Positions 1-64,000 of a stretch of DNA of 64,000 nucleotides are shown here, in pieces. Under the pieces are notes generated by a model. The model did not search any database, had not been told where the DNA came from, and worked only from the letters and a program-made list of their open reading frames with translations. How positions within the stretch are numbered: position 1 is the first letter of the stretch; the number at the start of each line of letters is the position of its first letter. The stretch is from Candidatus Omnitrophota bacterium. Lineage in GTDB: Bacteria; Omnitrophota; Gorgyraeia; Gygaellales; Profunditerraquicolaceae. The translations under genes were made by a program, and so were the position numbers. The stretch is from positions 25,083-89,082 of the forward strand of contig JAKLGJ010000003.1 of assembly GCA_022710715.1 (NCBI GenBank), written 5' to 3'.

Positions 1-225
1 TGGTCCCGTCTGCGGTTGCGGATCGTTTTGCTCCTGCACCGCGGGCTTGCGCTTTTGCGGCGCTTGAGGCTTGATCTCTACCGCCTGCGTCTCAAGCTCA
101 TCTTCGCCGGAATCAGCGCTTTCGTTTCCCCGCTCGCTCTGGTTGATCAGAAAATTGATCCCCATCATCACCAGAACGAAGAAAGCGAAACACAACACCA
201 CTATTATAATCTTTTTTTTATCCAT
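1..225 (-). CDS. membrane protein, 3' end cut by window edge
   Basis: Not in the ORF track. ATG at rc 223-225 sits 7 nt after an AAGGTGG SD. It translates MDKKKIIIVVLCFAFFVLVMMGINFL... with one TM helix and stays open to position 1. Confidence 0.4.
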   Translation of the reverse strand, partial: MDKKKIIIVVLCFAFFVLVMMGINFLINQSERGNESADSGEDELETQAVEIKPQAPQKRKPAVQEQNDPQPQTGP

Positions 226-235
226 GGCAACCACC

Positions 236-2098
236 TTATTCGACTTCTCTCCAGTACGTGCGTTTAGTCAAACCGTCCGTCGGTTCGATATACGAAGTAA
301 AATTATCCAGGTACGGGAAATACGGCGGCGCCATCCCCTGCAGCACCCGGTTATCGTAGACAAAATTACGGCCGTAACCGTGAACATTGGTGGTGCCGGA
401 GAATTGCCCGAATGCGCCGTAAAAATCCGTGATCGCTCCGCCCAGAAGCGTAACCACCCCGCGCGGGTCTCCTTCGTCATAATCGGTCACGGTGAATATC
501 CCGTGCGGAGCCATGACCACCCCGTGAATAACCAGATCGTCGGGAGCGCTGGTGCCGATCTCCACATCGCCGCCCCAGGACAATATGCCCAGCAAATTGG
601 TGAAACCGGCGCAGCTCAATTCATTTACGTCCGCGGTTGCGGGATCGTCAGGCGTAAACTCTTCATAGGTCAGATTATCGTCGATCACGATATCGCGCTC
701 CGCGGAAACGGTTACCTGGGTGTCTTTATCCACCACGCCGGACAACCCCTTGATGTCGTCATTAACATAGATGAGTATCCCTTCATCACCGGTTCCGTCG
801 GGAACTCCGGTAAGGATATGGGTACCGGTGGAATCGACCACCGTGGTCTGATTAGTGGTCGTGTTGACGGTAATAGTCGACGTGCTCGCGCCCCGGACGA
901 CGGTATACTGCGGATTGCCGCTGCCGTCGGAACCCAGGGTGATATCCGGGTTATCCGAACTTTGCCCCTGATTCCCCTTGATATAAATGCCTCCGGTCAC
1001 TGCAGTGCCGTCGGCGCACGGAGAAGCGGGATCATACGGCGGCACATAGACGCCATAAGAGCTTGCGCCGGGTTCACTCATCGTTCCCAGAGCCGCGCTC
1101 TTCAATTCATTCTGCGTGATCGAAGACGGCAGATTGATCAGATCTGCGCCGCGGGTAAAGCCGGTGTCGAACGTCGGCAGATCATGACAGTCTTCCCCCT
1201 CGCAACCCACCGGATACCGGTCGGCGTCAACTCGCTTGGAATTACCGTTGTTGTAAAAACGGGCATCGTTAAAATTCTGCGTTACTTCGTCGGTAAAGGT
1301 GCCGGAAGGGTTATTGGCGAAACTGAAGCGCTCATTGGTATGCACCGGGCCGCTGAATCTGGTGTTATTGGTAAACCAGACGGTTGTCCCTGAAGGAGTG
1401 CCGTGATGGCTGGTAAAAAGGGCAAATTTGGCGAAATTATCCCTGCGCACCACGACGTTGAATTCGCTTGACGGCGACAACGCCACGGTACGCGTCAGAT
1501 ACACATCGTCGGCGGTATTGCTGGTATTGTCGGCTCCGTCATTGAGCAACTGCGTTTTGGTCGTGCATTCCACCTTATACCTGAAAGGGAAATCGCAGGT
1601 TTCGGCGACGTTATTGCAGCAGTCGCCGCCGACGCAGGTACCCGGCAACAGAGTGATCGTGGCGCTGATCACCGGCACCAGCCGGGCCTGGCCTCCCGCA
1701 GGAGTGAAATAATCCACCTCCGCGCCCAGATCTTCAGGGGTCATGTTCAAGGTAAGCGTAGCGTTGTTTTCGTTATCCGTAAACGCGGGGCTGCCGGCGA
1801 AGTTCACCACAAAACCGAGCAGATCCGCGCTATACGGCGTATCGAACCGCTGGGTGAACTGATTCTTGGGCACCGCGCTGACATTATCCCGGAGCACCGT
1901 AGTCAGACGGCGACGCATCTCGGCAACCGCGTAATTGGCTCCCGCTTCCGCCAGATTCAGGGACTGGCCGGTATACCGTTCGCTGTTGACGCTGCGCTTT
2001 TCGGAAATGATCGAGCTCAAATACACGCCGGTCAATGCGGCAACCACCGTCATCACCAGAGAGGCGATGACCAGAAGGATACCTTTATTGTTCTTCAT
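236..2098 (-). CDS. type IV pilus assembly protein with PilX-like N-terminal domain (large minor pilin-like)
   Basis: N-terminus MKNNKGILLVIASLVMTVVAALTGVYLSS is PilX_N-like. The likely start is the internal ATG at rc 2096-2098, which has a GGAAGGAG SD 7 nt upstream and overlaps the upstream stop as TAATG. The longer ATG at 2122 lacks an SD. Confidence 0.6.
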   Translation of the reverse strand: MKNNKGILLVIASLVMTVVAALTGVYLSSIISEKRSVNSERYTGQSLNLAEAGANYAVAEMRRRLTTVLRDNVSAVPKNQFTQRFDTPYSADLLGFVVNFAGSPAFTDNENNATLTLNMTPEDLGAEVDYFTPAGGQARLVPVISATITLLPGTCVGGDCCNNVAETCDFPFRYKVECTTKTQLLNDGADNTSNTADDVYLTRTVALSPSSEFNVVVRRDNFAKFALFTSHHGTPSGTTVWFTNNTRFSGPVHTNERFSFANNPSGTFTDEVTQNFNDARFYNNGNSKRVDADRYPVGCEGEDCHDLPTFDTGFTRGADLINLPSSITQNELKSAALGTMSEPGASSYGVYVPPYDPASPCADGTAVTGGIYIKGNQGQSSDNPDITLGSDGSGNPQYTVVRGASTSTITVNTTTNQTTVVDSTGTHILTGVPDGTGDEGILIYVNDDIKGLSGVVDKDTQVTVSAERDIVIDDNLTYEEFTPDDPATADVNELSCAGFTNLLGILSWGGDVEIGTSAPDDLVIHGVVMAPHGIFTVTDYDEGDPRGVVTLLGGAITDFYGAFGQFSGTTNVHGYGRNFVYDNRVLQGMAPPYFPYLDNFTSYIEPTDGLTKRTYWREVE

Positions 2099-2715
2099 TA
2101 GAACTCTCCTTCCTCGGGCCATTCAGGTTCTGCGGTGCCGCTGGTAAACTCATTGCGTAATTCGATATCCGTAGTGACATTGTATTCCTGAAACTCGACC
2201 TCATCATCATTTGTTCTCACTACCAGCGCGAACCGTACGCGCGGGCAGGTCGTACTTACCGTAGTAGATCCGAACGTAGCGCAATCGCTGCTGGCAAACC
2301 ACTGCGCGTTCTCCACGTTATCGATAAGCGTCGAATAAACCAACTCCCCCTGCTCTCTTTTGAGCAGCTGATTGTTCACCTCGTCGAAGCGGTAGACCAC
2401 CCAGCTGGTGCCGGTATAATTCCCGTCAGCGTCGAACAACGGCCGGTAGAACAGGGTGTAATCGGAAGAATTGCCCAGATCCGTGTTCGAGATACGCACC
2501 CAGCTGGCCTTGGACTGGCGCATCTGCTTGGCCAGATCGATAATGGCCACGCGCGCCTTTGCCTGATAATCGATCTTGGCCTGCCCCCTGGTCCAGTACG
2601 TGTCGGAATGCATGAGAATGAAGAGCATGGCGCTAAGTATCCCCGTGAACAACAGCACCACCATCATCATTTCCACCAGCGTAACGCCTTTTTTCTTTCG
2701 AGCGCGCTTATTCAT
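2098..2715 (-). CDS. prepilin-type N-terminal cleavage/methylation domain protein (minor pilin / pseudopilin)
   Basis: KGVTLVEMMMVVLLFTGILSA matches the G-[FV]-T-L-[IV]-E prepilin motif followed by a hydrophobic helix. Confidence 0.65.
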   Translation of the reverse strand: MNKRARKKKGVTLVEMMMVVLLFTGILSAMLFILMHSDTYWTRGQAKIDYQAKARVAIIDLAKQMRQSKASWVRISNTDLGNSSDYTLFYRPLFDADGNYTGTSWVVYRFDEVNNQLLKREQGELVYSTLIDNVENAQWFASSDCATFGSTTVSTTCPRVRFALVVRTNDDEVEFQEYNVTTDIELRNEFTSGTAEPEWPEEGEF

Positions 2716-2717
2716 GT

Positions 2718-3290
2718 TTAATCCGTATAATTCGCCACCAGCGTGGCGGTCTCCACCTGGGAATTCAGGCGGCCGTTAATACCGCCGTACATCGCGTCAT
2801 CTTCCCCGCTATCCAGGACGCCGTTAAGATTCTGGTCTTCCCCGAATACGCGGTTGCGACTGCGAAACGCGACTGCCGCGCGGACATTTTTCAGATCGGT
2901 AAACGCCGTCGCGCCAATAGTGGCGTTGCTGATCTCCAGTACGCCGACCATAGTGCCGGAAGAGAACGTAGAGCCGTTATAAAAACACTGATTCGAACAA
3001 CTGCACGCGCAGGTGCAGGCCGAAACATTGCTTAAAGAACAATCCGGACAGCCGGTTGCCGGCGTCGCGCACGTATTTAACCGGTTGAACGGGGTAGCTT
3101 TCACCTCTTCGATCTTGGACATAAGCAATCCGTTGGACCGGGCAAGATCGCGGGAAAGATCGGTCATGGTCAGCATATTAGTATACGTCAGCAGCATTCC
3201 CGACAACGCGATCGCCAGGATGACGGCGGCGATCATCACCTCCACCAGCGTAAACCCTTTTTCCGATCGTGCAGCCTTTTTTCGGCGCAT
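2718..3290 (-). CDS. prepilin-type minor pilin (PilV-like)
   Basis: KGFTLVEVMIAAVILAIALSG is a prepilin N-terminus. Cys-rich C-terminal half. Confidence 0.65.
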   Translation of the reverse strand: MRRKKAARSEKGFTLVEVMIAAVILAIALSGMLLTYTNMLTMTDLSRDLARSNGLLMSKIEEVKATPFNRLNTCATPATGCPDCSLSNVSACTCACSCSNQCFYNGSTFSSGTMVGVLEISNATIGATAFTDLKNVRAAVAFRSRNRVFGEDQNLNGVLDSGEDDAMYGGINGRLNSQVETATLVANYTD

Positions 3291-3301
3291 CCGTCAACCC
3301 C

Positions 3302-3718
3302 TTATTCCTTCTTATCGCAATCCTCGGACACGATTACCCCGCCGGTGGTAACGGTAAATTGTTTCGTCCCGCTTAACTGGCATTTTACCGGCTCCGCATA
3401 ACAACTGTATCCCGAAGTCTCCAGCCGCGGGCAACTGAAGCTGTACCCTTTAACCACCGATTCGGAAACGTAGTCCTTATCTATGTACGCCGGCTCGCTT
3501 TTTAACAACATCGAAATAGACGAGGGATACGAACTCAAATGATCCCGCGAGTAATTCTCGATAGCCGTAGACATCAATTTCAATGTTTCAAGAGCGTTCG
3601 CCTCATTCTGCGCGCTGTTGATACGTATGATCTGAACGATAAAAAAACGCAAAAAAAGAGCGATACACGCAATAATCAGTATGAAAGTAAGAAAGCCTTT
3701 GCCGCTTTGTCCGCTCAT
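3302..3718 (-). CDS. pilin-like protein with degenerate prepilin N-terminus
   Basis: GKGFLTFILIIACIALF is followed by a NSAQNEANALETLK segment that resembles the post-helix region of the adjacent pilin. There is no Glu at position +5. Confidence 0.4.
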   Translation of the reverse strand: MSGQSGKGFLTFILIIACIALFLRFFIVQIIRINSAQNEANALETLKLMSTAIENYSRDHLSSYPSSISMLLKSEPAYIDKDYVSESVVKGYSFSCPRLETSGYSCYAEPVKCQLSGTKQFTVTTGGVIVSEDCDKKE

Positions 3719-3744
3719 CTATGGTACTCTACTCTAAAGCCGTT

Positions 3745-3788
3745 ATTAAAAAACTACCCGCACCGGTGTGGTCAGGTGCGGGTAGTTT
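3745..3788 (-). terminator. intrinsic terminator after the major pilin gene
   Basis: Perfect 14-bp stem AAACTACCCGCACC / GGTGCGGGTAGTTT with a 10-nt loop. It is followed on the minus strand by UUUUUU. Confidence 0.6.
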
Positions 3789-3808
3789 GTCTTCACAGAT
3801 GCATGCGT

Positions 3809-4279
3809 TTACTCAATCGGATCCTCGGCTGAACCGTCCCAGGGAACAGCAGTCTGGGCTCCGGGATCAGCTGCGCGGAGAACTCCCGATGTGTCGACAT
3901 AGAAGCACCTGACGCCGGTTGTACCCCAGGTGACCGGACAGGATGAAGCCGTGAATCCCTGCCAGTTGCCTGCGCCTACCGTAGCTTCGTCAATACCGGT
4001 AAGTTCGAAGTTGTAACCCTGTTTGGTACCGGCAGCCAGAATACTGTCGATGTACGGAGGTGTATCGTCGTCAAGAATAGCCAGATTGGTCGGGTATCCC
4101 TGATGCGAAGAACGATACGTATGAGCGCCGGATGAGATCGTCTTGAGTGCTGCGATCGCTGCCGATTCATTCGCCGCCAAACGGGCTCTAAGCAAGTTGG
4201 GAATTGCTATAGCCGCCAGCAACGCGATGATCGCCACAACGATCATGATTTCCACGAGCGTAAAACCTTTCCTATTCAT
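3809..4279 (-). CDS. major type IV pilin / type II secretion pseudopilin G-like protein
   Basis: MNRKGFTLVEIMIVVAIIALLAAIAIPNLLRARLAANESAAIAALK is a canonical PilA/PulG N-terminus. Confidence 0.8.
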   Translation of the reverse strand: MNRKGFTLVEIMIVVAIIALLAAIAIPNLLRARLAANESAAIAALKTISSGAHTYRSSHQGYPTNLAILDDDTPPYIDSILAAGTKQGYNFELTGIDEATVGAGNWQGFTASSCPVTWGTTGVRCFYVDTSGVLRAADPGAQTAVPWDGSAEDPIE

Positions 4280-4407
4280 GTTTCTTCCCCCTTTCTAAGA
4301 TATGATTACAGGTTGCTGCTTCTCTATAACCTTTTGTCTAATAGACAGATGACTTACAATGCCGTAGCTCGGTAGAGGTTATACAGCAGCATGAACACCT
4401 TGACTCT

Positions 4408-4436
4408 TTTATATCACCCCCTTTCCGTTTTGTCAA
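4408..4436 (-). promoter_or_regulatory. sigma70-type promoter of the pilin gene
   Basis: The minus strand reads TTGACA, then 17 nt, then TATAAA (rc of plus tgtcaa 4431-4436 and tttata 4408-4413). It lies about 125 nt upstream of the pilin ATG. Confidence 0.5.
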
Positions 4437-4582
4437 GGAAAATATGTTTGGTTTCAACAACTTAAGATATAAATTTGTTTAATTTCCTCAACACTGCTCC
4501 CCTCCGGTCAAACCGGAGGGGTTCGCTGGAAACAAAACGGCCTTAAGGTAAAACCTTAAGGCCATCTTAATAGTTTTACCCT

Positions 4583-4720
4583 CTTTGGCGGCTAGGCTAT
4601 CCGTATGCGCGAATACCAGGCGCATATGGATCCTTCGGCTTTGCTCCGTAGCCGGCCTTCGGCCGGATACGAACCCGCCAGTCTACGGCGGGGTCGCCCG
4701 ATTACTCGGGTTTTGCCTTT
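4583..4720 (+). ncRNA. candidate structured small RNA (unidentified family)
   Basis: GC-rich multi-hairpin region in a 650-bp gene-free gap. It has two cUUCGg tetraloop hairpins that are stable only in the plus-strand sense, an 11-bp stem AUCCGUAUGCG/CGCAUAUGGAU, and a closing helix UGGCGG...CCGCCA. It ends in a terminator-like CCCGAUUACUCGGG followed by UUUUGCCUUU. Confidence 0.35.
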
Positions 4721-4933
4721 ATCAGTAGGATAAAGATCTTTCTAGCTAAGCATAGCACATTCTACCCCGTTTGTCAAAGATCGAACCTCTTGATCGTCGA
4801 GCTTTAAACAAAAGAAAACATTCGCTACTCATGGTGAGAGGGTCAGTCTCAAACAAAGCATACCATAATTTTAGCCCTTTGTCAACTCATTGTTGATTTT
4901 TTATCAATTGCGATTAGAATACTTCAGGCGGGT

Positions 4934-7111
4934 TTAATTAGCGCCGGACTGACGCCTTTTATAACTTTGTGAAATGCTGAACTCGGTTTCGGGGAAAGCC
5001 TTAAGCCGGAAGATCAACCAGATAGAACTTCCTTCGTCACGATCAACGCTATACGAAACATCCATCAACCAGCAATGCAGATCACGGGATAAAGTGAATT
5101 CCTGTTCGCCGAATCCTTTCTCCAGCGAATCGGTATCGCGCAACTGATAACGCTGATACATAAAAAACTTCCATTTGGGGGTCAACCGGTAATTAAAACT
5201 GCCGGTGATCTCATTGCCCCCCTTGCGTTGATAACGCTGTCCGATCCCAACGGAACGCTCCGGGCCGAAATCATAATAAAAATCGTAGTTGGCGCCGGAA
5301 AAATAATCATACCGGTGGGAATAGGTCGCGTCGGCATCAAAACGCACACGCGTATACGGCTTTATTTCCAGGTCGCCCGTAATATCGCCGAGATAACTGC
5401 CGGCTAGACCGCCGGATTTAAAAAAGTACTGGCTGGCGAGTTTAAAGTACGCTAAATCCACGGTGGATTTGTTGCGTTTGGTCTGCAATCGGTTATCCAG
5501 CTCCAGCAACGCGGAGTTGCTTCCGGCGATAGCGTCAACTGCGTCGAGCTGCTTTAACCGGCTGGTCGGTTCAGTCGGCGTATGAAGATAGTTATAGCCG
5601 ACGGTAGGCGTGATCACATGGCGCAATCCGTTGATATCCAGACCGAAGGCGTTGCTCTGCACGTCGAAAATCCGGTAAAATTTCGTGCTGACATCGGCCC
5701 CGGTAAGGAACTGATTACGCGGCGACGCCCACATATCCCGGTTGTCGATATCGCGGTCATACAGCGTCTGGCGCATACCCGCATACGGAGTGAGGTTGAA
5801 AAAAGCCACCCGCGACGGCAAAGAAAGTTTGTTCGTGGTATCCAGCCGGTTCATGCTCACGTCCGCGCTCGCCGGAGAAGGAACCGCGTTTTTATAATTC
5901 AGGCTGGAAAAAGAACTGGAATCGCTGAAATAAAACGGGGTCTGCCCCAGCTGGATACTGGGCAGGCTGTAGTTGACTTCCGGCAGCTTCTCCAGCTGGC
6001 TGTACCAGCGGTTGACGCGTTTCTGCACCACCGTGTCGATGGTAGAATAACCGAAGGACTGATGCAGCTGCGTGTAGGATAACGGCAACGCATCCTTCTC
6101 GTATTCCCGGTAAAAATAATCCTTGAGAAAATTATGCTCGCTGCCCAGATTCGCGCGTTTGGAGTCGGTGATCCGATAAAACTCGGTAGTCAAGCTGGTG
6201 GAATCGGCTATCTGCCATTGATGACGCAACCGCACCAGGGAGCGTTCGAATTCTCCGGGCTGGTTCTCAAGCAATTCCCGGTCGCGTTCCTGGGTATAAT
6301 AAAATTTGTAATCGCCTTTGCCGTAATCTTCGGTGCGGAAATTCGCGCCCACGCCTTCCGACATACCCAGGCGGCTGCGGTAATCGAGATAGATCCTGGC
6401 GTCAAGACCGGGCATCAGGTTCGACCGCCAGGCGGAAAGCAGGTATTCGCCCCAGTCCTTGCTGCGCCCGGGCACGAATCGCACATGCATAAAAGGATCT
6501 TTCAAACTCTGGCTGTAATAAGGCAGATACGCGATCGGCAGGTTTTTGATCCGCACCGTGTCGGAATAGGTCTGGATCTTCTCCTGCGGGAGTATGCGCA
6601 CCCGCTTCATCCGAATGCGGTAATCCGGCTTGTCCATGGAGCAGGAAGAGACATAGCCGTCGTAGGCGATGAATTCGTCTTCGTTGACCATCTTGATCTC
6701 GCGGGCTATCCCGTAAAACGGATCCGACACAAAGGTGCCGTCGATCGCCTTGCCGCTTTTAGTGTTCAGATTGTAATACACCTGGCTGCCTTCCAGACGG
6801 GCCTGGGGATTCTCGATGCGCACCGTTCCTTCGGCAGTGACGTCCTTGGTTTGGGTATCCACGGTAATCTTATCGCTGGTCAGGGTGGAATCCCCATATT
6901 TGACCACCACATTGCCGGTAGCCGAAACGTGCTGCTGATCGGTCGAGTATTCCACGGTGTCGCCGTTGACGGTAACCGGTTGTTCCAGCCGGCCGGCGCC
7001 TTTGTTAACGTCCGCGGCAAAACTCGAACGAACGGCGCTCTCCCCGATGCAGAACGCCATGAGAATAGCGATTGAAAGCGTGCGAAACAGATGAGTGTAG
7101 TGTGTGGGCAT
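4934..7111 (-). CDS. lptD: LPS-assembly outer membrane protein LptD (OstA)
   Basis: Signal peptide followed by an OstA-like N-terminal domain (VTVNGDTVEYSTDQQHVSATGNVVVKYGDSTLTSDKITVD...). The long C-terminal region is beta-barrel-like, aromatic-rich and ends in an aromatic residue. Confidence 0.7.
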   Translation of the reverse strand: MPTHYTHLFRTLSIAILMAFCIGESAVRSSFAADVNKGAGRLEQPVTVNGDTVEYSTDQQHVSATGNVVVKYGDSTLTSDKITVDTQTKDVTAEGTVRIENPQARLEGSQVYYNLNTKSGKAIDGTFVSDPFYGIAREIKMVNEDEFIAYDGYVSSCSMDKPDYRIRMKRVRILPQEKIQTYSDTVRIKNLPIAYLPYYSQSLKDPFMHVRFVPGRSKDWGEYLLSAWRSNLMPGLDARIYLDYRSRLGMSEGVGANFRTEDYGKGDYKFYYTQERDRELLENQPGEFERSLVRLRHQWQIADSTSLTTEFYRITDSKRANLGSEHNFLKDYFYREYEKDALPLSYTQLHQSFGYSTIDTVVQKRVNRWYSQLEKLPEVNYSLPSIQLGQTPFYFSDSSSFSSLNYKNAVPSPASADVSMNRLDTTNKLSLPSRVAFFNLTPYAGMRQTLYDRDIDNRDMWASPRNQFLTGADVSTKFYRIFDVQSNAFGLDINGLRHVITPTVGYNYLHTPTEPTSRLKQLDAVDAIAGSNSALLELDNRLQTKRNKSTVDLAYFKLASQYFFKSGGLAGSYLGDITGDLEIKPYTRVRFDADATYSHRYDYFSGANYDFYYDFGPERSVGIGQRYQRKGGNEITGSFNYRLTPKWKFFMYQRYQLRDTDSLEKGFGEQEFTLSRDLHCWLMDVSYSVDRDEGSSIWLIFRLKAFPETEFSISQSYKRRQSGAN

Positions 7112-7120
7112 ACCCGTGAA

Positions 7121-7765
7121 TTATTTCGGGACTTTTTTCCAGTCTTCCAGGAACCGCTGCACCCCGATATCGGTTAAGGGATGCTTGATCAACTGCTCGA
7201 TCACCGCGAACGGGATAGTGGCGATATCCGCGCCGATCTTCGCGGCATCCGCCACGTGCACCGGATTGCGCACCGAGGCGACGATGATCTCGGTCTTGAA
7301 CCGGTAATTCGCGTAAATCTGCTTGATATCCCGGATCAGGTCCATCCCGGTCTGACTGATATCGTCAAGGCGGCCGATGAACGGGGAAATATAATCCGCG
7401 CCGGCCTTAGCCGCCAGCAAAGCCTGCGTGGCGGAAAAACACAAAGTAACGTTGGTTTTGATCTTTTTCGCCGCAAGCACGCGCACGGCCTTCAATCCCT
7501 CCCTGATCAGAGGGATCTTGATCACGATATTCGGGGCGATCTTCGCCAGTTCCGCGGCTTCTTTGCACATCCCGTCAGCCTCAAGACTGATCACTTCCGC
7601 GCTGACCGGCCCCTCCACCAGCGAGCAGATCTCTTTGAGCAACGCCTGCGCCGGACGGTTTTCTTTGGCGATCAGGGTAGGATTGGTGGTTACACCGTCT
7701 ATCACCCCCAGGAGCACCGCTTCCTTTATCTGCGCCACATTCGCCGTATCGATAAATATTTTCAT
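7121..7765 (-). CDS. tal: transaldolase / fructose-6-phosphate aldolase family (short Tal/Fsa type)
   Basis: [10 protein letters not shown]...GVTTNPTL...IKIP... matches the 215-aa Fsa/TalC family. Confidence 0.8.
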
Positions 7766-7767
7766 GG

Positions 7768-8685
7768 TTAGCCTCTTTCGAACAATAAAGCCGCTCCGAT
7801 CATGCCGGCCTCGTTACCCAGTTTAGCCTTGACCACTTTCACCTGTTTTGCCTGCACGATCATAGCCCGGATATAAATCGTCTCTTTGATGGTATCGAAC
7901 AGAATTTTTCCCGCGTTAGCCACGCCGCCGCCGATAACGATGCAATCGGGATTCAAAAGATTCACCACTCCCGTCAGCGCCACTCCCAGCTTCAGGCCGA
8001 CTTCCGACCACAAAGCGATGGCTTTACGGTCGCCCCGCTGCGCCCGGCGGCTCAACTCTTCCAAAGAAATCTGACGCTTGAAAACGCGTCTCGCCCGGGA
8101 CAGGATCCGTTTGTTGCCCACGTACGCCTCCAGACACCCGCTGCCGCCGCAATTACAATCCGGCCCTTCCTCGTTCACCGGCATATGGCCGATCTCGCCG
8201 GCGGCAAATCCCGAACCGCGGTACAGCGCCCCGTCGATGATCAACCCTCCGCCCACGCCGGTACCCAGCGTGATACAGACGGCGTTACGGCTGCCGCGGG
8301 CCGCGCCGCGCTTGAATTCCGCCAGGGCCATGACATTCGCGTCGTTATCGATGCGCACCGGCAACTGCAACGCCTTTTCCAGTATCCGCTCCAGAGCCAC
8401 ATCCTTCCAGCCGGGTATATTCGGAAAGAAATGCACCACGCCTTTTTCCACGTCGATCGGCCCGGGAAGCCCCATCCCCACGCCGACAACCTGCTCGCGG
8501 GAAATGCGATTCCGGGCGAGTATAGCCCGCACGGAACCGATTATCGCGGCGATAAGCGCATCTTTATTCCCCAGCGCAGTGGTGCTTAAAATATGACGGT
8601 TGATACAGCGAAGGTTTTTATTGAAGAGGGCGATTTTAAGATTGGTCCCGCCGAGATCGATACCGATGGTAAAAGTTTTAGCCAT
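7768..8685 (-). CDS. ROK family sugar kinase (glucokinase-like)
   Basis: [13 protein letters not shown] matches the ATP-binding motif. The ROK zinc motif [12 protein letters not shown] is also present. Confidence 0.75.
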
Positions 8686-8814
8686 GCACTAATTGTATAG
8701 TAGAGTCGGTTTTTTTGCAAGCATTAAATCGCGACAAACAAAAAAATGCTTGTGCCTTTCGGGTAAACCATGTTATTATTTACCCGTTAATAGCACAACC
8801 ACCAAGGAGACCCC

Positions 8815-9354
8815 ATGCGCATACACGTGCCACTCTGTTTACTGTTGATTTTAGTGTCAGCGACTTCCGCTTGTGCCGCGGCGAAAAATGAGGAAACAGT
8901 CACCATTACCACGTACTATCCCTCCCCTTATGGAGTGTATAACGTCATCCGTCTGCATCCTGACACCAAAGCCGAAGGTTCGGAATGCAAAACCGGTGAA
9001 TTATACTACGAGAACATGGGGACCTCTACCCGTCCGACCGGATTGTATTTCTGCAACGACACCGAACGCTGGGAACGCTTAAACTATAAACCCCAGTTCG
9101 AGCTGGGCGGAATGTATCAAAACGGTGAATATCCATCCGCCACATCGACCAACTGTCCAAAAGGTCCGGCGCAAAATTCCTTCACTCCGTCTCGCAACCC
9201 TTGTTGCGAACACGTCAATCCATTGAACAACAACCAATGCGGCTGCCCGGAAGGATACATTGCGGTGTGCATGGACGACGCGATCGAACCACAGGACACT
9301 GACGGACGCGACCGGCGCGACGAGACCTGCTACTGCTACAAAAAGAACTTCTAA
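8815..9354 (+). CDS. secreted Cys-rich hypothetical protein
   Basis: Signal peptide MRIHVPLCLLLILVSATSACAA, about 10 Cys, GGAGA SD upstream. Confidence 0.55.
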   Translation: MRIHVPLCLLLILVSATSACAAAKNEETVTITTYYPSPYGVYNVIRLHPDTKAEGSECKTGELYYENMGTSTRPTGLYFCNDTERWERLNYKPQFELGGMYQNGEYPSATSTNCPKGPAQNSFTPSRNPCCEHVNPLNNNQCGCPEGYIAVCMDDAIEPQDTDGRDRRDETCYCYKKNF

Positions 9355-9484
9355 ACAGAAAGCGCTTCCAAACCGAACCGTCTCTAACTGACTGATAAAA
9401 TTAGAGTTACATCACGGCTTGTTAACAAAGTCAATATCTGGCTTCCAGGCCTTGAATTCCTTCTTTCCCCCTGTTACACTTAAT

Positions 9485-9622
9485 TGGAGTTAAAGTATTC
9501 TTATCGAAAAGGGCTCCGGGGGGATTACTGGGGGCCAAAGCCACGGATCGGTAAGCATTATTCTTTTATGCGTTTCGATAACCGGGTTGCCGAAATAAGA
9601 ATCAGCGGCGACGCGGTTTTTT
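9485..9622 (+). promoter_or_regulatory. conserved structured 5' leader with intrinsic terminator (possible divergent c-di-GMP-I/GEMM-like riboswitch)
   Basis: Contains CAAAGCCACGGAUCGGUAAG and UUUCGAUAACCGGGUUGCC...GGCGACGCGGUUUUUU. Both blocks are shared with the two minus-strand leaders at 31.7 and 34.2 kb. It ends 40 nt before the ATG at 9664. Confidence 0.45.
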
Positions 9623-9663
9623 CATTTCTTACACAACAGCTCATCTACCTGGGGGGGGGAACG

Positions 9664-12600
9664 ATGCTGACACGCTGCCTGAAATTTCTTTCTGCTTTCC
9701 TTATTATCTTCAATCTGGCAATTCCGGCAAGTTACGCTGATTTCGCGGTAGCGCCGTATAAACGCTATCCGCTGGCTTCAGGCCGCTCCGCTGCGCCGGC
9801 AACTCCAACTACTCAACAACCGGCCAACGCTGTGACACCTGCGGTAACTCCCGCTGCGACCCCGGCGCAATCAACGCCGGCAGCGCGGACAAGTACGCCT
9901 TTTGTGCGCTCAACCCCCTTGCAGACGAAACAGCCCGCGACTACGACCGCTCCGGCGGCTTCAAAATCGTCCACTTCACCGGCGCCGGTTGTAACTCCCG
10001 CGACGCCCCCGGCGCAGTCAACGCCGGCAGTGCGAAGAACCACTCCATTCGTGCGCTCCACTCCCTTGCAGACTAAACAACCCGCGACCACGGCCGCTCC
10101 GACTACTCAACAACCGTCCAGCACTCCTGCGCCTGCGGCAACTTCGGCACAGACAACTCCGGTAGCACGGACAAGCACGCCTTTTGTGCGCTCGACTCCC
10201 TTGCAGACGAAACAGCCCGCTACCACGGCCGCTCCGGCAGCCCAACAGCCAGCGGTGACTCCGGCGCAGACAGTTCCGGCGGTTACTCCCGCAGCAGCGC
10301 CAGCCACACCGGCTGTCGCGGCTAATCCGGTATCCCTGATCCCCGCTTATCAAAACCCGACTCCGGCATTCGGAACCAGACATACAACTGCTGCAACTAC
10401 AGCTACCAGCCTGGCGCAGATGAGCCCGGAGCAACAGGCCAGTCATATCAACTCTTTATCCGGATATGACGCCGCCCAGATGCTTGCCCGGCTCGACCAG
10501 AACCAGCTCAAACAGGTCATGGCCCAGCCCGGACTGAAGACCGACCTGCTTTCTAAAGTCAGCCCGTTCATTACCCCTGCTTCTTTTGCCGGGCTCACTC
10601 AATCCATGAACGCCGAGCAGATTTCCGCAGCCCTTTCCGCTGCGCCGCTGAACGCGGAAACTTACGCAAAAATACTGGAAAACTGCCCCCAGGCCGCGAC
10701 TGGAATGAAAACATTGATCAAGTCAGACCCGAATAAAGCTTTAAGCGCCATTACGGGGATGAGCGTAAACAAACAGGGCGAAGTATTCAGCCAGCTCGAC
10801 AGCAAAGATATCGCCGCACTGTTCAATGCCCGGACTTCCGACGGCTCGGACCCCAGGGACAACTCCGATCTTTTCGCCCGGCTTTCCCCGGACCAGCAAA
10901 ACAGCGTGTTGAAGGAATTGAGCGCGGTTAACCCGGCGCTGGCCCAGAAATACCTGTACGCGACCACCCAGTCCCTTACCAGAGGCACCAGCGAAGACGC
11001 AAAAGCCAAGCTTTCCGGCGACAGCGCATCTTCCGTTGACCATCCCGGATTGCTGGTAAACGATATGAACCCGGATCAACTTAAAGCGCTTCTGGGCGTG
11101 TGTCAGCCCGGAACTCTCGGCGCGATCCTGGCGGACAGCAAACTGAATACGGCGACCCGCAAACGCATCCTGGATATCATGAAAACCAGCTTCGAGAAAG
11201 CCGGGAATATCGAACAGACCGTGCTCTCTGCCAATGCCAACAAAGTTCCGCAGGACCCGCAACAGTACCTTTTCGATCTGGCCTGGACAACCTACTCCAC
11301 GCTCGATCCGGAAGGCGCTAAGGAAGATTTGAACTCGATCCAGTCCGCGGTAACCGGCTACAACCAGCGCCGCCAGGAATCGGTATTGAAACAGATCGCC
11401 GGAATGGATACCTCACGGGCAGGCGAGCTTCTGGCGCAAACCGACATTTCGGTAGCCCAGACCGCGCAGTTGATCATGTCCGCCTCCGGAGAGCAGAAAG
11501 CGAAGCTGCTGTCCGCGCTGGAACAATCCGATCCGGAGAAGGCAAAAGAAACCAAAACCATGATCAGCCGGATCGAGGAAAACAACCGCAAAGCCGCGCA
11601 GATAGAGAAAAACAACGAACAGGTGCGCAGCACCCTGAAGAAAGTCGGGCCGTCACCGGTAGCCGACTATTTCATCCGGAAAGGCAGTTCCGAACAGACT
11701 ATCGGGGAGCTGGCCCTGATGGACCAGAAATTCATCGACCAGACCCTGTCTTTGATCGAAAAGAAATCGCCCAAGACTGCCGCGCAGGTGCGCAAAGACC
11801 TGGCCGCATACCGGCAAAAAGCTTCTGCTTCGACCACCGTAGATCAACACCTGGACAATCTGGTGAAAGGCTCGGCGCAGGATGCGGCGCTTTTCATTGC
11901 CGCGCAGACTCCGGCAAACGCTAAGAATATTCTTTCGGAACTGGCCAAACGCAACGCATCGTTTGCGGAAGCAACCCTGGCGCAGCTCAAGAAGGTTGAC
12001 TACCAGCTTGCCGACGAAACCCAGAAAAAAGACACCCGCCGCCTGACCAAGAACGAACTGGGGCAACCCATCATTATCGACGGAGAGAACGTCTATCAAG
12101 TGGAAGAGCTTTCCGACGGCACCATCCTCACCCACAGGAGCACCGGAACGGTCAACAACACGAATCTCGGTAAGATCAACGATTCTCCGCAGAATACCGA
12201 GCTGGCCGCGGGCGTTAAGCCAGTCGATATCGACCTGCAGAAGCCCAGGATATACCTTACCGGACAAACCGCCACCGATAACAGCGTAACGATCACCCCG
12301 GGTTCCGGCAGCTCTACTCCCAAGGACGCCTGGTACGATCCGGTGAACAAGCGCTACGGCGACAGCACCAGCATCGGCAGCACGCCCAAGCCGGAATGGA
12401 ATATCAAACGGGAAATAACCTATGACGGGATCGGCAAGCTGACCTTCAAAGGTCAGCTTGACCCGCAAACAGGCGCGCCCCTCGACGGAACAGAGATGAC
12501 CGACGAGAAAGGGCACATCTTCACCGCGGTCACCAAAACCAGCCCGACTTCAGACAAACAGGTCGCCATCCCCGTGCAGACAACCTACCATGCCGGGGAC

Positions 12601-13023
12601 AATCTAACTCTGACTGACGGAACCGAATTGACTTTCAAGAGAGATACCCGGGTGAACCCGGGAATCGGAGAACTGCCGGCAGGCACGGAATTAACCGACA
12701 AAAAAGGCCGGCTGTTCGCTGTGGCGCCGGTCACCAATCCGGCCACAGGCAACCAGGTCTTCACCTACCAGCAGATAAGCTATAACGCCGGAGACACCGT
12801 TGAACTGAAAGACGGGACCACATTGACCTTCAAACAGGACACGATAGCCGACCCGAACACCCTGAAGTTCAAAACCAATGCAATACTCACGGATAAGGAC
12901 GGAAACTACTGGGAAGCCTTCGGAACTGTGACCAGCTTGCAATTCAAACAAATCAATCCAGCGACAGTTGAAAAAGACTGGAAGGTGTTCGACCCGGCAA
13001 CCGGACGTTTAGCCGGTAAATAA
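9664..13023 (+). CDS. giant secreted repeat protein (Pro/Thr/Ala-rich tandem repeats, helical middle, C-terminal beta repeats)
   Basis: The start is moved to ATG 9664 (MLTRCLKFLSAFLIIFNLAIPASYA signal peptide, G-rich SD). The track's longer N-terminus translates the upstream leader RNA. The protein has 3.5 tandem repeats of about 45 aa (STPFVRSTPLQTKQPATTAAP). At the C-terminus LTLTDGTELTFKRDT and VELKDGTTLTFKQDT are duplicated. Confidence 0.6.
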   Translation: MLTRCLKFLSAFLIIFNLAIPASYADFAVAPYKRYPLASGRSAAPATPTTQQPANAVTPAVTPAATPAQSTPAARTSTPFVRSTPLQTKQPATTTAPAASKSSTSPAPVVTPATPPAQSTPAVRRTTPFVRSTPLQTKQPATTAAPTTQQPSSTPAPAATSAQTTPVARTSTPFVRSTPLQTKQPATTAAPAAQQPAVTPAQTVPAVTPAAAPATPAVAANPVSLIPAYQNPTPAFGTRHTTAATTATSLAQMSPEQQASHINSLSGYDAAQMLARLDQNQLKQVMAQPGLKTDLLSKVSPFITPASFAGLTQSMNAEQISAALSAAPLNAETYAKILENCPQAATGMKTLIKSDPNKALSAITGMSVNKQGEVFSQLDSKDIAALFNARTSDGSDPRDNSDLFARLSPDQQNSVLKELSAVNPALAQKYLYATTQSLTRGTSEDAKAKLSGDSASSVDHPGLLVNDMNPDQLKALLGVCQPGTLGAILADSKLNTATRKRILDIMKTSFEKAGNIEQTVLSANANKVPQDPQQYLFDLAWTTYSTLDPEGAKEDLNSIQSAVTGYNQRRQESVLKQIAGMDTSRAGELLAQTDISVAQTAQLIMSASGEQKAKLLSALEQSDPEKAKETKTMISRIEENNRKAAQIEKNNEQVRSTLKKVGPSPVADYFIRKGSSEQTIGELALMDQKFIDQTLSLIEKKSPKTAAQVRKDLAAYRQKASASTTVDQHLDNLVKGSAQDAALFIAAQTPANAKNILSELAKRNASFAEATLAQLKKVDYQLADETQKKDTRRLTKNELGQPIIIDGENVYQVEELSDGTILTHRSTGTVNNTNLGKINDSPQNTELAAGVKPVDIDLQKPRIYLTGQTATDNSVTITPGSGSSTPKDAWYDPVNKRYGDSTSIGSTPKPEWNIKREITYDGIGKLTFKGQLDPQTGAPLDGTEMTDEKGHIFTAVTKTSPTSDKQVAIPVQTTYHAGDNLTLTDGTELTFKRDTRVNPGIGELPAGTELTDKKGRLFAVAPVTNPATGNQVFTYQQISYNAGDTVELKDGTTLTFKQDTIADPNTLKFKTNAILTDKDGNYWEAFGTVTSLQFKQINPATVEKDWKVFDPATGRLAGK
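9840..10270. repeat. imperfect tandem DNA repeats (about 135-147 bp period) inside the giant secreted protein gene
   Basis: cttgcagac(g/t)aaaca(g/a)cccgc recurs at 9918, 10065 and 10200. Confidence 0.7.
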
Positions 13024-14004
13024 TTCCACTTTATTGCGCCCGGATTTTTTGGCCTGATACAACGCTTTGTCCGCGTTATCCAGCAATCCCGCCAGCTCTT
13101 TACCCTGCTGCGGGAACAATGAGATCCCGACACTCACCGTGACGTCTATCCGCTCGTCATATGCCACTACCGGTTTGCTCTGTATGCCCGCGCGGATACG
13201 CTCCGCCACGAACAACGCCCCCTCTTTATTGGTTTCGGTCAAGAGAATGGCGAACTCCTCCCCCCCGTATTTACCGATAAGATCGACCTGACGGATGTGC
13301 GCTTTGATCCGCTGCGCGACTTCCTTGAGTATCGCGTCCCCTACCAGATGGCCGTAATGATCGTTGATATCCTTGAAATGGTCGACATCAAGCATCAAAC
13401 AGGCGCAGGCATAATTAAAAGCCCTGGAACGGGATAATTCCTCCGACGAACGCCCCCACCAGTACCTGCGCGCCGATACCTGGGTCAGTCCGTCGATAGT
13501 GGCCATCTCCTGCACTTTCTGATACAGAATGGCGCGTTTCATTCCCAGCAGGAATTGCTGGGAAAGAATGGTGAATTTATCCCGGTCTTCCCGGCGTACC
13601 GGCGCGACGACCAGATAATTCATCAGCTGGTCTTCCAGCCGCAGAGGCACTATCGCGTATTCCTTGAACGCCGCCAGATCGGCGTCCGCGGGAACGAACC
13701 GGCAGTCTTCGACAGCCAGCATTTTGTGCAGCTTCTCCTTAAAAACCGAAAACACCTTATCCTGATCGAGATGGCTGCACAATTCCCGGGTGATATCGTA
13801 TAAGGTCATGGTCTGCTCCAGCCGGTTGCGTAAATCCATGTTCTGCCCGGTAAGCTGATCGTATTCCTGCAGCAGCCGCTGATAATCAGCCTGACGCAGC
13901 TTCCCTTCGCGCTGCGCCGACAGCACGCGCCTGGCGAAAAACCGCTCCAGCCTGAAATAGAGAAGCATGGTGAGCAAAACAAGGATCGCAATCTGGATAA
14001 ACAT
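13009..14004 (-). CDS. membrane-anchored diguanylate cyclase (GGDEF domain)
   Basis: N-terminal TM helix. C-terminal motifs are RYGGEEFAILL (GGEEF active site) and DVDHFKDINDHYGH. Confidence 0.8.
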   Translation of the reverse strand: MFIQIAILVLLTMLLYFRLERFFARRVLSAQREGKLRQADYQRLLQEYDQLTGQNMDLRNRLEQTMTLYDITRELCSHLDQDKVFSVFKEKLHKMLAVEDCRFVPADADLAAFKEYAIVPLRLEDQLMNYLVVAPVRREDRDKFTILSQQFLLGMKRAILYQKVQEMATIDGLTQVSARRYWWGRSSEELSRSRAFNYACACLMLDVDHFKDINDHYGHLVGDAILKEVAQRIKAHIRQVDLIGKYGGEEFAILLTETNKEGALFVAERIRAGIQSKPVVAYDERIDVTVSVGISLFPQQGKELAGLLDNADKALYQAKKSGRNKVELFTG

Positions 14005-14005
14005 G

Positions 14006-15178
14006 CTAAGCTCCGATCACCAAATTCCTGCCCTTACTTTTGGCTTCATACAGGGCGCGGTCCGCTTTCATAAGCAACTCGATCTCTTCCTGCGCGTCAT
14101 GGGGAAATTCCGCTACACCCACGGAGATAGTGCACTGATTACGCTGCCTGCGCAATAAGAGCTCCCTGGCGGCAACCGCTTTGCGCAGGTTTTCCGCGAT
14201 CTTCAACCCGGTATTCTTATCGGTATCCGGCAGCAATACGCAAAACTCTTCTCCGCCGAACCGGCAGACTACGGCGGGTATCTGCGCGAGAGCCTCGCTC
14301 ACCGCTTTACTGATGGTTACCAGCACGATATCCCCCGCGGCGTGACCGAACGTATCGTTGAGTTTCTTGAAATTATCGATATCCAGCATCAGCAGGCAGA
14401 GCGAGCGCGGATGCCGGTACGTTCTTCGGCATTCGGTCTTAAGCATCTCCAGAAAATACCCTTTATTGAACAACCCGGTCAATCCGTCATGAATGGCCAT
14501 GGTCCGCGCGTCCTTGTACAGCTGCGCATTCTCCAGAGAAACCGCTCCCAGCTCCGCGATGGTCATGAAGAAACGCAGATCGTCCTGGGCGAAGAAACGC
14601 TTGTGCTGATGCTCAAGACGGATCAAACCAATGACCTTTCCCCCGCTGATCAGCGGCACTTCGATCAACGAAGCGATCGGGCGCGGGTCGGCGCGGCGCA
14701 CTTTATCAGCGTCGAAGCGGAAATCCTTGGAGATATCCTCGACCAGCAGCGGACTGGCGTGGCGCAGCACCCAGTGATCGAAACTGTCCCCCTCCTTGGC
14801 TTTGATCACGATCGCGCGTTCGTCTTTAAGTGTCTTGAAGAGGACTAACTTCTGGGTTGAACCGTCGAGCAGATATAACAGGCACTCTCCCTGATTATCG
14901 GCCAGCAGGAAGAACGAAATTGCGCAGAGCTGCTCGGCAACCGCATCCAGGGAAAGCTCCTGGTTCAGCAGTTCGATGATACGTTTAAGATTTTCGTAGC
15001 GTTCGATGCGCCGCTGCAGGAACTGGGTGTTCGCGCGCTCCTGCTGATTGGATGCCGACTGAACATTGATGTTCTCCTGAACGCCGTCACCGTCGAGTTT
15101 GAGCTTATAGAGTTGCCGGGAATTTCGCTGGGCGAGCCAGATGACCGCGGGGAGATTGCCCAGATAAAAAACCGCCAA
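14006..15178 (-). CDS. GAF-domain diguanylate cyclase (GGDEF)
   Basis: TM N-terminus, central GAF-like region, then RFGGEEFCVLL and DIDNFKKLNDTFGH. Confidence 0.8.
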   Translation of the reverse strand: MAVFYLGNLPAVIWLAQRNSRQLYKLKLDGDGVQENINVQSASNQQERANTQFLQRRIERYENLKRIIELLNQELSLDAVAEQLCAISFFLLADNQGECLLYLLDGSTQKLVLFKTLKDERAIVIKAKEGDSFDHWVLRHASPLLVEDISKDFRFDADKVRRADPRPIASLIEVPLISGGKVIGLIRLEHQHKRFFAQDDLRFFMTIAELGAVSLENAQLYKDARTMAIHDGLTGLFNKGYFLEMLKTECRRTYRHPRSLCLLMLDIDNFKKLNDTFGHAAGDIVLVTISKAVSEALAQIPAVVCRFGGEEFCVLLPDTDKNTGLKIAENLRKAVAARELLLRRQRNQCTISVGVAEFPHDAQEEIELLMKADRALYEAKSKGRNLVIGA

Positions 15179-15294
15179 AATGCCGGGGCGGAAAAAACCG
15201 AATCGAGCGGCAACGACAGGCGCGACGATAAAGAGGATACTAAAGAAAAGCAGGAATGCGACTGTGTGGAGGGATTTTTTATTGATCTTTACAC

Positions 15295-16398
15295 CTAAAC
15301 GATGGTTTCTTCGGTGTCCTTATCAAAAAAATGGACCTTGCTCATGTCGAATACCAGGTCCAGATCTTCGTTCACTTTCGGGCGGTCATGCGCGCCCACC
15401 CGGGCAATAAAGGTATGCTTGCCGGTAGTCAGATAGAGAAAAACTTCCGATCCCATCGGTTCAACCACTTCGCAGGTAACCCGCACGATATTCTCACCGG
15501 GCGCTTCGGAGACGAAGAGCTTGTCGTAAATGTCCTCCGACCGGATGCCGAAAATGATTTCCTTGCCGGCGTACGGCTCCAGGCGTTTAAGCATCTCCTC
15601 AACCACCTGGACTTTCAGCTTTCCTTCGTCGAAATAAACCTTATCCTTGACCCTGACCAGGCGGCCATTCATGAAGTTCATCGGCGGCGTGCCGATGAAT
15701 CCCGCGACGAACTTGTTGCGCGGACGGTCGTAAATGGTAATAGGATCGGCGACCTGCTGGAGCACGCCGCTCTGTATCACCGCGATACGATCGCCCATGG
15801 TCATAGCTTCGGTCTGATCGTGGGTGACATAGATAATGGTGGTCTGCAGACGCTGATGCAGCTTATGGATCTCCGTGCGCATCTGCACGCGCAATTTTGC
15901 GTCCAGATTGCTCAAGGGTTCGTCGAATAAAAAAACCATCGGCTTTCGCACGATGGCACGCCCCACGGCAACCCGCTGACGCTCGCCGCCGGATATTTCC
16001 CGGGGCTTGCGATTCAACAGATGCCTGATCCCCAGAATATCCGCGGCTTCATTGACCCGCTGGAGGATCTCGGCTTTCGGGTACCGGCGCAGTTTCAGGC
16101 CGAAAGCCATATTCTCGAAAACGGTCATGTGCGGATACAAAGCGTAGTTCTGGAAGACCATGGCGATATCGCGGTCTTTCGCCGGCACATCGTTGACCAT
16201 CTTATTACCGATGTAAACTTTTCCCTCGGTGATCTCCTCCAGCCCCGCGATCATGCGCAGGGTGGTGGATTTTCCGCACCCGGACGGTCCGACCAGGACC
16301 ATGAATTCCTTGTTCTCGATGCCGAGATTGAAGTCATGCACGACCTTCATCCCGTTGGCATACACTTTGGATACATTCTGAAGACTTACCTGCGCCAT
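15295..16398 (-). CDS. sugar ABC transporter ATP-binding protein (MalK/UgpC/MsmX family), orphan
   Basis: GPSGCGKSTTLRMIAGLEEIT Walker A. LSGGERQRVAVGRAI signature. C-terminal TOBE-like domain. No permease nearby. Confidence 0.8.
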   Translation of the reverse strand: MAQVSLQNVSKVYANGMKVVHDFNLGIENKEFMVLVGPSGCGKSTTLRMIAGLEEITEGKVYIGNKMVNDVPAKDRDIAMVFQNYALYPHMTVFENMAFGLKLRRYPKAEILQRVNEAADILGIRHLLNRKPREISGGERQRVAVGRAIVRKPMVFLFDEPLSNLDAKLRVQMRTEIHKLHQRLQTTIIYVTHDQTEAMTMGDRIAVIQSGVLQQVADPITIYDRPRNKFVAGFIGTPPMNFMNGRLVRVKDKVYFDEGKLKVQVVEEMLKRLEPYAGKEIIFGIRSEDIYDKLFVSEAPGENIVRVTCEVVEPMGSEVFLYLTTGKHTFIARVGAHDRPKVNEDLDLVFDMSKVHFFDKDTEETIV

Positions 16399-16448
16399 GA
16401 TCTCCTCGCTTCACAATGCACCAGTACCCGGAGAAAAAATCAATACCG

Positions 16449-17288
16449 TCAGCCGGTAAAATCGATCAACTGACCGATGCGCTGCTTCAATTCTTTGCGG
16501 TGGACGATCATATCGATCAATCCGTGCTGCAGCAGGAATTCCGACCGCTGAAAACCGGGCGGCAGCTTCTGGCGGATAGTCTGCTCGATGACGCGCGGCC
16601 CGGCAAAGCCGATCAACGCTTTGGGCTCCGCCATGATCACATCGCCCAATCCGGCAAAAGACGCCATGACCCCGGCCATGGTCGGATTGGTCAACACCGA
16701 CACGTGCAGCAAACCGGCGCGATGATGATATTCCAGAGCCGCCGAAGTCTTGGCCATCTGCATCAGGCTGAACATGCCTTCATACATGCGCGCGCCGCCT
16801 CCGGTGCCGGAAACGATGATCGCCGGAAGCTTCTGTTTGGTGGCGCTTTCGATGGCCCGGGTAACTTTCTCTCCCACCACCGATCCCATAGTGCCCATGA
16901 TAAACCGGGAATCCGTGACCGCGATCACTATCTTTTTGCCGCTTAAAAAACCCTCTCCGCTGATCACCGCATCTTTCAAACCGGTGGCGGCCTGATCCTG
17001 CGACAGCTTTTCCTTATACGTCTTGGGCCCCTTGAAATCGATGGGGTCCCCGGAAATCATATCCTTGTCGTATTCGACAAACGTACCCTCGTCGATAAGC
17101 ATCTTGATCCGCTCCGGCGCGGTGAGCAGGAAATGAAAATCGCATTTCGGGCACACTTTCAGCCCCTCGTCAAGCGCTTTGTTGAAAAGAACTTCCCCGC
17201 AGGATTCGCATTTGGTCCACAATCCGTCGGGGATCTCTTTCTTCTTGACCCGGACGATGGTATATTTGGGCTTACCGAACAGAGCCAT
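16449..17288 (-). CDS. accD: acetyl-CoA carboxylase carboxyltransferase beta subunit
   Basis: CESCGEVLFNKALDEGLKVCPKCDFH zinc ribbon followed by the carboxyltransferase domain. Confidence 0.85.
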   Translation of the reverse strand: MALFGKPKYTIVRVKKKEIPDGLWTKCESCGEVLFNKALDEGLKVCPKCDFHFLLTAPERIKMLIDEGTFVEYDKDMISGDPIDFKGPKTYKEKLSQDQAATGLKDAVISGEGFLSGKKIVIAVTDSRFIMGTMGSVVGEKVTRAIESATKQKLPAIIVSGTGGGARMYEGMFSLMQMAKTSAALEYHHRAGLLHVSVLTNPTMAGVMASFAGLGDVIMAEPKALIGFAGPRVIEQTIRQKLPPGFQRSEFLLQHGLIDMIVHRKELKQRIGQLIDFTG

Positions 17289-17307
17289 ACGTTCGTCTCC
17301 TTACCGT

Positions 17308-18588
17308 TTAATCTTCATGCGGGTTGATCACCAGTCCCGAAATGACTTTGGGATAGAAATACGTCGATTTCGGCGGCATCTTCTCCCCTTTAAGCGCCAC
17401 CGCTACGATCTGTTCCATCTTGGTAGGATTGAGGAAAAAGGCAATAAAGGAAGAATCCGTATCGGCTTTCGTCAGAAGCTCGTCCTTTTCCGGGATAAAC
17501 GCCACGTTGCCTTTTTCCGTGACATCCAGATCAAGGATCCTGCGCAGCACCAGGGAATTAAGGATGGAAACATCCAGAGACCGGTATTCCGGCGGCTTAT
17601 CCGTGATCATCTTGTCCAGGACTTTCACGTTCTTGAGCCGCAACAACCAGTGCCGTTTGTGATTATACATCCCGATCACATGCTCGGAACGCCCCGCCTT
17701 CTCGAGCAGGAAGAAGAATCTGGTGCGGTCCTTGATTTCCTCCACGAAGAAATGCTCGTTGAGCTGCGCGACTATCGCATTCATGTCCGGCCGGGCAGGC
17801 ATCTTTACCAGACGATGGATGGGCAGTATGGTCAACCCCGACGGGTCGATATTAGTAAAATACGCCATGATATAGTTGAACGGCTCTTCGCCTTCGATCT
17901 TTTCGAGATGTTCCTTCATTTCATTACGATAGGTGCTGGCGACCTCATAACGATGATGGCCGTCCGCGATAAACATGTTCTCCTGCTCCATCTGGTCGGA
18001 GATCTTCTTGAGCACGACCGGATCGGTGATCTTCCAGAGCCGGTGCATACTGCGTTCGTCGTCCGCGACTTCGATGAAAGGTTTTTTGCTTTTGACATGC
18101 TTGTCCCAGAGGAACGGCACCAGCCGCTTCTTATCCGCGAAGACGACGAAGATCGGGCTTAAATTAGCTTTCACCTGACGCAGCAGGCGCAGGCGATCCT
18201 CTTTCGGCTCGGTATGAGTATGTTCATGACCGAATACCGACGATTTTTTTTCTTCGAGGCGCAACAGGGCGATAAAACCGAAGCGGACTTTCTTCTCCCG
18301 TTTGATCCAGTATTCATGGCTGTAAAAATACAGAGCCGGTTCAGCCTGGCGCTCCAGGATGCCTTCTTTACGCCATTGTCTGAAGATCTCCCCGGCTTTC
18401 TGGTATTTATCCTCGCCGGGCGCATCCTTGCGCAAAAGAACGTGGATGTAATTCTGGGGGTGACGCTCCAGCAGCGCGTCCTGCTGCCTGGGCGAAATGA
18501 TATCGTAGGGCGGACAAACGACATCGGCGAGAGACTTGATCTTTTCCTGATTGTAAGTTAATGCGCGAAAAGGAGCGACTTTACTCAT
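17308..18588 (-). CDS. DUF1015 family protein
   Basis: FRALTYNQEKIKSLADVVCPPYDIIS is a DUF1015/COG4198 N-terminal signature. Confidence 0.6.
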   Translation of the reverse strand: MSKVAPFRALTYNQEKIKSLADVVCPPYDIISPRQQDALLERHPQNYIHVLLRKDAPGEDKYQKAGEIFRQWRKEGILERQAEPALYFYSHEYWIKREKKVRFGFIALLRLEEKKSSVFGHEHTHTEPKEDRLRLLRQVKANLSPIFVVFADKKRLVPFLWDKHVKSKKPFIEVADDERSMHRLWKITDPVVLKKISDQMEQENMFIADGHHRYEVASTYRNEMKEHLEKIEGEEPFNYIMAYFTNIDPSGLTILPIHRLVKMPARPDMNAIVAQLNEHFFVEEIKDRTRFFFLLEKAGRSEHVIGMYNHKRHWLLRLKNVKVLDKMITDKPPEYRSLDVSILNSLVLRRILDLDVTEKGNVAFIPEKDELLTKADTDSSFIAFFLNPTKMEQIVAVALKGEKMPPKSTYFYPKVISGLVINPHED

Positions 18589-18932
18589 CGCAGGAATAAA
18601 CCTCCAGCCAGGCCGCCCAGGAGAGAACCGATCGTATCGATCGTCAGGTCAAATCCCGAGCAGCTTCTGCTATATACGAAAAGTTGATGAAATTCGTCGG
18701 TTAATCCGTAACCGCCGCCAAAAATGACAGTCAGCACCACCAAGCCGGCGACAGTATAACGGTTGGTCGTACTTTTAAGGGCACGGTAAAAAAAGAGCCC
18801 CAGTAGAAGATAAATTATACCATGAAAGATAATGTCTTGAAAAGAGAATAAACTCGGGATAGACGTACCGGGCAGCGAGGATGCGGTGAAAATCGCGGCC
18901 ATGATCAAAACTACCGGCCCCCAGAAGACCAT
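18585..18932 (-). CDS. VanZ-like family membrane protein
   Basis: Start at the internal MVFWGP to avoid overlap with the fmdB-like gene. Multi-TM with a DEFHQLFVYSRS motif. Confidence 0.5.
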   Translation of the reverse strand: MVFWGPVVLIMAAIFTASSLPGTSIPSLFSFQDIIFHGIIYLLLGLFFYRALKSTTNRYTVAGLVVLTVIFGGGYGLTDEFHQLFVYSRSCSGFDLTIDTIGSLLGGLAGGLFLR

Positions 18933-18972
18933 CCACCAGCCCGCGCCTCTCTGATACGGCTTTACGGCGGTA

Positions 18973-19248
18973 TTACTCTGATTGTTTGCTGCAGCCACGG
19001 CACCCTTCCTTCTGTTTGGGGCAGGATTGGACAGCAGCATCCGCCTGGGCCTTCGTACTTTTAGCGGGCCTCTTGTAATCGGTAGCGTAGAACCCGGAGC
19101 CTTTGAAAATAATCCCCGCGCCGGCGCCGATCAACCGCTTGATCTTGCCCTTGCACTGCGGGCAGCTCTTGAGCGGCTTATCGGTCATGGATTGAAAGGC
19201 CTCGAAAACATGGCCGCATTTCGTGCATTCGTAATCGTAGGTTGGCAT
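18973..19248 (-). CDS. FmdB family zinc-ribbon protein
   Basis: MPTYDYECTKCGHVFE...CPQCKG: CxxC, then 17 residues, then CxxC. Confidence 0.7.
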   Translation of the reverse strand: MPTYDYECTKCGHVFEAFQSMTDKPLKSCPQCKGKIKRLIGAGAGIIFKGSGFYATDYKRPAKSTKAQADAAVQSCPKQKEGCRGCSKQSE

Positions 19249-19275
19249 TGGTTTATCGGGGACGCGCCCCTCTCC

Positions 19276-20442
19276 TTATCTGAATGTTTTCTTGATCTTC
19301 TCGCCGAAACTTTCCCTGGATGCATCTTCTCCGGATAGACGCGCGAAATCTTCGATCAACTTACGCTGTTCGGCAGTCAGCCGGGTAGGAATATCCACTT
19401 CCACCTGAACCAACTCGTCGCCTACCCCGTGGCCGTGCACATCCGGAACGCCTTTTTCCTTGAGCCGGAAAATCTTGCCGCTCTGCGTTCCCGGCGGGAT
19501 CTTCATCGATACTTTCCCCTCCAGAGTGGGCACATCCACGTCAGCCCCCAGGATCGCTTTAGTCACGCTGATCGAAATACGGGTGATCAGGTCGTTGCCG
19601 CGACGCACAAAAACCGAATGCGGCTTAACCTCGATGATCACGTACAGGTCGCCCCGTCCGGCAGTCCCGGCTTCTCCTTCGCCGCGCACGCGCAGATTCG
19701 AACCGTTATCCACTCCCGGCGGCACCTTGACCCGGATAGTGCTGGTTTTACGCTGCCTGCCTTCGCCGCCGCAAGCAGGACACGGTGTCTGGATAAACTC
19801 GCCCTGCCCCCGGCATTTCGGACAGGTCTGCGCCAGCTGAAAGAATCCGCTGGATACGACTACCCGGCCGGACCCTTTACACTGGGTGCAGGTGATCTTT
19901 TTGGAACCGGGTTTAGCGCCGCTGCCGCCGCAGGTCTCGCACATCTCGTACCGCGGCACCGTGATCGATTTCTCCACTCCCCCGGCCGCCTCTTCCAGGG
20001 TGATCGAAACGGTTATCTCCAGATCGCGGCCGCGCCGCGCCCGCGGGTTTTGCCTGCCGCCCGACCGGCTGCTCCCGCCGCCGCCGAAAATATCGAACCC
20101 GAGATCCCCGAAAATATCCTCAAAGATACTCCCGCTGAAACCTCCGCCGCCGCCGAAAACGCTGGAGAAATCCGCGCCTTTGAAAATATCTTCATAGGCG
20201 TATTTCTGGTCGATACCGGAATGACCGTATTGATCGTAGAGCTGGCGCTTCTGGGTATCGGAAAGAACCGCGTACGCTTCCGAGATCTCCTTAAATTTCT
20301 CTTCCGCTTCTTTTTTCTGCGCCGGTTCAACCCGATCCGGATGGAATTTCATCGCCAGCTGACGATAAGCCTTTTTGATCTCATCGACGCTGGCGGACTT
20401 GGCGACGCCCAGCACTTCGTAGTAATCTTTCTTCGTAGACAT
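19276..20442 (-). CDS. dnaJ: molecular chaperone DnaJ
   Basis: J domain KDYYEVLGV...HPDR. G/F-rich linker. Four CxxCxGxG zinc repeats. Start set at MSTKK; the alternative upstream ATG at 20520 has an AAGGA SD. Confidence 0.85.
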   Translation of the reverse strand: MSTKKDYYEVLGVAKSASVDEIKKAYRQLAMKFHPDRVEPAQKKEAEEKFKEISEAYAVLSDTQKRQLYDQYGHSGIDQKYAYEDIFKGADFSSVFGGGGGFSGSIFEDIFGDLGFDIFGGGGSSRSGGRQNPRARRGRDLEITVSITLEEAAGGVEKSITVPRYEMCETCGGSGAKPGSKKITCTQCKGSGRVVVSSGFFQLAQTCPKCRGQGEFIQTPCPACGGEGRQRKTSTIRVKVPPGVDNGSNLRVRGEGEAGTAGRGDLYVIIEVKPHSVFVRRGNDLITRISISVTKAILGADVDVPTLEGKVSMKIPPGTQSGKIFRLKEKGVPDVHGHGVGDELVQVEVDIPTRLTAEQRKLIEDFARLSGEDASRESFGEKIKKTFR

Positions 20443-20574
20443 ATTCTTCACAAGATCAGCTAACAGGCTTTCCGGGGACAGGTTATTACTCGCCCGTTGT
20501 AGACGCGCGGGCGGCGTCATAATCCTTATGTCCCCTGCAAGCCTGTTAGCTGCTCTCCTTAACCTTTATTTGAT

Positions 20575-20634
20575 GGGGACGTTCCCCAAGGTACCACCCC
20601 TGGTTCCAGGGGTGGTACCTTGGGGAACGTCCCC
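20575..20634 (-). promoter_or_regulatory. 29-bp perfect inverted repeat between dnaK and dnaJ
   Basis: ggggacgttccccaaggtaccacccctgg / ccaggggtggtaccttggggaacgtcccc, 5 nt after the dnaK stop. No U tract follows. Confidence 0.6.
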
Positions 20635-20639
20635 GATTT

Positions 20640-22556
20640 TCATTTCTCCTCTTTGAACTCGGCGTCGATGACGTCGTCGCCTTTACCTTTGCTTCCGGCG
20701 CCGGACTGCTGCTGCGGTCCGGATGACTGTTCCGCTTCGGCTGCGCCGCCCGGCTGCGGACCTGCGCCTGCGCCGCCACCGGCTGCGCCGGCCTGCTGTT
20801 TGGCAGCCGCCTGCTTGTAGATCTCTTCAGCCAGCTTATGCGACACTTTGGTCAGCTCTTCCATCTCTTTTTTGATGCGATCGGTATTCTTGTCCTTGAT
20901 CGCGCTCTTGAGATCGTTGAGCTTGGCCTCGATGCTCGCCCGTTCCTCCTGATTCACCTTATCGCCGTAATCCTTCAACGACTTCTCGGTGGCGTACGCG
21001 AGCGTATCGGCCTGATTGACCAATTCCACCTGTTCCTTGCGTTTGACGTCTTCGGAGGCGAATTTCTCCGCATCCTTGACCATCTTGTCGATCTCTTCCT
21101 TGGACAGTTTCTTGGGAGCGGTAATGCGGATGGATTGCTCTTTCCCCGTGCCCAGGTCCTTGGCGGAAACGTGCACAATACCGTTAGCGTCGATATCGAA
21201 GGTCACCTCCACCTGCGGAATGCCGCGGGGCGCCGGAGGAATACCTACCAGGTCGAAACGACCCAGTTCCACATTGTCATCCGCCATCTGGCGCTCGCCC
21301 TGCAGGACCCGGATAGTCACCGCGGTCTGGTTATCGGACGCGGTAGAGAACACCTGGCCCTTGCGGGTAGGAATAGTGGTGTTGCGTTCGATCAAACGGG
21401 TGCAGACGCCGCCCAGGGTTTCAATGCCCAGCGAAAGCGGGGTCACATCCAGAAGCAAAACATCCTTCATCTCGCCCTTGATGATCGCCGCCTGGATCGC
21501 CGCGCCCATAGCCACGCACTCCATGGGATCGATGCCGCGTTCGATCTTCTTGCCCACGTAATCCTCGACGAATTTCTGGACGATAGGCATGCGGGTCGGA
21601 CCGCCGACCAGAATGACCCGGTGCACGTCCGCGGGAGAGAGTTTGGCGTCCTTCAATGCCTCTTCCATGGGCTTGCGGCAGCGCTCGATGATCGGCCCTA
21701 CCAGCTCTTCCACTTTCGCCCGGTTCAAAGACATGGTCAGATGCTTCGGCCCGGTAGCATCGGCAGTGATAAAAGGCAGGTTGATATCCGTAGTTACGCT
21801 CGATGACAATTCGATCTTGGCCTTTTCCGCGCCTTCCTTAAGCCGCATCATCGCCATTTTATCCTTGCGCAGATCGATGCCGGTCTCTTTCTGGAACTGT
21901 CCGGCGATATAGTCGATCAACACATTGTCCATGTCCGTACCGCCCAGCTGCGTGTCGCCGTGGGTGGATTTGACTTCGAAAACGCCTGAAGCCATTTCCA
22001 TGATGGTCACGTCCAGGGTTCCGCCGCCGAGATCGAACACCATGATCTTCTGTTCCTTCTCCGATTTTTCCAACCCGTAGGCAAGACAGGCTGCCGTAGG
22101 TTCGTTGACGATCCTTAGGACCTTCAACCCGGCGATCTCCCCGGCGTCCTTGGTCGCCTGACGCTGGTTATCGTCGAAATACGCCGGACAGGTGATCACC
22201 GCTTCTTCCACCTTGTCGCCCAGGTAGGCTTCGGCATCCTGCTTTATCTTCTGCAGGATAAATGCCGAAATCTGCTGCGGCGTATAATCCTTGCCCATCA
22301 CCTTGAAGTGATAATCCTGCCCCATCTTGCGTTTGGCGGCATAGATCGTGCCTTCAGGATTGATCGCTGCCTGCCTGCGCGCCGGCTCCCCTACCAGCCT
22401 CTGACCATCCTTGGTGAACGCCACATAGGACGGGAATGCCTTTCCCGACGCCACGCCCGCGCCTTCCGCGGAAGGAATGATCACCGGCCTGCCTGCTTCC
22501 ATCACCGATGCCGCTGAATTCGAAGTCCCTAAATCGATTCCGATTACTTTAGCCAT
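20640..22556 (-). CDS. dnaK: molecular chaperone DnaK (Hsp70)
   Basis: GIDLGTSNS...DLGGGTLD...GGTDMD and the full-length Hsp70 architecture. Confidence 0.95.
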
Positions 22557-23160
22557 GGTTAACCTCCTCGTTACCAGCCCCCTCTTGTTTGGGCTGCGTT
22601 TTTTTACGGGACACCTGGACCTTTGCCGTCCGAAGCACCCGGTTACCGATCATATATCCTTTTTGCATCTCCTCCACCACTGTATTTTCAGGCAGGTCAT
22701 CCCGTTCAACCTGCATTAACGCCTCGTGCACATGCGGATCGAAACACTTGCCCTTCGACTCCATGCAACAGACTTTATTCCTGCGCAGCATGTCGTGCAG
22801 CCGCGACAGGATCATTTCCACGCCTTTTAAAAAAGCCGTGAAATCCTCGTGCTTTTGCTGCGACAACTCTATACTGCGTTCCAGATCGTCTATGCTGTTG
22901 AGCATCTCGCAGAGTAATTCCTCATTGGCATAGCGGGTATATTCTTCACGGTCCCGTTCCCAGCGCTTGCGCGCATTCTCGAATTCCGCCTGCAAACGCA
23001 CCAGCTTATCCCAGTTCTCCGCGGCTTTTTGAGACTGCTCTTTCAACTGGTCGTACTCGGCCTGCGTCAGGGTAACCGTTTTCTGCGCTTCGGCGCCGCT
23101 TTTTTTCGCTGCTTCCTGCTCGTCTTTCTGATTTTTCTTATGTTCGTTCATATGCCACAT
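22549..23160 (-). CDS. grpE: nucleotide exchange factor GrpE
   Basis: [19 protein letters not shown] and the C-terminal GrpE fold motifs. Confidence 0.85.
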
Positions 23161-23165
23161 ACCGG

Positions 23166-23906
23166 TTAAAATTCGTCGAGTAACGTATTGAGCGTATTGG
23201 AAATGAACGCAAGCGTGGAAACCGTCTGTTCATAGCTCATCCTGCGCGGCCCCAGCACTGCGATCTTTCCCTTCCCCTTCTTCCCCTTGTGATACGAAGA
23301 AACCACCAGCGAACATTCCTCGCTGATATTCGGACAGGATATCTCTCCGCCTATAAACACGGTCAGCGGCTTATCCTGGTCCTGATTCAACAGATGCAGC
23401 AACTGGCTTTTCTCCTCCAGCAAATGCACCAGAGCCTGCAATTTGGCGTTATCGTGAAACTCCGGTTCCTTGATGATATTGCTCAAGCCGGTGTACAGGA
23501 TGCGATCGCGCCATTCCGAAAAAGAAATGATCGCGGTATAATGGGTCAAACGGGCGATCATCTCCGAGGTCTTCTCCAGGACGTCTTCAAAAGAACTCAA
23601 CCGCTTTTTATACTCCGAAATAATGCTTTCCTTCTGTTCTTCGGACAGGCTGAATTCGCCCATCAGGAAATCCACGTAATAGCGGTACCCTTTGTCGGTA
23701 GGCACCCTGCCCGCGGAAGTGTGCGGCTGATAGAGGTAGCCGTGCTCCTCCAGCTCGGAAAGGATGTTGCGTATAGTGGCCGAACTCAACCCGAAAAAGT
23801 TCATCAAATCGTGCGAACTCACGGGGTTACCGGTCTGAATATACGCGCTCACCGTAGCCGCAAGCACCTGGTTGTTCCTTATGGAATGATCTACTGTCCT
23901 CACCAT
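23166..23906 (-). CDS. hrcA: heat-inducible transcription repressor HrcA (short form)
   Basis: LAATVSAYIQTGNPVSSHDLMNFFGLSSATIRNILSELEEHGYLYQPHTSAGRVPTDKGYRYYVD is the HrcA N-terminal wHTH. Confidence 0.8.
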   Translation of the reverse strand: MVRTVDHSIRNNQVLAATVSAYIQTGNPVSSHDLMNFFGLSSATIRNILSELEEHGYLYQPHTSAGRVPTDKGYRYYVDFLMGEFSLSEEQKESIISEYKKRLSSFEDVLEKTSEMIARLTHYTAIISFSEWRDRILYTGLSNIIKEPEFHDNAKLQALVHLLEEKSQLLHLLNQDQDKPLTVFIGGEISCPNISEECSLVVSSYHKGKKGKGKIAVLGPRRMSYEQTVSTLAFISNTLNTLLDEF

Positions 23907-23929
23907 AACCCTATAATTTTAGCACACAA

Positions 23930-26504
23930 TTACCTGCTGTCAATGGCGATCTCCCCGTTCTTGACCTCAACCGCAACAGCGTCACCGGCTTTGATCTTTC
24001 CTTTAAGCACATCGAGAGCCAGAGCATCAACGATCTTCTTCTGGATCAACCGTTTAAGCGGCCTGGCGCCATAGGCAGGGTCAAACCCTTCCCTGGCCAG
24101 AAACGCCACGGTCTTATCGCTAACCTTCAAAACCACATTGTTGTTTTCCTTGAACCTCCTGGCGATCAACCCCAGCTGGATAGCCACGATTTTTTCCATA
24201 TCCTTCTGGTCCAGATAATTGAATACTACGGTCTCATCGACCCGGTTCAAGAATTCCGGCCGGAAATGAGACTTGAATTCCTGATCGATCTTACGTTCCA
24301 TCACCTCCCTGGGTTCCTCCCGGTTCAAAAGCTGCGTCCCGAGATTGGATGTCATCACTATCACCGTATTCTTGAAATTCACCACCCGGCCCTGCCCGTC
24401 AGTCAATCGGCCGTCGTCGAATATCTGAAGCAGCACATTAAAAACATCCGGATGCGCCTTTTCGATCTCATCGAACAGGATCACTGCGTACGGCCGCCTG
24501 CGCACCGCCTCGGTCAATTGCCCGCCTTCCTCGTAGCCCACGTACCCCGGAGGAGCGCCGATCAATCGTGAAACCGAGTGTTTTTCCATATACTCGGACA
24601 TATCGATGCGTAGCAGCGCCTGTTCATCGTCGAAGAGGAACCAGGCGAGCGATCTGGCCATTTCGGTCTTGCCGACGCCGGTCGGTCCGACAAAAATGAA
24701 GACCCCGGCCGGACGATTCGGATCAGCCAGCCCGCTGCGCGACCTGCGAATGCACGCGGATACCAGCTCTACGGCGTTATCCTGGCCGATCACCCGCTCT
24801 TTAAGCCGGTCTTCCATCTTCAGCAGTTTTTCGGTTTCACCCTCCATCAATTTAGTCAAGGGGATACCGGTCCATTTGGAAACAACCACGGCAATATCGT
24901 CCTCATCCACTTCCTCTTTAAGCAGAGAGCCGTTACGCTGCAGCTGCGCCAGTTTTTCGCCGGAAGCTTTTAACCGCTCTTCCAGTTCCCGGAGCAGTCC
25001 ATACCGTATCTCGGCAACCCTAGCCAGGTTGGCGCCTTTCTCGGCGCTCTTCTCTTCTTTCCTGGCTTCCTCGATCTGTTCCTTGACCCGGCGTACTTCC
25101 AGGATCAGATCTTTCTCTTTGCGCCACTTTTCGGTCAGGTCTTTGCTCTGCTTGCGCAACACATCCAGATCTTCTTCCAGAGCTTTCAAGCGTTCCAGAG
25201 AAGCCTTGTCCTTTTCCTTCTTAAGCGCCTGACGCTCGATCTCCAGCTGCATGATCCTGCGATCGATTTCGTCGAGCTCCTGCGGCTTGGAATCAATCTC
25301 CATGCGCAAACGGCTGGCCGATTCATCGACCAGATCAATAGCTTTGTCCGGCAGGAAACGATCGGCAATATAGCGGGCGGAAAGCCGGGCTGCGGCGATC
25401 AACGCCCCGTCCTTGATCCTTACGCCGTGATATAATTCATAGCGTTCTTTCAACCCGCGCAAAATGCCTATAGTATCTTCCACCGACGGCTGGTCGACGT
25501 ACACCTGCTGGAAACGGCGCTCCAGCGCCGCGTCCTTCTCTATATACTTGCGGTATTCGTCCAGGGTAGTCGCGCCGATACAACGCAGCATGCCCCGGGC
25601 TAGCGCCGGTTTGAGCATGTTCGCGGCGTCCACCGCGCCTTCGGCGGCTCCGGCGCCGACCAGAGTGTGCAGTTCATCGATAAACAGGATGATCTGGCCG
25701 TCTTTTGCCTCGACTTCCTTAAGCACGGCTTTCAGACGATCCTCAAATTCTCCCCTGAATTTCGCGCCGGCCACCAGAGCGCCCATGTCCAGAGCGATAA
25801 TGCGTTTATTCTTCAACCCTTCCGGCACGTCTTTCTGGGCAATACGTTGCGCCAGGCCTTCCACTATCGCCGTCTTGCCGACGCCTGCCTCGCCGATCAA
25901 CACCGGATTATTCTTGGTCCGCCGCAGTATCACCTGGATCACCCTGCGGATCTCATCATCGCGCCCGATCACCGGGTCCAGCTTACCCCGGTTCGCCATT
26001 TCCGTCAGATCGCGGCCGAATTTTTCCAGCGGCTTGTATTTTTCCTCCGGATTGGCGTCGGTAACGTGCTGCGCTCCGCGAATTTTGGCCAGCGCGGTCA
26101 GCACTGCATCCTTTCCTATATTCTGTTGCTTAAAAACCTGCGCAACTGCGCCGCCGCCGTCAAGCTCGGCGAGAAGCACATGCTCGCCGGAAATGAACTC
26201 ATCCTTGAGCTGCCGCGCCTCATGCTCGGCGTCTTTGAATAATTTATTCGTTGCCGGGGATACATACACCTGGTGCGCGCCGCTGACCCGGGTGAATCCG
26301 TTAAGAGCTTCTTCGACTGCCTTAATCAGGCTGAACGAAGATATGCCCAGCTCATCCAGCAGCATCACCAGAACACTCTCGTCCTGGCGCAGCAAAGCGT
26401 AAAACAAATGCTCCGGCTCTACCTGCTGATGCTTCTTTTCTTCAGCCAGGGCGATCGCCTGCTCCACGGCTTCCCGTAATCGTTGAGTCAATTTTTCTAT
26501 CTTC
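23930..26504 (-). CDS. clpB: ATP-dependent chaperone ClpB
   Basis: Two AAA+ modules ([16 protein letters not shown]) and a coiled-coil middle domain. The start is proposed at GTG (rc 26502-26504), 7 nt after a GGAGGG SD. The track's ATG at 26536 lies inside the CIRCE palindrome. Confidence 0.85.
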
Positions 26505-26525
26505 ACCTGGCGTCCCTCCGCAATC

Positions 26526-26552
26526 TTAGCAGTCATATCAAAAGACTGCTAA
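26526..26552 (-). promoter_or_regulatory. CIRCE-like HrcA operator variant (TTAGCAGTC-N9-GACTGCTAA)
   Basis: Perfect 9-N9-9 inverted repeat. It differs from the canonical TTAGCACTC-N9-GAGTGCTAA by a compensated C/G swap at half-site positions 7 and 8. It sits in the clpB 5' UTR, upstream of hrcA in the same strand series. Confidence 0.6.
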
Positions 26553-26569
26553 CAACAAACCAAAAAAAT

Positions 26570-26839
26570 TTAACCCTCGGACTTACTCTCCATCTCTATG
26601 ATCAACTTCACTCCGCTAACATTGACATGCCGGACTTCCATCAGATAATGCACATACTCCAGTTGCCGGACATCGCGATGCGAATACAACCTGATCTTTG
26701 TACCCATCCTTTTCGGTCTGACCACTCCGGCTTTATCCAGCTGGCGTAAGGTCCAAACAGGAAGACCGACCAGCTTGCTTACTACACTGATCACATACAC
26801 AGGTTCATCCGGACTTATACGCACTTCATAGATTCCCAT
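26570..26839 (-). CDS. hspR: MerR-family heat-shock repressor HspR-like
   Basis: YVISVVSKLVGLPVWTLRQLDKAGVVRPKR and VSGVKLIIEME align with HspR ([28 protein letters not shown] and LAGVKRILELE). Confidence 0.65.
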   Translation of the reverse strand: MGIYEVRISPDEPVYVISVVSKLVGLPVWTLRQLDKAGVVRPKRMGTKIRLYSHRDVRQLEYVHYLMEVRHVNVSGVKLIIEMESKSEG

Positions 26840-26867
26840 CTTTCCCCTCTTCTCTTATCACACTAAA

Positions 26868-26896
26868 AGATTATCATGATCTAACTAAATTGTCAA
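26868..26896 (-). promoter_or_regulatory. candidate promoter of hspR with overlapping imperfect palindrome
   Basis: The minus strand reads TTGACA, a 15-17 nt spacer, then GATAAT/TAATCT. AGATTATCATGATCT overlaps the -10 element. A second AGATTATCTAACT copy lies at 26917-26929. Confidence 0.35.
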
Positions 26897-26933
26897 GCAT
26901 TATTTGATAATTTTTATTAGATTATCTAACTGA

Positions 26934-28196
26934 CTAAACGGACTTTATTTCTAAGTCCTTTTCGGAGAGAACTTTATTAAAAAGATGTTTGGGGAGATTT
27001 AATCGAATCTGAACGCCTTTTTGCAGATACTCGACCTCGATCACTTTACCTTGAGTATAAAACCAGTGCACCAGATCCATCCGACCATGAGGCACGACTA
27101 TTTCCAGAGACACCATTTTGGCGGAGAAATGCTTCTGGATCTCCTCCAGCAGCCTGTCGATATGCGCCCCGTTGAGCGCGCTGATGGGAATCGCCTGCTT
27201 GAAATCCTCCTGCAGCCGCAGCAACCAGGCCTGGTCAGCCAGCAGATCTATCTTATTCAGCGCGGTTATCATCGGCTTATCCGCGTAGCCCAACTCCACC
27301 AGCACATTCATCACCGCGGCATAATGCTCATACACCTTAGGATGGTTGACGTCGAGCACATGAATAAGCAGATCGGATTGAGCCACTTCTTCCAGCGTTG
27401 CCTTAAACGCTTCGATCAAACCATGCGGCAGATTATGCAGAAAACCGACCGTGTCCGAGATGACTATCTGGTCGCCGTTAGGCAGCTTGAAACTTTTAGA
27501 AAGCGGATCCAGCGTGGTAAATAAACTCCTGCTTACTTCCTGCCCGGCGTCCGTCAATTTATTCAGCAGCGTCGACTTGCCGGCGCTGGTATAACCTACC
27601 AGAGAAACCGTGGACACCGCGTTTTCCTTGCGCCGCTTGCGCATCAACTCGCGATGCTGCCGCACGCCCCGGAGATCTTCCTTCAACCGTTCGATGCGCT
27701 GCCGGATCCTGCGCCGATCGATCTCCAGCTTCTGCTCGCCGGGACCGCGGGTCCCGATGCCGCCGCCCTGACGGGACAGGATGAGCCCCTTACCCACCAG
27801 CCTGGGCAGTAAATATTGCAGTTGCGCCAGCTCTACCTGCATTTTGCCTTCCGGACTCTTAGCGTGCTGCGCAAAAATATCCAGGATAAGCTGGGTGCGG
27901 TCGATAGTCTTGCAGCCGATCGCTTCTTCCAGATTACGCTGCTGCGTGCCGGAAAGGTCGTGGCTGAAAATCACCGTATCCGCGACCGTCTGGTCGACAA
28001 GCATGCGGATCTCTTCGGCCTTCCCCTTTCCTATAAGCAGGCCGGGCGTGGGACGATCCACCATACATTCCATAGCGCCGGCAATCTCCACGCCGGTAGA
28101 CCGGGCCAGCTCGTCCAGCTCGACAGACAGATCTTCCAGAGACCAGCTGCTCTTCTCCGCTTTCAGCTTCATCGTAACCAGCAATGCTCTTTCCAT
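26934..28196 (-). CDS. hflX: GTPase HflX
   Basis: HflX N-domain, then G-domain motifs GYTSAGKSTLLN, DTVGF, NKID. Start set at the MERALLV Met. Confidence 0.8.
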   Translation of the reverse strand: MERALLVTMKLKAEKSSWSLEDLSVELDELARSTGVEIAGAMECMVDRPTPGLLIGKGKAEEIRMLVDQTVADTVIFSHDLSGTQQRNLEEAIGCKTIDRTQLILDIFAQHAKSPEGKMQVELAQLQYLLPRLVGKGLILSRQGGGIGTRGPGEQKLEIDRRRIRQRIERLKEDLRGVRQHRELMRKRRKENAVSTVSLVGYTSAGKSTLLNKLTDAGQEVSRSLFTTLDPLSKSFKLPNGDQIVISDTVGFLHNLPHGLIEAFKATLEEVAQSDLLIHVLDVNHPKVYEHYAAVMNVLVELGYADKPMITALNKIDLLADQAWLLRLQEDFKQAIPISALNGAHIDRLLEEIQKHFSAKMVSLEIVVPHGRMDLVHWFYTQGKVIEVEYLQKGVQIRLNLPKHLFNKVLSEKDLEIKSV

Positions 28197-28283
28197 GAAG
28201 ATATTATAGCACAAAAAAGTCCCGGGGGGCAGCGAACTGCTCTCCGGGACTTTGAGCAAATGTTTGCGTCGTTAACCGGGCTG

Positions 28284-29537
28284 CTAATTGCCGTTCTGCG
28301 GCCAGACCACAGGTTCCCATTTATTTTCGTTGGTCAGGCCGAGTAGAACATTATTTATCACCTTGTACTGATTGCGGAACTCTTCCCGCATTCCGCCGGG
28401 ACGATACTCCACCGTGTCATCGGCGCTCTTGAACACATCGAAGTATCCGTTGTCGTCGAGATCTATGGCGCCGACGCCGCCATACAGATGATAACCCGCA
28501 TTCCAGTTTATCGCATCCGCCGCGGGCTTGCTCACGGCTGCCGGAACTTCGATGACTGCCTCGCCTGCGTCCGACACAGCATACTCCCCTGCGGTGCGGG
28601 GATTGAAGTTCTCGTTGGGCAGATCGTAGTACGTCCCGGAACCGTCAGGATCCACGGCGATCACCGAGCCCGTGGCGATCATATAATCGTGCGAATTAAG
28701 GACTGCGTTCATATCGCCGTATTTTATCTGCGCCGCCGGATACTGCTTGCCGATGGTATCGAGTATTGCCTTAGCGTCGTCCGGCTGCATCGAATTCAGG
28801 ATATCGTAGGCCTGATCGAGCTGCATGTCTTTCGGATTAGCCAGGATCTGAATTGCCAGGTCCATTCCTCCGCTTGTCGCCTGGCTTTTGTAAATCCCGG
28901 TCATTACCGTCCCCGCCTGTGCGGGGTCCATCGTACCCAGAACCCGGGCGACCTGGCCCACGTCCACTTTGGCCATCGCGCCCATCACCTGCGTCACTTG
29001 AGCGGTATCCATCTGATTGAATATCTGCGCTTTTTCGCCGGCATTAAGATAGGTGCTGCCCATCACCGAGGACAGCTTACCCGTATCCATCTGATTGCCC
29101 ACTATTGCCGCCGCCACCGCAGGCATATTCTTTATGGTATAAGCGGCGCGGTCGGTAGGCAGCGCATTGAATGCGCCCGCAACCAGCGCGGACTTGTTAT
29201 CGGCAACCAGCTGCGTGCTCACCAGGGCATTGACTTTGGTGTCGAGGGTAACCATCAGCCTGGCGGTATCGCCCGCAGTAGTAAAAGCGCTGGCTTTCTG
29301 ATAGGCGTTGCCTGCAGCCAGCTGTTGGCCCGAGCTTAAGGAAGCAGGCGAGGCAAACGTCTTGCTGCCGGTAGACACCTGCTGCTTGCCGCCGCTATCG
29401 ACAGCCTGGCCGGTTTCGGAGCGGGTCCAGACCCCGTTATTCCAGTAATTATAGGCCCAGGCATTCCCGCCTGCGCTTGCCGCTGCCAGGCCGCAGAGCA
29501 CCGCGCAGAGCAATACTACCGAACTGTACTTTTTCAT
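28284..29537 (-). CDS. secreted hypothetical protein
   Basis: Signal peptide MKKYSSVVLLCAVLCGLAAASA. Lies 57 bp downstream of the 29595 gene, so probably co-transcribed. Confidence 0.5.
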   Translation of the reverse strand: MKKYSSVVLLCAVLCGLAAASAGGNAWAYNYWNNGVWTRSETGQAVDSGGKQQVSTGSKTFASPASLSSGQQLAAGNAYQKASAFTTAGDTARLMVTLDTKVNALVSTQLVADNKSALVAGAFNALPTDRAAYTIKNMPAVAAAIVGNQMDTGKLSSVMGSTYLNAGEKAQIFNQMDTAQVTQVMGAMAKVDVGQVARVLGTMDPAQAGTVMTGIYKSQATSGGMDLAIQILANPKDMQLDQAYDILNSMQPDDAKAILDTIGKQYPAAQIKYGDMNAVLNSHDYMIATGSVIAVDPDGSGTYYDLPNENFNPRTAGEYAVSDAGEAVIEVPAAVSKPAADAINWNAGYHLYGGVGAIDLDDNGYFDVFKSADDTVEYRPGGMREEFRNQYKVINNVLLGLTNENKWEPVVWPQNGN

Positions 29538-29594
29538 AACTTCTCCTCTATCGCTGATATACCTGTCGAACTCCTAACCTTAAAGCCGGTAGTA

Positions 29595-31547
29595 TCAACT
29601 CGCTGGATTCAAATCTTTAATATTCACCCTGTAGGGTTCAGCCGGATGATACTGATTCGGCGTCCCGTCTTGATTGTGGATCGAGTAAAACGCATCCTGC
29701 GCCACTTTATTCCATCCGATCAGGGAAGCTTCCCAATTCAACGCGGCATTCCCCATCCCGACACCGACAACCTGCCCCTCGTCATTGACAAACTCCACAT
29801 CGTTGATACCTATAAGACAGGTTGTGTTGATCTGATCCATCGGGAAACCGATCGCGCCTTCTGCCTTATTGAGATCATGTATCCATTGATAGGGATTCGA
29901 CCATTGGCCGAACGGACTGATCGCAGAATTGGTGCCGCAGAGAATGCTGGCGGCGCGGATTTCCGCAGGCGTTTGGCTCAAGGAAGTACCGGTCAGCAAG
30001 GTATTATACCCATTACCCGAGGCAATCTCGAAGTTGCCGTTAAGCAAAGCGACGGGATCAATCCCCCGCATCGCGACATCGCCGGGAGAATCCACATACG
30101 TGACCGGGGTTATATTCCCGGAGGCCATCTCATTTTCGGATAGGTTCTTGGCCGCTACCTGAAACTGCGTACCTGCAGACACATCCTGAATAAGAACAGT
30201 TCCGGTGCCCGGAGTGGTGTAATCCAGCCGCAGGTTGCCTTGCGCATCGGCCGTTGTCGTTCCCATCACCTGTGGCCCAGTACCCTTGCCGTTATCAAAA
30301 CTGACCACAACCTGTCCGCCGGGGGTCAATCCCGCGGCCACGACATTGTAGTTATCCAACCCCGCGCTCAAACAAAGGATATTCGCATTATCTGCCGATT
30401 GGGAAACGCCATTGAGACCTGGCGCCGCCGCCAGGGCATTACCTCCCTGCAAAGTCTGGCTATTGGCTCCCGGAACAACCGTTATCTGTTGCGGCGTGCC
30501 GGTATTGGGATCCTGGCCTGCATATACGGGCGCGAGTTCAGTCATACCTCCCGCTGTGGCAGTCGTGCCGAAAGTCGGGGCGGAAAGAGTGAGCCCGGCA
30601 TTGGCAAAATCCGCCTGGCCGATGCTAAATCCCGGATTCCCGTTATTCGCGCCCGCGGTGACCCCGACCACCTGCCCGTTCTCGAAACTAACGGTTAAAG
30701 GAGCGCCGACAGTGATCCCCAGGCCGTTCTGTCCGGTAGTGGTCTCATTATTGTACATTGACTGGCCCAGTCCTCCGGGAAGCATTGCCTGTACCCCATC
30801 CCCGTAGGAGAATGTTCCGCCGCCGGTATAGCTGGGCGTCGACAGTTGCGCGGAAACCTGGCCGGGAGCGGTCTGTGTGATGGTAGCGAAGGTATTACCG
30901 GTAGTCGGATTGGATAAAGTGATCGAGGTGATATCCCCGTTAGCGGCATAATTGAAATTGCCCGACGAACCCGTGGGCGCGTTCAAATTGCCCATCGTGG
31001 CGGAAATGTTCATGCTGAATGTCGTGCCGCCAGGAGCAGTGGCCGTAGGAGCAGAGGTAAAGCTATTATTCCCGGTGAGCGTGGCTGAAAAAGAACCTGC
31101 GCTGGCTGGGGTGAAACCGAGCAATGAGGAAACGTTGCCCAGCGTACCGGATGACGGCATGGTCAACGAAGAAGAAAATGATCCTGGATTACTGCTGATT
31201 CCGGGCGAATTCATGGAAGAGCTGGAGAAGCTGGGCACGCTCATTCCGGACATCGTTGAAGAAAGGGTAGGATTATTCGCGGCAAAGGAAATTCGCGCGT
31301 CAGCCGCGTGCTGCGAAGCCGAAGGACCGGTCCCCAATCCGGGACTGCCGGAAAAAGAAGCGCTGCTTCCCGGGCTGCTGAAGCTTGGAGATGAACCGCC
31401 GGACATCAGATTACCGCTGGTATCATGCGTCCCGTTGGAAGCAAAAGGACAGGGATCCGAAGCATCCCATACAGCGGCATGAACAGGAACCGCAAACACA
31501 CAAAACAAAACACTTGCTACCAACAACAAACACGCTTTGTTTCTCAT
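29595..31547 (-). CDS. secreted Ser/Gly/Thr-rich large surface protein (adhesin-like)
   Basis: Start at MRNKACLLLVASVLFCVFAVPVHA (signal peptide). Very long low-complexity S/G/T/N tracts. Confidence 0.55.
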   Translation of the reverse strand: MRNKACLLLVASVLFCVFAVPVHAAVWDASDPCPFASNGTHDTSGNLMSGGSSPSFSSPGSSASFSGSPGLGTGPSASQHAADARISFAANNPTLSSTMSGMSVPSFSSSSMNSPGISSNPGSFSSSLTMPSSGTLGNVSSLLGFTPASAGSFSATLTGNNSFTSAPTATAPGGTTFSMNISATMGNLNAPTGSSGNFNYAANGDITSITLSNPTTGNTFATITQTAPGQVSAQLSTPSYTGGGTFSYGDGVQAMLPGGLGQSMYNNETTTGQNGLGITVGAPLTVSFENGQVVGVTAGANNGNPGFSIGQADFANAGLTLSAPTFGTTATAGGMTELAPVYAGQDPNTGTPQQITVVPGANSQTLQGGNALAAAPGLNGVSQSADNANILCLSAGLDNYNVVAAGLTPGGQVVVSFDNGKGTGPQVMGTTTADAQGNLRLDYTTPGTGTVLIQDVSAGTQFQVAAKNLSENEMASGNITPVTYVDSPGDVAMRGIDPVALLNGNFEIASGNGYNTLLTGTSLSQTPAEIRAASILCGTNSAISPFGQWSNPYQWIHDLNKAEGAIGFPMDQINTTCLIGINDVEFVNDEGQVVGVGMGNAALNWEASLIGWNKVAQDAFYSIHNQDGTPNQYHPAEPYRVNIKDLNPAS

Positions 31548-31654
31548 ACAGCCTCCTCGTGGTTTAATCGTTATTCGCATTAGACCTCGAGTAAGGACGG
31601 CCGTTCCCCATCAAACTAAATAAGCCTGATCCCCCCCACAAACGTCTTACTCCC

Positions 31655-31862
31655 CCTTAAAACAAAACAACCGAGTTGCACTATCCAGGCAACCCGGCTA
31701 TCGAATATAATTTATTTCAGGGTTTTTAAAAGACCTTAAAATGAACTCTAACTAATTTCTCCCGTATTTCCCCTGAAACAAACTGCGTGTTACTTTCGAC
31801 CCGTGGCTTTCCGTCCCCGCCTTACGACGGGTTTGGCTTTGTCGTCACAAGTATGCCATATC
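31655..31862 (-). promoter_or_regulatory. c-di-GMP-I (GEMM)-like riboswitch candidate with terminator expression platform
   Basis: The minus-strand RNA reads GACGACAAAGCCAAACCCGUCGUAAGGCGGGGACGGAAAGCCACGGGUCGAAAG. It aligns position by position with the Vc2 GEMM aptamer: GGGCAAACC / hairpin with GNRA loop / GGGACGCAAAGCCUCCGG. It is followed by a 9-bp terminator stem CCGGGUUGC / GCAACUCGG and UUGUUUUGUUUU at 31659-31697. Confidence 0.55.
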
Positions 31863-31950
31863 AACTTCAGAAATTCAAGTCTTTGTTCCCGACTTTTGCT
31901 TCCGTTTACGCTACCAAGATCAAAATCAGGCTCGAACACGCTTATCAATG

Positions 31951-31983
31951 GTCCTGGAGGACAGTTACCTGTCCTCCAGGACC
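31951..31983. promoter_or_regulatory. perfect 14-bp-arm palindrome downstream of the 32064 gene
   Basis: GTCCTGGAGGACAG TTAC CTGTCCTCCAGGAC. No U tract follows. Confidence 0.4.
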
Positions 31984-32063
31984 TTGACCGAACATTCTCT
32001 CGAACGTGCCTGATTGTCTGTTTGCTGCTTTACTTCTCCCCCTCCCTTGTTGTGGTGGTGCGG

Positions 32064-34052
32064 TTAATTCAAAGGTGAAATGCCGATCGTGCTGTACTGG
32101 CCGCCGTAATAGCCGGCCTCAATGATATTATTGTGGTCTCTGACCCGGTCATTCACCACGCCCGAGCCCGAACCCGGTATCATCATACCCATCTCGTCGT
32201 AATGCGCAGTATTGATGGTGAAGAACGGATCCATTACGATATAGTCCTGCAGCTTAGCCGCATCCATCATGCTCCCGGGAAGCGCATTAAAGGAAGCCTG
32301 CATATCCACTTTATCTTCCATAGACAGGCCAAATCCCTTTAAAGCCTCGGTGCTGACATAACCGCAGAACACCTCATCCCAGCGATTATCCACGTAGGTC
32401 AAACCGCCGCTGGGGGTGGTGAACAAGGATCCCTGGCCGATGACCTGCGACCAATTGTTGATCGATACCGGGCCGTAGAGCAAGTTGCTCATATGCTCCT
32501 GGGCCGAGCCGGAAAGATTGGTCACCACCTGCGAGGTAACCTGACCCTGCCCGTACGTTTCCAGAGTAGAGTCGGCAGGAGACACGCCTTTGATATCGTA
32601 GGTCTTGCCGTCGGCAGTCTTCAGATTGTCCACAAAATTCTCGGCAGTGCTGACTTCGTCGATGGAGCGAAAAGCGACCACGCGCTGATTGCCGGCCATA
32701 TCCTCAACCACAGCCCAGACATTATTGCCATAATGCTTGGTCTCGCCCTGATTATTGGGCTGATCTTTCCAGATTCCCGGCAAGGCGCTGATCACCACGC
32801 CATCGGCGGTGGCAAACCACTTCTCCGGGGAAGAGCCGAATATCTGCGCGCCGTCCTCATCATGGAAAGAAAGCACCTTGCTGACTCCGGACAGATACAG
32901 CGTGCCCTGATTGTCGACAATGGTCAAAGGCGCCAATCCCTGCGGCGCTGCCGAAGTCTGCGCGACTGGCTGTTCCTGATCAGAAGCCAGAAGCTGACCT
33001 TGAGCCTGTTCCTGGCCTGAAACTGCCTCTTTGCTGCCAGCCATCGGATCAATGCCTGTTGCCGCCAGGGAACCGGCGATCGGCGTTGCCGCCTGCAACA
33101 GCGCGCTGTCTTCGCCGAAATTCCTGCCGTCAACTACCATCTGGACCAGCTTGCCGTCCTTATAATTCATGGTGAGATCCGAACCGTCTTTAATACCCAG
33201 GGCAGTGGCCACTTCCGACTTATCACCGATGCCTGAAAAGATCATGTATTCGTTATCGTTCATCTTCATCCTGCCGCCTTCGGTAGCTTCGGCTTTCCAG
33301 GTGGAAACCACGCTACCTGACTGGTCGCGGCCGATCGCGCCAACAGACTTGAGATCGCTATTGACAAATGAGATCTCCACGAAGTTATTCCCGCCCACGC
33401 TTGCGCCTTCGGCAGCGCTCATCTGAACGAACACCTTGGTCCCTTCAGTCACTTTTGCCGGGAACGCTCCGTCGAGATTGAAGGTGGCGCTCTGGTTGTT
33501 GAAATCGAAAGTTATCTGATTGGCGCCGTTCCAGACGCCGGTGGCGCCCAGAATGCCGGTGTTGCTGTTATAGAACAACCCCTGGCCGTTGGTAATCGTA
33601 TCGGGACGGGAAGTAGAAATGGAAAAAGTGGGATTATTGAAGAAGCTTCCCACCGCGTTGGAAGAGCTAAGAGCTATGGATTGGGTGCCGAAAGAAGAAC
33701 TGGTGATGGGATTAGTGGTTACGGAAGGAGTCGTACCCCATTGAGCCCAGATGTTGTGATCCGGACCGCCGTAACTCCACATGCCCGTACCGCTGACCAC
33801 CGGACTGGCGCTGATAGCTGCCGCAGGAGTTGACCAGCTGCCGCCTCCTCCGCCGCCGTCAATACTCACTCCGCCGCCGCCAAAAACGCTGCCGCCCATG
33901 GTTTCCGACATACCTGAAGGTGCCAGATCTGCCTGATACGAACCCGGCGCGGACTCCGTAACCCAGCTCGCGCAGACCGGCATACACAGCGGAACAGTCA
34001 AAAGAACAACTGCGAAAAACATACTTCCTGAAGCCAAGGAATGAAATCTCAT
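32064..34052 (-). CDS. large secreted hypothetical protein
   Basis: Signal peptide MRFHSLASGSMFFAVVLLTVPLCMPVCASW. Gly-rich N-terminus. Preceded by the second riboswitch-like leader. Confidence 0.55.
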   Translation of the reverse strand: MRFHSLASGSMFFAVVLLTVPLCMPVCASWVTESAPGSYQADLAPSGMSETMGGSVFGGGGVSIDGGGGGGSWSTPAAAISASPVVSGTGMWSYGGPDHNIWAQWGTTPSVTTNPITSSSFGTQSIALSSSNAVGSFFNNPTFSISTSRPDTITNGQGLFYNSNTGILGATGVWNGANQITFDFNNQSATFNLDGAFPAKVTEGTKVFVQMSAAEGASVGGNNFVEISFVNSDLKSVGAIGRDQSGSVVSTWKAEATEGGRMKMNDNEYMIFSGIGDKSEVATALGIKDGSDLTMNYKDGKLVQMVVDGRNFGEDSALLQAATPIAGSLAATGIDPMAGSKEAVSGQEQAQGQLLASDQEQPVAQTSAAPQGLAPLTIVDNQGTLYLSGVSKVLSFHDEDGAQIFGSSPEKWFATADGVVISALPGIWKDQPNNQGETKHYGNNVWAVVEDMAGNQRVVAFRSIDEVSTAENFVDNLKTADGKTYDIKGVSPADSTLETYGQGQVTSQVVTNLSGSAQEHMSNLLYGPVSINNWSQVIGQGSLFTTPSGGLTYVDNRWDEVFCGYVSTEALKGFGLSMEDKVDMQASFNALPGSMMDAAKLQDYIVMDPFFTINTAHYDEMGMMIPGSGSGVVNDRVRDHNNIIEAGYYGGQYSTIGISPLN

Positions 34053-34117
34053 CTTCCCCCTCCCCGTATTTAAGGGCCCCCCACTTATCCCTTGCGCTCC
34101 GGATTGAGCGACTTAGT

Positions 34118-34370
34118 AGACAACAAAAAAACCGAGTTGCGCTTGTTCGGCAACCCGGCTATCGAATAGATTGTTTGAGGGTTTTAAAAAGAGTTTAAGA
34201 TCAACTCAAAAAAAATTTCTGTTCCCCATTCCCCCAAAACAAATTGTCAGTTACTTTCGACCCGTGGCTTTCCTTCGGCGTGTTCATGCTGCGTTTCAAC
34301 CGAACTCCCGTCTGGGAGGTCCCCGCCTTACGACGAGTTTGGCTTTGTCGTTCAAAGTATGCCATACTTA
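34118..34370 (-). promoter_or_regulatory. second copy of the GEMM-like leader (with ~45-nt hairpin insertion) plus conserved terminator
   Basis: Matches copy 1 (...UAUGGCAUACUU..GACGACAAAGCCAAAC.CGUCGUAAGGCGGGGAC..GGAAAGCCACGGGUCGAAAGUAAC...) except for an inserted CUCCCAGACGGGAGUUCGG...CCGAA block. The terminator CCGGGUUGC / GCAACUCGG followed by UUUUUUUG is at 34121-34158. Confidence 0.45.
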
Positions 34371-34394
34371 ACCGAGGTTTTCAAGAGTCAAAAG

Positions 34395-35318
34395 CTAACT
34401 TTTGTTTCTTTTTACAATTTTTTGCAAAATCACACTTTTAGCAATACCCGGCCCGACCTTCACCCATACAATCCGCCTGTCCTTACGGAACCAGGTCATC
34501 TGCCGGCGGGCGTAGCGGCGGGTATTGCGCTGCATCAATTCTTTTGCGCCCTGCTCATCCAGCCCGCCCTCAAGATAACTTTTAACCTCCTGTATGCCGA
34601 TAGCGCAGGCAGCAGTCCGGCTAAGCTTTTTCTTCAAAAGCCTCTTCACTTCCTTGACCAGCCCCTGATCGAACATTTCCTCTACCCGCCGGTTGATCCG
34701 CTCATACAAAATGTCGCGATCCATATCCAGGCCGATGATCCGGACATCATATTCTTTATCCAATCCTTTGCGGGTTTGCTGCAGCCGGGAGATGGGAACT
34801 CCGGCTACCGCAAAAACCTCCAACGCCCGCACAATACGCTTGGTATCATTGGGATGGATTTTTCGCGCCGCCGGCGGATCGACCTCTTGCAGTCGAGCGT
34901 GCAACGCCGCGCTGCCCTGCTCCCGGGCCTGCTTGAACAACCGCGCCCGCACGCGGGGATCTTCGGTCTTGACTTCAAATATCCCATCCACCACGATCGA
35001 CATATACAATCCGCTGCCTCCCACGAACAACGGGATGCGGCCGAGGTTGATGATCGTTTTGATCGCTTTGAGCGCTCGGCGGCGGTATTCGGAAACATTG
35101 AATTCATCTTCGGGACTGACTATGCCCAGCAGATGATGCGCAACAGCAGCGCGCTGCGCGGCCGTGGGTTTCGAGCTTAAAATATCCATGCCTTTATACA
35201 CCTGCATGGAATCGCAGGAAATGATCTGCGCGCCGATCTTTTTCGCCAGCGGAATGGAAAGACCGGTTTTGCCGACCGCAGTCGGTCCGACCAGAAATAT
35301 GACTTTCGCGCGTTTCAT
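34395..35318 (-). CDS. miaA: tRNA dimethylallyltransferase
   Basis: VIFLVGPTAVGKTGLSIPLAKKIGAQIISCDSMQVYKGMDI is the MiaA P-loop and signature. Confidence 0.85.
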   Translation of the reverse strand: MKRAKVIFLVGPTAVGKTGLSIPLAKKIGAQIISCDSMQVYKGMDILSSKPTAAQRAAVAHHLLGIVSPEDEFNVSEYRRRALKAIKTIINLGRIPLFVGGSGLYMSIVVDGIFEVKTEDPRVRARLFKQAREQGSAALHARLQEVDPPAARKIHPNDTKRIVRALEVFAVAGVPISRLQQTRKGLDKEYDVRIIGLDMDRDILYERINRRVEEMFDQGLVKEVKRLLKKKLSRTAACAIGIQEVKSYLEGGLDEQGAKELMQRNTRRYARRQMTWFRKDRRIVWVKVGPGIAKSVILQKIVKRNKS

Positions 35319-35402
35319 AGGTTATTAACCGGCGACTGAAAGGAGTCCCACGAATAAAAAATTAAAGTGCGGTGGGAGAGCTCCCGGACTGCCTGTGGAT
35401 AA

Positions 35403-36200
35403 CTACGGCAGGATCTTTGTGGGATAGCCTTTTTGTTTGAGCACTTTCTCTGCCGCAACCGCTTCATCCCGGGAAGCATAATTGCCCACCCGGACCTTGA
35501 ATATGTGCCTCGATCCGGATAAAGCTTCCGCCACGATGACCGCGTATCCCTGCCGGCTCAACTTCTCCGCCAGCTTACCGGCATTGATTTTGCTGGTAAA
35601 TGCGCCCACCTGGATCACGAAAACAGGCTTCTTCTCATTTGTTCCCCCAGCGTCCTTGACGGCCTGGGACACGGCCGCCTGAAAATCTTTCTGCATCGCG
35701 GAATTTATCACCTCTTGAGTCACCGCCGGCTGGCTCGTTTTTTCCGCTACCTGTTTTGCCGCTACCTGATCGACGCGCTGCTGAACATCGGCCCTGAACT
35801 TCGTCCGGGGATGCTCCGAGGAAAATTGCTTTAACAATCTGTCCGCCCTGGCATACTCGCCCAGAGCAATGGCCGCGTCAACCGCGCCCAATTGCGACTG
35901 TTCCAGAAACGGGCTGCGTTTGAATTCCTTGCCGATGATATCGAAAATATCCGCGGCGCGCAGCGCGTTGCCGTCCTTGAGATAACACACACCGAGATAA
36001 TAATACAGCTCGTCCAGCCGGGAGCTGCTCTTGCGCGCGCCGGCAAGCAGGCTTTCTCCTTCCCTGATCGCCGCTTTGTATTCCCCCTTAAGAAATGCGA
36101 TCTTGACCTTATCCGGATTCAAACACCAGCCGTTTTGAACCGATAGCACCCATACCAGCGCCAGCAAAACCAAAACGTTCCCAGATCTGCTTGAATTCAT
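35403..36200 (-). CDS. TPR and SPOR domain protein (peptidoglycan-binding, cell-division associated)
   Basis: Signal/TM N-terminus, TPR-like helices, and a C-terminal SPOR-like VFVIQVGAF...KVRVGNYASRDEA. Confidence 0.55.
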   Translation of the reverse strand: MNSSRSGNVLVLLALVWVLSVQNGWCLNPDKVKIAFLKGEYKAAIREGESLLAGARKSSSRLDELYYYLGVCYLKDGNALRAADIFDIIGKEFKRSPFLEQSQLGAVDAAIALGEYARADRLLKQFSSEHPRTKFRADVQQRVDQVAAKQVAEKTSQPAVTQEVINSAMQKDFQAAVSQAVKDAGGTNEKKPVFVIQVGAFTSKINAGKLAEKLSRQGYAVIVAEALSGSRHIFKVRVGNYASRDEAVAAEKVLKQKGYPTKILP

Positions 36201-37429
36201 TTCTTCCTCCTGGAAATTGTTTTCTGCAGGTCCAGTATCAACGCGTGCCTGCGTTCTTTTTCCGCTTGCTCCACGGTATCCGCCCAGGCATACGCCTCGG
36301 AATGCGGGCGCGGAGAGTACTTAAAGATGTACGCCGATTCGAACTCGACATCTCTGACCAGATCGACGGTTTGCTGAAAATCCTCCTGCGTCTCTCCGGG
36401 GAATCCCACGATAATATCCGTGCTTAAAGCGCCGCCGGGGACCAGCTTCCGGTACTGCCGCGCCAGATCGAGATAATACTCGCGGGTATACCCGCGATTC
36501 ATCCGTTTGAGCACCGCATTCGAACCGGCCTGAAAAGGCAGGTGCAGGTACGGCTTGATATTCGCATATTCGGCCATCACGCGGAATATTTCGACCGTGG
36601 TATCCCTGGGATGAGACGTAATGAAACTCAACTCATCCACTCCTTTAAGCTGCGCAACAGTCCGCAGCAGCGCGACAAAATCGCCCTCATCGCCGCGATA
36701 CGCATTGACGTTCTGACCCAGCAGAGTTATCTTGCGCCTGCCGCCGGCAGCCGCCTCCTTGATCTCGCGCACGATCTCTTTATACGGCCGATTGCGCAGG
36801 GCTCCGCGCACGAACGGGACCACGCAATACGCGCACATATTGGAACAGCCTTCGGAAATGACCACATACGCCTGCTCCGGATCCTGGCGGTATCCGGTAT
36901 GGTAGATCTCTTCCGGCCGGGACTCGGCGTCGGTCTCCCAGACCTTGACTTCATATAATGAAGATCCGCCCGATTGCTTCCGCGCGGAAAATAACCGCTC
37001 CAGGATCGCGGGGATTTTGGCGATATCCGCGGGACCGACCACAAAATCCACTGCCGGCGAACGCTCGAACACCGCCTCTTTGTAATTCTGGGCCATACAT
37101 CCCACAAGCCCCACCAGCGGCTTCTGCTTCGGTTTCTTACCGGCCGCGGACTTCCGCTGCGCGCGCGAGCTTTTGGTGAGCCTGCCGATCTCGCTCCAGA
37201 CCTTATCCTCCGCATGCTGGCGCACCGAACAGGTATTGAAGATCACCGCGTCGGCATGCTCGGCGGACTCTGTCAGCGCGTAGCCGGCCTGCTTGAGCAA
37301 CCCGGCGATCACCTCGCTGTCGCGCACATTCATCTGACATCCGAAGGTGCGCAAAAGTATACGCTTTCCATGACCCGGCTTGCCCTCGGATTTGCCTGTA
37401 TTGTCGTCGTTTCGCTCTTTTTCTGCCAT
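36197..37429 (-). CDS. miaB: tRNA-2-methylthio-N6-dimethylallyladenosine synthase
   Basis: TFGCQMN MTTase N-terminus. Radical-SAM CSNMCAYC. TRAM C-terminus. The first 100 nt overlap the recombinase 3' end. Confidence 0.85.
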   Translation of the reverse strand: MAEKERNDDNTGKSEGKPGHGKRILLRTFGCQMNVRDSEVIAGLLKQAGYALTESAEHADAVIFNTCSVRQHAEDKVWSEIGRLTKSSRAQRKSAAGKKPKQKPLVGLVGCMAQNYKEAVFERSPAVDFVVGPADIAKIPAILERLFSARKQSGGSSLYEVKVWETDAESRPEEIYHTGYRQDPEQAYVVISEGCSNMCAYCVVPFVRGALRNRPYKEIVREIKEAAAGGRRKITLLGQNVNAYRGDEGDFVALLRTVAQLKGVDELSFITSHPRDTTVEIFRVMAEYANIKPYLHLPFQAGSNAVLKRMNRGYTREYYLDLARQYRKLVPGGALSTDIIVGFPGETQEDFQQTVDLVRDVEFESAYIFKYSPRPHSEAYAWADTVEQAEKERRHALILDLQKTISRRKK

Positions 37430-39009
37430 TTTAGCCCCTCTTCATAACACATTTTCCAAGGTTCGTTAATCTCGACCTTGACGATCTCTTTGTTTTGAAT
37501 GTAAATGCCCTTGAATATAATCCTCATGAATGTTTTGATGAGATAGTCCATTTTCTCGCTGTTTGGATTGCTCCGCAGGCAAAGCAAAAAGTCCTGCGTT
37601 GCCTTGACCAAATTCACTGCATTGCGCTTTTCAAGAATCTTGATCTGAATCGCCTTCACATCCTGTCGGAGTTTCTTCTCCTCGTTTCTCAAAAGCTCGG
37701 CCCGATCCTTGTAGATATCAATATTGATCTTGTCCTCCGAGAAGACCTCGTAAAGCCCTTTCTGTTTCTCGAGATTTCTGGCAAGATCCTTTTCCTTGCC
37801 ATCCAGCTCTTCAATGATCTTATGCTCCGGCTCGGTGGCGCTAAGTTTGATGACGTCGCTCAATTCTTCAATAACGTGCAGGTTTTTGCTGATAGTGTCA
37901 ATGATATCCCAAACCTGCTTAGTAAGAACATCGGCGCGCACAGCCTTATTCGAACAATTGACATACGATACGCCCAGCGCCGAACACGCATACCACGGCC
38001 TTCTCATTTTGGTGCGGTGATTGCATGTAATCATCAGCCCACGGTAATTGCGGCCGCATTCGTTACATTTAACCACACCGGACAAGTGATACACGTTATT
38101 CCGGAAACGGACAACCGCATTCGTCCGGTTACGCGCTAAAAGTTTCTGCGCGGCATCATGCATCTCTTGCGTGATGATCGGCTCGTGGGCGTTTGGGACC
38201 TCGATCACCTTTGACGGATCATTATTCACGTAGCAATAGCCTTTACCCTCGCCATTCTTCGTCTTGCGCTTCTTATCGTAATGCCGCCGGTTCCACGTGA
38301 TCGTGCCCAAGTAAACCTTGCTATGCAAAATGTCCGAAATAAACTTGCCGTAAAATCTGCCGCCCTGTCTTGCCGAAACTCCAAGATGATAATAATGTCC
38401 GGCGATCTGCGCGGTACTCTTGCCGCCTAAATACTGATCGTAAATGTCCCTGACAATTTTTGCCTCTTCCGGATGAATCTCGAGCTTCTTGGTTTCTTTA
38501 TTGTGGCGATAGCCATACGGCGCAAAGCGTGCGCCTTGCCAGTGGCCGCGCTTAACACCCATGACCATGCCCGGGAATACACGCTCAACCAGACGATTGC
38601 GCTCAAACTCCGCACAAGAACCCAACATTTGAATCGCCATCTTACCGGCGCTGGAAGTCGTATCAAACGGCTCGGTCGCTGATTTATACCCAATGCCGAG
38701 GTTTTCAAACTCTTCGAGCAATCCCAACAAGTCCTTAAGCCGACGACTCAATCGATCCTGCTTATAGACCAAGACCAGATCGAACATCTTATTGCGCGCA
38801 TCGAAAAGAAGCTTTTTTAGCGCTGGCCTGTCCATATTCCCACCGGAAAATCCATCGTCCATGTAAACATCTCTTCCGGAAAGACTGCAAACAACATCCC
38901 AGCCGAAGTTCTTCGCGTATTGCAAAAGATAATTTCTCTGCACCTCCAGCGAAAAACCTTCTCTCGCTTGATCCTCTGTGCTAACTCTCGTATACAATGC
39001 GACTTTCAC
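37330..39009 (-). CDS. large serine recombinase (integrase)
   Basis: (GTG-start) MKVALYTRVSTEDQ...FDLVLVYKQDRLSRR resolvase catalytic domain, then a recombinase domain and a Cys-rich zinc-ribbon region. 559 aa. Confidence 0.85.
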   Translation of the reverse strand: MKVALYTRVSTEDQAREGFSLEVQRNYLLQYAKNFGWDVVCSLSGRDVYMDDGFSGGNMDRPALKKLLFDARNKMFDLVLVYKQDRLSRRLKDLLGLLEEFENLGIGYKSATEPFDTTSSAGKMAIQMLGSCAEFERNRLVERVFPGMVMGVKRGHWQGARFAPYGYRHNKETKKLEIHPEEAKIVRDIYDQYLGGKSTAQIAGHYYHLGVSARQGGRFYGKFISDILHSKVYLGTITWNRRHYDKKRKTKNGEGKGYCYVNNDPSKVIEVPNAHEPIITQEMHDAAQKLLARNRTNAVVRFRNNVYHLSGVVKCNECGRNYRGLMITCNHRTKMRRPWYACSALGVSYVNCSNKAVRADVLTKQVWDIIDTISKNLHVIEELSDVIKLSATEPEHKIIEELDGKEKDLARNLEKQKGLYEVFSEDKINIDIYKDRAELLRNEEKKLRQDVKAIQIKILEKRNAVNLVKATQDFLLCLRSNPNSEKMDYLIKTFMRIIFKGIYIQNKEIVKVEINEPWKMCYEEGLKWQKKSETTTIQANPRASRVMESVYFCAPSDVR

Positions 39010-39188
39010 TATTCTTCCTTTAGCGTCTCACGCCATTCTTTAATCTTGGCGATACACTCGTCCGTAAAAACCGGCCAGTCTTTGTAATCGCGTTTGGGCT
39101 TAACCCAGCCCTTGCGGATCCAATTGATCATGGTCTGCCGGTGAACTCCCAGCACTTTTGCCGTCTCTGTCATGGTGTAAGTTTTCAT
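39009..39188 (-). CDS. excisionase/AlpA-like HTH_17 DNA-binding protein (candidate recombination directionality factor)
   Basis: 59-aa ORF not in the track: MKTYTMTETAKVLGVHRQTMINWIRKGWVKPKRDYKDWPVFTDECIAKIKEWRETLKEE. Its stop overlaps the integrase GTG as TAGTG. Confidence 0.6.
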   Translation of the reverse strand: MKTYTMTETAKVLGVHRQTMINWIRKGWVKPKRDYKDWPVFTDECIAKIKEWRETLKEE

Positions 39189-39235
39189 TTGAATATCCTC
39201 ATCGATTGGGCTTCAGTATACCGTATTATACAACC

Positions 39236-39463
39236 CTATACAAGCGGTTTCTTCTCAAGGTCATAGCAATTTAGGAACATCCGCGACAACAGCTCTATTC
39301 CCTCATCAAACGATTTATGCGCCTCTTGGATTTCAGCACAAGACAGTCCCCGGATCTTTAGCTTTATCTCTAAAGCCTCCCAGCCCCGCGAGGTAACTGC
39401 CTGATCTTTATTCGTGCTTACAACCTTGCTCATCTTCCACTTCCCAATAGGACATTCGGACAT
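39236..39463 (-). CDS. hypothetical small protein
   Basis: 75-aa ORF downstream of regulatory repeat A. Confidence 0.3.
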   Translation of the reverse strand: MSECPIGKWKMSKVVSTNKDQAVTSRGWEALEIKLKIRGLSCAEIQEAHKSFDEGIELLSRMFLNCYDLEKKPLV

Positions 39464-39479
39464 TTTTCGTGTCGTATGA

Positions 39480-39745
39480 TGTCCGGTTTCACTGACATAC
39501 TGACATGACTCGTGTCAGTGAATGTCAGTCAAAACACCCCTCAAAACCCTCGAAATACCCGAAAATTGACGCTTTTTCCGCAAAAAACACCTATTTTGAA
39601 CCCCGTAGACCCTATTTTGACGTTCTCCCAATAGCCACATATGACATGACATCGATTTTTGAAATTTTGTATCACTGACAGAACGCGCCTCGCCCGACCC
39701 TCGGCCGACACCCCCTTCCAAGGACCCGTAGACCAGCATCGAGCT
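39480..39745. repeat. regulatory repeat A (TGACA/TGTCAG palindromes); diverged direct copy of region B at 58.7-58.97 kb
   Basis: Contains ACTGACATACTGACATGACTCGTGTCAGTGAATGTCAGT. The segment gacatgacatcgattttt...cgcctcgcccgaccctc...ccccttccaaggaccc is about 75-80% identical to 58868-58965. Confidence 0.6.
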
Positions 39746-39874
39746 ACCAGTGACAGCAATGACATTTTTTTCCGCACTTAAACTTTTACTTACCACACTC
39801 AATCACCCTGCTCCTTACTCCTAATCTACGAACACAATTAATAAAAAATCCTGTCATAATCGTCATAGCTGTCA

Positions 39875-42004
39875 TTAGAAAGGCCGCTCCGAATAATCAA
39901 CCTCACCCTCCCTGCGGACGCGTATGCCGTCCCACCGGCGAGACGCGCCGCAACGCCCCTTATTGATAGCGGGATATTGACGCAAGAGCTCCCGGCCAAA
40001 CATGATCTTGCTAAGCGGCCGGTACTCGCTCTCCAGACACCATTCCCGGTAAGCCACATACAAAGCATCACTGCCTATATCCGCCTGAGCGTCCAAGACA
40101 CACTGCTCCTCCACAAAGATGATCACGTTATTGTTCTCCTTGCGATAGGCGTCCTTCACGGTCTGCATCGAGGCGCTCTCCTCGAAATACCCGCGCTTCC
40201 TTAAACGCGTAAGGCCGTTAAGCGACCACAAGAAAATGCCGTCCAGCTCACTGGCCACGATCTTATGCTTTAACTTTGGATCGCGTTCCTCTATTGAAAA
40301 CTGCCGGTTAAACGGAAGGATTAAAAGCCGCCGGTAATACCCCTCGGTCTTATCCCCCACGCGCGGCATGTTATTGGTTGAGAAAAGAAGCTTGCAGTAA
40401 GGTTTGAATTGAAACGGCTGGCCGTATTTTTCGTCAGCGGAGATCGTATCGCCGGTCACGATCGCCTTAAACATGTTGTCATAGACATTTGTCTTGGCAT
40501 TGGTTTCAAGACTGATATTGACCAGTTTGTCCCGAAGCCGGGCTATGTAATGGGAATCGTTAAACTTCTCAAGCGGGATGGATGAGCAATTGTCCTTACC
40601 GATAAGCTCCTCGAGCACATACAAAACAACGCTTTTCCCATTGGCCCCCTCGCCAAACAAAAAGAGCGCCTTTTCATAATCATTGTCCCGGGTGAGGCAA
40701 TAGCCGAAATACTCCTGCAAAAGCATGATCCGGGCCGCGTCGCTTTCGAATATCTGATCAAGACTCTTCTGCCACAACAAACACTCGGCGTTTCCGCGAT
40801 ATGTCACATTAAGCTGGTTGATGGAATAGACATCCGCCGAATGCGGCAAGAGCTTCATCTTGTCGATGTCATAAAGCCCGTTTTTGACATTAAAGAGCGT
40901 GATGCCGTTAATGATGTCCGGCTTGATGAAAGTCTCGGTCTTAAGCGCGACAAGAACATTGCGAAGCTTGCTCGCTGAAAACCCGGCCCCGCAAGCATCC
41001 TTGATCCACTTCTGCACCTCCTCAACAAAAAGCGGCCGGTAACACCCGCCTTTGTATTCATAATAGGTGTCAGCGAAATTGATCAACCGATGATGCTTGA
41101 GAATTTCGTCAGCGACCTCATTGGCGTTAACCTTTCTGGCTATAAGCAGGCTTGGCCGCGACGACGCATAAACCTCCCCGCAATCATTCACCGCCTTTTC
41201 GATAACCGATTGGCCATAGGTCCGGCCGTCACCAAAATGCTTCTCATCCCACTTCGGCCGCATGAGGCCTGACTGCCGGAATAACGCGTCCATCTGCCCG
41301 GCGTCTTTGCCTGTCCAGAAGGCTAGCTTATTGCAGAGCGCCAGATCGGCTTCACTTTGAGAGGGATAATCGTTCTGCCATTGGCCGGAATAAAGCCGCT
41401 GAAACCTCTCCGCGTCTTTACTCTTGGCGATTAAGGAAAAGATGTCGTTAGCGGGGGCTTTATCTACAAACCGGCTGAATATGTCTTTAAGCGCATCAGT
41501 GCACTCGTTAAGTTCAGCCGAATAATTTTCAAGGCGTTTACCGGTAACGGTAAAGAATCGGCCCTTGGTATAAATCTCCAAGCCGATCTTTGAAATCTTG
41601 CAGGCCCGGGCGATCTTGCCCTTACAAAGAATATGAATACCTGTGCCGCTTGGCGAATACTCCGAATATGAATCAAGCGCCTTAAGAATCTCAACTGCAT
41701 ACGGCGCGATGGCTCCGTCTTTGACGCAGTGGTCAATATCCACGCCCACATACGGCGGCTGGAATACAAAGCCGACTCCCGCATAGCCGCGCTGAAGCGC
41801 AAGATCGCTTGCGGTCGTAAAGTCCGTCCATGTGCTTGGATCGTTTGTTTTGGCAGGACGTCCGGTAAGGACGTTCATCGGAACCTTGTCGGTGCGGTCT
41901 TTATTGTGCCTGAGCTGATAACCGACCCAACAAGACAGTTTAAGCAATTCCTGAGGAATAACCTCTTCGATCTTTCTCTTCTCTTTTCTTCTCTCGTCTT
42001 CCAT
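39875..42004 (-). CDS. bifunctional prim-pol / P4-type primase-helicase (D5-like NTPase)
   Basis: GVGFVFQPPYVGVDIDHC...SPSGTGIHIL is a prim-pol domain. The C-terminal half has Walker A FGEGANGKSVVL, typical of phage/plasmid primase P4-like proteins. Confidence 0.75.
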   Translation of the reverse strand: MEDERRKEKRKIEEVIPQELLKLSCWVGYQLRHNKDRTDKVPMNVLTGRPAKTNDPSTWTDFTTASDLALQRGYAGVGFVFQPPYVGVDIDHCVKDGAIAPYAVEILKALDSYSEYSPSGTGIHILCKGKIARACKISKIGLEIYTKGRFFTVTGKRLENYSAELNECTDALKDIFSRFVDKAPANDIFSLIAKSKDAERFQRLYSGQWQNDYPSQSEADLALCNKLAFWTGKDAGQMDALFRQSGLMRPKWDEKHFGDGRTYGQSVIEKAVNDCGEVYASSRPSLLIARKVNANEVADEILKHHRLINFADTYYEYKGGCYRPLFVEEVQKWIKDACGAGFSASKLRNVLVALKTETFIKPDIINGITLFNVKNGLYDIDKMKLLPHSADVYSINQLNVTYRGNAECLLWQKSLDQIFESDAARIMLLQEYFGYCLTRDNDYEKALFLFGEGANGKSVVLYVLEELIGKDNCSSIPLEKFNDSHYIARLRDKLVNISLETNAKTNVYDNMFKAIVTGDTISADEKYGQPFQFKPYCKLLFSTNNMPRVGDKTEGYYRRLLILPFNRQFSIEERDPKLKHKIVASELDGIFLWSLNGLTRLRKRGYFEESASMQTVKDAYRKENNNVIIFVEEQCVLDAQADIGSDALYVAYREWCLESEYRPLSKIMFGRELLRQYPAINKGRCGASRRWDGIRVRREGEVDYSERPF

Positions 42005-42006
42005 CG

Positions 42007-42237
42007 TTACACTCCGTTTTGAAATAGATAATCTTTAACCCTTCGGTAACAATCAAACAGCTTGCGCGCCTCTGAATCGGCATAAAAGTCCTCGCAGGCC
42101 TTATGAACAGCCGGGATGTCGTCAAACAAGACACGCTTAAGCCTCCCCGAGCCTTCAATACCCCGCATGGCAAACCCGCAATACAGTAAATACGTAGCCA
42201 AATAGAGATTCCCTGCTTCAAAATGCTTGTTTTTCAT
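42007..42237 (-). CDS. hypothetical small protein upstream of primase
   Basis: 76-aa ORF 3 bp from the primase start. Confidence 0.35.
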   Translation of the reverse strand: MKNKHFEAGNLYLATYLLYCGFAMRGIEGSGRLKRVLFDDIPAVHKACEDFYADSEARKLFDCYRRVKDYLFQNGV

Positions 42238-42249
42238 GTTTTCAATGCC

Positions 42250-42840
42250 TCCTACTAGCTACATACGCAAAGATTTGGAAAACTGACGGAAATATTTTCA
42301 TTTTTTTCGACCCTCTACTAGCTACATACGACGTTTTTTGTAAAACTGCCGGAAATTTCTTCACTTTCTTCACTACTTTCGCTCCCCTAAGCGTATATTC
42401 CGGATTTTTCCGGAAAGTGTCGGGAATATTTGTCCCCTCATAGGTGATTACGCAAAATTTCCAAAAGTGTCGATGCTTTTGGCAAACTTTTTTCACCTTC
42501 CATAGGTAAAGACGACATTTTTTCCAAAGTGTCGGGGCCCTCTACCGTAGGTATTACGTTTTTAGGTCCAAAATTTAGCATGATCCTTCAACTTTCCTTC
42601 CCAAGGCGTATATACAACCTTTTTTGTCAAAGTGTCCCACCCCTCACCGTAGTTATATGCTTTGGAAGGCAAGATTTCGCATCCCCCACATATGAACACG
42701 CAAAAAATCGAAAAGTGTAATACCCCCAAGCCCTCCCATAGGTGATTACAGAAAAAATGCGAAAGTGTAGGGGCCCTCACCTATGTACACGCAATTTTTT
42801 TCAAAGTGTCGAACTACCCTTCTACTAACCCATACAGGAA
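42250..42840. repeat. iteron-like direct repeat array (candidate replication origin)
   Basis: Two 63-bp-spaced copies of ctactagctacatacg...gaaaactg.cggaaat. Then seven degenerate units with an AAAGTGT(C/A) core followed by (C)ATAGGT / CGTAGGT at 40-100 bp spacing, at 42414, 42464, 42526, 42628, 42713, 42763 and 42803. Confidence 0.55.
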
Positions 42841-43125
42841 CTTTCCCGAAACTGGCGTAACTATTTGCGCCTAAAAAAGAAAAAGCCACTTCCGGCCAAT
42901 TGACTGGAAATGGCTTTTCCCGCACAGGCGAAACAGTGATCAGCTGTCTCGTAAGTCTATTTTAATTTTATAACAGCGCGAATCGTTCTCAAGATGGTCG
43001 TTACCAAGATATGGAATAAATCGCGCTTACGATTCCATCATATAACAACGCCAATCTTTCTCAAGGGGGTCGTTACTACAAAATAGCAAAAATTCAGAGA
43101 GGGTTAAAAGCGGGGATTTTGAAAC

Positions 43126-43506
43126 TTAATCTTCATGCTCAAGCGGCTTTTCCGGGATCATATCGTAAACCATGGTCTGGATCTCATATTCAAACCATTC
43201 CTGAAACACCTTCCACGACCTGTCCTTTGGCCACATCTCAGGATCCGTATACCAGCCGCCAAGCTCGTGCTCAAATATTTCTACGCAATGCTTCTTCAGA
43301 AACTTTTCGAACTTCTCATTCTCCTCATAGGCCGGGATCAAATACACATGCTTTGAATCAAAACCGTCGGTCTCAACATCCTCCGGCTTCATCTCATGTT
43401 CCGGCCCGTCATACTCCTTGCTGGTGTAGACCAACCAGTCAATGAAAGGCTTTTTCAGCTTCACGATCAAAGCGGCGCGGTTGATGTCGGGAAAATATTG
43501 TTCCAT
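43126..43506 (-). CDS. hypothetical small acidic protein (last gene of the 13-gene array)
   Basis: 126-aa ORF that directly abuts the stop of the TPR gene. Confidence 0.4.
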   Translation of the reverse strand: MEQYFPDINRAALIVKLKKPFIDWLVYTSKEYDGPEHEMKPEDVETDGFDSKHVYLIPAYEENEKFEKFLKKHCVEIFEHELGGWYTDPEMWPKDRSWKVFQEWFEYEIQTMVYDMIPEKPLEHED

Positions 43507-46362
43507 TTAGCTGATCGGGTAATTTAGTTTTATCCACTGATCAATTTTCTTGTTAACACTATGCATAAGGTGCTCGGCTAAACCAAGTTTCTTAGCAAGG
43601 ACTTGGCCAAACAGCTTGATAATTTTTTGAGGTGATCCACGTTTCGCCAATAATCCTATAATTAGATACAAATATCTATCCTTGATTTCATCGGGCAATG
43701 TCTCAATAAGTATCATCTTCATAAAATCTGTTAACACTGCAAATAACGACTCAACGGATGTTTCCTTGGAATCAAGAACGACGACAGCCATGTCAAATGC
43801 ATTGCCTGACTGTATCTGGAAATTATCTTTTTCTGCATAATAAAAAAGCATTTTTGCGGATATAGAAAGATAAAAATAACCAATCTTCATCAATTCGAGT
43901 ATTTTGTCGCAGTAGTCGTTTTCGGCCAGGGCTCCTTTTTGCAGAGCAACTGCAAGAAAATTCTGAATGCCAAAAGATTCGATTTTATGCTCGTTGCGAA
44001 TTAATTCTCTGAAGAAGACGTCATCACAAAACAATGGTATTTGTTTTTCGACGCACGATTGGATCGAATATATATAGGGCAATCCCAGTATTTTTTCTTT
44101 ACCTTTAAAACTATCATCCAATGGATGCTCTAATCCTATTGTTTTGAAATCCTGCGAATTTCGTATTTTTTCAAGAAAATCAATTTTCATTTTAATATTT
44201 TCAGCAGAGATTTCTTGTCGAAAGGCTTTTCCTTCTCGCGAGAAAATCGTTGTTAGCCCCTCGTCCTTGCTTTTGCTTAACTCCATAATCTCCATATCCA
44301 GCTCATCAAGCGTGGCTTTAAGAACATACACTTCGGAAAACATCTTCAATGGCAAATACAACAAATCCAAAAAGCCTAACGTAAACAATGCGATCGGCTC
44401 AATGATGGCCTTATTAGAATTAAGAACGATCTCCTGCTCTTTTCTTTGCTCAAGAGCACTTCCGTTAGCACAATAAAGCTTAGATCCTTGACCAATAAGT
44501 GCGCCCCAACAGACGAATAGGCTCCTTCCAGAAAAAGCAGAAAGCGCGCCAATGGTAATATTTTTTGATAAATACATTTCCATTATTTTCGTTGATCTGT
44601 CCGATGCTTTACTCAACATATCCTTCAGTCTTTCCGGACTAGCTTCAACTTTCCAAATTGCCTTATTATCAGGGAAAGAAATGTTAAAGTTATCTAAAAT
44701 ATTCTGGAAGGCTTTCACGTATTTACTTTTAATCTCAACTATCTTGATAACGTCATCTGCACCGTATTCATTTTTAACTATTATTTCGTCCATAACCCTT
44801 TTCCCGTAAAGTGCCTTGCCCAAACCGGAATCCTTATATAGCTCGAATTTGGCAATCGACGATTTAGGATTTGCAGTAATCAAGTATTCTTGATCGTGTC
44901 CATTCTTTTTAATCTTCACAAAGAAATTTTCGCGAACAGTTTCGGAATCTAACATTTCGCTCTTTTTATCTTTTCGGCTTGTAAACGTGTAAATATAAAA
45001 CAGTTGGATCTCCGGATTATTGAAATCGATTTCCAACGCTTTAAATAATTGCTTTATAGCTTCGTCATGGTTTTGGATTTTTAAGAATGCTCTCGCCAAA
45101 ATGAGGAAAGAATCCTTGTCTTCAACTTCATCTTTAACCTCAGATAGCAGTTTTATTCCCGCATCCTTTTCCTTTCCTATATCAATCATGACTTTGGCAT
45201 AATTAAGTTTATGACGAATATTCTTTGGCTCACGCTTCGACAGTTCGAGGTATAAAGACATAGCGTCATCTAGTTGATCCATTTCCTCATAAATGGCCGC
45301 TTCCAACTCGAACGTAAAAGGAACAAACTTTCCTGATTTTCTAAGATTTTGGCAAATAGTTAAACATTTCTCGAGGTTCTTGCTTCTATGCTCTTTTGAT
45401 TTGTAAAGACAAATTAAATAATCCCGCAATACATCATCAAACAATGACTCCGAAATAAATGTTTCATATAACGGTATCGCCTTATCATATGCCCCAATAC
45501 TTTTAAAATGCCTCGCTAATTCGATTTCTGCTATGTTTTTTTCTAACCCAACAGAGTTTTGTCTTGCTTCAAGAGACAACTCTTCAAACGCTTTGACATT
45601 TCCTTGGCTTCTTTTCAGTTCTGCCTCTGCCAGCAGAATTCTTGGATTTCTCCCAAACTTTAAATAGAGATTGTCGACTATTTTTTGTGCTTCATCATAA
45701 GCCGCTTTCTTGCTTAAACATTCAATCATGAGTATCCCGGGGATAAGATCCTTTTCAGCCTCACCGTCATAATGCTTTCTTATTGCCTCAATGGCCTCAT
45801 CTACCTTGGAATCAGGACGCTCTAAATAACACGAAACTAAAATCGGAAAGATCTCATCTTTGTTGATACCTTTTTCTATCGCACAAATAAAATCTTTAAT
45901 CGCATCATCTGGTGATTTCCGCAAGGTATTAAGCCGCGCACGATTTGCATAGGCCGCCGCACTATCCGGATTAAGCACGATCGCCGCATTGATATCCTCA
46001 AAAGCTTTTGTAAAATCATCTAATATTATCCTGACGCTGGAGCGATTTATATACGCGTCTTCCAAGACGCCCTTCTTTTCTGAATCTTTTAATAAATCAA
46101 TCCCTTTACTTAATAGCCGTTCCGCCTCTTTCAGCTCTTCTATATGTTCTAGCAAAAGCCCAAATCGCCAAACCCTTTCCTTCATGATTGACTCAAGCAG
46201 ATATGAGCCAAACGAGAAATAGTTTTCGGCAATACCCGGATCAGCATCAATGGCACTTTGAAAATATTGCTTAGCATTTTTCCTATCGCCTTTATCGGCA
46301 TAGGCTATTGCAATATTCAACAATGCTCCGCTATCTTTTTGGAATCTTTTATCTATATTCAT
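43507..46362 (-). CDS. large TPR-repeat protein (951 aa), no NTPase motif seen
   Basis: Many TPR-like helix pairs (AIAYADKGDRKNAKQYFQSAIDADP etc.). Its start overlaps the upstream stop by 4 bp. Confidence 0.55.
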   Translation of the reverse strand: MNIDKRFQKDSGALLNIAIAYADKGDRKNAKQYFQSAIDADPGIAENYFSFGSYLLESIMKERVWRFGLLLEHIEELKEAERLLSKGIDLLKDSEKKGVLEDAYINRSSVRIILDDFTKAFEDINAAIVLNPDSAAAYANRARLNTLRKSPDDAIKDFICAIEKGINKDEIFPILVSCYLERPDSKVDEAIEAIRKHYDGEAEKDLIPGILMIECLSKKAAYDEAQKIVDNLYLKFGRNPRILLAEAELKRSQGNVKAFEELSLEARQNSVGLEKNIAEIELARHFKSIGAYDKAIPLYETFISESLFDDVLRDYLICLYKSKEHRSKNLEKCLTICQNLRKSGKFVPFTFELEAAIYEEMDQLDDAMSLYLELSKREPKNIRHKLNYAKVMIDIGKEKDAGIKLLSEVKDEVEDKDSFLILARAFLKIQNHDEAIKQLFKALEIDFNNPEIQLFYIYTFTSRKDKKSEMLDSETVRENFFVKIKKNGHDQEYLITANPKSSIAKFELYKDSGLGKALYGKRVMDEIIVKNEYGADDVIKIVEIKSKYVKAFQNILDNFNISFPDNKAIWKVEASPERLKDMLSKASDRSTKIMEMYLSKNITIGALSAFSGRSLFVCWGALIGQGSKLYCANGSALEQRKEQEIVLNSNKAIIEPIALFTLGFLDLLYLPLKMFSEVYVLKATLDELDMEIMELSKSKDEGLTTIFSREGKAFRQEISAENIKMKIDFLEKIRNSQDFKTIGLEHPLDDSFKGKEKILGLPYIYSIQSCVEKQIPLFCDDVFFRELIRNEHKIESFGIQNFLAVALQKGALAENDYCDKILELMKIGYFYLSISAKMLFYYAEKDNFQIQSGNAFDMAVVVLDSKETSVESLFAVLTDFMKMILIETLPDEIKDRYLYLIIGLLAKRGSPQKIIKLFGQVLAKKLGLAEHLMHSVNKKIDQWIKLNYPIS

Positions 46363-47336
46363 CTTCCACCCTTCTCGGCATAAAGCTCAATAGCCTCATC
46401 AAGGCGTCCACCGGCTCGCAACAACATGGCTTTAAGATTGATACAGTCATTATTATCCGGTTCCAATGAAATTGCGGCGTCGATAAACGGCAACCCTTCC
46501 AACGGCTTATCATCAAATAGACTTGCAAGCGCTCTATTCTTGCAAGCAATCACGGATTTTTTTCCCAAAATATCAAATGCCAACTTAAAATTAATAGCGG
46601 CAGATTTTCTATCCCCCAACGCCGCTTGACATGCTCCCAAGTTGTTATGAACCTTAAACCTTGCCATAATAGGAACTTGCCCATCAGATTCAAACGCTTT
46701 TAACAGCCCTTCATATATGACCTTTGCCGTACCAAATTTTTCCTTGTCTAATAGGATTTTGGCCTCATCTATGTTTTTCTTATATTTTGAACTGGCTAGT
46801 TCCGCATCGCTATCTATCGCCAAAACTGCCGGTGGTTCTAAAGACGCGCTTTTCTTTGCTTGAGATGCAACGGCGCCTAGAACATTATCCTGTTTGAGTA
46901 TCGACAATATTTCGTTTACACCATTAAGGGTTGCTTCTGAAGTTTGAGCGCTCGAAATAGGAACATTTTCAGATTCAGGTAGCGTTGCGCCAAAGTGCTC
47001 AAGAAATTTTGAAACAATTTTATTAACTGTGGCTTCTGTTTCATTCCCAAAGTCAGCGCCACAATTAATCAGGCTTTGGCGCAGTTCTGCGGTAACAATT
47101 TTAGGATTAGTTCGGTAATTAGTCTTAAGCAATCTAACAAGTTGGCTGTTCTCGCCGAAAGACGATCTCAACAAGTAATCTATCGATTCAATTTGCAAAT
47201 CAATCCCTGTCTTGCTGATTGAAATACTTATGCTCATCAGCAAGGGATCCTTCTTAAAAAGCCACTTTAACGACTTATCTAGCCCATGCTTAATCGCATG
47301 CCCAATAATCAATTGCTGCAACCACAAAAAATTCAT
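46359..47336 (-). CDS. hypothetical protein with C-terminal TPR repeats
   Basis: 325-aa ORF. The C-terminus AKVIYEGLLKAFESDG...AISLEPDNNDCINLKAMLL is TPR-like. Confidence 0.45.
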   Translation of the reverse strand: MNFLWLQQLIIGHAIKHGLDKSLKWLFKKDPLLMSISISISKTGIDLQIESIDYLLRSSFGENSQLVRLLKTNYRTNPKIVTAELRQSLINCGADFGNETEATVNKIVSKFLEHFGATLPESENVPISSAQTSEATLNGVNEILSILKQDNVLGAVASQAKKSASLEPPAVLAIDSDAELASSKYKKNIDEAKILLDKEKFGTAKVIYEGLLKAFESDGQVPIMARFKVHNNLGACQAALGDRKSAAINFKLAFDILGKKSVIACKNRALASLFDDKPLEGLPFIDAAISLEPDNNDCINLKAMLLRAGGRLDEAIELYAEKGGR

Positions 47337-47363
47337 CAGAGTCCTCTTTTATAAAATCCGCGA

Positions 47364-48152
47364 TTATTTTAGTGGCGTGGTACATGTGCCATCGCTATCG
47401 GTACGAAATACCTTAGTGCTATTTGTCCTATATCGCTGAAGGGCTGTGTTACTAGGAAGATTATCAAAAACACCTGACTGAGTTGAAATAATCGTATCTC
47501 TGGGCGATACGGCTTTTATAAAATCCAAATTTGCACCGTTCTCAGAACCATGATGACTTGCACGTAAAACATGGCAATTAGATAGCTTCCAATCGGCCAT
47601 AATGAGTTCGAGCTCAGAATCAGATGCATCTCCGCAGACTAAAAAATTATTGGCAGGACTAGAAACCCAGACGACAAGACTTGCATCATGGCACTCTCGT
47701 GTTTCATTATTATTTACATTCTTTCGTGGCCCCAAGACAAGGAATTCACAGTCGGAAAACTTTTTTCTTACATCTTTCGTGCAAGTAAACCTTTTTTGAT
47801 TATCCGGTACCAGTGCATCCTTCAGCTTGAGGTATTCATTCCAATCATCTAACGACAAGGAATTATCCCCGTGCCTGCGTTGATATGGGGATCCCCAGAA
47901 TTCAGCGACAGTGAAATTACCTACCAAATCCTCCATCCCCAAATAGTGATCGTGATGTGGGTGCGTGATAATCAGCAAATCTATATAAGTTTTCCCGATA
48001 GTCTGTTTTAAATAATTGGCAATGTTTGTTGGTTTTGATGCTCCGTTACTGAAACGTCTATACCCGCAATCTATAACAACAAGATCATTGTCCATCTCAA
48101 AAATTGCGCAATCCGCACACCCGACATTTAAAAAATGAGCTTTAAACGACAC
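47364..48152 (-). CDS. ComEC-type MBL-fold metallo-hydrolase (stand-alone, putative nuclease)
   Basis: ITHPHHDHYLG (HxHxDH) and the ASHHGSENG motif typical of the ComEC/Rec2 beta-lactamase-like domain. Confidence 0.6.
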   Translation of the reverse strand: MSFKAHFLNVGCADCAIFEMDNDLVVIDCGYRRFSNGASKPTNIANYLKQTIGKTYIDLLIITHPHHDHYLGMEDLVGNFTVAEFWGSPYQRRHGDNSLSLDDWNEYLKLKDALVPDNQKRFTCTKDVRKKFSDCEFLVLGPRKNVNNNETRECHDASLVVWVSSPANNFLVCGDASDSELELIMADWKLSNCHVLRASHHGSENGANLDFIKAVSPRDTIISTQSGVFDNLPSNTALQRYRTNSTKVFRTDSDGTCTTPLK

Positions 48153-48155
48153 TTC

Positions 48156-49259
48156 CTATACTCCTATCTTCTTTAATAGGTTTTCAGCATTTGAGTCCAT
48201 GTATACTTTGGGCGTTCCACCAGTGCCCTCAAAAGAAATCAAAATATGATGACCATTTCGCGTGCTTACAGAAAAGCAATCTTCGGTCTCCCCGTCAATA
48301 TCAACGCTTAACCCAGAGGCCCCTTCTGATGATTGGTATCTGCTGTCAATCGATCCATCTTTATCGTCTCCGTGCCGCTTATCAGAAATCACAACCAATG
48401 CAGGTTTATTGTTTTTCATAGAAAGAAACAAGTCTTCAGAAAATCCCGATTCTAATCCGTGATGTGGTGCGATGAGAATTGACAGGCCGTAATCTTTTAG
48501 CAACTTCTTTAATGATGGCTGGTCACCAGAAACAGAGTGCCATTCTGGATGTTCAGAACTTTTTTGCCTGTCGAATATCGTGTAACGCTTTTCAAGCCCT
48601 TTCCCTTCATTTAATAAATGTTTTAGGCAATCAGGTGTTATGTCACCGGGAATCAGCATCGTATGGATTCCATGTCGATAAAAAAGCACTAAGCTCGTCC
48701 CATTTCCATAATCTTGATCATTTTTAGGATGAAGTTCATTTACAACTGGCGGCCTCACATAGAAAAGACCGTACTCGAGATTTGGAACAGACCGCGAAGA
48801 CTCATAACAAATTGTTTGTAGTGGCAATGTCCTAGAAGAATAAAGCTCTTTGTATAGCTTTATATTTTCCTCACTCCCCTCAGGGTTCTTTATTCGCTCC
48901 CAATCAAGCGCCTCGGGTTTTGCGGAACCATCCGTCTTATCATGTGGACAAGTATGGAGAGAAGAATAAAAAAGCGAGTTCTTGCCATCTTTTGATGCAA
49001 GCGAGACTATTTCCGAAATATGATCTGCATGCGGATGCGAAAGAATTGTTTGGGCAACCTTGCATTTTTTGTAATCATCGAGATGCGGGATTACGTGCTT
49101 AGACAGAAATTCGGTGGGGCTGAATTCTTGGCTACACCCAAAATCATATAAGATTCCTTGGTTCAAACCTGTCCGGATAAAAATACTTAATCCACGACCA
49201 ACATTGAATACCCAAATAAAACTTTTGATCGTTTGGGCCCATTGAGGGACTTTTGCCAT
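48156..49259 (-). CDS. ComEC-type MBL-fold metallo-hydrolase paralog
   Basis: SHPHADHISE and LIAPHHGLESG motifs. 367 aa. Confidence 0.6.
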   Translation of the reverse strand: MAKVPQWAQTIKSFIWVFNVGRGLSIFIRTGLNQGILYDFGCSQEFSPTEFLSKHVIPHLDDYKKCKVAQTILSHPHADHISEIVSLASKDGKNSLFYSSLHTCPHDKTDGSAKPEALDWERIKNPEGSEENIKLYKELYSSRTLPLQTICYESSRSVPNLEYGLFYVRPPVVNELHPKNDQDYGNGTSLVLFYRHGIHTMLIPGDITPDCLKHLLNEGKGLEKRYTIFDRQKSSEHPEWHSVSGDQPSLKKLLKDYGLSILIAPHHGLESGFSEDLFLSMKNNKPALVVISDKRHGDDKDGSIDSRYQSSEGASGLSVDIDGETEDCFSVSTRNGHHILISFEGTGGTPKVYMDSNAENLLKKIGV

Positions 49260-49268
49260 ATGCTCACC

Positions 49269-49922
49269 TTATTCCTTGCCAAAAACAGCCGCCGAAGCAG
49301 ATTTATTTTCACGCGAATTTAAATAGCCTATCCCACTGAATAGTTGAATCGCGCAGACCAAAACACACGAAATCGCTATGGTTATTATTGTTTGCCCAGC
49401 GACATATAAAATTACCGCTAATAATGCTGAATTTAGAATTCCCACAAGATACAGCCACCACGATTGAGAACTTAAAATATTGAAGAAAGGCGGCTTTGCG
49501 CAGTTGGTATACATTTTACTTTTGTTCTCAAAACCCAAAGGCTTGGCTGAAAGGAATAATCCCCGCTGTTCGTTGATATACCGCATACAAAAAACAAAAT
49601 AAACCCTATTCCTGACGATCAAAAAGAACATACAAAGACCGAATATAAAAGCAATAGTCAACCCAACAATCAACGCGGCTTTTATATCCAACCCCTTGTC
49701 GATGGAGTACTGATAAAGACCGATCGCGATACCAGCAATTGTCGTATAAAATGTTGCCAGAAATTTAAAAACATCCACTATCTGCGCATCGTAATATCTG
49801 ACTTGGTCAAAGCATTGATTGAAATCATTCTGCAAGAAATCGACGGCCGCTTTCTCCAGCTCCGTATTCTTATCATTGCTCATAACGCCTCCTCTAAATT
49901 TATCCGCGAAAACTTCATACAA
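49269..49922 (-). CDS. membrane protein (about 4 TM)
   Basis: Hydrophobic helices. Its start overlaps the hsdS stop. Confidence 0.45.
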   Translation of the reverse strand: MYEVFADKFRGGVMSNDKNTELEKAAVDFLQNDFNQCFDQVRYYDAQIVDVFKFLATFYTTIAGIAIGLYQYSIDKGLDIKAALIVGLTIAFIFGLCMFFLIVRNRVYFVFCMRYINEQRGLFLSAKPLGFENKSKMYTNCAKPPFFNILSSQSWWLYLVGILNSALLAVILYVAGQTIITIAISCVLVCAIQLFSGIGYLNSRENKSASAAVFGKE

Positions 49923-51252
49923 CCAGCTCCCCGCGGAAGGCTTTGGCTAAAATTGACTGCTCGAGCTTGTCCGTATAGCTTTTTGACTTGATATATCTCT
50001 CGACAAAACCATCAAGCGCACTGAAGCTCGATTTAACTTTACTAACGATCTGATCCTGCTCCGCTTTAGGCGCAAAAACAAAAGGCAATTCTCTGACTCG
50101 TTGACAATTAAGGGCCTGCGGGCCAGACCCACTGCCAAAACTTCTGTTATTTTCATATTGATAATGAAACCAATACCAAAGATATTCGGGATTTACCCGT
50201 CCATGGGCTATTTGAACGGCCGCAATGTTCTGATTTATTGCGGCCTCAATATTAAGAATTGCAGATTGCCCTCTAGTTTTTCCCTCACCTATCATCGCTA
50301 TCAAAACTGTACCCGTAGGAAATAATTTACTTGAGCAGTTATCCAATCCTTCCTGCGTTATCCTTTCGCGAGATGCGCTAATTTTATTATTTCGCACTTC
50401 TCCAGAACTTATCCATGGTATTGAACCATTCCAATATTTGGTAATTTTTCGCGATGGAGTGCTCCCGTTGTTTACAACCCCGATAAACCCGATACAACAC
50501 GCCACCCAAGAAGAAGGAAAATTGAACTGCTCTTCATAGCTCGCTAAAGAAATTTTAGTAATTTCCTCAAAGTTTTTCTTTTCGCGGTTTGTTATTTCTG
50601 ACTTTAGAATAAACTCTCTTATTAAAGCGAGGTCATCTTCAGCGTTTAACGTGTTGTTTTCTATCCTCCACGTCTTCGTCAGCTCACCGGAGAAAGCCGC
50701 GGCAAGGACAGATTGACGAAAACGACTCAAGATCACAGGAATTGTGTCGAGGCGGGATTGGGCGTCTTTGACTTTTGCCAGCAGACTATCGAGCTTGTCT
50801 GCAATGCTCTTTTGTTCTTCTTCATCGGAAGGAAACGAAATCTCGGCAGTCTTAAGGAAATTCTTGTTGATATGCTGAAGCCCTGTACCAGTACTGGTTT
50901 CAAGAATAAAGTTCTTGCTTCTCCGTATAAAATATTCAAGAAACTTGGTATTTAATCCATTTTTAGGCGACAAGACAGCCATTGTGGAGCCAACTGCGCC
51001 AGTCATTCCGCTGGCACATTTGCCTATACTTCCATCCCAAACCAGTAAAACATCCTCTTTTTTTGCTCTGGGTACTTTGGGATCATTGGTAAATGACCGA
51101 GCCGGTTTACCCTCTAATTCATCAATTAAAATATAAGGATCATATCCTTTCTTTTCATGGCTGATGACGGCGGCAGGTTTTTTCCCTTTACGAGAAGAAA
51201 CTACATCCTTTAATGGACTTGAAATCCATCCCTTGGGCAATTTATTCTCCAT
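49915..51252 (-). CDS. hsdS: type I restriction-modification specificity subunit
   Basis: MENKLPKGWISSPLKDVV is an HsdS TRD N-terminus. Two-TRD architecture with conserved central and C-terminal helices. Confidence 0.75.
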   Translation of the reverse strand: MENKLPKGWISSPLKDVVSSRKGKKPAAVISHEKKGYDPYILIDELEGKPARSFTNDPKVPRAKKEDVLLVWDGSIGKCASGMTGAVGSTMAVLSPKNGLNTKFLEYFIRRSKNFILETSTGTGLQHINKNFLKTAEISFPSDEEEQKSIADKLDSLLAKVKDAQSRLDTIPVILSRFRQSVLAAAFSGELTKTWRIENNTLNAEDDLALIREFILKSEITNREKKNFEEITKISLASYEEQFNFPSSWVACCIGFIGVVNNGSTPSRKITKYWNGSIPWISSGEVRNNKISASRERITQEGLDNCSSKLFPTGTVLIAMIGEGKTRGQSAILNIEAAINQNIAAVQIAHGRVNPEYLWYWFHYQYENNRSFGSGSGPQALNCQRVRELPFVFAPKAEQDQIVSKVKSSFSALDGFVERYIKSKSYTDKLEQSILAKAFRGELVV

Positions 51253-52648
51253 TACTCTCCAGCTCCGCTACGATTTCCTTGAGGCTATCAACAACCGTTT
51301 CAAGCTCTGTAATAGCTTCTGATGCCAAGACCTGCGGCTCCGGCAAGTCCTCCGGATCATCTAACGATTCATCCTTTAGCCATGTTATATCCAGTTTATA
51401 ACCTCGATCCTTAATCTCCTTAATATTGAACCGGTGAAAACGGCCATCAACGCCCGAATCTGTTCGCTTGCTTTGGCCGTTGGGATCCGTGCCATAGCAC
51501 TTCTCAAATTCTTTGAAATGTTCAGAGGTAAGCGGCCGGTCTTTTTTGGTAATCCCGGGCACATTGGAACGGCCGTCAAATATCCAGACATTCTCCGTAG
51601 GCAAGCCCTTCTGGAAGAAAATCACGTTCGCCTTGACTCCTTGGCTGTACGGCGTAAATGTTCCTCTGGGCAGGCGCAAAATCGTGTGCAAGTTGCAATC
51701 CTGCGTCAGGATCTCAATCACCTCTCCGGCCTTGTCTTCAAAAAGGCAGTTATCCGGCAAAACCATAGCCGCACGGCCTCCGGGTCGTAGCACATTCACG
51801 ACATGCTGAATAAAGTTGAGCTGTTTGTTGCTCGTTGAAATAGTAAAATCATCTCTCTCCGGAGCTTGATTCGCGCCCTTGGTACCAAACGGTGGATTCG
51901 TAAGAATGCAATCGTATCGTGTTCCTTTTAACGACTCATAAATTGAGTCGCCGAGGTAAATATCCGCGTGAATTCCGTGCAAGTATAAATTCATCAAAGC
52001 AAGGCGGCGCGGCCGGGCAACAAGCTCTGTGCCAGTATAAACTTTCGTTGTGATGCGCTTGGCATCATCCCGCTCAAGACTACCCTTGGTTTGCTCCATC
52101 AACCACTCGTAAGCGCAAACCAAAAAACCCCCGGTGCCTGCCGCGGGGTCATGAATAATAAAATCCTTGGACTTGCGAGGATCCGGCTTCATGCATGTGA
52201 CGATTGACTGAATAAGAACGCGCGGGGTGAAATACTGACCGGCCCCCTTCTTGCCTTCTGATGCGGACTTCTCAAGCAATCCTTCATAAGCGGCCGCTTT
52301 GACATCCACATTCAAACTTGTCCATTCGATCTCATCGATCAGGTTGATAAGCTTCTTTAAGTTGACCGGATTCGCAAATTTCGAGATCGCTCCGGCATAA
52401 ATATCCCCAAGCGTGCCTTTTTGTTTGCCGAGGCCGCGTAAAGCATCCACATAAAAATCAGTTAAATCTGTTCCGGACTTCTCGCGCAAGACTGGCCATG
52501 AATATTCCTTAGGAATATCCGCGCCTTTCTCCTCCGCCATTTTTAAGAACAGCAAATACGTCAGCTGTTCGATATAATCCCCGTAATCCACACCGTCATG
52601 GCGTAGCGTGTGACAAAATCCCCATAATTTTCCGACTACATCGCTCAT
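51242..52648 (-). CDS. hsdM: type I restriction-modification N6-adenine DNA methyltransferase subunit
   Basis: HsdM N-terminal domain, AdoMet motif DPAAGTGGFL, catalytic LTNPPFG. Confidence 0.85.
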   Translation of the reverse strand: MSDVVGKLWGFCHTLRHDGVDYGDYIEQLTYLLFLKMAEEKGADIPKEYSWPVLREKSGTDLTDFYVDALRGLGKQKGTLGDIYAGAISKFANPVNLKKLINLIDEIEWTSLNVDVKAAAYEGLLEKSASEGKKGAGQYFTPRVLIQSIVTCMKPDPRKSKDFIIHDPAAGTGGFLVCAYEWLMEQTKGSLERDDAKRITTKVYTGTELVARPRRLALMNLYLHGIHADIYLGDSIYESLKGTRYDCILTNPPFGTKGANQAPERDDFTISTSNKQLNFIQHVVNVLRPGGRAAMVLPDNCLFEDKAGEVIEILTQDCNLHTILRLPRGTFTPYSQGVKANVIFFQKGLPTENVWIFDGRSNVPGITKKDRPLTSEHFKEFEKCYGTDPNGQSKRTDSGVDGRFHRFNIKEIKDRGYKLDITWLKDESLDDPEDLPEPQVLASEAITELETVVDSLKEIVAELESNGE

Positions 52649-55335
52649 GTAAGCACCGCCTCATTTATCTCTTTTAAGAGTTCATCCAATTTGCCGTCAA
52701 AAAGACGGTTGAGTTTTGAATAATTCATTCCCTGTCTTGTAAAAATGGGCAAAGTATCGATATCATCCTTCTCGATGAGCAAATTAGTCACCAAGTGATA
52801 GCGAATATGCTCAAGCCACGCGCCTTGCGCTTCTGAAAATTGATGCTTGGCTTTTATCTTCGACAAAGCCCGATCAACACGGCTTTCAACGGTTAGAAGC
52901 TCGTCATTTTTAGCCGCATGCCTGATAATAGAAACGATATCGGCGAGCTCCTTGTTATATGCCCGGCGAAGGTTGCGCTCGTTAAACTTATCAACCAGAT
53001 TATCCGGTCTGGTAGCCAGCTTCTCGCGTAACGCTTTAAGCTCATCCGTATGGAATTCTTTTGGCTTATTGAGCAGAATATCTATGGCGTCGATGTGTTC
53101 GGGATTCTTCCGGACAAACTCCTCAAACATCGCCAGATAATCGGCGGGCTTAAGTTCTTTACCGTCAGCCGCCCTGAATGTGACCTCTGAAGTGACAAGA
53201 TCCTCTGCAGTTTCCGCGATGACAAATTCTCGCTTGGGCCTCTGGTAATTTTCGCAGATATGAAGAAACGCTTCGCCCTGAAGAATCTTGATCGTCCCTG
53301 CCCAATTCTTGGAGAGTTTATCCTCCAGAGTCATGGCAAAATCAGCGATGTCTTCACCGATGATATAGTTGAATTCGTTCCTGCTCTCTTGCGTAATGTT
53401 CTTTGAAATACGCTGGAGCCGCTTGGATAAAACCTTGATGTTATACGCCCGGTTTTGATTATCGGCGATCGCCTGCACGATTTCGCGGATGGTTTTTGAG
53501 GGCTTAACCGGAGCTTCAGCAGTGATGCTGGTTGTCTTCTTAAAATACTCAAGCAACGTACCGCCAAAGCAATCAAAAACGGTGAAATGGGTTTTATTGA
53601 TCTCCGGGCATAGACGGGTGCCGCGGCCCATCATCTGCTCAAAGAGGATTCTTGATTTTACGGGACGCAAAAAAACAATATTTTCTATCTTCGGCACATC
53701 AACGCCGGTCGAAAGCATATCAACAGTCACAACAATGCCGGGATTCTGTCTGTTTCTAAACTCCCTGATGCGCTGAAGTGGCCTGTCAACTGTTGGACTG
53801 CCGGTTATCTTCTGAACAAATGAATCGCCACGGTTAAATTCATCCCGTAATATCTCAATCAATTGGTCGCAATGTGACGTATGCGGTAAATCATTGTCCG
53901 CGAAAATTAAGGTTTTGGGGAAATGCCCGATAGATGCTTCTTGAGCCAACAGGTATTTTTTGAGCTCCTGTACGATCTTTTTATTTCTGTCGGGCGCCGT
54001 CCACTCTGCCTCGTTACTTTCAGGCGCAAGGACACGCTCATCCTCGAGCACATCGAAAACCAACTGGCCGGTCTTAGTGTCTTTTAGCCCGACCTCTTCG
54101 CCTTCCTTTAAGAAGGCCCCGTTGAATGTAATATCGGATTTGATCGCAACCGCATCATAATCAACCAAGAAGCCTTCCTTTACAGCGCGTTCATATTCGT
54201 AGCGGAAAACAACTTCCTTGAAGAAGGCGGTTGTATGCGCCGCGGGCGTAGCAGTTAACCCAATCCTAATGCCATCGAAATGCTTCAAAGCTTCGCGCCA
54301 TTTGCTTTCTTCCTGCGCGGTATAGCCACGATGGCACTCATCGGCTATCACCACATCAAAAGCATGAATCGGGATATCCAGCTTTTCATCCGCGTCAGAT
54401 TCATCATCTAAATCGCCGGTTGATTGCCCAAACATACCGTCTTTACCGAAAAGATTAATGCCCATGCGCTGAATGGTACAGACATATACAAAGCTATCTC
54501 GACTTTTCGGATCTACCAGATACTCGGTAGGTAAAACTTTGGGATCATATTTGAGATCCTCATCCAGATCCTCGCGTCTGAAACGTTGGCTGTAAACCTC
54601 ATAACATTTGTCAAACTTGAGTCCCGGCTCTGCCTCAAAGCTCGCAAGCGCGGTCACCGCCTGAGCCGCCAGCGCGCGCCTATCCACAAGGAACAAAATG
54701 CGCTTAGCCAGTTTTGACTTCATCAGCCGGTATATCAGATTAATAATCGTGAATGTCTTGCCTGTGCCAGTTGCCATGGCAACAAGCATGTTGCGTTTTC
54801 GGTCAGCAATAGCCTGTTCAATCGCTGAAATGGCTTCAATCTGATATGGCCGCAAAAAGCGATTGTCTATTGCGTTGCTCTTGAGCCACGCTTTTGCGGC
54901 ATCTTCGTCCCTTGAAAGTAATTCCTCTAAAGCATTAGGCGTGTGAATCGCAGTAATCTCGCGGGAGCGGTTCAACGGATGGCGCAAATCCTGAAACCAA
55001 ATGATCTTGCCATTCGTGGAATAGATAAACGGAAGATGATACTCGCCAAATGTAAAAGGACTATTTTGAAATCCCCGGGCATATCGCTGTGCCTGTTGAA
55101 GCACATTTTGAGGCCCAACCGAAACTTTTTTCCCTTCGACCGCCGCCAAAGGACGCTTGTCATGAAAGAGAGCATAATCACAAGGGCCTGTTTGCGTAGG
55201 ATATTCCTCGACAGAGCCATGCCCATAATGCTTGCCTTCTTCAAAAGGAACGATCGGCCCCCACTTTGAATTGAGCAGGAGCTTGTCGATATATTGTTTT
55301 CTTGTTCTATGTTCGTTCCAATTTTGTTCAGACAT
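52645..55335 (-). CDS. hsdR: type I restriction endonuclease R subunit
   Basis: HsdR N-terminal nuclease domain. Helicase motifs LVAMATGTGKT and IADECHRG. 896 aa. Confidence 0.85.
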   Translation of the reverse strand: MSEQNWNEHRTRKQYIDKLLLNSKWGPIVPFEEGKHYGHGSVEEYPTQTGPCDYALFHDKRPLAAVEGKKVSVGPQNVLQQAQRYARGFQNSPFTFGEYHLPFIYSTNGKIIWFQDLRHPLNRSREITAIHTPNALEELLSRDEDAAKAWLKSNAIDNRFLRPYQIEAISAIEQAIADRKRNMLVAMATGTGKTFTIINLIYRLMKSKLAKRILFLVDRRALAAQAVTALASFEAEPGLKFDKCYEVYSQRFRREDLDEDLKYDPKVLPTEYLVDPKSRDSFVYVCTIQRMGINLFGKDGMFGQSTGDLDDESDADEKLDIPIHAFDVVIADECHRGYTAQEESKWREALKHFDGIRIGLTATPAAHTTAFFKEVVFRYEYERAVKEGFLVDYDAVAIKSDITFNGAFLKEGEEVGLKDTKTGQLVFDVLEDERVLAPESNEAEWTAPDRNKKIVQELKKYLLAQEASIGHFPKTLIFADNDLPHTSHCDQLIEILRDEFNRGDSFVQKITGSPTVDRPLQRIREFRNRQNPGIVVTVDMLSTGVDVPKIENIVFLRPVKSRILFEQMMGRGTRLCPEINKTHFTVFDCFGGTLLEYFKKTTSITAEAPVKPSKTIREIVQAIADNQNRAYNIKVLSKRLQRISKNITQESRNEFNYIIGEDIADFAMTLEDKLSKNWAGTIKILQGEAFLHICENYQRPKREFVIAETAEDLVTSEVTFRAADGKELKPADYLAMFEEFVRKNPEHIDAIDILLNKPKEFHTDELKALREKLATRPDNLVDKFNERNLRRAYNKELADIVSIIRHAAKNDELLTVESRVDRALSKIKAKHQFSEAQGAWLEHIRYHLVTNLLIEKDDIDTLPIFTRQGMNYSKLNRLFDGKLDELLKEINEAVLT

Positions 55336-55343
55336 ACTTTCCC

Positions 55344-56054
55344 TTATTTGTAAGCGACCAGCTCGCCGCTATCAGCGAAGCTGTGATACTGGTTATCCCC
55401 TATAATTAAGTGATCGAGCACTTTGACCTGCATCACATTGCCTGCCTGACAAAGCTCCCTTGTAAAATCTCTGTCTTCCTTGCTGGGTTTCGGATCCCCG
55501 GAGGGGTGATTATGCAGGCAGATGATTGACACAGCGAACTTCTGCAGAGCGCAGTGAATAATCTCTCTAACTATCGGCATCGCACGGTTAACTGTTCCGG
55601 ACGCCGTATCTGTGATGTCTATAATCCGATTGTTTGAATCGAGACAGACGACCTTGAAGACCTCTGTTTTGAGGTCGCGAAGCTGTGGCATGACGATATC
55701 CACAACATCCTTGGCAGAGGCGATCTTCTGCTTCCCGGTGGACACATCATCCTGTCGATAGCGCCGCCCGATTTCAAGCGCGGCCTGAATATGGGCGATC
55801 TTGGCCCCGCCTAAGCCCTTGAACTCCTTCCAGTCCCGGGCGTCGGTGTGAGCCATGTTGCGAAATGTACTGAATTTCTTGAGTATCTTGCGGGCGAGGT
55901 CAATGGCGCTGGTGCCAGCGGTGCCGGTACGAAGAAGAATGGCCAGAAGCTCTGAATTACTCAAAGCCCCCGCACCCTTTTTGAGGAGTTTTTCTCTCGG
56001 CCTGTCATCCTCCGGCCAAGACTTTATGCCTGATATTTTTCTTTCCTTCACCAT
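55344..56054 (-). CDS. RadC-like JAB/MPN domain protein
   Basis: WPEDDRPREKLLKKG HhH N-terminus and the JAMM motif HNHPSGDPKPSKED. Start set at the internal Met with a purine-rich SD. Confidence 0.7.
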   Translation of the reverse strand: MVKERKISGIKSWPEDDRPREKLLKKGAGALSNSELLAILLRTGTAGTSAIDLARKILKKFSTFRNMAHTDARDWKEFKGLGGAKIAHIQAALEIGRRYRQDDVSTGKQKIASAKDVVDIVMPQLRDLKTEVFKVVCLDSNNRIIDITDTASGTVNRAMPIVREIIHCALQKFAVSIICLHNHPSGDPKPSKEDRDFTRELCQAGNVMQVKVLDHLIIGDNQYHSFADSGELVAYK

Positions 56055-56110
56055 TCTTCTCTTCTCTGTTCTTCTCTTGAAGATTCCGCACACACTGTGT
56101 GCAGAATTTT

Positions 56111-56824
56111 TTATAACTGATTCGGCAATCCACCGTATAAATCCTTTGATAACTCCGATTGCCAGTATTCTTTTGTATCAACATCCATAATCGTCAGCTT
56201 GCCCGACCATCCTGCGCCGGTGTCCAAATCCCACACATTGCAAACATGAATCGGCTCAAGCGTTCTATAAAGCTCTGTTGTCGTATGTCCGATAAAAATG
56301 TCGTCATATTTTGTGATCTGGGCTTCCCGTCTATAATTAGCCGCCTCCCAAGCGTCTTTGAGTAAATCCCTGTCCCACACAAGTACCTGAGCGCTATTTT
56401 GTTCCAATGGCAAATCCGGCACAAAACCAGCGTGGACAAAAAGCTTATTCCCGACCTCCAACCAAAGATGTCCGCTTTTTAGGAAGTCGATATGCGTCTG
56501 CGGCATAGGCCCGCTGTTATACGAAGCCATGGTCCGGTCACCGCCTTGCTTCGTCCATATCTCCGGCTTGTCGCCTCTTAAGGCCCAGTCCAGCGCCCAC
56601 TGATCATGGTTGCCAATGATCAGATCGCAATACTTGATCTTTAATAACTCATCGATGCACTGCCTGACATCCGGATACCCATCGCAAACATCGCCCATCA
56701 CGATCAGGCGGTCTTTCTTATAATCGAACTTTGAGCGCTCAAAGCACTGCATCATCGCCTTGTAGGCGCCGTGGATGTCACCGATGGCATAGGTCTTCAT
56801 TCCCATCCCTTCGGAGATGTCCAT
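56111..56824 (-). CDS. PPP-family metallophosphoesterase (Ser/Thr phosphatase / ApaH-like)
   Basis: GDIHG ... GDVCDGY ... GNHD phosphoesterase motifs. Confidence 0.7.
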   Translation of the reverse strand: MDISEGMGMKTYAIGDIHGAYKAMMQCFERSKFDYKKDRLIVMGDVCDGYPDVRQCIDELLKIKYCDLIIGNHDQWALDWALRGDKPEIWTKQGGDRTMASYNSGPMPQTHIDFLKSGHLWLEVGNKLFVHAGFVPDLPLEQNSAQVLVWDRDLLKDAWEAANYRREAQITKYDDIFIGHTTTELYRTLEPIHVCNVWDLDTGAGWSGKLTIMDVDTKEYWQSELSKDLYGGLPNQL

Positions 56825-57711
56825 GTCTTATCAAACGCGACATTCTCACTAATCGCTATAACGGGCTCGATAAGGAAACGCTCTATTTCTTTGGCTGTAG
56901 CCGATAATGTTTCCGGCGCGTGTTGGATATCTCCCTTTTTCACAAAAGCGTTCCAGAGCGTCTGCCTGTCGGATTTCTCATCGTAAATCTCATCAGCAAA
57001 CAAAGGTTTATCATTAGGGATATCCGTCTTTCGATTGTTAAAGGTTTTCTTTATCGCGCTGGCGATACTTGCCCCCTTAAATTCAAATTGCCTCGTCATA
57101 AGCCAGATATCATAAAAGTCTTTCATTCTACTATTCAACAACCCGAGCTTGATCATGGCTTCAAATTTTTCACTGATCACGCTCTCTTGAGGGTATCCGT
57201 TTAAGTGCGGTTTTGGAAAATCCAAAATTACCGGATAATCAATGACCTTGGTTTTTGGATACACGATATCGCCAAAACCCACGTCAATCTGCATTGGGAT
57301 TTCCGCACGATCTAAAAAGCCTGTGAATTTCACGCGCACCCCTTCATAGTCCGCGTCTTCCTTAATCTTCACCCCTTTGACTGTTTGGGAATCAAACTTA
57401 AGCCCATCAGGATCCACGCTTGTTTCGCACACGTCTTTCATCACTTTTTCGATGGTTGCAACCTCGTTATCAAAACGGGCTAAGAAATCAATATCAAGAG
57501 TTGTGCGCCTGTCAGGTATCTGCCATACAGCGAACAAAAGCGCGCCCTTCAGGATAAATTTATCAGCATATTTTGATTTGCTGAACCGGTAGAGAAATCT
57601 TTCCATGCCGTAATACTGCATTACTTCCGCGAAAGGTCGATTTGTTTCCTGCGCTTTATTTTTAAGCCGAGCCTTGATTGAGGCTTCGATATTTTTTAAT
57701 TCTTTTTTCAT
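56797..57711 (-). CDS. nucleotidyltransferase AbiEii/AbiGii toxin family (type IV TA / abortive infection)
   Basis: FILKGALLFAVWQ...TTLDIDFLARF resembles the DUF1814 GG..L...DID signature. Overlaps the abiEi stop by 4 bp. Confidence 0.65.
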   Translation of the reverse strand: MKKELKNIEASIKARLKNKAQETNRPFAEVMQYYGMERFLYRFSKSKYADKFILKGALLFAVWQIPDRRTTLDIDFLARFDNEVATIEKVMKDVCETSVDPDGLKFDSQTVKGVKIKEDADYEGVRVKFTGFLDRAEIPMQIDVGFGDIVYPKTKVIDYPVILDFPKPHLNGYPQESVISEKFEAMIKLGLLNSRMKDFYDIWLMTRQFEFKGASIASAIKKTFNNRKTDIPNDKPLFADEIYDEKSDRQTLWNAFVKKGDIQHAPETLSATAKEIERFLIEPVIAISENVAFDKTWTSPKGWE

Positions 57712-58310
57712 AACATGGTCTCAAGTATAGGTTTAATAATTCTGTCAACGCGGCAAATTTTAGCATACTCCATAATATCCTTAGGTTTGACATGTTTCTC
57801 GGAAACAGCTATCTTAAGCGCTTCTCGGGCCACATTTGTTCCAATTCGGTTGCGAAACTTGAAACAATCGGCCACGGTCTTCGCAAGACTGTAAATCTTA
57901 ACTGGGTGCCCTTCAATCTCGTGTTTCTCCACGCCCGCCTTCCATGTGTCGGGTGAAAAGCTATAGAATTTTACAGGGGGATATTTTATTCTGTTCGCGC
58001 GTGATCCTGTGGGAATAGCTATATCCACAAACCGAGGTATTTCATTGGTCGCCCTATGGAAATATAGCGCGGATACGAGACAAATCACGCCCTTTGAGGT
58101 TTGAAGCGATGCGATGACATAATCTGGGTGAGATCCGATAGTATCCCCCACGAGCCTATACAGCCCCTTTCCTATTTTCTCAATCTTCTTTTCTTTTTCA
58201 TTTTTCTTGATTACATCGGGATGAAATCCAGCTTTTCGAATTGAAGAAAAGCGGGCCACTCCCCCATGTATCTTGAAATATTCAATTATTGTGTCTGTCT
58301 TTTCTCTCAT
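57708..58310 (-). CDS. AbiEi-family antitoxin / transcriptional regulator
   Basis: 200 aa with an N-terminal wHTH (IIEYFKIHGGVARFSSIRKAGFHPDVIKK), immediately upstream of the AbiEii gene. Confidence 0.6.
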   Translation of the reverse strand: MREKTDTIIEYFKIHGGVARFSSIRKAGFHPDVIKKNEKEKKIEKIGKGLYRLVGDTIGSHPDYVIASLQTSKGVICLVSALYFHRATNEIPRFVDIAIPTGSRANRIKYPPVKFYSFSPDTWKAGVEKHEIEGHPVKIYSLAKTVADCFKFRNRIGTNVAREALKIAVSEKHVKPKDIMEYAKICRVDRIIKPILETML

Positions 58311-58535
58311 TATGCCTCCGTACTTTATGTCAGCAGATGTGCATAAGTATATACATTTAGTCCGCTATTGTCAATGATTTTCTCAAGCCTTAAAAACATT
58401 ATCTAACTATGGATGTGGAATTTGCCGCGCCGATTGGCAAGGAATAAATTGGAGTTGCGAGCCTACCCCTCCCACATCAATAATATGCCATAACATGATT
58501 TAATGCAGATAGTTACAGATAATTTTTGAAGGCTA

Positions 58536-58965
58536 TTTTGTCACAAATACTATATACTTTTTGTGACAAGATCTTGAGGCTTAATGTTCACTGTTTAGTG
58601 AACATTAGGGCCTGAGTGAACATTAACGCTGGGCAGGTTTATTACATTTCTTGTAACATTCGCGCAGATTAAATGTCCACCGGGCTGAAATGTCTACTAT
58701 TTACGAGACATTTCGATTTAGTGGACATTTACGTGTCCATCCATGTCCATCAAAATGCCCTTTTTGGACCCTCCCGGACGCCCGCAGGATACCCCTAAAA
58801 CCGCCCATTTTCCGACGCTGGGCGCTTATTTAGGCCGGGTTAACCACTTATGCCCAAACCCTAAAAGTGATGGACATGGACATCGATTTTTTTGACCACT
58901 ATCACTGGCTCCTTGCGCCTCGCCCGACCCTCACCCAAACCCCCCTCCAAGGACCCGGAACCGCC
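58536..58965. promoter_or_regulatory. regulatory region B: operator-like palindromes plus diverged copy of repeat A
   Basis: TTGTCACAAA-N12-TTTGTGACAA at 58538-58569. AATGTTCACT-GTTT-AGTGAACATT at 58582-58605. GGACATTTACGTGTCC at about 58725. Then the roughly 200-bp homologue of 39540-39745. Confidence 0.5.
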
Positions 58966-59026
58966 TCCAAACATAAAAAAACCCTATGACCTCGCTTTTT
59001 AAAACGACCATAGGGATGAGTTGTTA

Positions 59027-59815
59027 TTACAACAGGTTTTGAGACTTAAAGACGCTCTCTATGATCGTCCGGGCAGTCTTGCCCGATGGATTATCGCCTC
59101 CGATAATATTACACGCGAAAACGTAGGTCGTACCGTTATGCTCAAGAAAGCCTATAAACCAGCCCAAGTTCCATTTCCCATCCGGCCCCATGTCAGAGCC
59201 GGTCTTGCCATAAAGCGTTCCTTTATCGGTCTTCTCTGCCTGCATAACATCGCGCAGTATTGCGATATTCTTCTCAGAGAATGGAAGCTGACCGTCCAAA
59301 AGCTTATTCAAAAGAGCAACCTGCTCATCCGCGCTGATCTTGATGGATGTAGTATCCGGACGCGGAAGCCAGAAAATATCGATCCCTGATGAAATATCCT
59401 GTGAGCCGTAGCCGATCTTTTCAATATATTCCTTCATCCGGGCTTCGCCTATTTCCCGCGCCAATATCTGATATGCAGGAACGGCCGACACCCGAAACGC
59501 CTCACGTAGCGTTAAGTCCTGATTCCACCCTTCTATATCACGCTTCACCTCATCCCACTTATACCACGGCTCATCAGCGTCCTTGATAAGCCCGAGCTCC
59601 AGCCCGATAAGAGTGTTGTAAATCTTGAATGTCGAACAGGGCGCAAGGCGCTGGTTAGCGCGCGCGGGATTAATATTGACCATCTCACCGGTTGCGCGAT
59701 TATAGATCACTAGAGCCGCGTCATATCCCTGTAAAAGAGACCTGTCGATCTCTTGAGCAAACGCAACCGCGCTCATAAGCAAAAATCCAACGATCAAAGC
59801 GAATTTTTTCATCAT
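59027..59815 (-). CDS. class D (OXA-type) beta-lactamase
   Basis: Signal peptide. Active-site STFK, SAV (SxV), YGS (YGN-like), KTG and WNLG motifs in the expected order and spacing. Confidence 0.75.
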   Translation of the reverse strand: MMKKFALIVGFLLMSAVAFAQEIDRSLLQGYDAALVIYNRATGEMVNINPARANQRLAPCSTFKIYNTLIGLELGLIKDADEPWYKWDEVKRDIEGWNQDLTLREAFRVSAVPAYQILAREIGEARMKEYIEKIGYGSQDISSGIDIFWLPRPDTTSIKISADEQVALLNKLLDGQLPFSEKNIAILRDVMQAEKTDKGTLYGKTGSDMGPDGKWNLGWFIGFLEHNGTTYVFACNIIGGDNPSGKTARTIIESVFKSQNLL

Positions 59816-59921
59816 GCCCTTTTATTCCCCGACTACCGCCTCTGCCAAGCTCCTCATCGCATTACTATAATCCTGCCACCGGCCAGCCGAACGTATGGAT
59901 ATAAACTTTTCTCAACATACT

Positions 59922-60356
59922 CTACAGAATCTGCTCAAGTATCTCTGCCGCGTCTTTTACGAGCTTCGGGCAAATAGTACCGACAAGTTTTTTCTCTTTT
60001 ATGGCGTTCATTCCTTCGGGAGTACTCATATCATACCCCAGCAGTTCCTTGCAGACGATAGATCTGTTGCGAGCCTTAAAACCATCTACAAATTCTTTAA
60101 CCACCGCATAAACTTTATCCTTGGAGTTCTTGTCTACCGCATATTTAAGCCCGATCACCATAAATGCGCCGGTTACAGCTCCGCAAGTTTCGCCCATCCT
60201 GGCCATCCCGCCGCCAAAGGCCGAAGCGATTTTAAGCGCGGTTTTATTATCTATCCCCAATTCCTTGCCGTATGCAGAAAGTATCGCCTGCGAGCAGCTG
60301 AATCCCTCCTTAAAACAAAAAACCGCATCATCAACCTTTTTCATATCATGCCTCAT
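59922..60356 (-). CDS. C_GCAxxG_C_C family putative redox-active protein
   Basis: FSCSQAILSAYG ... ETCGAVTGAFMVIG ... C ... C pattern. Confidence 0.6.
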   Translation of the reverse strand: MRHDMKKVDDAVFCFKEGFSCSQAILSAYGKELGIDNKTALKIASAFGGGMARMGETCGAVTGAFMVIGLKYAVDKNSKDKVYAVVKEFVDGFKARNRSIVCKELLGYDMSTPEGMNAIKEKKLVGTICPKLVKDAAEILEQIL

Positions 60357-60360
60357 TGCT

Positions 60361-61266
60361 TCATTTCTTTAGCTTTGTCTCCGCAAGGATACTTTTGATC
60401 ATCCGCTCCAGCAGCACATTAAACTGATCAGGGGCTTCCAGCATGATGAAATGGCCATATCCCTTCATCAACGACATTTCGTATGACGGCACAAGTTTTT
60501 TGTTGCCGTCGACATTGGTCGGCCACAGGTCGGCATTCACGCTTTTCAGCGGCACGGTCAGACCTTTAATCAGCTCCGGATCCGACACCTTGAAATATTC
60601 CTTCATCGAGCTCAACGCCACCGTTTGCGGAGCCGATGACATATCCCGGGCGATTGTGTCGACCAGAGCTTTATCGGCGTTGGCCGGGAACATGCTGCGG
60701 ACAAATTCCTGCACTTTCGGCACGAAATCCGCGGCGATCGGCTCATAAATACTGTTTTTCACTTCGTCTGGATACACCTTGCCCAGGTCCTCAAGGGTAT
60801 CGACCCCGACCAGACCGATCACCCTTTCAGGCGAGATCTTAGCCGCATACAGTATGACCTCGCCTCCCATGGAATGCCCGACCAGAACCGCTTGCTTCAC
60901 ATCGAGTTGCTGCAATACTGCAGCCACGTCCCGGCCGAATGCTTCCGTGGTATAGACCTGCCTGCCGAAACCGGAATTGCCGTGACCGGCCAGATCGACG
61001 GTGATCACCCGGTATTTCTTCGAGAAATACGGGATTTGATTGTGCCAGTATCGGCTGTCGCAGCTCCACCCGTGCACAAAGACCACCGCCGGGTCAGTTG
61101 CCGGACCGTACACCGCATAGGCGATCGGCACGTTGTCCGCGGAAAGAACATTGGCCATCGGCTGCGTACGCGCAAGAGGCTCACAACCGCACGTGCACAA
61201 AGCAATGATAAGAACCATAATCATATAACGAGCGAACCTGATCATATGCGTTACTCCTTTTTTCAT
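60361..61266 (-). CDS. alpha/beta hydrolase fold protein (secreted)
   Basis: VVFVHGWSCDSRYW and nucleophile elbow GHSMGG. N-terminal signal peptide. Confidence 0.75.
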   Translation of the reverse strand: MKKGVTHMIRFARYMIMVLIIALCTCGCEPLARTQPMANVLSADNVPIAYAVYGPATDPAVVFVHGWSCDSRYWHNQIPYFSKKYRVITVDLAGHGNSGFGRQVYTTEAFGRDVAAVLQQLDVKQAVLVGHSMGGEVILYAAKISPERVIGLVGVDTLEDLGKVYPDEVKNSIYEPIAADFVPKVQEFVRSMFPANADKALVDTIARDMSSAPQTVALSSMKEYFKVSDPELIKGLTVPLKSVNADLWPTNVDGNKKLVPSYEMSLMKGYGHFIMLEAPDQFNVLLERMIKSILAETKLKK

Positions 61267-61307
61267 TGTTTCCTCATGTTTTGTTTTTGGTAATCCCTGG
61301 CGGCGAG

Positions 61308-62099
61308 CTATTGGATCGAAAAACCGCCGTCAATCACCAATTCCGCACCGGTTACATACCCGGATTCATCCGCAGCCAGGTAAAGAATCCCCGCAGCGAT
61401 CTCTTCCGGCTTAGCCATCCGTTTTAACGGCGAATTCTTAGCCATAATCTCCATCGCTTTTTCGTCGCCCCCGTGGGCGCGAGAAAATTCATTCCACCAG
61501 TTCGATTTCTTCCAGATCGGCGTATCCACGGCTGCAGGATGCACCGAATTGATCCTGATGCCGTCGCCGGCCGCAGCAGATTCCAATGCGGCTGACTTCG
61601 TCAAAAGGCGTATCCCGGCCTTGCTGGCGCAATATGCCGCGGCCCCGGGAGCAGCGACAATCCCCGCCACGGAAGACACATTAATGATTGCGCCGCCCCG
61701 CCCGGCCTTCCTCATCATTTCCAGAGAATATTTCAATCCGAGAAAAACGCTATCCAGATTAATCCTCATCACCGTCTGCCATTCCGCATAAGACATCTCC
61801 GTTATCGTCCCGGCAAATCCGATGCCGGCATTATTCACCAGCACATCCAACCTACCGTATTCTTTTTCGACTTCCGCAATTAACGCTCTCCAGGAATCTT
61901 CGCTTGTCACGTCGTGCTTAATGAACCTGCTCACGCCGCCTTTATGCGCAATGGAATCCGAGACCCTCTTGCCATTCTCCATATCGATATCCGCGATTAT
62001 GACCGAACACCCTTCCCGAGCGAAAAGAACTGACGTTGCTTCGCCGATTCCGGAAGCTCCTCCGGTAATAATGCACGCCTTTTCGGCAAATTTACCCAT
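61308..62099 (-). CDS. SDR family NAD(P)-dependent oxidoreductase
   Basis: ITGGASGIGEA cofactor motif, NNAG, and a YxxxK-like YCASKAG. Confidence 0.85.
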   Translation of the reverse strand: MGKFAEKACIITGGASGIGEATSVLFAREGCSVIIADIDMENGKRVSDSIAHKGGVSRFIKHDVTSEDSWRALIAEVEKEYGRLDVLVNNAGIGFAGTITEMSYAEWQTVMRINLDSVFLGLKYSLEMMRKAGRGGAIINVSSVAGIVAAPGAAAYCASKAGIRLLTKSAALESAAAGDGIRINSVHPAAVDTPIWKKSNWWNEFSRAHGGDEKAMEIMAKNSPLKRMAKPEEIAAGILYLAADESGYVTGAELVIDGGFSIQ

Positions 62100-62128
62100 T
62101 ATCTCTTCTTTTCTTTTTCTTTCATTGT

Positions 62129-62821
62129 TTACTTAGCGGCCAACAGGTTCAGTATCTCTTTTTCCCCCGCCTTTTTCAATCCTTCGATAACTTTCTTTTG
62201 CCATTTCGGAATCATGGAATTAAACATCCGTTGAATAATCGCTGCGTCACCTTTATGCAACAATGCCTTCAAAATATCCACAGCTGTATTCCTGTCTTTT
62301 ATCGCTTTTTCCTCCTTAAATCTGCGCTGGGAAATAATAAGCTTATGGAGAGCAAAAATGGCAGGATGGGGCATTGAGATATGAAAATCCTCGACTTTGA
62401 TTGTAATTAAATTATCTGCGAGCAGATTCAAGAATCTTAGCGCAACTGCATTCATGCCCAACTTTTCCAACAAAACCGGCTTGTCCGTACCTTTGCCTCT
62501 TTCCGGAACGAGGAACTCAAGCAACAAATCAGGATGATCAAGCTTGATATAGCCTTCGCTCCCTTTTAAAATCGTCACAAAGCCTAAATCTTTTAGAAGC
62601 TCGGGAACATTTACGGCGTGCTTTATCTTAGAGGGATTATCGATTAGAAAATCGATATCTCGAGTTCGCATGGCGGCTTGATCAATGTAAGGCACGTTAT
62701 TAAAATACTCTTTATAGAAATACACGCACCAGCTGCCGATAAGAATCAGCTCGTCTAAAATTCCTTCCTTATGAAATCTTTTTAAAATTTCAAAGCATAA
62801 ATCAGATTGCTTCTTTTCCAC
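62129..62821 (-). CDS. nucleotidyltransferase-fold protein (AbiEii/Lnu-like GS...DIDF motif), possible TA/defence toxin
   Basis: LILIGSWCVYFY...MRTRDIDFLI resembles the GG..(D/R)DIDF motif of the AbiEii and Lnu NTases. Confidence 0.35.
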   Translation of the reverse strand: MEKKQSDLCFEILKRFHKEGILDELILIGSWCVYFYKEYFNNVPYIDQAAMRTRDIDFLIDNPSKIKHAVNVPELLKDLGFVTILKGSEGYIKLDHPDLLLEFLVPERGKGTDKPVLLEKLGMNAVALRFLNLLADNLITIKVEDFHISMPHPAIFALHKLIISQRRFKEEKAIKDRNTAVDILKALLHKGDAAIIQRMFNSMIPKWQKKVIEGLKKAGEKEILNLLAAK

Positions 62822-63134
62822 GTAAGGAACTCCTTAAAAATCTTATTTGTTTTTTGACTTGAGCTAATAATTTCTTGTACTTCGCCCTTAGCTCTTTAGC
62901 TTCTCCATATTTCTTTTTTTCTTCTTCAGATATTTTTCCCTTATAGATATACTTGACCTTTCTGTCTATCCTTTTTACTAAATAATAATACTCGTGCCCC
63001 CTGATTCTTCTTATTGCAAGGCACCCCTTGGGCAATCCACTCAATGCCGCTTCATATTCCTTCTTCATACGAAGAGAATTTTCAAGCTCTTCTGCCAATA
63101 CACCTTTTATCACGCCTCTCATAATTCCTCCCAT
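62802..63134 (-). CDS. small basic hypothetical protein, partner of the NTase (overlaps by 20 nt)
   Basis: 110 aa and Lys-rich. Its stop overlaps the start of the downstream NTase gene. Confidence 0.35.
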   Translation of the reverse strand: MGGIMRGVIKGVLAEELENSLRMKKEYEAALSGLPKGCLAIRRIRGHEYYYLVKRIDRKVKYIYKGKISEEEKKKYGEAKELRAKYKKLLAQVKKQIRFLRSSLRGKEAI

Positions 63135-63286
63135 TACCCAACAGACTACGTTAGAATATAACTTGTTGGGTAACCGATGTCAAGAAAAAAATTACCCAAC
63201 GAACGGCGATATTGCGCATTCTGTTGGGTAACAAATATGCATTTGTAAAATCCTCTTTTCATGCCACTGTACTCCATTGCGCTCCG

Positions 63287-64000
63287 CTATTTTTCCGCGA
63301 CCACGAGCATTTCGAAATCTTCCGGGGTCAGCTTGTCTTTCCTCGAAAAAGCCCCGAGTTTCGCGCCGAAGATGTCGATTTTCTTGAACCCGAGCGCTTT
63401 TAAAAGCCACGCTATCTCGCTGGGCACGTAATAACGCTCGTTACACGTAAGCTCCCTTTTATTGCCGGAATCGTCCTCAAAAACAACGGTGTTATGATCC
63501 CGGAAAGTCATCAGATCAAAGGAGCACTCCTTACACTGGGACTGGCCTTCTTTCTGCGCCGACTTATAGAAATCATTGACCGAATGGAACAGCGGAAACA
63601 ACCCGTTTAACGTAGTAAATATGAATTTGCCTTTTTCTTTCAACGCCTTCGTCGCGTTTCTAAGTATCTCGAAATTCATCTCATCTGTTTCCATAAGAGA
63701 AAACCCGCCTTCGCACAACATAATCGCCAGATCAAATTCACCGTCAAACGGAAGATTGCGGGCATCTTGTGTTTGGAAGTCGATGGTCAAGCCTGTCTCC
63801 TGTGCTTTTTCCCGTGCCCTTTTGATCTGATTCTCGGAAAGGTCAACGCCGGTAACGTTGTATCCCCTTTTCGTAAGTTCAATCGAATGCCTGCCTGTCC
63901 CGCATCCGACATCAAGTATTCTTACATTTTTGTTATGCTTTAACTCCTGTTCAATAAAATCGCATTCCCCAAGTGTCCCCTGAACAAAACACTCTTTATC
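63287..64000 (-). CDS. class I SAM-dependent methyltransferase, 5' end beyond window
   Basis: The reading frame is open to the window edge. Upstream in-frame translation gives RILDVGCGTGRHSIELTKRGYNVTGVDLS (motif I). The track's TTG start at 63790 is internal. Confidence 0.6.
   Translation of the reverse strand, partial: DKECFVQGTLGECDFIEQELKHNKNVRILDVGCGTGRHSIELTKRGYNVTGVDLSENQIKRAREKAQETGLTIDFQTQDARNLPFDGEFDLAIMLCEGGFSLMETDEMNFEILRNATKALKEKGKFIFTTLNGLFPLFHSVNDFYKSAQKEGQSQCKECSFDLMTFRDHNTVVFEDDSGNKRELTCNERYYVPSEIAWLLKALGFKKIDIFGAKLGAFSRKDKLTPEDFEMLVVAEK

Follow-up and report, generated by a model that had tools for sequence, protein, structure and literature searches.

Genomic context of the repeat array

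The window analysed here, a stretch of 64,000 nucleotides (64 kb) from an Omnitrophota genome, carries a low-GC defence island in which a tandem repeat array heads an operon encoding a DUF5659 protein, a prim-pol/P4-type helicase, small proteins, and a large serine recombinase (Table 1). Because these genes lie on the minus strand, the array is situated upstream (5′) of the DUF5659 gene, which precedes the primase gene; the preliminary description, which had put the array beside a prim-pol/P4-type primase-helicase gene, is corrected in this respect and was right about the enzyme. The protein matched the Pfam families NrS-1 HBD, D5_N, DUF5906, and Pox_D5, the latter three above cut-offs, with its helix-bundle domain assigned to PF22763 (E = 2.9e-31). 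Its C-terminal domain scored 243.7 bits against TIGR01613 (cut-off 108.7), which places it in the P4 family, and the C-terminus is winged-helix-like. The recombinase bore a distant resemblance to CcrB (200 bits against a cut-off of 900), and the 3′ end of its ORF extends into the 5′ end of the host miaB ORF.

The island bears swappable defence cargo, namely type I restriction-modification, a TPR-GreAB-C-PIN protein, and metallo-beta-lactamase-fold proteins. When considering the hallmarks of PICI satellites, a repeat-rich region was present 3′ of the primase gene, and no packaging, capsid, or interference genes were recognised among the island cargo. The backbone genes are mosaic, since helicase halves are exchanged between elements. 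The island encodes its own replication and recombination module and is therefore not passive, as had been proposed before, and its autonomous replication appears plausible.

The DUF5659 protein gave no match to PDB sequences, PHROG, or NCBIfam, and a literature search on the family found no paper mentioning DUF5659. Its AlphaFold2 model was good (pLDDT 88); Foldseek returned nothing significant from the PDB and only other DUF5659 or uncharacterised phage proteins from BFVD. In array-less sister elements and Firmicutes relatives, the slot of DUF5659 is occupied by a Xis/AlpA-like HTH_17 gene, and loci with an HTH_17 gene in this slot have no array. Locus L025 has a diverged array, yet its first gene is of the XRE type in place of DUF5659.

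Table 1. Features of the array and the adjoining operon, listed in gene direction (window coordinates; for units, position of the heptamer).
Feature	Position	Strand	Remarks
Two 72-bp repeats	42965–43093	−	Each with a canonical sigma-70-like promoter
Intrinsic terminator	42871–42921	−	Strong hairpin and T-run, directly upstream of unit 1
Tandem promoter-like array	42245–42861	−	12 same-orientation units
Unit 1	42849–42855	−	CCAGTTT (degenerate)
Unit 2	42803–42809	−	ACACTTT
Unit 3	42762–42768	−	ACACTTT
Unit 4	42712–42718	−	ACACTTT
Unit 5	42673–42679	−	CGAAATC (degenerate)
Unit 6	42629–42635	−	ACACTTT
Unit 7	42572–42578	−	CTAAATT (degenerate)
Unit 8	42526–42532	−	ACACTTT
Unit 9	42464–42470	−	ACACTTT
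Unit 10	42414–42420	−	ACACTTT; spacer with palindrome CCGGA-N4-TCCGG
Unit 11	42342–42348	−	CAGTTTT; first of the 63-bp pair in the preliminary description
Unit 12	42279–42285	−	CAGTTTT; then TATGTA, 7 nt, GGAGG, 10 nt, DUF5659 ATG
DUF5659 gene	42007–42237	−	76 aa; first operon gene
Primase-helicase gene	39875–42004	−	709 aa; prim-pol (AEP and NrS-1-type helix-bundle domain) fused to D5/P4-family SF3 helicase
Non-coding region 3′ of primase gene	39464–39874	.	Candidate origin
75-aa ORF	39236–39463	−	No family match
Excisionase-like gene	39009–39188	−	MerR/HTH_17, 59 aa; directly upstream of recombinase gene
Large serine recombinase gene	37330–39009	−	Resolvase, Recombinase, Zn_ribbon_recom

Organization of the array and its units

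Including those with degenerate heptamers (CAGTTTT, CCAGTTT, CGAAATC, CTAAATT), 12 units run from 42855 to 42245 at a spacing of 39–72 bp. On the gene (minus) strand, a unit is composed of (ttccg)ACACTTT, a spacer of 13–16 nt, a TA-rich box (TATACG, TATGTA, or TAATAC), a further 4–7 nt, and a G-rich, SD-like box (GGAGG, GAGGG, or GGGG) that closes each unit. The heptamer is the invariant part, while the G box varies. The centre of the spacer is a W-tract in which an A-run and a T-run are interchangeable and G and C stay below 5%; in some spacers, a poly-A tract is flanked by inverted sub-repeats. The conserved boxes lie at approximately 0, 2, and 3 helical turns, and so on one DNA face. Internal units retain the complete TA box and G/SD-like box, like the proximal promoter-like unit, and the promoter-proximal canonical unit often carries the palindromes AAAGT-N6-ACTTT and CCGGA-N4-TCCGG. 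The GGAGG at the end of unit 12 is the ribosome-binding site for DUF5659, and a CGAAATC-type unit, as in unit 5, is the sole unit in loci of the L007/L230 type.

The array repeats are real and far above chance. On the plus strand, exact AAAGTGT occurs seven times (42414, 42464, 42526, 42629, 42712, 42762, and 42803), all within 42414–42809 and nowhere else on that strand of the window; approximately 5.4 occurrences would be expected in the window on both strands, and therefore about 0.02 in 400 nt of a single strand. The 36-nt unit family was found again by independent repeat detection (D1–D3). Two copies 63 bp apart and seven AAAGTGT-type units in a gene-free stretch had been described previously, and both observations hold: the former correspond to a 57-nt pair (42252–42308 and 42315–42371, offset 63 bp, 79% identity), the latter to the seven exact copies, and the stretch is non-coding, its listed ORFs of 47–84 aa being purely mechanical. 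Homologous arrays have gained or lost whole units relative to one another, in steps that match the unit spacings (39–72 nt), which suggests that no reading frame is maintained. The BLASTN search against plasmids and phages that had been recommended, performed with 42240–42930 against PLSDB and INPHARED, gave no match, and an Rfam search of the array with E-values up to 10 yielded nothing relevant. Scans of IMG/VR for CGACACTTT-N15-17-TATAC and for three ACACTTT spaced 33–62 nt apart left, among the matches listed, only chance matches after re-scoring with the unit HMM.

The TA box mostly lacks T at hexamer position 6, TTGACA is absent from the units, and no unit passed a scan for the sigma-70 consensus (TTGACA-like −35, TATAAT-like −10, 16–18 bp apart). 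Comparison by eye also led us to reject a sigma-54 promoter, for its wrong GG/GC spacing, and the ECF-type and Bacteroidetes-type consensus sequences. The likeness of some units to a T7-like phage promoter (TAATCACCTATGGGAGGG versus TAATACGACTCACTATAGGGAGA) was judged coincidental, as it needs a 6-nt gap; other units are unlike it, and the island has no gene for a single-subunit RNA polymerase. A ToxI-like 36-nt repeat antitoxin RNA and a CRISPR were discarded since the units neither abut nor are identical, RNA structure is lacking, and there is no toxin or cas gene, and a parC-like partition site because a ParA or ParM gene is absent.

The terminator upstream of the array was kept in 6/6 aligned relatives, with two different stem sequences. 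The neighbouring 72-bp repeats, present in three copies in L019 and L020, have the promoters TTGAGA-16-TATGAT and TTGAGA-16-TAAAAT, which would fire an RNA of approximately 88 nt ending at this terminator. Host intergenic promoters are likewise canonical (TTGACA-17-TATAAT-like). With both the host and the neighbouring repeats using canonical promoters, the array units would therefore represent a special promoter class.

Placement and conservation of the units in related loci

Approximately 100 related loci contain 1–15 units each, always at the head of the operon and always pointing into it. In 64 metagenome loci of about 10 kb each, all unit matches of at least 12 bits (264/264) fell in the 1 kb that precedes the DUF5659 gene, with no match elsewhere, and the genome loci showed the same placement. 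Only "+" units were found in 42 loci and a "−" block followed by a "+" block in 13, with no convergent or mixed arrangement. These 13 loci have a divergent recombinase operon and carry units on both strands, always diverging; in the nine of them checked, the "−" block abuts a minus-strand gene, namely the recombinase itself or a small gene with the recombinase behind it. L185 and L222 showed no minus-strand gene beside the "−" block. Unit orientation follows the flanking gene, as is characteristic of bacterial promoters.

Genes that are not homologous have their ribosome-binding site 5–8 nt after the end of the last unit, in the recurring order TA box, 5–8 nt, GGAG(G), 7–12 nt, and start codon. 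For example, DUF5659 is preceded by TATGTA-N7-GGAGG in the window and by TATATA-N7-GGAGG in L023, while an unrelated gene of 67–90 aa is preceded by TAATAC-N8-GGAGA-N8-ATG in L017, with further cases in L188, L189, L184, and L202. A leaderless spacing (TATGTA-N6-ATG) occurs in L022, L184, and L207. The distance from the −10-like box to the leader or start is thus fixed whatever the gene, as in a promoter. Four minimal loci (L167, L168, L172, and L182), whose DUF5659 proteins are 87–95% identical, retain nothing more than a terminator, an SD sequence, and two units, one with ACACTTT and the other a variant; one or two units would therefore suffice, as a promoter predicts.

Array nucleotide identity amounts to 83–92% between elements whose DUF5659 and primase N-terminus share 55% and 53% amino-acid identity, respectively. 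Conservation of the array beyond that of its proteins points to a conserved reading factor or a strong constraint. Orthologous units keep their own unit-specific spacer sequences, and close relatives differ in copy number (1 to 15) through the gain and loss of whole units. The heptamer did not covary with DUF5659 clades, ACACTTT being kept across 50% to 100% DUF5659 identity. Host DNA amounting to 45 kb contained no units and thus gave no sign of a host regulon.

Probable location of the replication origin

The repeats had originally been taken for initiator-binding iterons, that is, the units would bind the primase-helicase and replication of the excised island would start in the array. Many direct repeats do lie beside a P4-family primase-helicase gene, their boxes share one DNA face, the array is conserved throughout the family, and the inverted sub-repeats around a poly-A tract resemble RepA_N iterons (PMC7145576). 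Nonetheless, we consider an iteron origin unlikely, given that the units are directional with their orientation tracking that of the genes, keep a fixed distance to the ribosome-binding site, and are uncoupled from the helicase half of the initiator. The window and L020 have the array in common (83% identity) and unrelated helicase/C-terminal halves, whereas L014–L016 have the same primase N-terminus (76–81% identity) and no array, L016 even with the helicase half of L020. Absence from otherwise identical elements is what the preliminary description had named as speaking against an origin. The array does not vary with the DNA-binding/helicase half of the initiator, as would be expected of iterons. 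Moreover, its GC content (0.33–0.48 throughout) is no lower than that of the rest of the island, no AT-rich unwinding region was found in or beside it, no DnaA box (at most one mismatch) occurs within 42000–43200, and the spacings of 39–72 bp show no helical phasing. Typical iterons measure 8–22 bp, which the 12 direct repeats, as three-box units of approximately 40 bp, exceed.

A separate repeat cluster lies in the non-coding DNA on the 3′ side of the primase gene, with 11 TGTCA/TGACA and all three exact copies of TGTCAGTGA that the window contains. The repeats, in both orientations, surround a lower-GC stretch, and the region varies together with the helicase half. The origins of PICIs and pRN1 are likewise situated 3′ of the replication gene (PMC6092414, PMC4234260). 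From this arrangement, the origin is more likely to lie 3′ of the primase gene than in the array, which may hold an added origin role besides its putative promoter role.

A further replicative role, in which the 5′-GTG-3′ template motif within plus-strand AAAGTGT would make the array a battery of primase starts, seems highly improbable. The pRN1 ORF904 and NrS-1 polymerases recognise GTG via a helix-bundle domain (PMC8718748), a domain that the primase of the island also has, and GTG lies on the same strand in all copies. However, it covers only 3 of about 20 conserved positions, is missing from degenerate units (CAGTTTT, CGAAATC), and would require initiation with T or U at the A bases 5′ of it; the same prim-pol domain occurs in array-less sister elements, and the gene-oriented geometry would be left unexplained.

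Proposed transcriptional control of the operon

We favour, with a probability of roughly 55%, the interpretation of the array as the transcription control region of the backbone operon, built of tandem "promoter plus 5′ leader" duplicates and not of iterons. The operon under its control would comprise the genes for DUF5659, the primase-helicase, the 75-aa ORF, the excisionase-like HTH protein, and the serine recombinase. In each module, the TA-rich box approximately 15–16 nt downstream of ACACTTT would act as a −10-like element, with ACACTTT in the −35 position and without resemblance to TTGACA; RNA polymerase would start near the G-rich start/SD-like box located 4–7 nt past the TA box. A dedicated factor would be needed to read ACACTTT, with an activator, an alternative sigma factor, possibly DUF5659 itself, or a host or helper-phage protein as candidates. 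With so many copies, the genes for replication and excision could be expressed strongly or in a switch-like manner, and the upstream terminator would insulate them from cargo transcription. The anatomy, conservation, orientation, and gene distance of the units and their independence from helicase type are observed here, whereas promoter activity, the nature of the factor, and the reason for the high copy number are our inference. Several observations sit uneasily with a promoter array, among them the negative sigma-70 scan and the TA boxes mostly without T at position 6: twelve promoters at intervals of about 50 bp would get in each other's way, the conserved unit-specific spacers would be superfluous in a bare promoter, direct repeats with central poly-A and inverted sub-repeats also fit RepA_N iterons (PMC7145576), and the array of L025 heads an operon with an XRE-type gene and no DUF5659.

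A more specific proposal, which we regard as speculative, is that the up to 15 promoters lacking a −35 element stay silent with the housekeeping polymerase and are fired only by a factor acting in trans, so that infection would switch on excision and replication. This could be a stress sigma factor, or an activator or sigma factor that a helper or infecting phage brings along; a phage factor might in addition be titrated by the dense repeats. About equally doubtful is an operator or titration array, in which only the proximal unit or units promote. The internal ones would be bound by a regulator, either DUF5659 or a host protein, and would work as a sink or as cooperative operators, so that the mobility operon is turned on or off at a sharp threshold. 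The position of DUF5659 in the slot of the HTH regulators (HTH_17, XRE) of sister elements, the lack of arrays at loci with HTH_17 in this slot, the palindromes of the promoter-proximal canonical unit, and the unit-specific spacers kept among orthologous units would fit such operators, and the tight spacing speaks against every unit firing. Conversely, internal units keep their full TA and G/SD-like boxes, no DNA-binding fold could be assigned to DUF5659 by Foldseek against the PDB and BFVD, ACACTTT remains constant while DUF5659 falls to 50–55% identity, and L025 has an array without DUF5659.

Much lower in probability is an RNA-level element, a long 5′ leader whose G-rich boxes would serve as a CsrB-type sponge or regulatory leader. 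Every unit does close with a G-rich box, and read-through from the canonical promoters past the terminator upstream would turn the array into a leader. However, it has no Rfam match and folds no more strongly than shuffled sequences (z = −1.1), A-runs and T-runs swap freely in the spacer, the heptamer and not the G box is invariant, and, where both strands carry units, each set points towards its own gene. That the units are neutral debris, slippage duplicates of a promoter-leader segment with no function beyond the proximal copy, would agree with the range of 1 to 15 copies among close relatives and the whole-unit indels; we hold it to be very improbable, because orthologous units are 83–92% identical where proteins are about 55% identical, the boxes are intact in internal copies, and divergent loci have kept or enlarged their arrays on either side.

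Members of the Omnitrophota have hardly been cultured, if at all, and we know of nothing on the control of their mobile elements. Here, a family of approximately 100 islands has in common a very well conserved non-coding control region together with swappable defence cargo. If the units are promoters, ACACTTT-N15/16-TAWWYA would constitute a new promoter class and a handle on its reading factor; if they were in addition fired upon infection, a new satellite-like lifestyle would be added to this in a phylum without genetics. For the construction of replicons or vectors and the search for coverage peaks in metagenomes, the place to look would be 3′ of the primase gene and not the conspicuous repeats.

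Comparison with known systems

In satellite phage P4, ori and crr contain octamer iterons recognised by the C-terminal domain of the alpha primase-helicase. The island shares with P4 a P4-family primase/helicase C-terminal domain (TIGR01613), a winged-helix-like end, and short repeated sites. In contrast, its array is independent of the C-terminal domain and has promoter-like geometry, and its primase has an AEP prim-pol N-terminus, whereas that of P4 is of the Toprim type. Among phage promoters, T4 middle (MotA box) and lambda cII-dependent promoters function without a −35 element, and the T7 early promoters A1–A3 are arranged in tandem. Like the former, the units combine a −10-like box with a non-TTGACA box near −30/−35 and would rely on a dedicated factor; like the latter, several of them follow one another where an early or replication operon begins. 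However, 12–15 copies at about 50-bp spacing are far denser, and ACACTTT matches none of these promoters.

SCCmec-type elements (PMC7581432) are also chromosomal cassettes, which are mobilised by large serine recombinases and encode a primase-helicase pair; their primase/helicase families and host phylum differ, and no comparable repeat array is reported for them. PLE, an island of Vibrio cholerae (PMC7145576), likewise has a large serine recombinase; its non-coding region contains several repeat families, one of which alone is a true iteron set, and repeats with central poly-A occur as in the array. Unlike the island, PLE has a RepA_N-type initiator, and its repeats are neither gene-oriented nor tied to ribosome-binding sites. 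PICIs, both SaPI and Gram-negative (PMC6092414), are integrative cargo islands with a small regulator gene just upstream of pri-rep, as here. In Gram-negative PICIs, this regulator, AlpA, is a self-activating, helper-induced activator that switches on its own promoter and thereby excision and replication (PMC6092414). Differences concern the tyrosine integrase of PICIs, replaced here by a large serine recombinase, the presence of DUF5659 in place of AlpA, the capsid, packaging, and interference genes, none of which were recognised in the island, and the tandem promoter array, which is not described for PICIs.

Finally, in the Sulfolobus plasmid pRN1, a small regulator gene (orf56) and a prim-pol/SF3 helicase/winged-helix replication gene (orf904) form one operon that is transcribed from a promoter in the upstream region, a helix-bundle domain is part of the prim-pol, and a separate origin lies 3′ of the replication gene (PMC4234260), an arrangement like that proposed here. 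The pRN1 operon has a single promoter within 64 bp, compared to a 600-bp array of 12 modules in the island (PMC4234260). Its small protein is a CopG-like repressor instead of DUF5659, and its origin is a 100-nt stem-loop, in contrast to the 3′ region with TGTCAGTGA repeats; pRN1 is an archaeal plasmid, whereas the replication module described here belongs to a bacterial serine-recombinase island.

Gene Organization of the Island

The island extends over approximately 37.4–55.3 kb, with a GC content of 36–50% compared with about 55% in its flanks, and all genes of this region are encoded on the minus strand. Its cargo comprises the R, M, and S subunits of a complete type I restriction-modification system (assigned from translations), two metallo-beta-lactamase-fold proteins, a TPR protein, a 126-aa ORF, a 951-aa TPR-GreAB-C-PIN protein (PF20698), and a 217-aa membrane-like ORF, and it looks like a defence set. 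The primase, whose relatives come nearly all from Omnitrophota genomes, matched NrS-1 HBD, D5_N, DUF5906, and Pox_D5 in Pfam, TIGR01613 with 243.7 bits (cut-off 108.7), and the PHROG family 'DNA primase' (E = 1e-164). The product of the 59-aa MerR_1/HTH_17 gene is likely a recombination directionality factor or a regulator. The recombinase and host miaB ORFs overlap by 100 nt (37330–37429), at the end of the former and the start of the latter; the insertion point seems to be the extreme 5′ end of miaB, so that the attR junction should fall within these 100 nt. The opposite end, at about 55335–55344, adjoins radC.

Features of the island in gene direction.
Feature	Position	Strand	Remarks
Cargo	43507–55335	−	Upstream (5′) part of the island
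Two 72-bp repeats and strong terminator hairpin	42871–43093	−	Between cargo and DUF5659 gene, followed by the array; three repeats in related loci L019 and L020
Tandem array	42245–42861	−	Twelve units
DUF5659 gene, 76 aa	42007–42237	−	Directly after the array
Prim-pol fused to P4/D5-family helicase, 709 aa	39875–42004	−	Pfam, TIGR01613, PHROG
Non-coding region, 411 nt	39464–39874		3′ of the primase gene
75-aa ORF		−	After the 411-nt non-coding region
MerR_1/HTH_17 excisionase-like gene, 59 aa	39009–39188	−	Directly upstream of the recombinase, abutting its start
Large serine recombinase	37330–39009	−	3′ end overlaps host miaB start

Structure and Distribution of the Repeat Array

The repeats that the preliminary description had reported at 42250–42860 are present, and both the paired 57-nt copies (42252–42308 and 42315–42371, 63 bp apart and 79% identical) and the AAAGTGT family were recovered. 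The latter is formed by units of 36–47 nt with AAAGTGT at the end, and all seven plus-strand copies of this heptamer in the 64 kb scanned lie within 42414–42809, the expectation being about 5.4 copies for both strands of the whole window. On the gene strand, a unit consists of (ttccg)ACACTTT, a spacer of 13–16 nt, a TA-rich box (TATACG, TATATA, TATGTA, TAATAC, TAATCA, or TACATA), 4–7 nt, and a G-rich box (GGGG, GAGGG, or GGAGG). At its centre the spacer carries A-runs, T-runs, or a mixture of both, with G and C below 5%. Counting degenerate heptamers (CAGTTTT, CCAGTTT, CGAAATC, CTAAATT), 12 units tile the sequence from 42855 to 42245 at spacings of 39–72 bp, and the last one runs into the ribosome-binding site of the DUF5659 gene (CAGTTTT-N13-TATGTA-gctagta-GGAGG-N10-ATG). 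No gene lies in this stretch, whose short ORFs are purely mechanical calls, and an Rfam search of it gave no match.

Searches with the primase and with a DUF5659 profile yielded 25 Omnitrophota loci and 80 metagenome loci, respectively. An HMM of the unit, applied at a threshold of at least 12 bits to the 64 metagenome loci whose upstream sequence spans 900 nt or more, gave 264 matches, every one of them confined to the 1 kb upstream of DUF5659, with 0–13 units per locus (up to 15 when weaker matches are counted). The arrays of different loci have gained or lost whole units, which makes a conserved reading frame unlikely, and orthologous units across loci are closer to each other than different units inside one array. 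The window array is 83–92% identical in nucleotides to those of L001, L002, L019, and L020; between the window and L020, DUF5659 is 55% identical and the primase 53%, the latter over residues 1–287 only.

Promoter-like Features of the Array

Unit orientation always matches the direction of the neighbouring gene. Among the 55 unit-bearing loci, 42 contain only units directed towards DUF5659 and 13 contain 2–4 opposite-strand units followed by a forward block, convergent or mixed orientation being found in none. Inspection of nine loci showed the reverse block next to a divergent gene, which is either the serine recombinase gene or a 67–90-aa gene that precedes it; none turned up in L185 or L222. 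The gene-proximal unit stands at a constant distance from the translation signals of non-homologous genes, as in L017 (TAATAC-N8-GGAGA-N8-ATG), L188 (aATGTAC-gcatta-GGAG-N8-ATG), L184 (TATACG-cctta-GGAG), L023 (TATATA-N7-GGAGG), and the window (TATGTA-N7-GGAGG), and in L022, L184, and L207 a conserved start codon lies 6 nt past TATGTA, the spacing of a leaderless mRNA. The G-rich box of internal units matches the Shine-Dalgarno segment of the proximal one, so that the array resembles a 'promoter plus leader' segment duplicated many times. A minimal version, found in the close relatives L167, L168, L172, and L182, consists of a terminator, two units (one with ACACTTT, one variant), and a Shine-Dalgarno sequence. 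The unit signal lies at the DNA level: A-runs and T-runs are interchangeable in the spacer, and no excess of folding over shuffled sequences was seen for the array RNA (z = −1.1).

The units failed a consensus scan for canonical sigma-70 promoters, whereas sites of the TTGACA-17-TATACT/TATATT type are present in host intergenic regions; from this difference we infer a dedicated factor that would read ACACTTT. By its position, DUF5659 is the obvious candidate, although a fold comparison gave no functional clue, ACACTTT is constant despite the divergence of DUF5659, and in L025 a diverged array precedes an XRE-type first gene.

The favoured explanation of the array is a tandem promoter/operator control region (confidence about 0.55); the main rivals, an array serving purely to bind a regulator and an iteron origin, are both improbable. 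The preliminary description had instead taken it for iterons beside a primase-helicase gene, and thus for a likely origin in which the units would be initiator-binding sites. This proposal is mostly unsupported and, in our judgement, unlikely. The primase family is mosaic: the N-terminal AEP and helix-bundle part (~285 aa) is common to the window, L010, L016, and L020 (53–81% identity to the window), and the C-terminal 420–500 aa are of the D5/P4 type in some members and, in others, an unrelated P-loop module without a Pfam match. The C-terminal half of the window primase (D5_N, DUF5906, Pox_D5) is unrelated to those of L010, L016, and L020, whose primases gave no Pfam match past HBD, and yet the array is common to the window and L020, while L016 has the L020-type half without the array. 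The absence of the array from otherwise like elements, named in the preliminary description as evidence against an origin, was found in L014–L016, where the prim-pol domain is 76–81% identical to that of the window, the intergenic region measures ~170 bp, and an HTH_17 gene takes the place of DUF5659. Moreover, no DnaA box, AT-rich unwinding region, or helical phasing was found at the array. A priming role is also of low probability: helix-bundle-domain prim-pols recognise a GTG motif (PMC8718748), which lies inside AAAGTGT, but the motif is missing from degenerate units, and the prim-pol domain is the same in elements without the array.

The array-less loci L014–L016 and L007 carry another conserved leader, aaaaatTGGGCAATcTTGGGTAAAacCGGGAAGGc, ~130 nt upstream of the first gene, with three TGGGnAA-like repeats ~10 nt apart, which may be an alternative operator.

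Neighbouring Repeats and Other Non-coding Elements

Each 72-bp repeat contains a canonical sigma-70-like promoter (TTGAGA-16-TATGAT and TTGAGA-16-TAAAAT), followed by a predicted, strongly structured RNA of ~88 nt (z = −5 to −6.6) that ends at the intrinsic terminator just before the array. This RNA, which occurs in two sequence variants among relatives and has no Rfam match, may act as a small RNA or as an attenuating leader, and it recalls the RNA-based immunity of P4.

Elsewhere in the window, the upstream regions of two paralogous secreted proteins of 661/662 aa (31581–32063 and 34053–34394) have in common the motif ttcgatagccgggttgc...gcaactcggtt, able to form a hairpin and followed by T-rich sequence, which may be a cis-regulatory element of both paralogs. 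Between two host genes, positions 20521–20639 form a long palindrome (ggggacgttccccaaggtaccacccctgg / ccaggggtggtaccttggggaacgtcccc) that is nearly perfect.

Candidate Origin and Comparison with Known Systems

As a candidate origin, the non-coding region on the 3′ side of the primase gene (39464–39874) ranks above the array. It holds 11 TGTCA/TGACA in 411 nt, an approximately 20-fold enrichment over the window mean of 1.3 per kb, as well as all three exact window copies of TGTCAGTGA and a near copy, in both orientations and flanking a lower-GC stretch. It is 75–97% identical in L001–L005, all with the helicase half of the window, and is replaced in L014, L016, and L020 by a different region in which direct and inverted repeats of ACGTTCACAACG and TTGTGAATG, including 18-nt arms, flank an AT-rich purine/pyrimidine tract; the region thus follows the helicase type. 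Its position is also that of the origin in PICIs, where an AT-rich region directly 3′ of the replication gene separates two sets of iterons (PMC6092414), and in pRN1 (PMC4234260).

If the units turned out to form a promoter class triggered by phage or stress, the finding would gain importance. The closest functional parallels of the island are pRN1 and the Gram-negative PICIs. In pRN1, a small repressor gene and a prim-pol-helicase gene form one operon with the promoter upstream and the origin downstream (PMC4234260). In Gram-negative PICIs, a small, self-activating AlpA gene upstream of pri-rep is induced by the helper phage, and its expression leads to excision and replication (PMC6092414). 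The island is set apart from both by its dense tandem array, for which we found no literature description, by DUF5659 in the regulator slot, and by its large serine recombinase, which is distantly CcrB-like; large serine recombinases are found in PLE (PMC7145576, PMC6002521) and SCC elements (PMC7581432) too.

Follow-up and report, generated by a model that had tools for sequence, protein, structure and literature searches.

A co-directional gene array in an Omnitrophota mobile element, read as a mosaic defence island with a candidate two-gene TGP variant and a TM-MBL cassette often found in restriction-modification operons

The TGP conflict systems described by Kaur, Iyer, Burroughs and Aravind in eLife in 2021 (PMC8195603) have a common core of TPR, GreA/B-C and PIN (PF20698) domains and a variable N-terminal module, reside in defence islands and are described as mostly stand-alone genes. 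Their only experimentally validated relative is Bab/Agp of E. coli ECOR25, which protects against T5 by abortive infection and in which Bab, a 109-aa Bell-type membrane-targeting protein, is linked to Agp by a shared amyloid motif (Ibarlosa et al. 2024, bioRxiv 10.1101/2024.11.07.622273). A PADLOC candidate system, PDC-M48, comprises a small protein (A) and an MBL-fold protein (B), and a literature search found no paper mentioning it. In the restriction-modification (RM) operon hsd-prrC (EcoprrI), of type I, the latent-toxin gene prrC, encoding an ABC-ATPase-like anticodon nuclease, lies between hsdS and hsdR, and P4-like and PICI satellites are integrative elements that carry defence islands as cargo.

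The array to be compared with these lies in the window, the whole 64,000-nt stretch of DNA analysed here, whose host proteins are named Candidatus Omnitrophota. From 58310 to 43126 it comprises 13 tightly packed minus-strand ORFs, a layout which agrees with that given in a sequence-only reading of this DNA; PADLOC, Pfam and PHROG matches and, for the four-TM protein, hydropathy likewise bear out the identities given there to the first eight genes:

57708-58310, minus strand: AbiEi antitoxin / transcriptional regulator, 200 aa (PADLOC AbiEi 1.4e-63; Pfam AbiEi_4 weak)
56797-57711, minus strand: AbiEii nucleotidyltransferase toxin, 304 aa (Pfam AbiEii 5.7e-39; PADLOC 1.7e-99)
56111-56824, minus strand: calcineurin-like PPP phosphatase, NinI-like, 237 aa (Metallophos 1.2e-10; PHROG NinI-like Ser/Thr phosphatase 7e-46)
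55344-56093, minus strand: RadC-like JAB protein, 249 aa (RadC 6.8e-41; UPF0758_N 4.8e-29)
52645-55335, minus strand: HsdR, 896 aa (ResIII, EcoEI_R_C and HSDR_N domains)
51242-52648, minus strand: HsdM, 468 aa (N6_Mtase 2.1e-60)
49915-51252, minus strand: HsdS, 445 aa (two Methylase_S domains)
49269-49922, minus strand: TM217, four-TM protein, partner of MBL367, 217 aa (hydropathy: two TM, loop, two TM)
48156-49259, minus strand: MBL367, predicted nuclease of MBL fold and ComEC type, core of its cassette, 367 aa (PADLOC PDC-M48B 7e-17)
47364-48152, minus strand: MBL262, second predicted nuclease of MBL fold and ComEC type, 262 aa (ComEC_Rec2 1.3e-20; 6A-MBL enzyme 2.9e-12)
46359-47336, minus strand: TPR325, 325 aa (six-helix N-terminal domain 1-123, disordered linker, C-terminal TPR module 178-320)
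[quoted passage not shown]
43126-43506, minus strand: AC126, small acidic protein at the border of cargo and backbone, 126 aa

No gap between genes exceeds 27 nt (31 nt with an alternative TM217 start), and the longest overlap is 28 nt. In gene order there are overlaps of 4 (AbiEi/AbiEii) and 28 (AbiEii/phosphatase), gaps of 17 (phosphatase/RadC) and 8 (RadC/HsdR), overlaps of 4 (HsdR/HsdM), 11 (HsdM/HsdS) and 8 (HsdS/TM217, a gap of 31 if the 204-aa ATG start chosen by other gene callers is correct), gaps of 9 (TM217/MBL367), 3 (MBL367/MBL262) and 27 (MBL262/TPR325), an overlap of 4 (TPR325/TGP951) and a gap of 0 (TGP951/AC126). GC content is 0.37-0.41 at 43-50 kb, 0.44-0.49 at 50-58 kb and 0.52-0.57 upstream of 37 kb, and the low-GC stretch that contains the array begins near 38 kb, beside an integrase gene. 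Promoter-like and terminator-like sites are no more numerous than in shuffled controls, which speaks neither for nor against the single transcript proposed in the sequence-only reading; the top promoter-like site (minus strand, 58374-58346, 11 of 12 positions matching) is just upstream of AbiEi. Beyond AC126 lies the backbone of the element:

42238-43125, minus strand: non-coding backbone, with two tandem 53-nt repeats bearing promoter-like hexamers at 42969-43093
42881-42918: hairpin terminator in the non-coding backbone
42250-42810: iteron-like repeats in the non-coding backbone, 6-9 copies of ~36-47 nt
37330-42237, minus strand: backbone genes, with Pfam and PHROG matches
42007-42237, minus strand: DUF5659 protein
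39875-42004, minus strand: primase-helicase (PHROG DNA primase 1e-164)
39009-39188, minus strand: excisionase-like HTH protein (PHROG excisionase 1.5e-5)
37330-39009, minus strand: large serine recombinase, the integrase (PHROG integrase 1.5e-107)
within 37330-42237, minus strand: small ORFs of the backbone

At one end of the element the integrase gene borders on a radical-SAM gene. The same backbone, with different cargo, is present in L014 (integrase 80% identical) and, judged by gene order and domain content, in L062-65; the non-coding stretch, which has no Rfam match, is conserved in L062 and L014 and begins there directly behind last cargo genes that differ. Like the P4-like and PICI satellites, this element combines a hypervariable slot for co-directional defence cargo with a backbone of conserved integrase and replication genes; it differs from them in its serine recombinase, its NrS-1/D5-type primase-helicase and its Omnitrophota host; no capsid-hijacking genes were seen on it, and the cassettes were not found on IMG/VR viral contigs. 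With a probability of about 0.82, the array represents cargo carried by an integrative mobile element of Candidatus Omnitrophota, a mosaic defence island of independently moving cassettes, and the same estimate covers its division into AbiEi/AbiEii, the NinI-like phosphatase, RadC with the type I RM genes, TM-MBL, a split TGP and AC126. Its tight co-directional packing would then come from cassettes having been inserted one after another, all in the same transcription direction, and not from their forming one multi-protein machine. The defence flavour already ascribed to the array is upheld.

AbiEi and AbiEii are a toxin-antitoxin / abortive-infection pair and a cassette of their own. The adjacent phosphatase has no PADLOC match, and in the sister element L014 a Fic-like ORF stands in its place. 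The RadC-like protein goes together with the type I RM genes: its gene immediately precedes such genes in L013 (75% identity) and L014 (95%) too. In L014 the succession RadC-HsdRMS-TM-MBL-MBL is kept at 94-98% identity, HsdS excepted, and runs straight into the backbone without TPR325, TGP951 or AC126; HsdR and HsdM are 97-98% identical to those of the window and HsdS just 30%, meaning that the specificity subunit has been exchanged. AC126, rightly called acidic before (pI 4.65; 30 D+E vs 15 K+R), travels independently: a 93% identical copy lies behind an HsdR-nSTAND-302aa cargo in L062-65, further copies lie among chromosomal housekeeping genes (L058) and within a TA island (L061), and it is absent from L013 as from L014. 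Its 55 clusters gave no family match in Pfam, PADLOC, NCBIfam and PHROG searches.

The four-TM protein and MBL367, with MBL262 as an optional addition, were found at 107 non-redundant loci in many phyla, and TPR325, TGP951 and AC126 are absent from all of these. MBL367, with 486 homologous clusters, has the motifs SHPHADH...APHHG, and its metal-binding residues H75, H77, D79, H80, H266 and H267 are invariant among homologues; MBL262 has THPHHDH...ASHHG and matches PDB 9ic4 at 1.5e-7. The ComEC likeness earlier seen in these motifs is confirmed in that the nearest solved structures of both proteins are ComEC MBL nuclease domains. In the close clade a TM217 homologue adjoins MBL367 in 38 of 47 loci, and 17 of the 47 have a second MBL gene; MBL262 is a facultative member. 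TM217 itself has no match in Pfam, PADLOC, NCBIfam or PHROGs. Other small multi-TM proteins adjoin the MBL gene in the distant clade, with no detectable homology to TM217 (hhalign probability 0.8%). PDC-M48 likewise sets a small membrane-type protein beside an MBL-fold hydrolase; PDC-M48B is matched by MBL367 (7e-17, covering only part of the model), MBL262 (9e-14) and the relatives' second MBL (6e-24), and PDC-M48A weakly (7e-4) by one distant TM partner, while TM217 gave no match to PDC-M48A at any E value up to 1.

TGP951 can be assigned from its sequence to the TGP family, as PF20698 (PIN-TPR-GreABC) is matched above the gathering threshold (E 3.7e-10, 40.6 bits vs cut-off 27.8), with E/D655, D686, E687, D780 and D781 as conserved acidic PIN residues. 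Pfam also gives numerous TPR matches and a GreA_GreB match below threshold (0.0043; 17.4 bits, threshold 26.9), NCBIfam gives a greA domain at 2.9e-4, and GreA/B-C is clearer in the relative P0218 (27.4 bits). The sequence-only reading thus had the TPR part of the 951-aa protein but missed its GreA/B-C and PIN domains; for TPR325 the TPR label suits the C-terminal half and not the N-terminal, and the statement that the composition matches no named defence system gives way at TGP951, which fits a described predicted system with one validated relative. The layout of TPR325 comes from alignment and AF2 models, the alignment showing a near-invariant C-terminal TPR module. Its homologues form only 16 clusters among 5.8 billion, and its six-helix N-terminal domain matched no Pfam effector or EAD family and no solved fold. 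That the two overlapping genes form a unit is supported by a TGP951 homologue directly downstream of TPR325 in every context examined. The pair also occurs in defence islands elsewhere, six of them, none of which has the TM, MBL or AC126 genes next to it, with neighbours that include Thoeris, type I RM with GmrSD, an SNF2/methylase/ResIII set and SocA-Panacea.

Do the six genes that follow hsdS nevertheless constitute one machine? The proposal had been of a six-gene module, and TM217, the two MBL proteins, TPR325, TGP951 and AC126, possibly with hsdRMS, could be pictured as one new defence system in which the TM and TPR proteins sense and the MBL proteins are effectors: all are co-oriented with tiny gaps in one low-GC block at 43-50 kb, and TGP proteins are proposed to hand over to back-up effectors (Kaur et al., PMC8195603). 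However, the co-occurrence search found no locus with all six other than copies of the present one (L001-L006), and elsewhere the units are apart even at 94-97% identity, as in L014 and in L013, where the pair is 96-97% identical yet without TM, MBL and AC126. A single system is very unlikely; the six genes split into three units, TM-MBL(-MBL), TPR325 with TGP951, and AC126. Compatible with a mosaic island, and refining one cassette of it, is the notion of a functional link between TM-MBL(-MBL) and its RM system like that between PrrC and EcoprrI: the cassette would be a latent nuclease toxin which the type I enzyme restrains or triggers and which is set free once a phage has inactivated restriction. 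The close-clade cassette often rides in RM operons, directly after hsdS: a same-strand RM gene is immediately upstream, at -26 to +33 nt, in 9 of 29 visible loci (8 hsdS, 1 BsuBI-type endonuclease), whereas the distant clade has 1 such case in 55, though 20 of the 29 upstream genes were unmatched by the limited set of RM queries. The order hsdM-hsdS-[TM-MBL]-hsdR, with the cassette in the slot of prrC, recurs in seven loci (L017, L018, L021, L025, L073, L087, L096) that span two HsdR families and two gene orders, and type II or IIG RM genes are beside it in L019/20/22, L023, L055 and L114. The likeness to hsd-prrC drawn earlier is therefore retained for TM-MBL and lost for the six genes as a unit. 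But in defence islands generally no neighbour is commoner than an RM system, there is no association in the distant clade, and an MBL nuclease with a membrane protein has no similarity to PrrC, so that masking by RM is a candidate only, possible but doubtful.

Housekeeping is a different kind of proposal, in which the MBL genes serve competence or DNA uptake as a split ComEC. By sequence they belong to the sub-family of the C-terminal MBL nuclease domain of ComEC (PDB 9ic4, 30bt, 9vc6), with HxHxDH and HH motifs kept, and NCBIfam ComEC_Rec2 matches are partial. Yet scores are far under the ComEC cut-offs (73 bits vs 190), no OB/DUF4131 or competence TM domain was found, and these are stand-alone soluble proteins with no channel, whose genes, patchy across phyla, lie on a mobile element together with RM, Abi and TA genes; the chance of a competence role, disfavoured from the outset, is next to negligible. 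Could TPR325 and TGP951 be a pseudogene, the two pieces into which a frameshift has broken a fused TGP gene? Their ORFs share 4 bp, and a natural fusion exists, the 1282-aa P0218, seen on two independent contigs/assemblies, in which a TPR325-like part (residues 1-322) is followed by a part (324-1282) with 48% identity to full-length TGP951. Against this, the split form is the rule, all 16 clusters (323-357 aa) having their own start and stop and then a 949-951-aa partner, with 46-97% identity across six contexts, and the near-invariance of the TPR module indicates purifying selection; decay is extremely unlikely.

With the mosaic island preferred, that natural fusion shows TPR325 to be the split-off N-terminal module of the TGP protein, and the pair appears to be a new two-gene TGP variant. 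It differs from the TGP systems described in that the module is a separate upstream gene with its own nearly invariant TPR piece, and its six-helix domain is outside Pfam effector/EAD families and solved folds; P0016 has a different N-terminal domain on the same invariant TPR module. Bab/Agp, with Agp likened by description, also joins a small upstream partner to a TGP protein. Unlike Bab, the partner here is 325 aa long with TPR repeats at its C-terminal end, which makes a TPR-mediated contact the more likely link to TGP951, and the first TPR match of TGP951, at residue 13, leaves little room for an Agp-type leader. By analogy with the model of Kaur et al., TGP951 would dock on RNA polymerase via its GreA/B-C domain and sense or attack phage-directed transcription, the PIN domain cutting RNA; TPR325 may bind it via the invariant TPR module and supply the variable output or adaptor domain that is N-terminally fused in other TGP proteins. 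In the TM-MBL cassette the membrane protein would control or anchor one or more metal-dependent nucleases that degrade nucleic acid during infection. The mosaic island is itself ordinary, and it is its two little-studied cassettes, the apparent new two-gene TGP variant and the uncharacterised RM-embedded TM-MBL, that are worth following up.

The ORF scan reproduces exactly the 13 minus-strand genes of the array, from 58310 down to 43126, and neighbouring genes overlap by up to 28 nt or are separated by up to 27 nt (31 nt if TM217, the 4-TM protein, starts at the ATG chosen by other gene callers). Family scans bear out the identities proposed for AbiEi, AbiEii, a calcineurin-like phosphatase (NinI type), RadC, HsdR, HsdM, HsdS and the two MBL-fold proteins, MBL367 and MBL262 (367 and 262 aa). 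The two AbiE genes are adjacent, overlap by 4 bp and match PADLOC at 1.4e-63 and 1.7e-99, and the type I restriction-modification (RM) set comprises an HsdR helicase-nuclease, an HsdM N6-methylase and an HsdS with two target-recognition domains; from what is known of these families, the former would act as a toxin-antitoxin and the latter in type I restriction. Hydropathy gives TM217 two TM segments, a loop and two more, and the last protein, AC126 (126 aa), is acidic as described (pI 4.65). For these two and for TPR325 (325 aa) there were no matches in PADLOC, NCBIfam or PHROGs. GC drops from ~0.55 to 0.37-0.49 over the array. A scan for promoter and terminator sites yielded counts no higher than those of shuffled controls, so no conclusion about an operon is drawn from it.

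Do TM217, the two MBL proteins, TPR325, the 951-aa TGP951 and AC126 constitute one module fused to hsdRMS, as the sequence-only reading had it? That proposal leant on co-directional packing, and co-directional defence islands on integrative elements are ordinary. Elsewhere the six genes do not co-occur, an outcome that the proposal had itself named as fatal to it. The six other contexts of TPR325 (L007, L008, L009/L012, L010/L011, L013 and L148/149) contain no TM, MBL or 126-aa genes, and outside the window the neighbours of the TPR325/TGP pair are other defence genes, namely Thoeris ThsA/ThsB, a KAP NTPase, another type I RM with GmrSD, a SNF2/methylase/ResIII set, UvrD with GIY-YIG, AbiEii and SocA-Panacea. 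In L148 a 126-aa ORF lies close to the fused TGP gene and was considered as a possible AC126; it is unrelated. When 44 genome and 80 metagenome loci of MBL367 were collapsed to 107 non-redundant ones, TPR325, TGP951 and AC126 were found in none of the 107. AC126, with 55 clusters, has as its contexts a sister element, a chromosome and a TA island; a 68% identical homologue stands alone in L058 (6001-6393), with a transaldolase gene on one side and an Rrf2/IscS/NifU cluster on the other, so the family is not confined to mobile elements. Exact-sequence look-up of the 951-aa protein returned the same locus in other assemblies only, with no independent context. We put the probability that the locus is explained as a mosaic island at roughly 0.82, and a single six-gene system is very improbable. 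The claim of a large new multi-gene immune system fails, which spares cloning effort on the wrong unit.

In gene content the locus is a mosaic on a mobile-element backbone, the features of which lie downstream of the array and identify the array as cargo of an integrative element.

Backbone features downstream of the array (window coordinates where noted)
Directly downstream of the array, minus strand: repeat-rich non-coding stretch
42870-43100, minus strand: two tandem 53-nt repeats, each with promoter-like TTGAGA-16-TATGAT/TAAAAT
42881-42918: hairpin terminator, after the tandem 53-nt repeats
42250-42810: 6-9 iteron-like direct repeats of ~36-47 nt, core CATAGGTGATTACGCAAAAnTTnCnAAAGTGTC, upstream of the DUF5659 and primase-helicase genes
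Downstream of the array, minus strand: DUF5659 gene
Downstream of the array, minus strand: primase-helicase, NrS-1/D5-type
Downstream of the array, minus strand: excisionase-like HTH protein
37330-39009, downstream of the array, minus strand: large serine recombinase, adjoining a radical-SAM gene

The element is probably self-replicating. Its iteron-like repeats, conserved in both L062 and L014 (sister elements), probably act as replication origin or control region, and the 53-nt repeats with their terminator, whose stem differs in sequence in L062 and L014 with the hairpin kept, could give rise to a short non-coding RNA of the element; Rfam gave no match anywhere in 37-60 kb. The radical-SAM (MiaB-like) gene seems to be the integration site, at its 5' end. 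The longest ORF of that gene (36197-37429) extends 100 nt into the end of the recombinase gene; with the start used by gene callers the overlap is 4 nt. Exact-sequence look-ups place the array in MAGs of Candidatus Omnitrophota, which come from metagenomes of anaerobic digester type.

In the sister elements the cargo is different. That of L014 is RadC-HsdR-HsdM-(different HsdS)-TM-MBL367-MBL262, and it joins the conserved non-coding backbone directly, without TPR325, TGP951 or AC126. Its identity to the window is 94-98%, as against 55% for the primase-helicase and 80% for the integrase of the backbone, a difference that suggests that cargo has been exchanged between elements recently. Within this otherwise identical block HsdR and HsdM are 97-98% identical and HsdS (L014 6403-7599, window 49915-51252) only 30%, so that the specificity subunit has been cleanly swapped. 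L062-65 share this backbone and have an AC126 that is 93% identical, with HsdR, an nSTAND NTPase (1270 aa) and a 302-aa protein as cargo. The latter two, behind hsdR (L062-L065, 1241-5967), occupy the slot of the TM-MBL and TGP genes of the window and are a candidate for another uncharacterised defence pair.

On the other side of the array, upstream of abiEi, a non-coding stretch of ~650 nt (58380-58990) has several short direct and inverted repeats (TAATGTTCAC twice, GTGAACATTA, and ATGGACA / TGTCCAC motifs) that may be AbiEi operator sites or the element's other attachment site. Just outside the array, and followed by a clear terminator, is a gene at 59027-59815 whose 262-aa product has a penicillin-binding transpeptidase / class D beta-lactamase-like domain (1.5e-29). 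There is a second GC fall, to 0.42-0.46, at 61000-64000, with an NTP_transf_8 nucleotidyltransferase gene at 62129-62821; the island may continue here past the array, or the DNA may be a further foreign segment.

TPR325 and TGP951 are united as a pair. The TPR325 family is very rare, with 16 clusters (90% identity) in 5.8 billion, and in every recovered context a 949-951-aa homologue of TGP951 directly follows it with a 4-bp overlap. A profile of the TPR325 N-domain finds only nine proteins among 1.84 billion representatives, and one of these, P0218 (1282 aa), is a natural fusion: residues 1-322 are its counterpart of TPR325, and TGP951 is matched over its full length by residues 324-1282, with 48% identity. 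This 'Rosetta stone', present on two independent assemblies and again in a defence island, marks TPR325 as the detached N-terminal module of the TGP protein. Both proteins had been described as TPR proteins, which for TPR325 is right for the C-terminal ~140 residues only and not for the remainder, and for TGP951 right as far as it goes. Several TPR families match residues 4-470 of TGP951, and C-terminal to that array there are also a GreA/B-C-like segment and a PIN domain. The latter, PF20698, named for the 'TPR-GreAB-C-PIN system', is at residues 654-789 (E 3.7e-10, 40.6 bits against a cut-off of 27.8), and its acidic residues E/D655, D686, E687, D780 and D781 are conserved in 8 relatives. 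The GreA/B-C match (PF01272, 474-545) is below its cut-off (E 0.0043, 17.4 bits against 26.9) and in the right position, the interval between TPR and PIN; NCBIfam greA matches TGP951 at 2.9e-4, and the domain is clearer in relatives, with 27.4 bits in P0218. Matches to 'GreA' in the DefensePredictor text were to the word 'greater'.

When relatives of TPR325 are aligned, the C-terminal TPR module is near-invariant (e.g., IACKNRALAS, PLEGLPFIDAAI) and the N-terminal half far more variable. P0016 (L008, 10001-11074), whose gene lies upstream of that for a TGP protein of 949 aa, carries an unrelated N-terminal domain of ~200 aa, containing AGKAGDEKNDGY, on the same TPR module, and this is direct evidence of N-module swapping. 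That domain has no Pfam match and is possibly nuclease-like. The link between TPR325 and TGP951 is probably through the TPR module, and the split and fused forms of the pair, together with the invariant TPR piece, likely mark a sensor/output interface. Family knowledge points to RNA-polymerase docking and PIN RNase action for TGP951; for the N-domain of TPR325 one may speculate about a role as adaptor, or as membrane or other effector. A sequence search of solved structures found no TGP structure, the phage database no match to TGP951, and IMG/VR viral contigs no relatives of TPR325; in the plasmid database the relatives of TGP951 are all <23% identical and annotated as hypothetical.

The TGP proteins described by Kaur et al. 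(PMC8195603) have a constant TPR-GreA/B-C-PIN core and one of ~13 variable N-terminal effector/EAD domains, and their genes mostly stand alone; the proposal there is of docking at the RNA polymerase secondary channel, with extruded transcripts being cut by the PIN domain and the N-terminal domain as back-up effector. In contrast to that fused, stand-alone arrangement, the first TPR match of TGP951 is from residue 13 and the variable N-module of the window is on a separate conserved neighbour, TPR325, fused only in P0218. The only tested member of the family is Bab/Agp, in which Agp, a TGP protein, and a small partner, Bab, together defend E. coli from T5 through abortive infection (Ibarlosa et al., bioRxiv 10.1101/2024.11.07.622273), the two being coupled by a shared amyloid motif. 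The partner in the window is not of the Bab kind, a ~110-aa Bell-domain protein that has a BASS11 amyloid motif in common with the N-terminus of its TGP protein, and the window pair is a further two-gene TGP solution with a different partner and a new N-module. Such a two-gene form makes the idea of an RNA-polymerase-docked sensor with swappable output directly testable.

TM217 and MBL367 also belong together. In the close clade of MBL367 (47 loci, at least 57% identical) 38 loci have a TM217 homologue next to it and 17 have a second MBL gene; in distant loci other small multi-TM proteins, without detectable homology to TM217, have the adjacent position. Treating all these TM partners as one family failed (profile-profile probability 0.8%), so only a common topology is claimed, and the TM217 alignment is too variable to serve as a metagenome query. 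The MBL367 family (486 clusters, mostly uncultivated phyla) is 50-90% identical across Omnitrophota, Nitrospirota, Elusimicrobia, Planctomycetota, Acidobacteriota, Margulisiibacteriota and one Methanofastidiosum MAG; IMG/VR viral contigs gave only two MBL matches, both marginal. The HxHxDH and HH motifs are intact in both MBL proteins and their nearest solved relatives are ComEC nuclease domains, in keeping with the ComEC-like nature first assigned to them. Metal-dependent nuclease activity would follow from family knowledge; control of it by the membrane is speculative. This is not ComEC competence: the OB domain (DUF4131) and multi-pass channel are lacking, TM217 has no family match, and ComEC TIGR00361 matches only in its MBL part (positions 444-663, 73 bits against 190). 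PADLOC matches link both MBLs with MBL modules of the LmuA-type, DRT-associated and Avs1a kinds and also with component B of PDC-M48, a candidate system only and one for which no paper mentioning it was found (MBL367, 7.1e-17, a partial match; MBL262, 9.3e-14 and 1.3e-11). Component A is absent, TM217 being without any PADLOC match at E up to 1, and PDC-M48A is matched only by the TM partner of the distant locus L053 (7e-4). In another distant locus, L043 (6949-11074), an MBL367 relative and its 4-TM partner directly follow a fused prokaryotic E2-E1(ThiF)-JAB protein of a '6A'-type ubiquitin-like system, and that TM partner matches Csx27, the CRISPR type VI-B accessory membrane protein (4.3e-7).

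Is the three-gene TM-MBL cassette an RM accessory? It directly follows hsdS in the window and in L014, and an RM gene is directly upstream in 9 of the 29 close-clade loci with a visible upstream gene, against 1 of 55 in the distant clade; the gene is hsdS (8 loci) or encodes a BsuBI-type endonuclease (1), on the same strand at a spacing of -26 to +33 nt. RM genes are within 7 kb in at least 16 of the 47 close-clade loci, short contigs making this a lower bound. The order hsdM-hsdS-[TM-MBL(-MBL)]-hsdR recurs in several loci, the cassette being between hsdS and hsdR in L017, L018, L021, L025, L073, L087 and L096. In EcoprrI, prrC has that same slot. The likeness to hsd-prrC that had been drawn for all six genes is therefore reasonable for the cassette, by position: a putative toxin gene within a type I RM operon beside hsdS. 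It does not extend to an anticodon nuclease, as the MBL proteins have MBL-fold matches only and no PrrC, RloC or ABC-ATPase domain. True functional coupling to RM is doubtful, and that the cassette guards the RM system is speculative. If it does, it would be a second-line, membrane-controlled nuclease, co-transcribed with hsdS, that guards the RM enzyme and fires once restriction is disabled, as PrrC does, with an effector unrelated to PrrC. As a separate matter, the split TGP pair would mean that in TGP proteins interchangeable output modules are recruited in trans by a dedicated TPR-TPR interface. The joint proposition, that TM-MBL is a widespread unnamed RM accessory and that output modules are recruited in this way, we consider unlikely. 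The cassette recurs immediately downstream of hsdS in several types of RM operon, and so may represent a new class of back-up defence linked to RM.

Integrative elements of Omnitrophota in which a constant replication/integration backbone carries swappable defence cargo are useful for mining defence genes from uncultivated lineages. From this locus come two testable leads, both belonging to predicted kinds: a two-gene TGP form with a new N-module, and a TM-MBL cassette embedded in RM operons.
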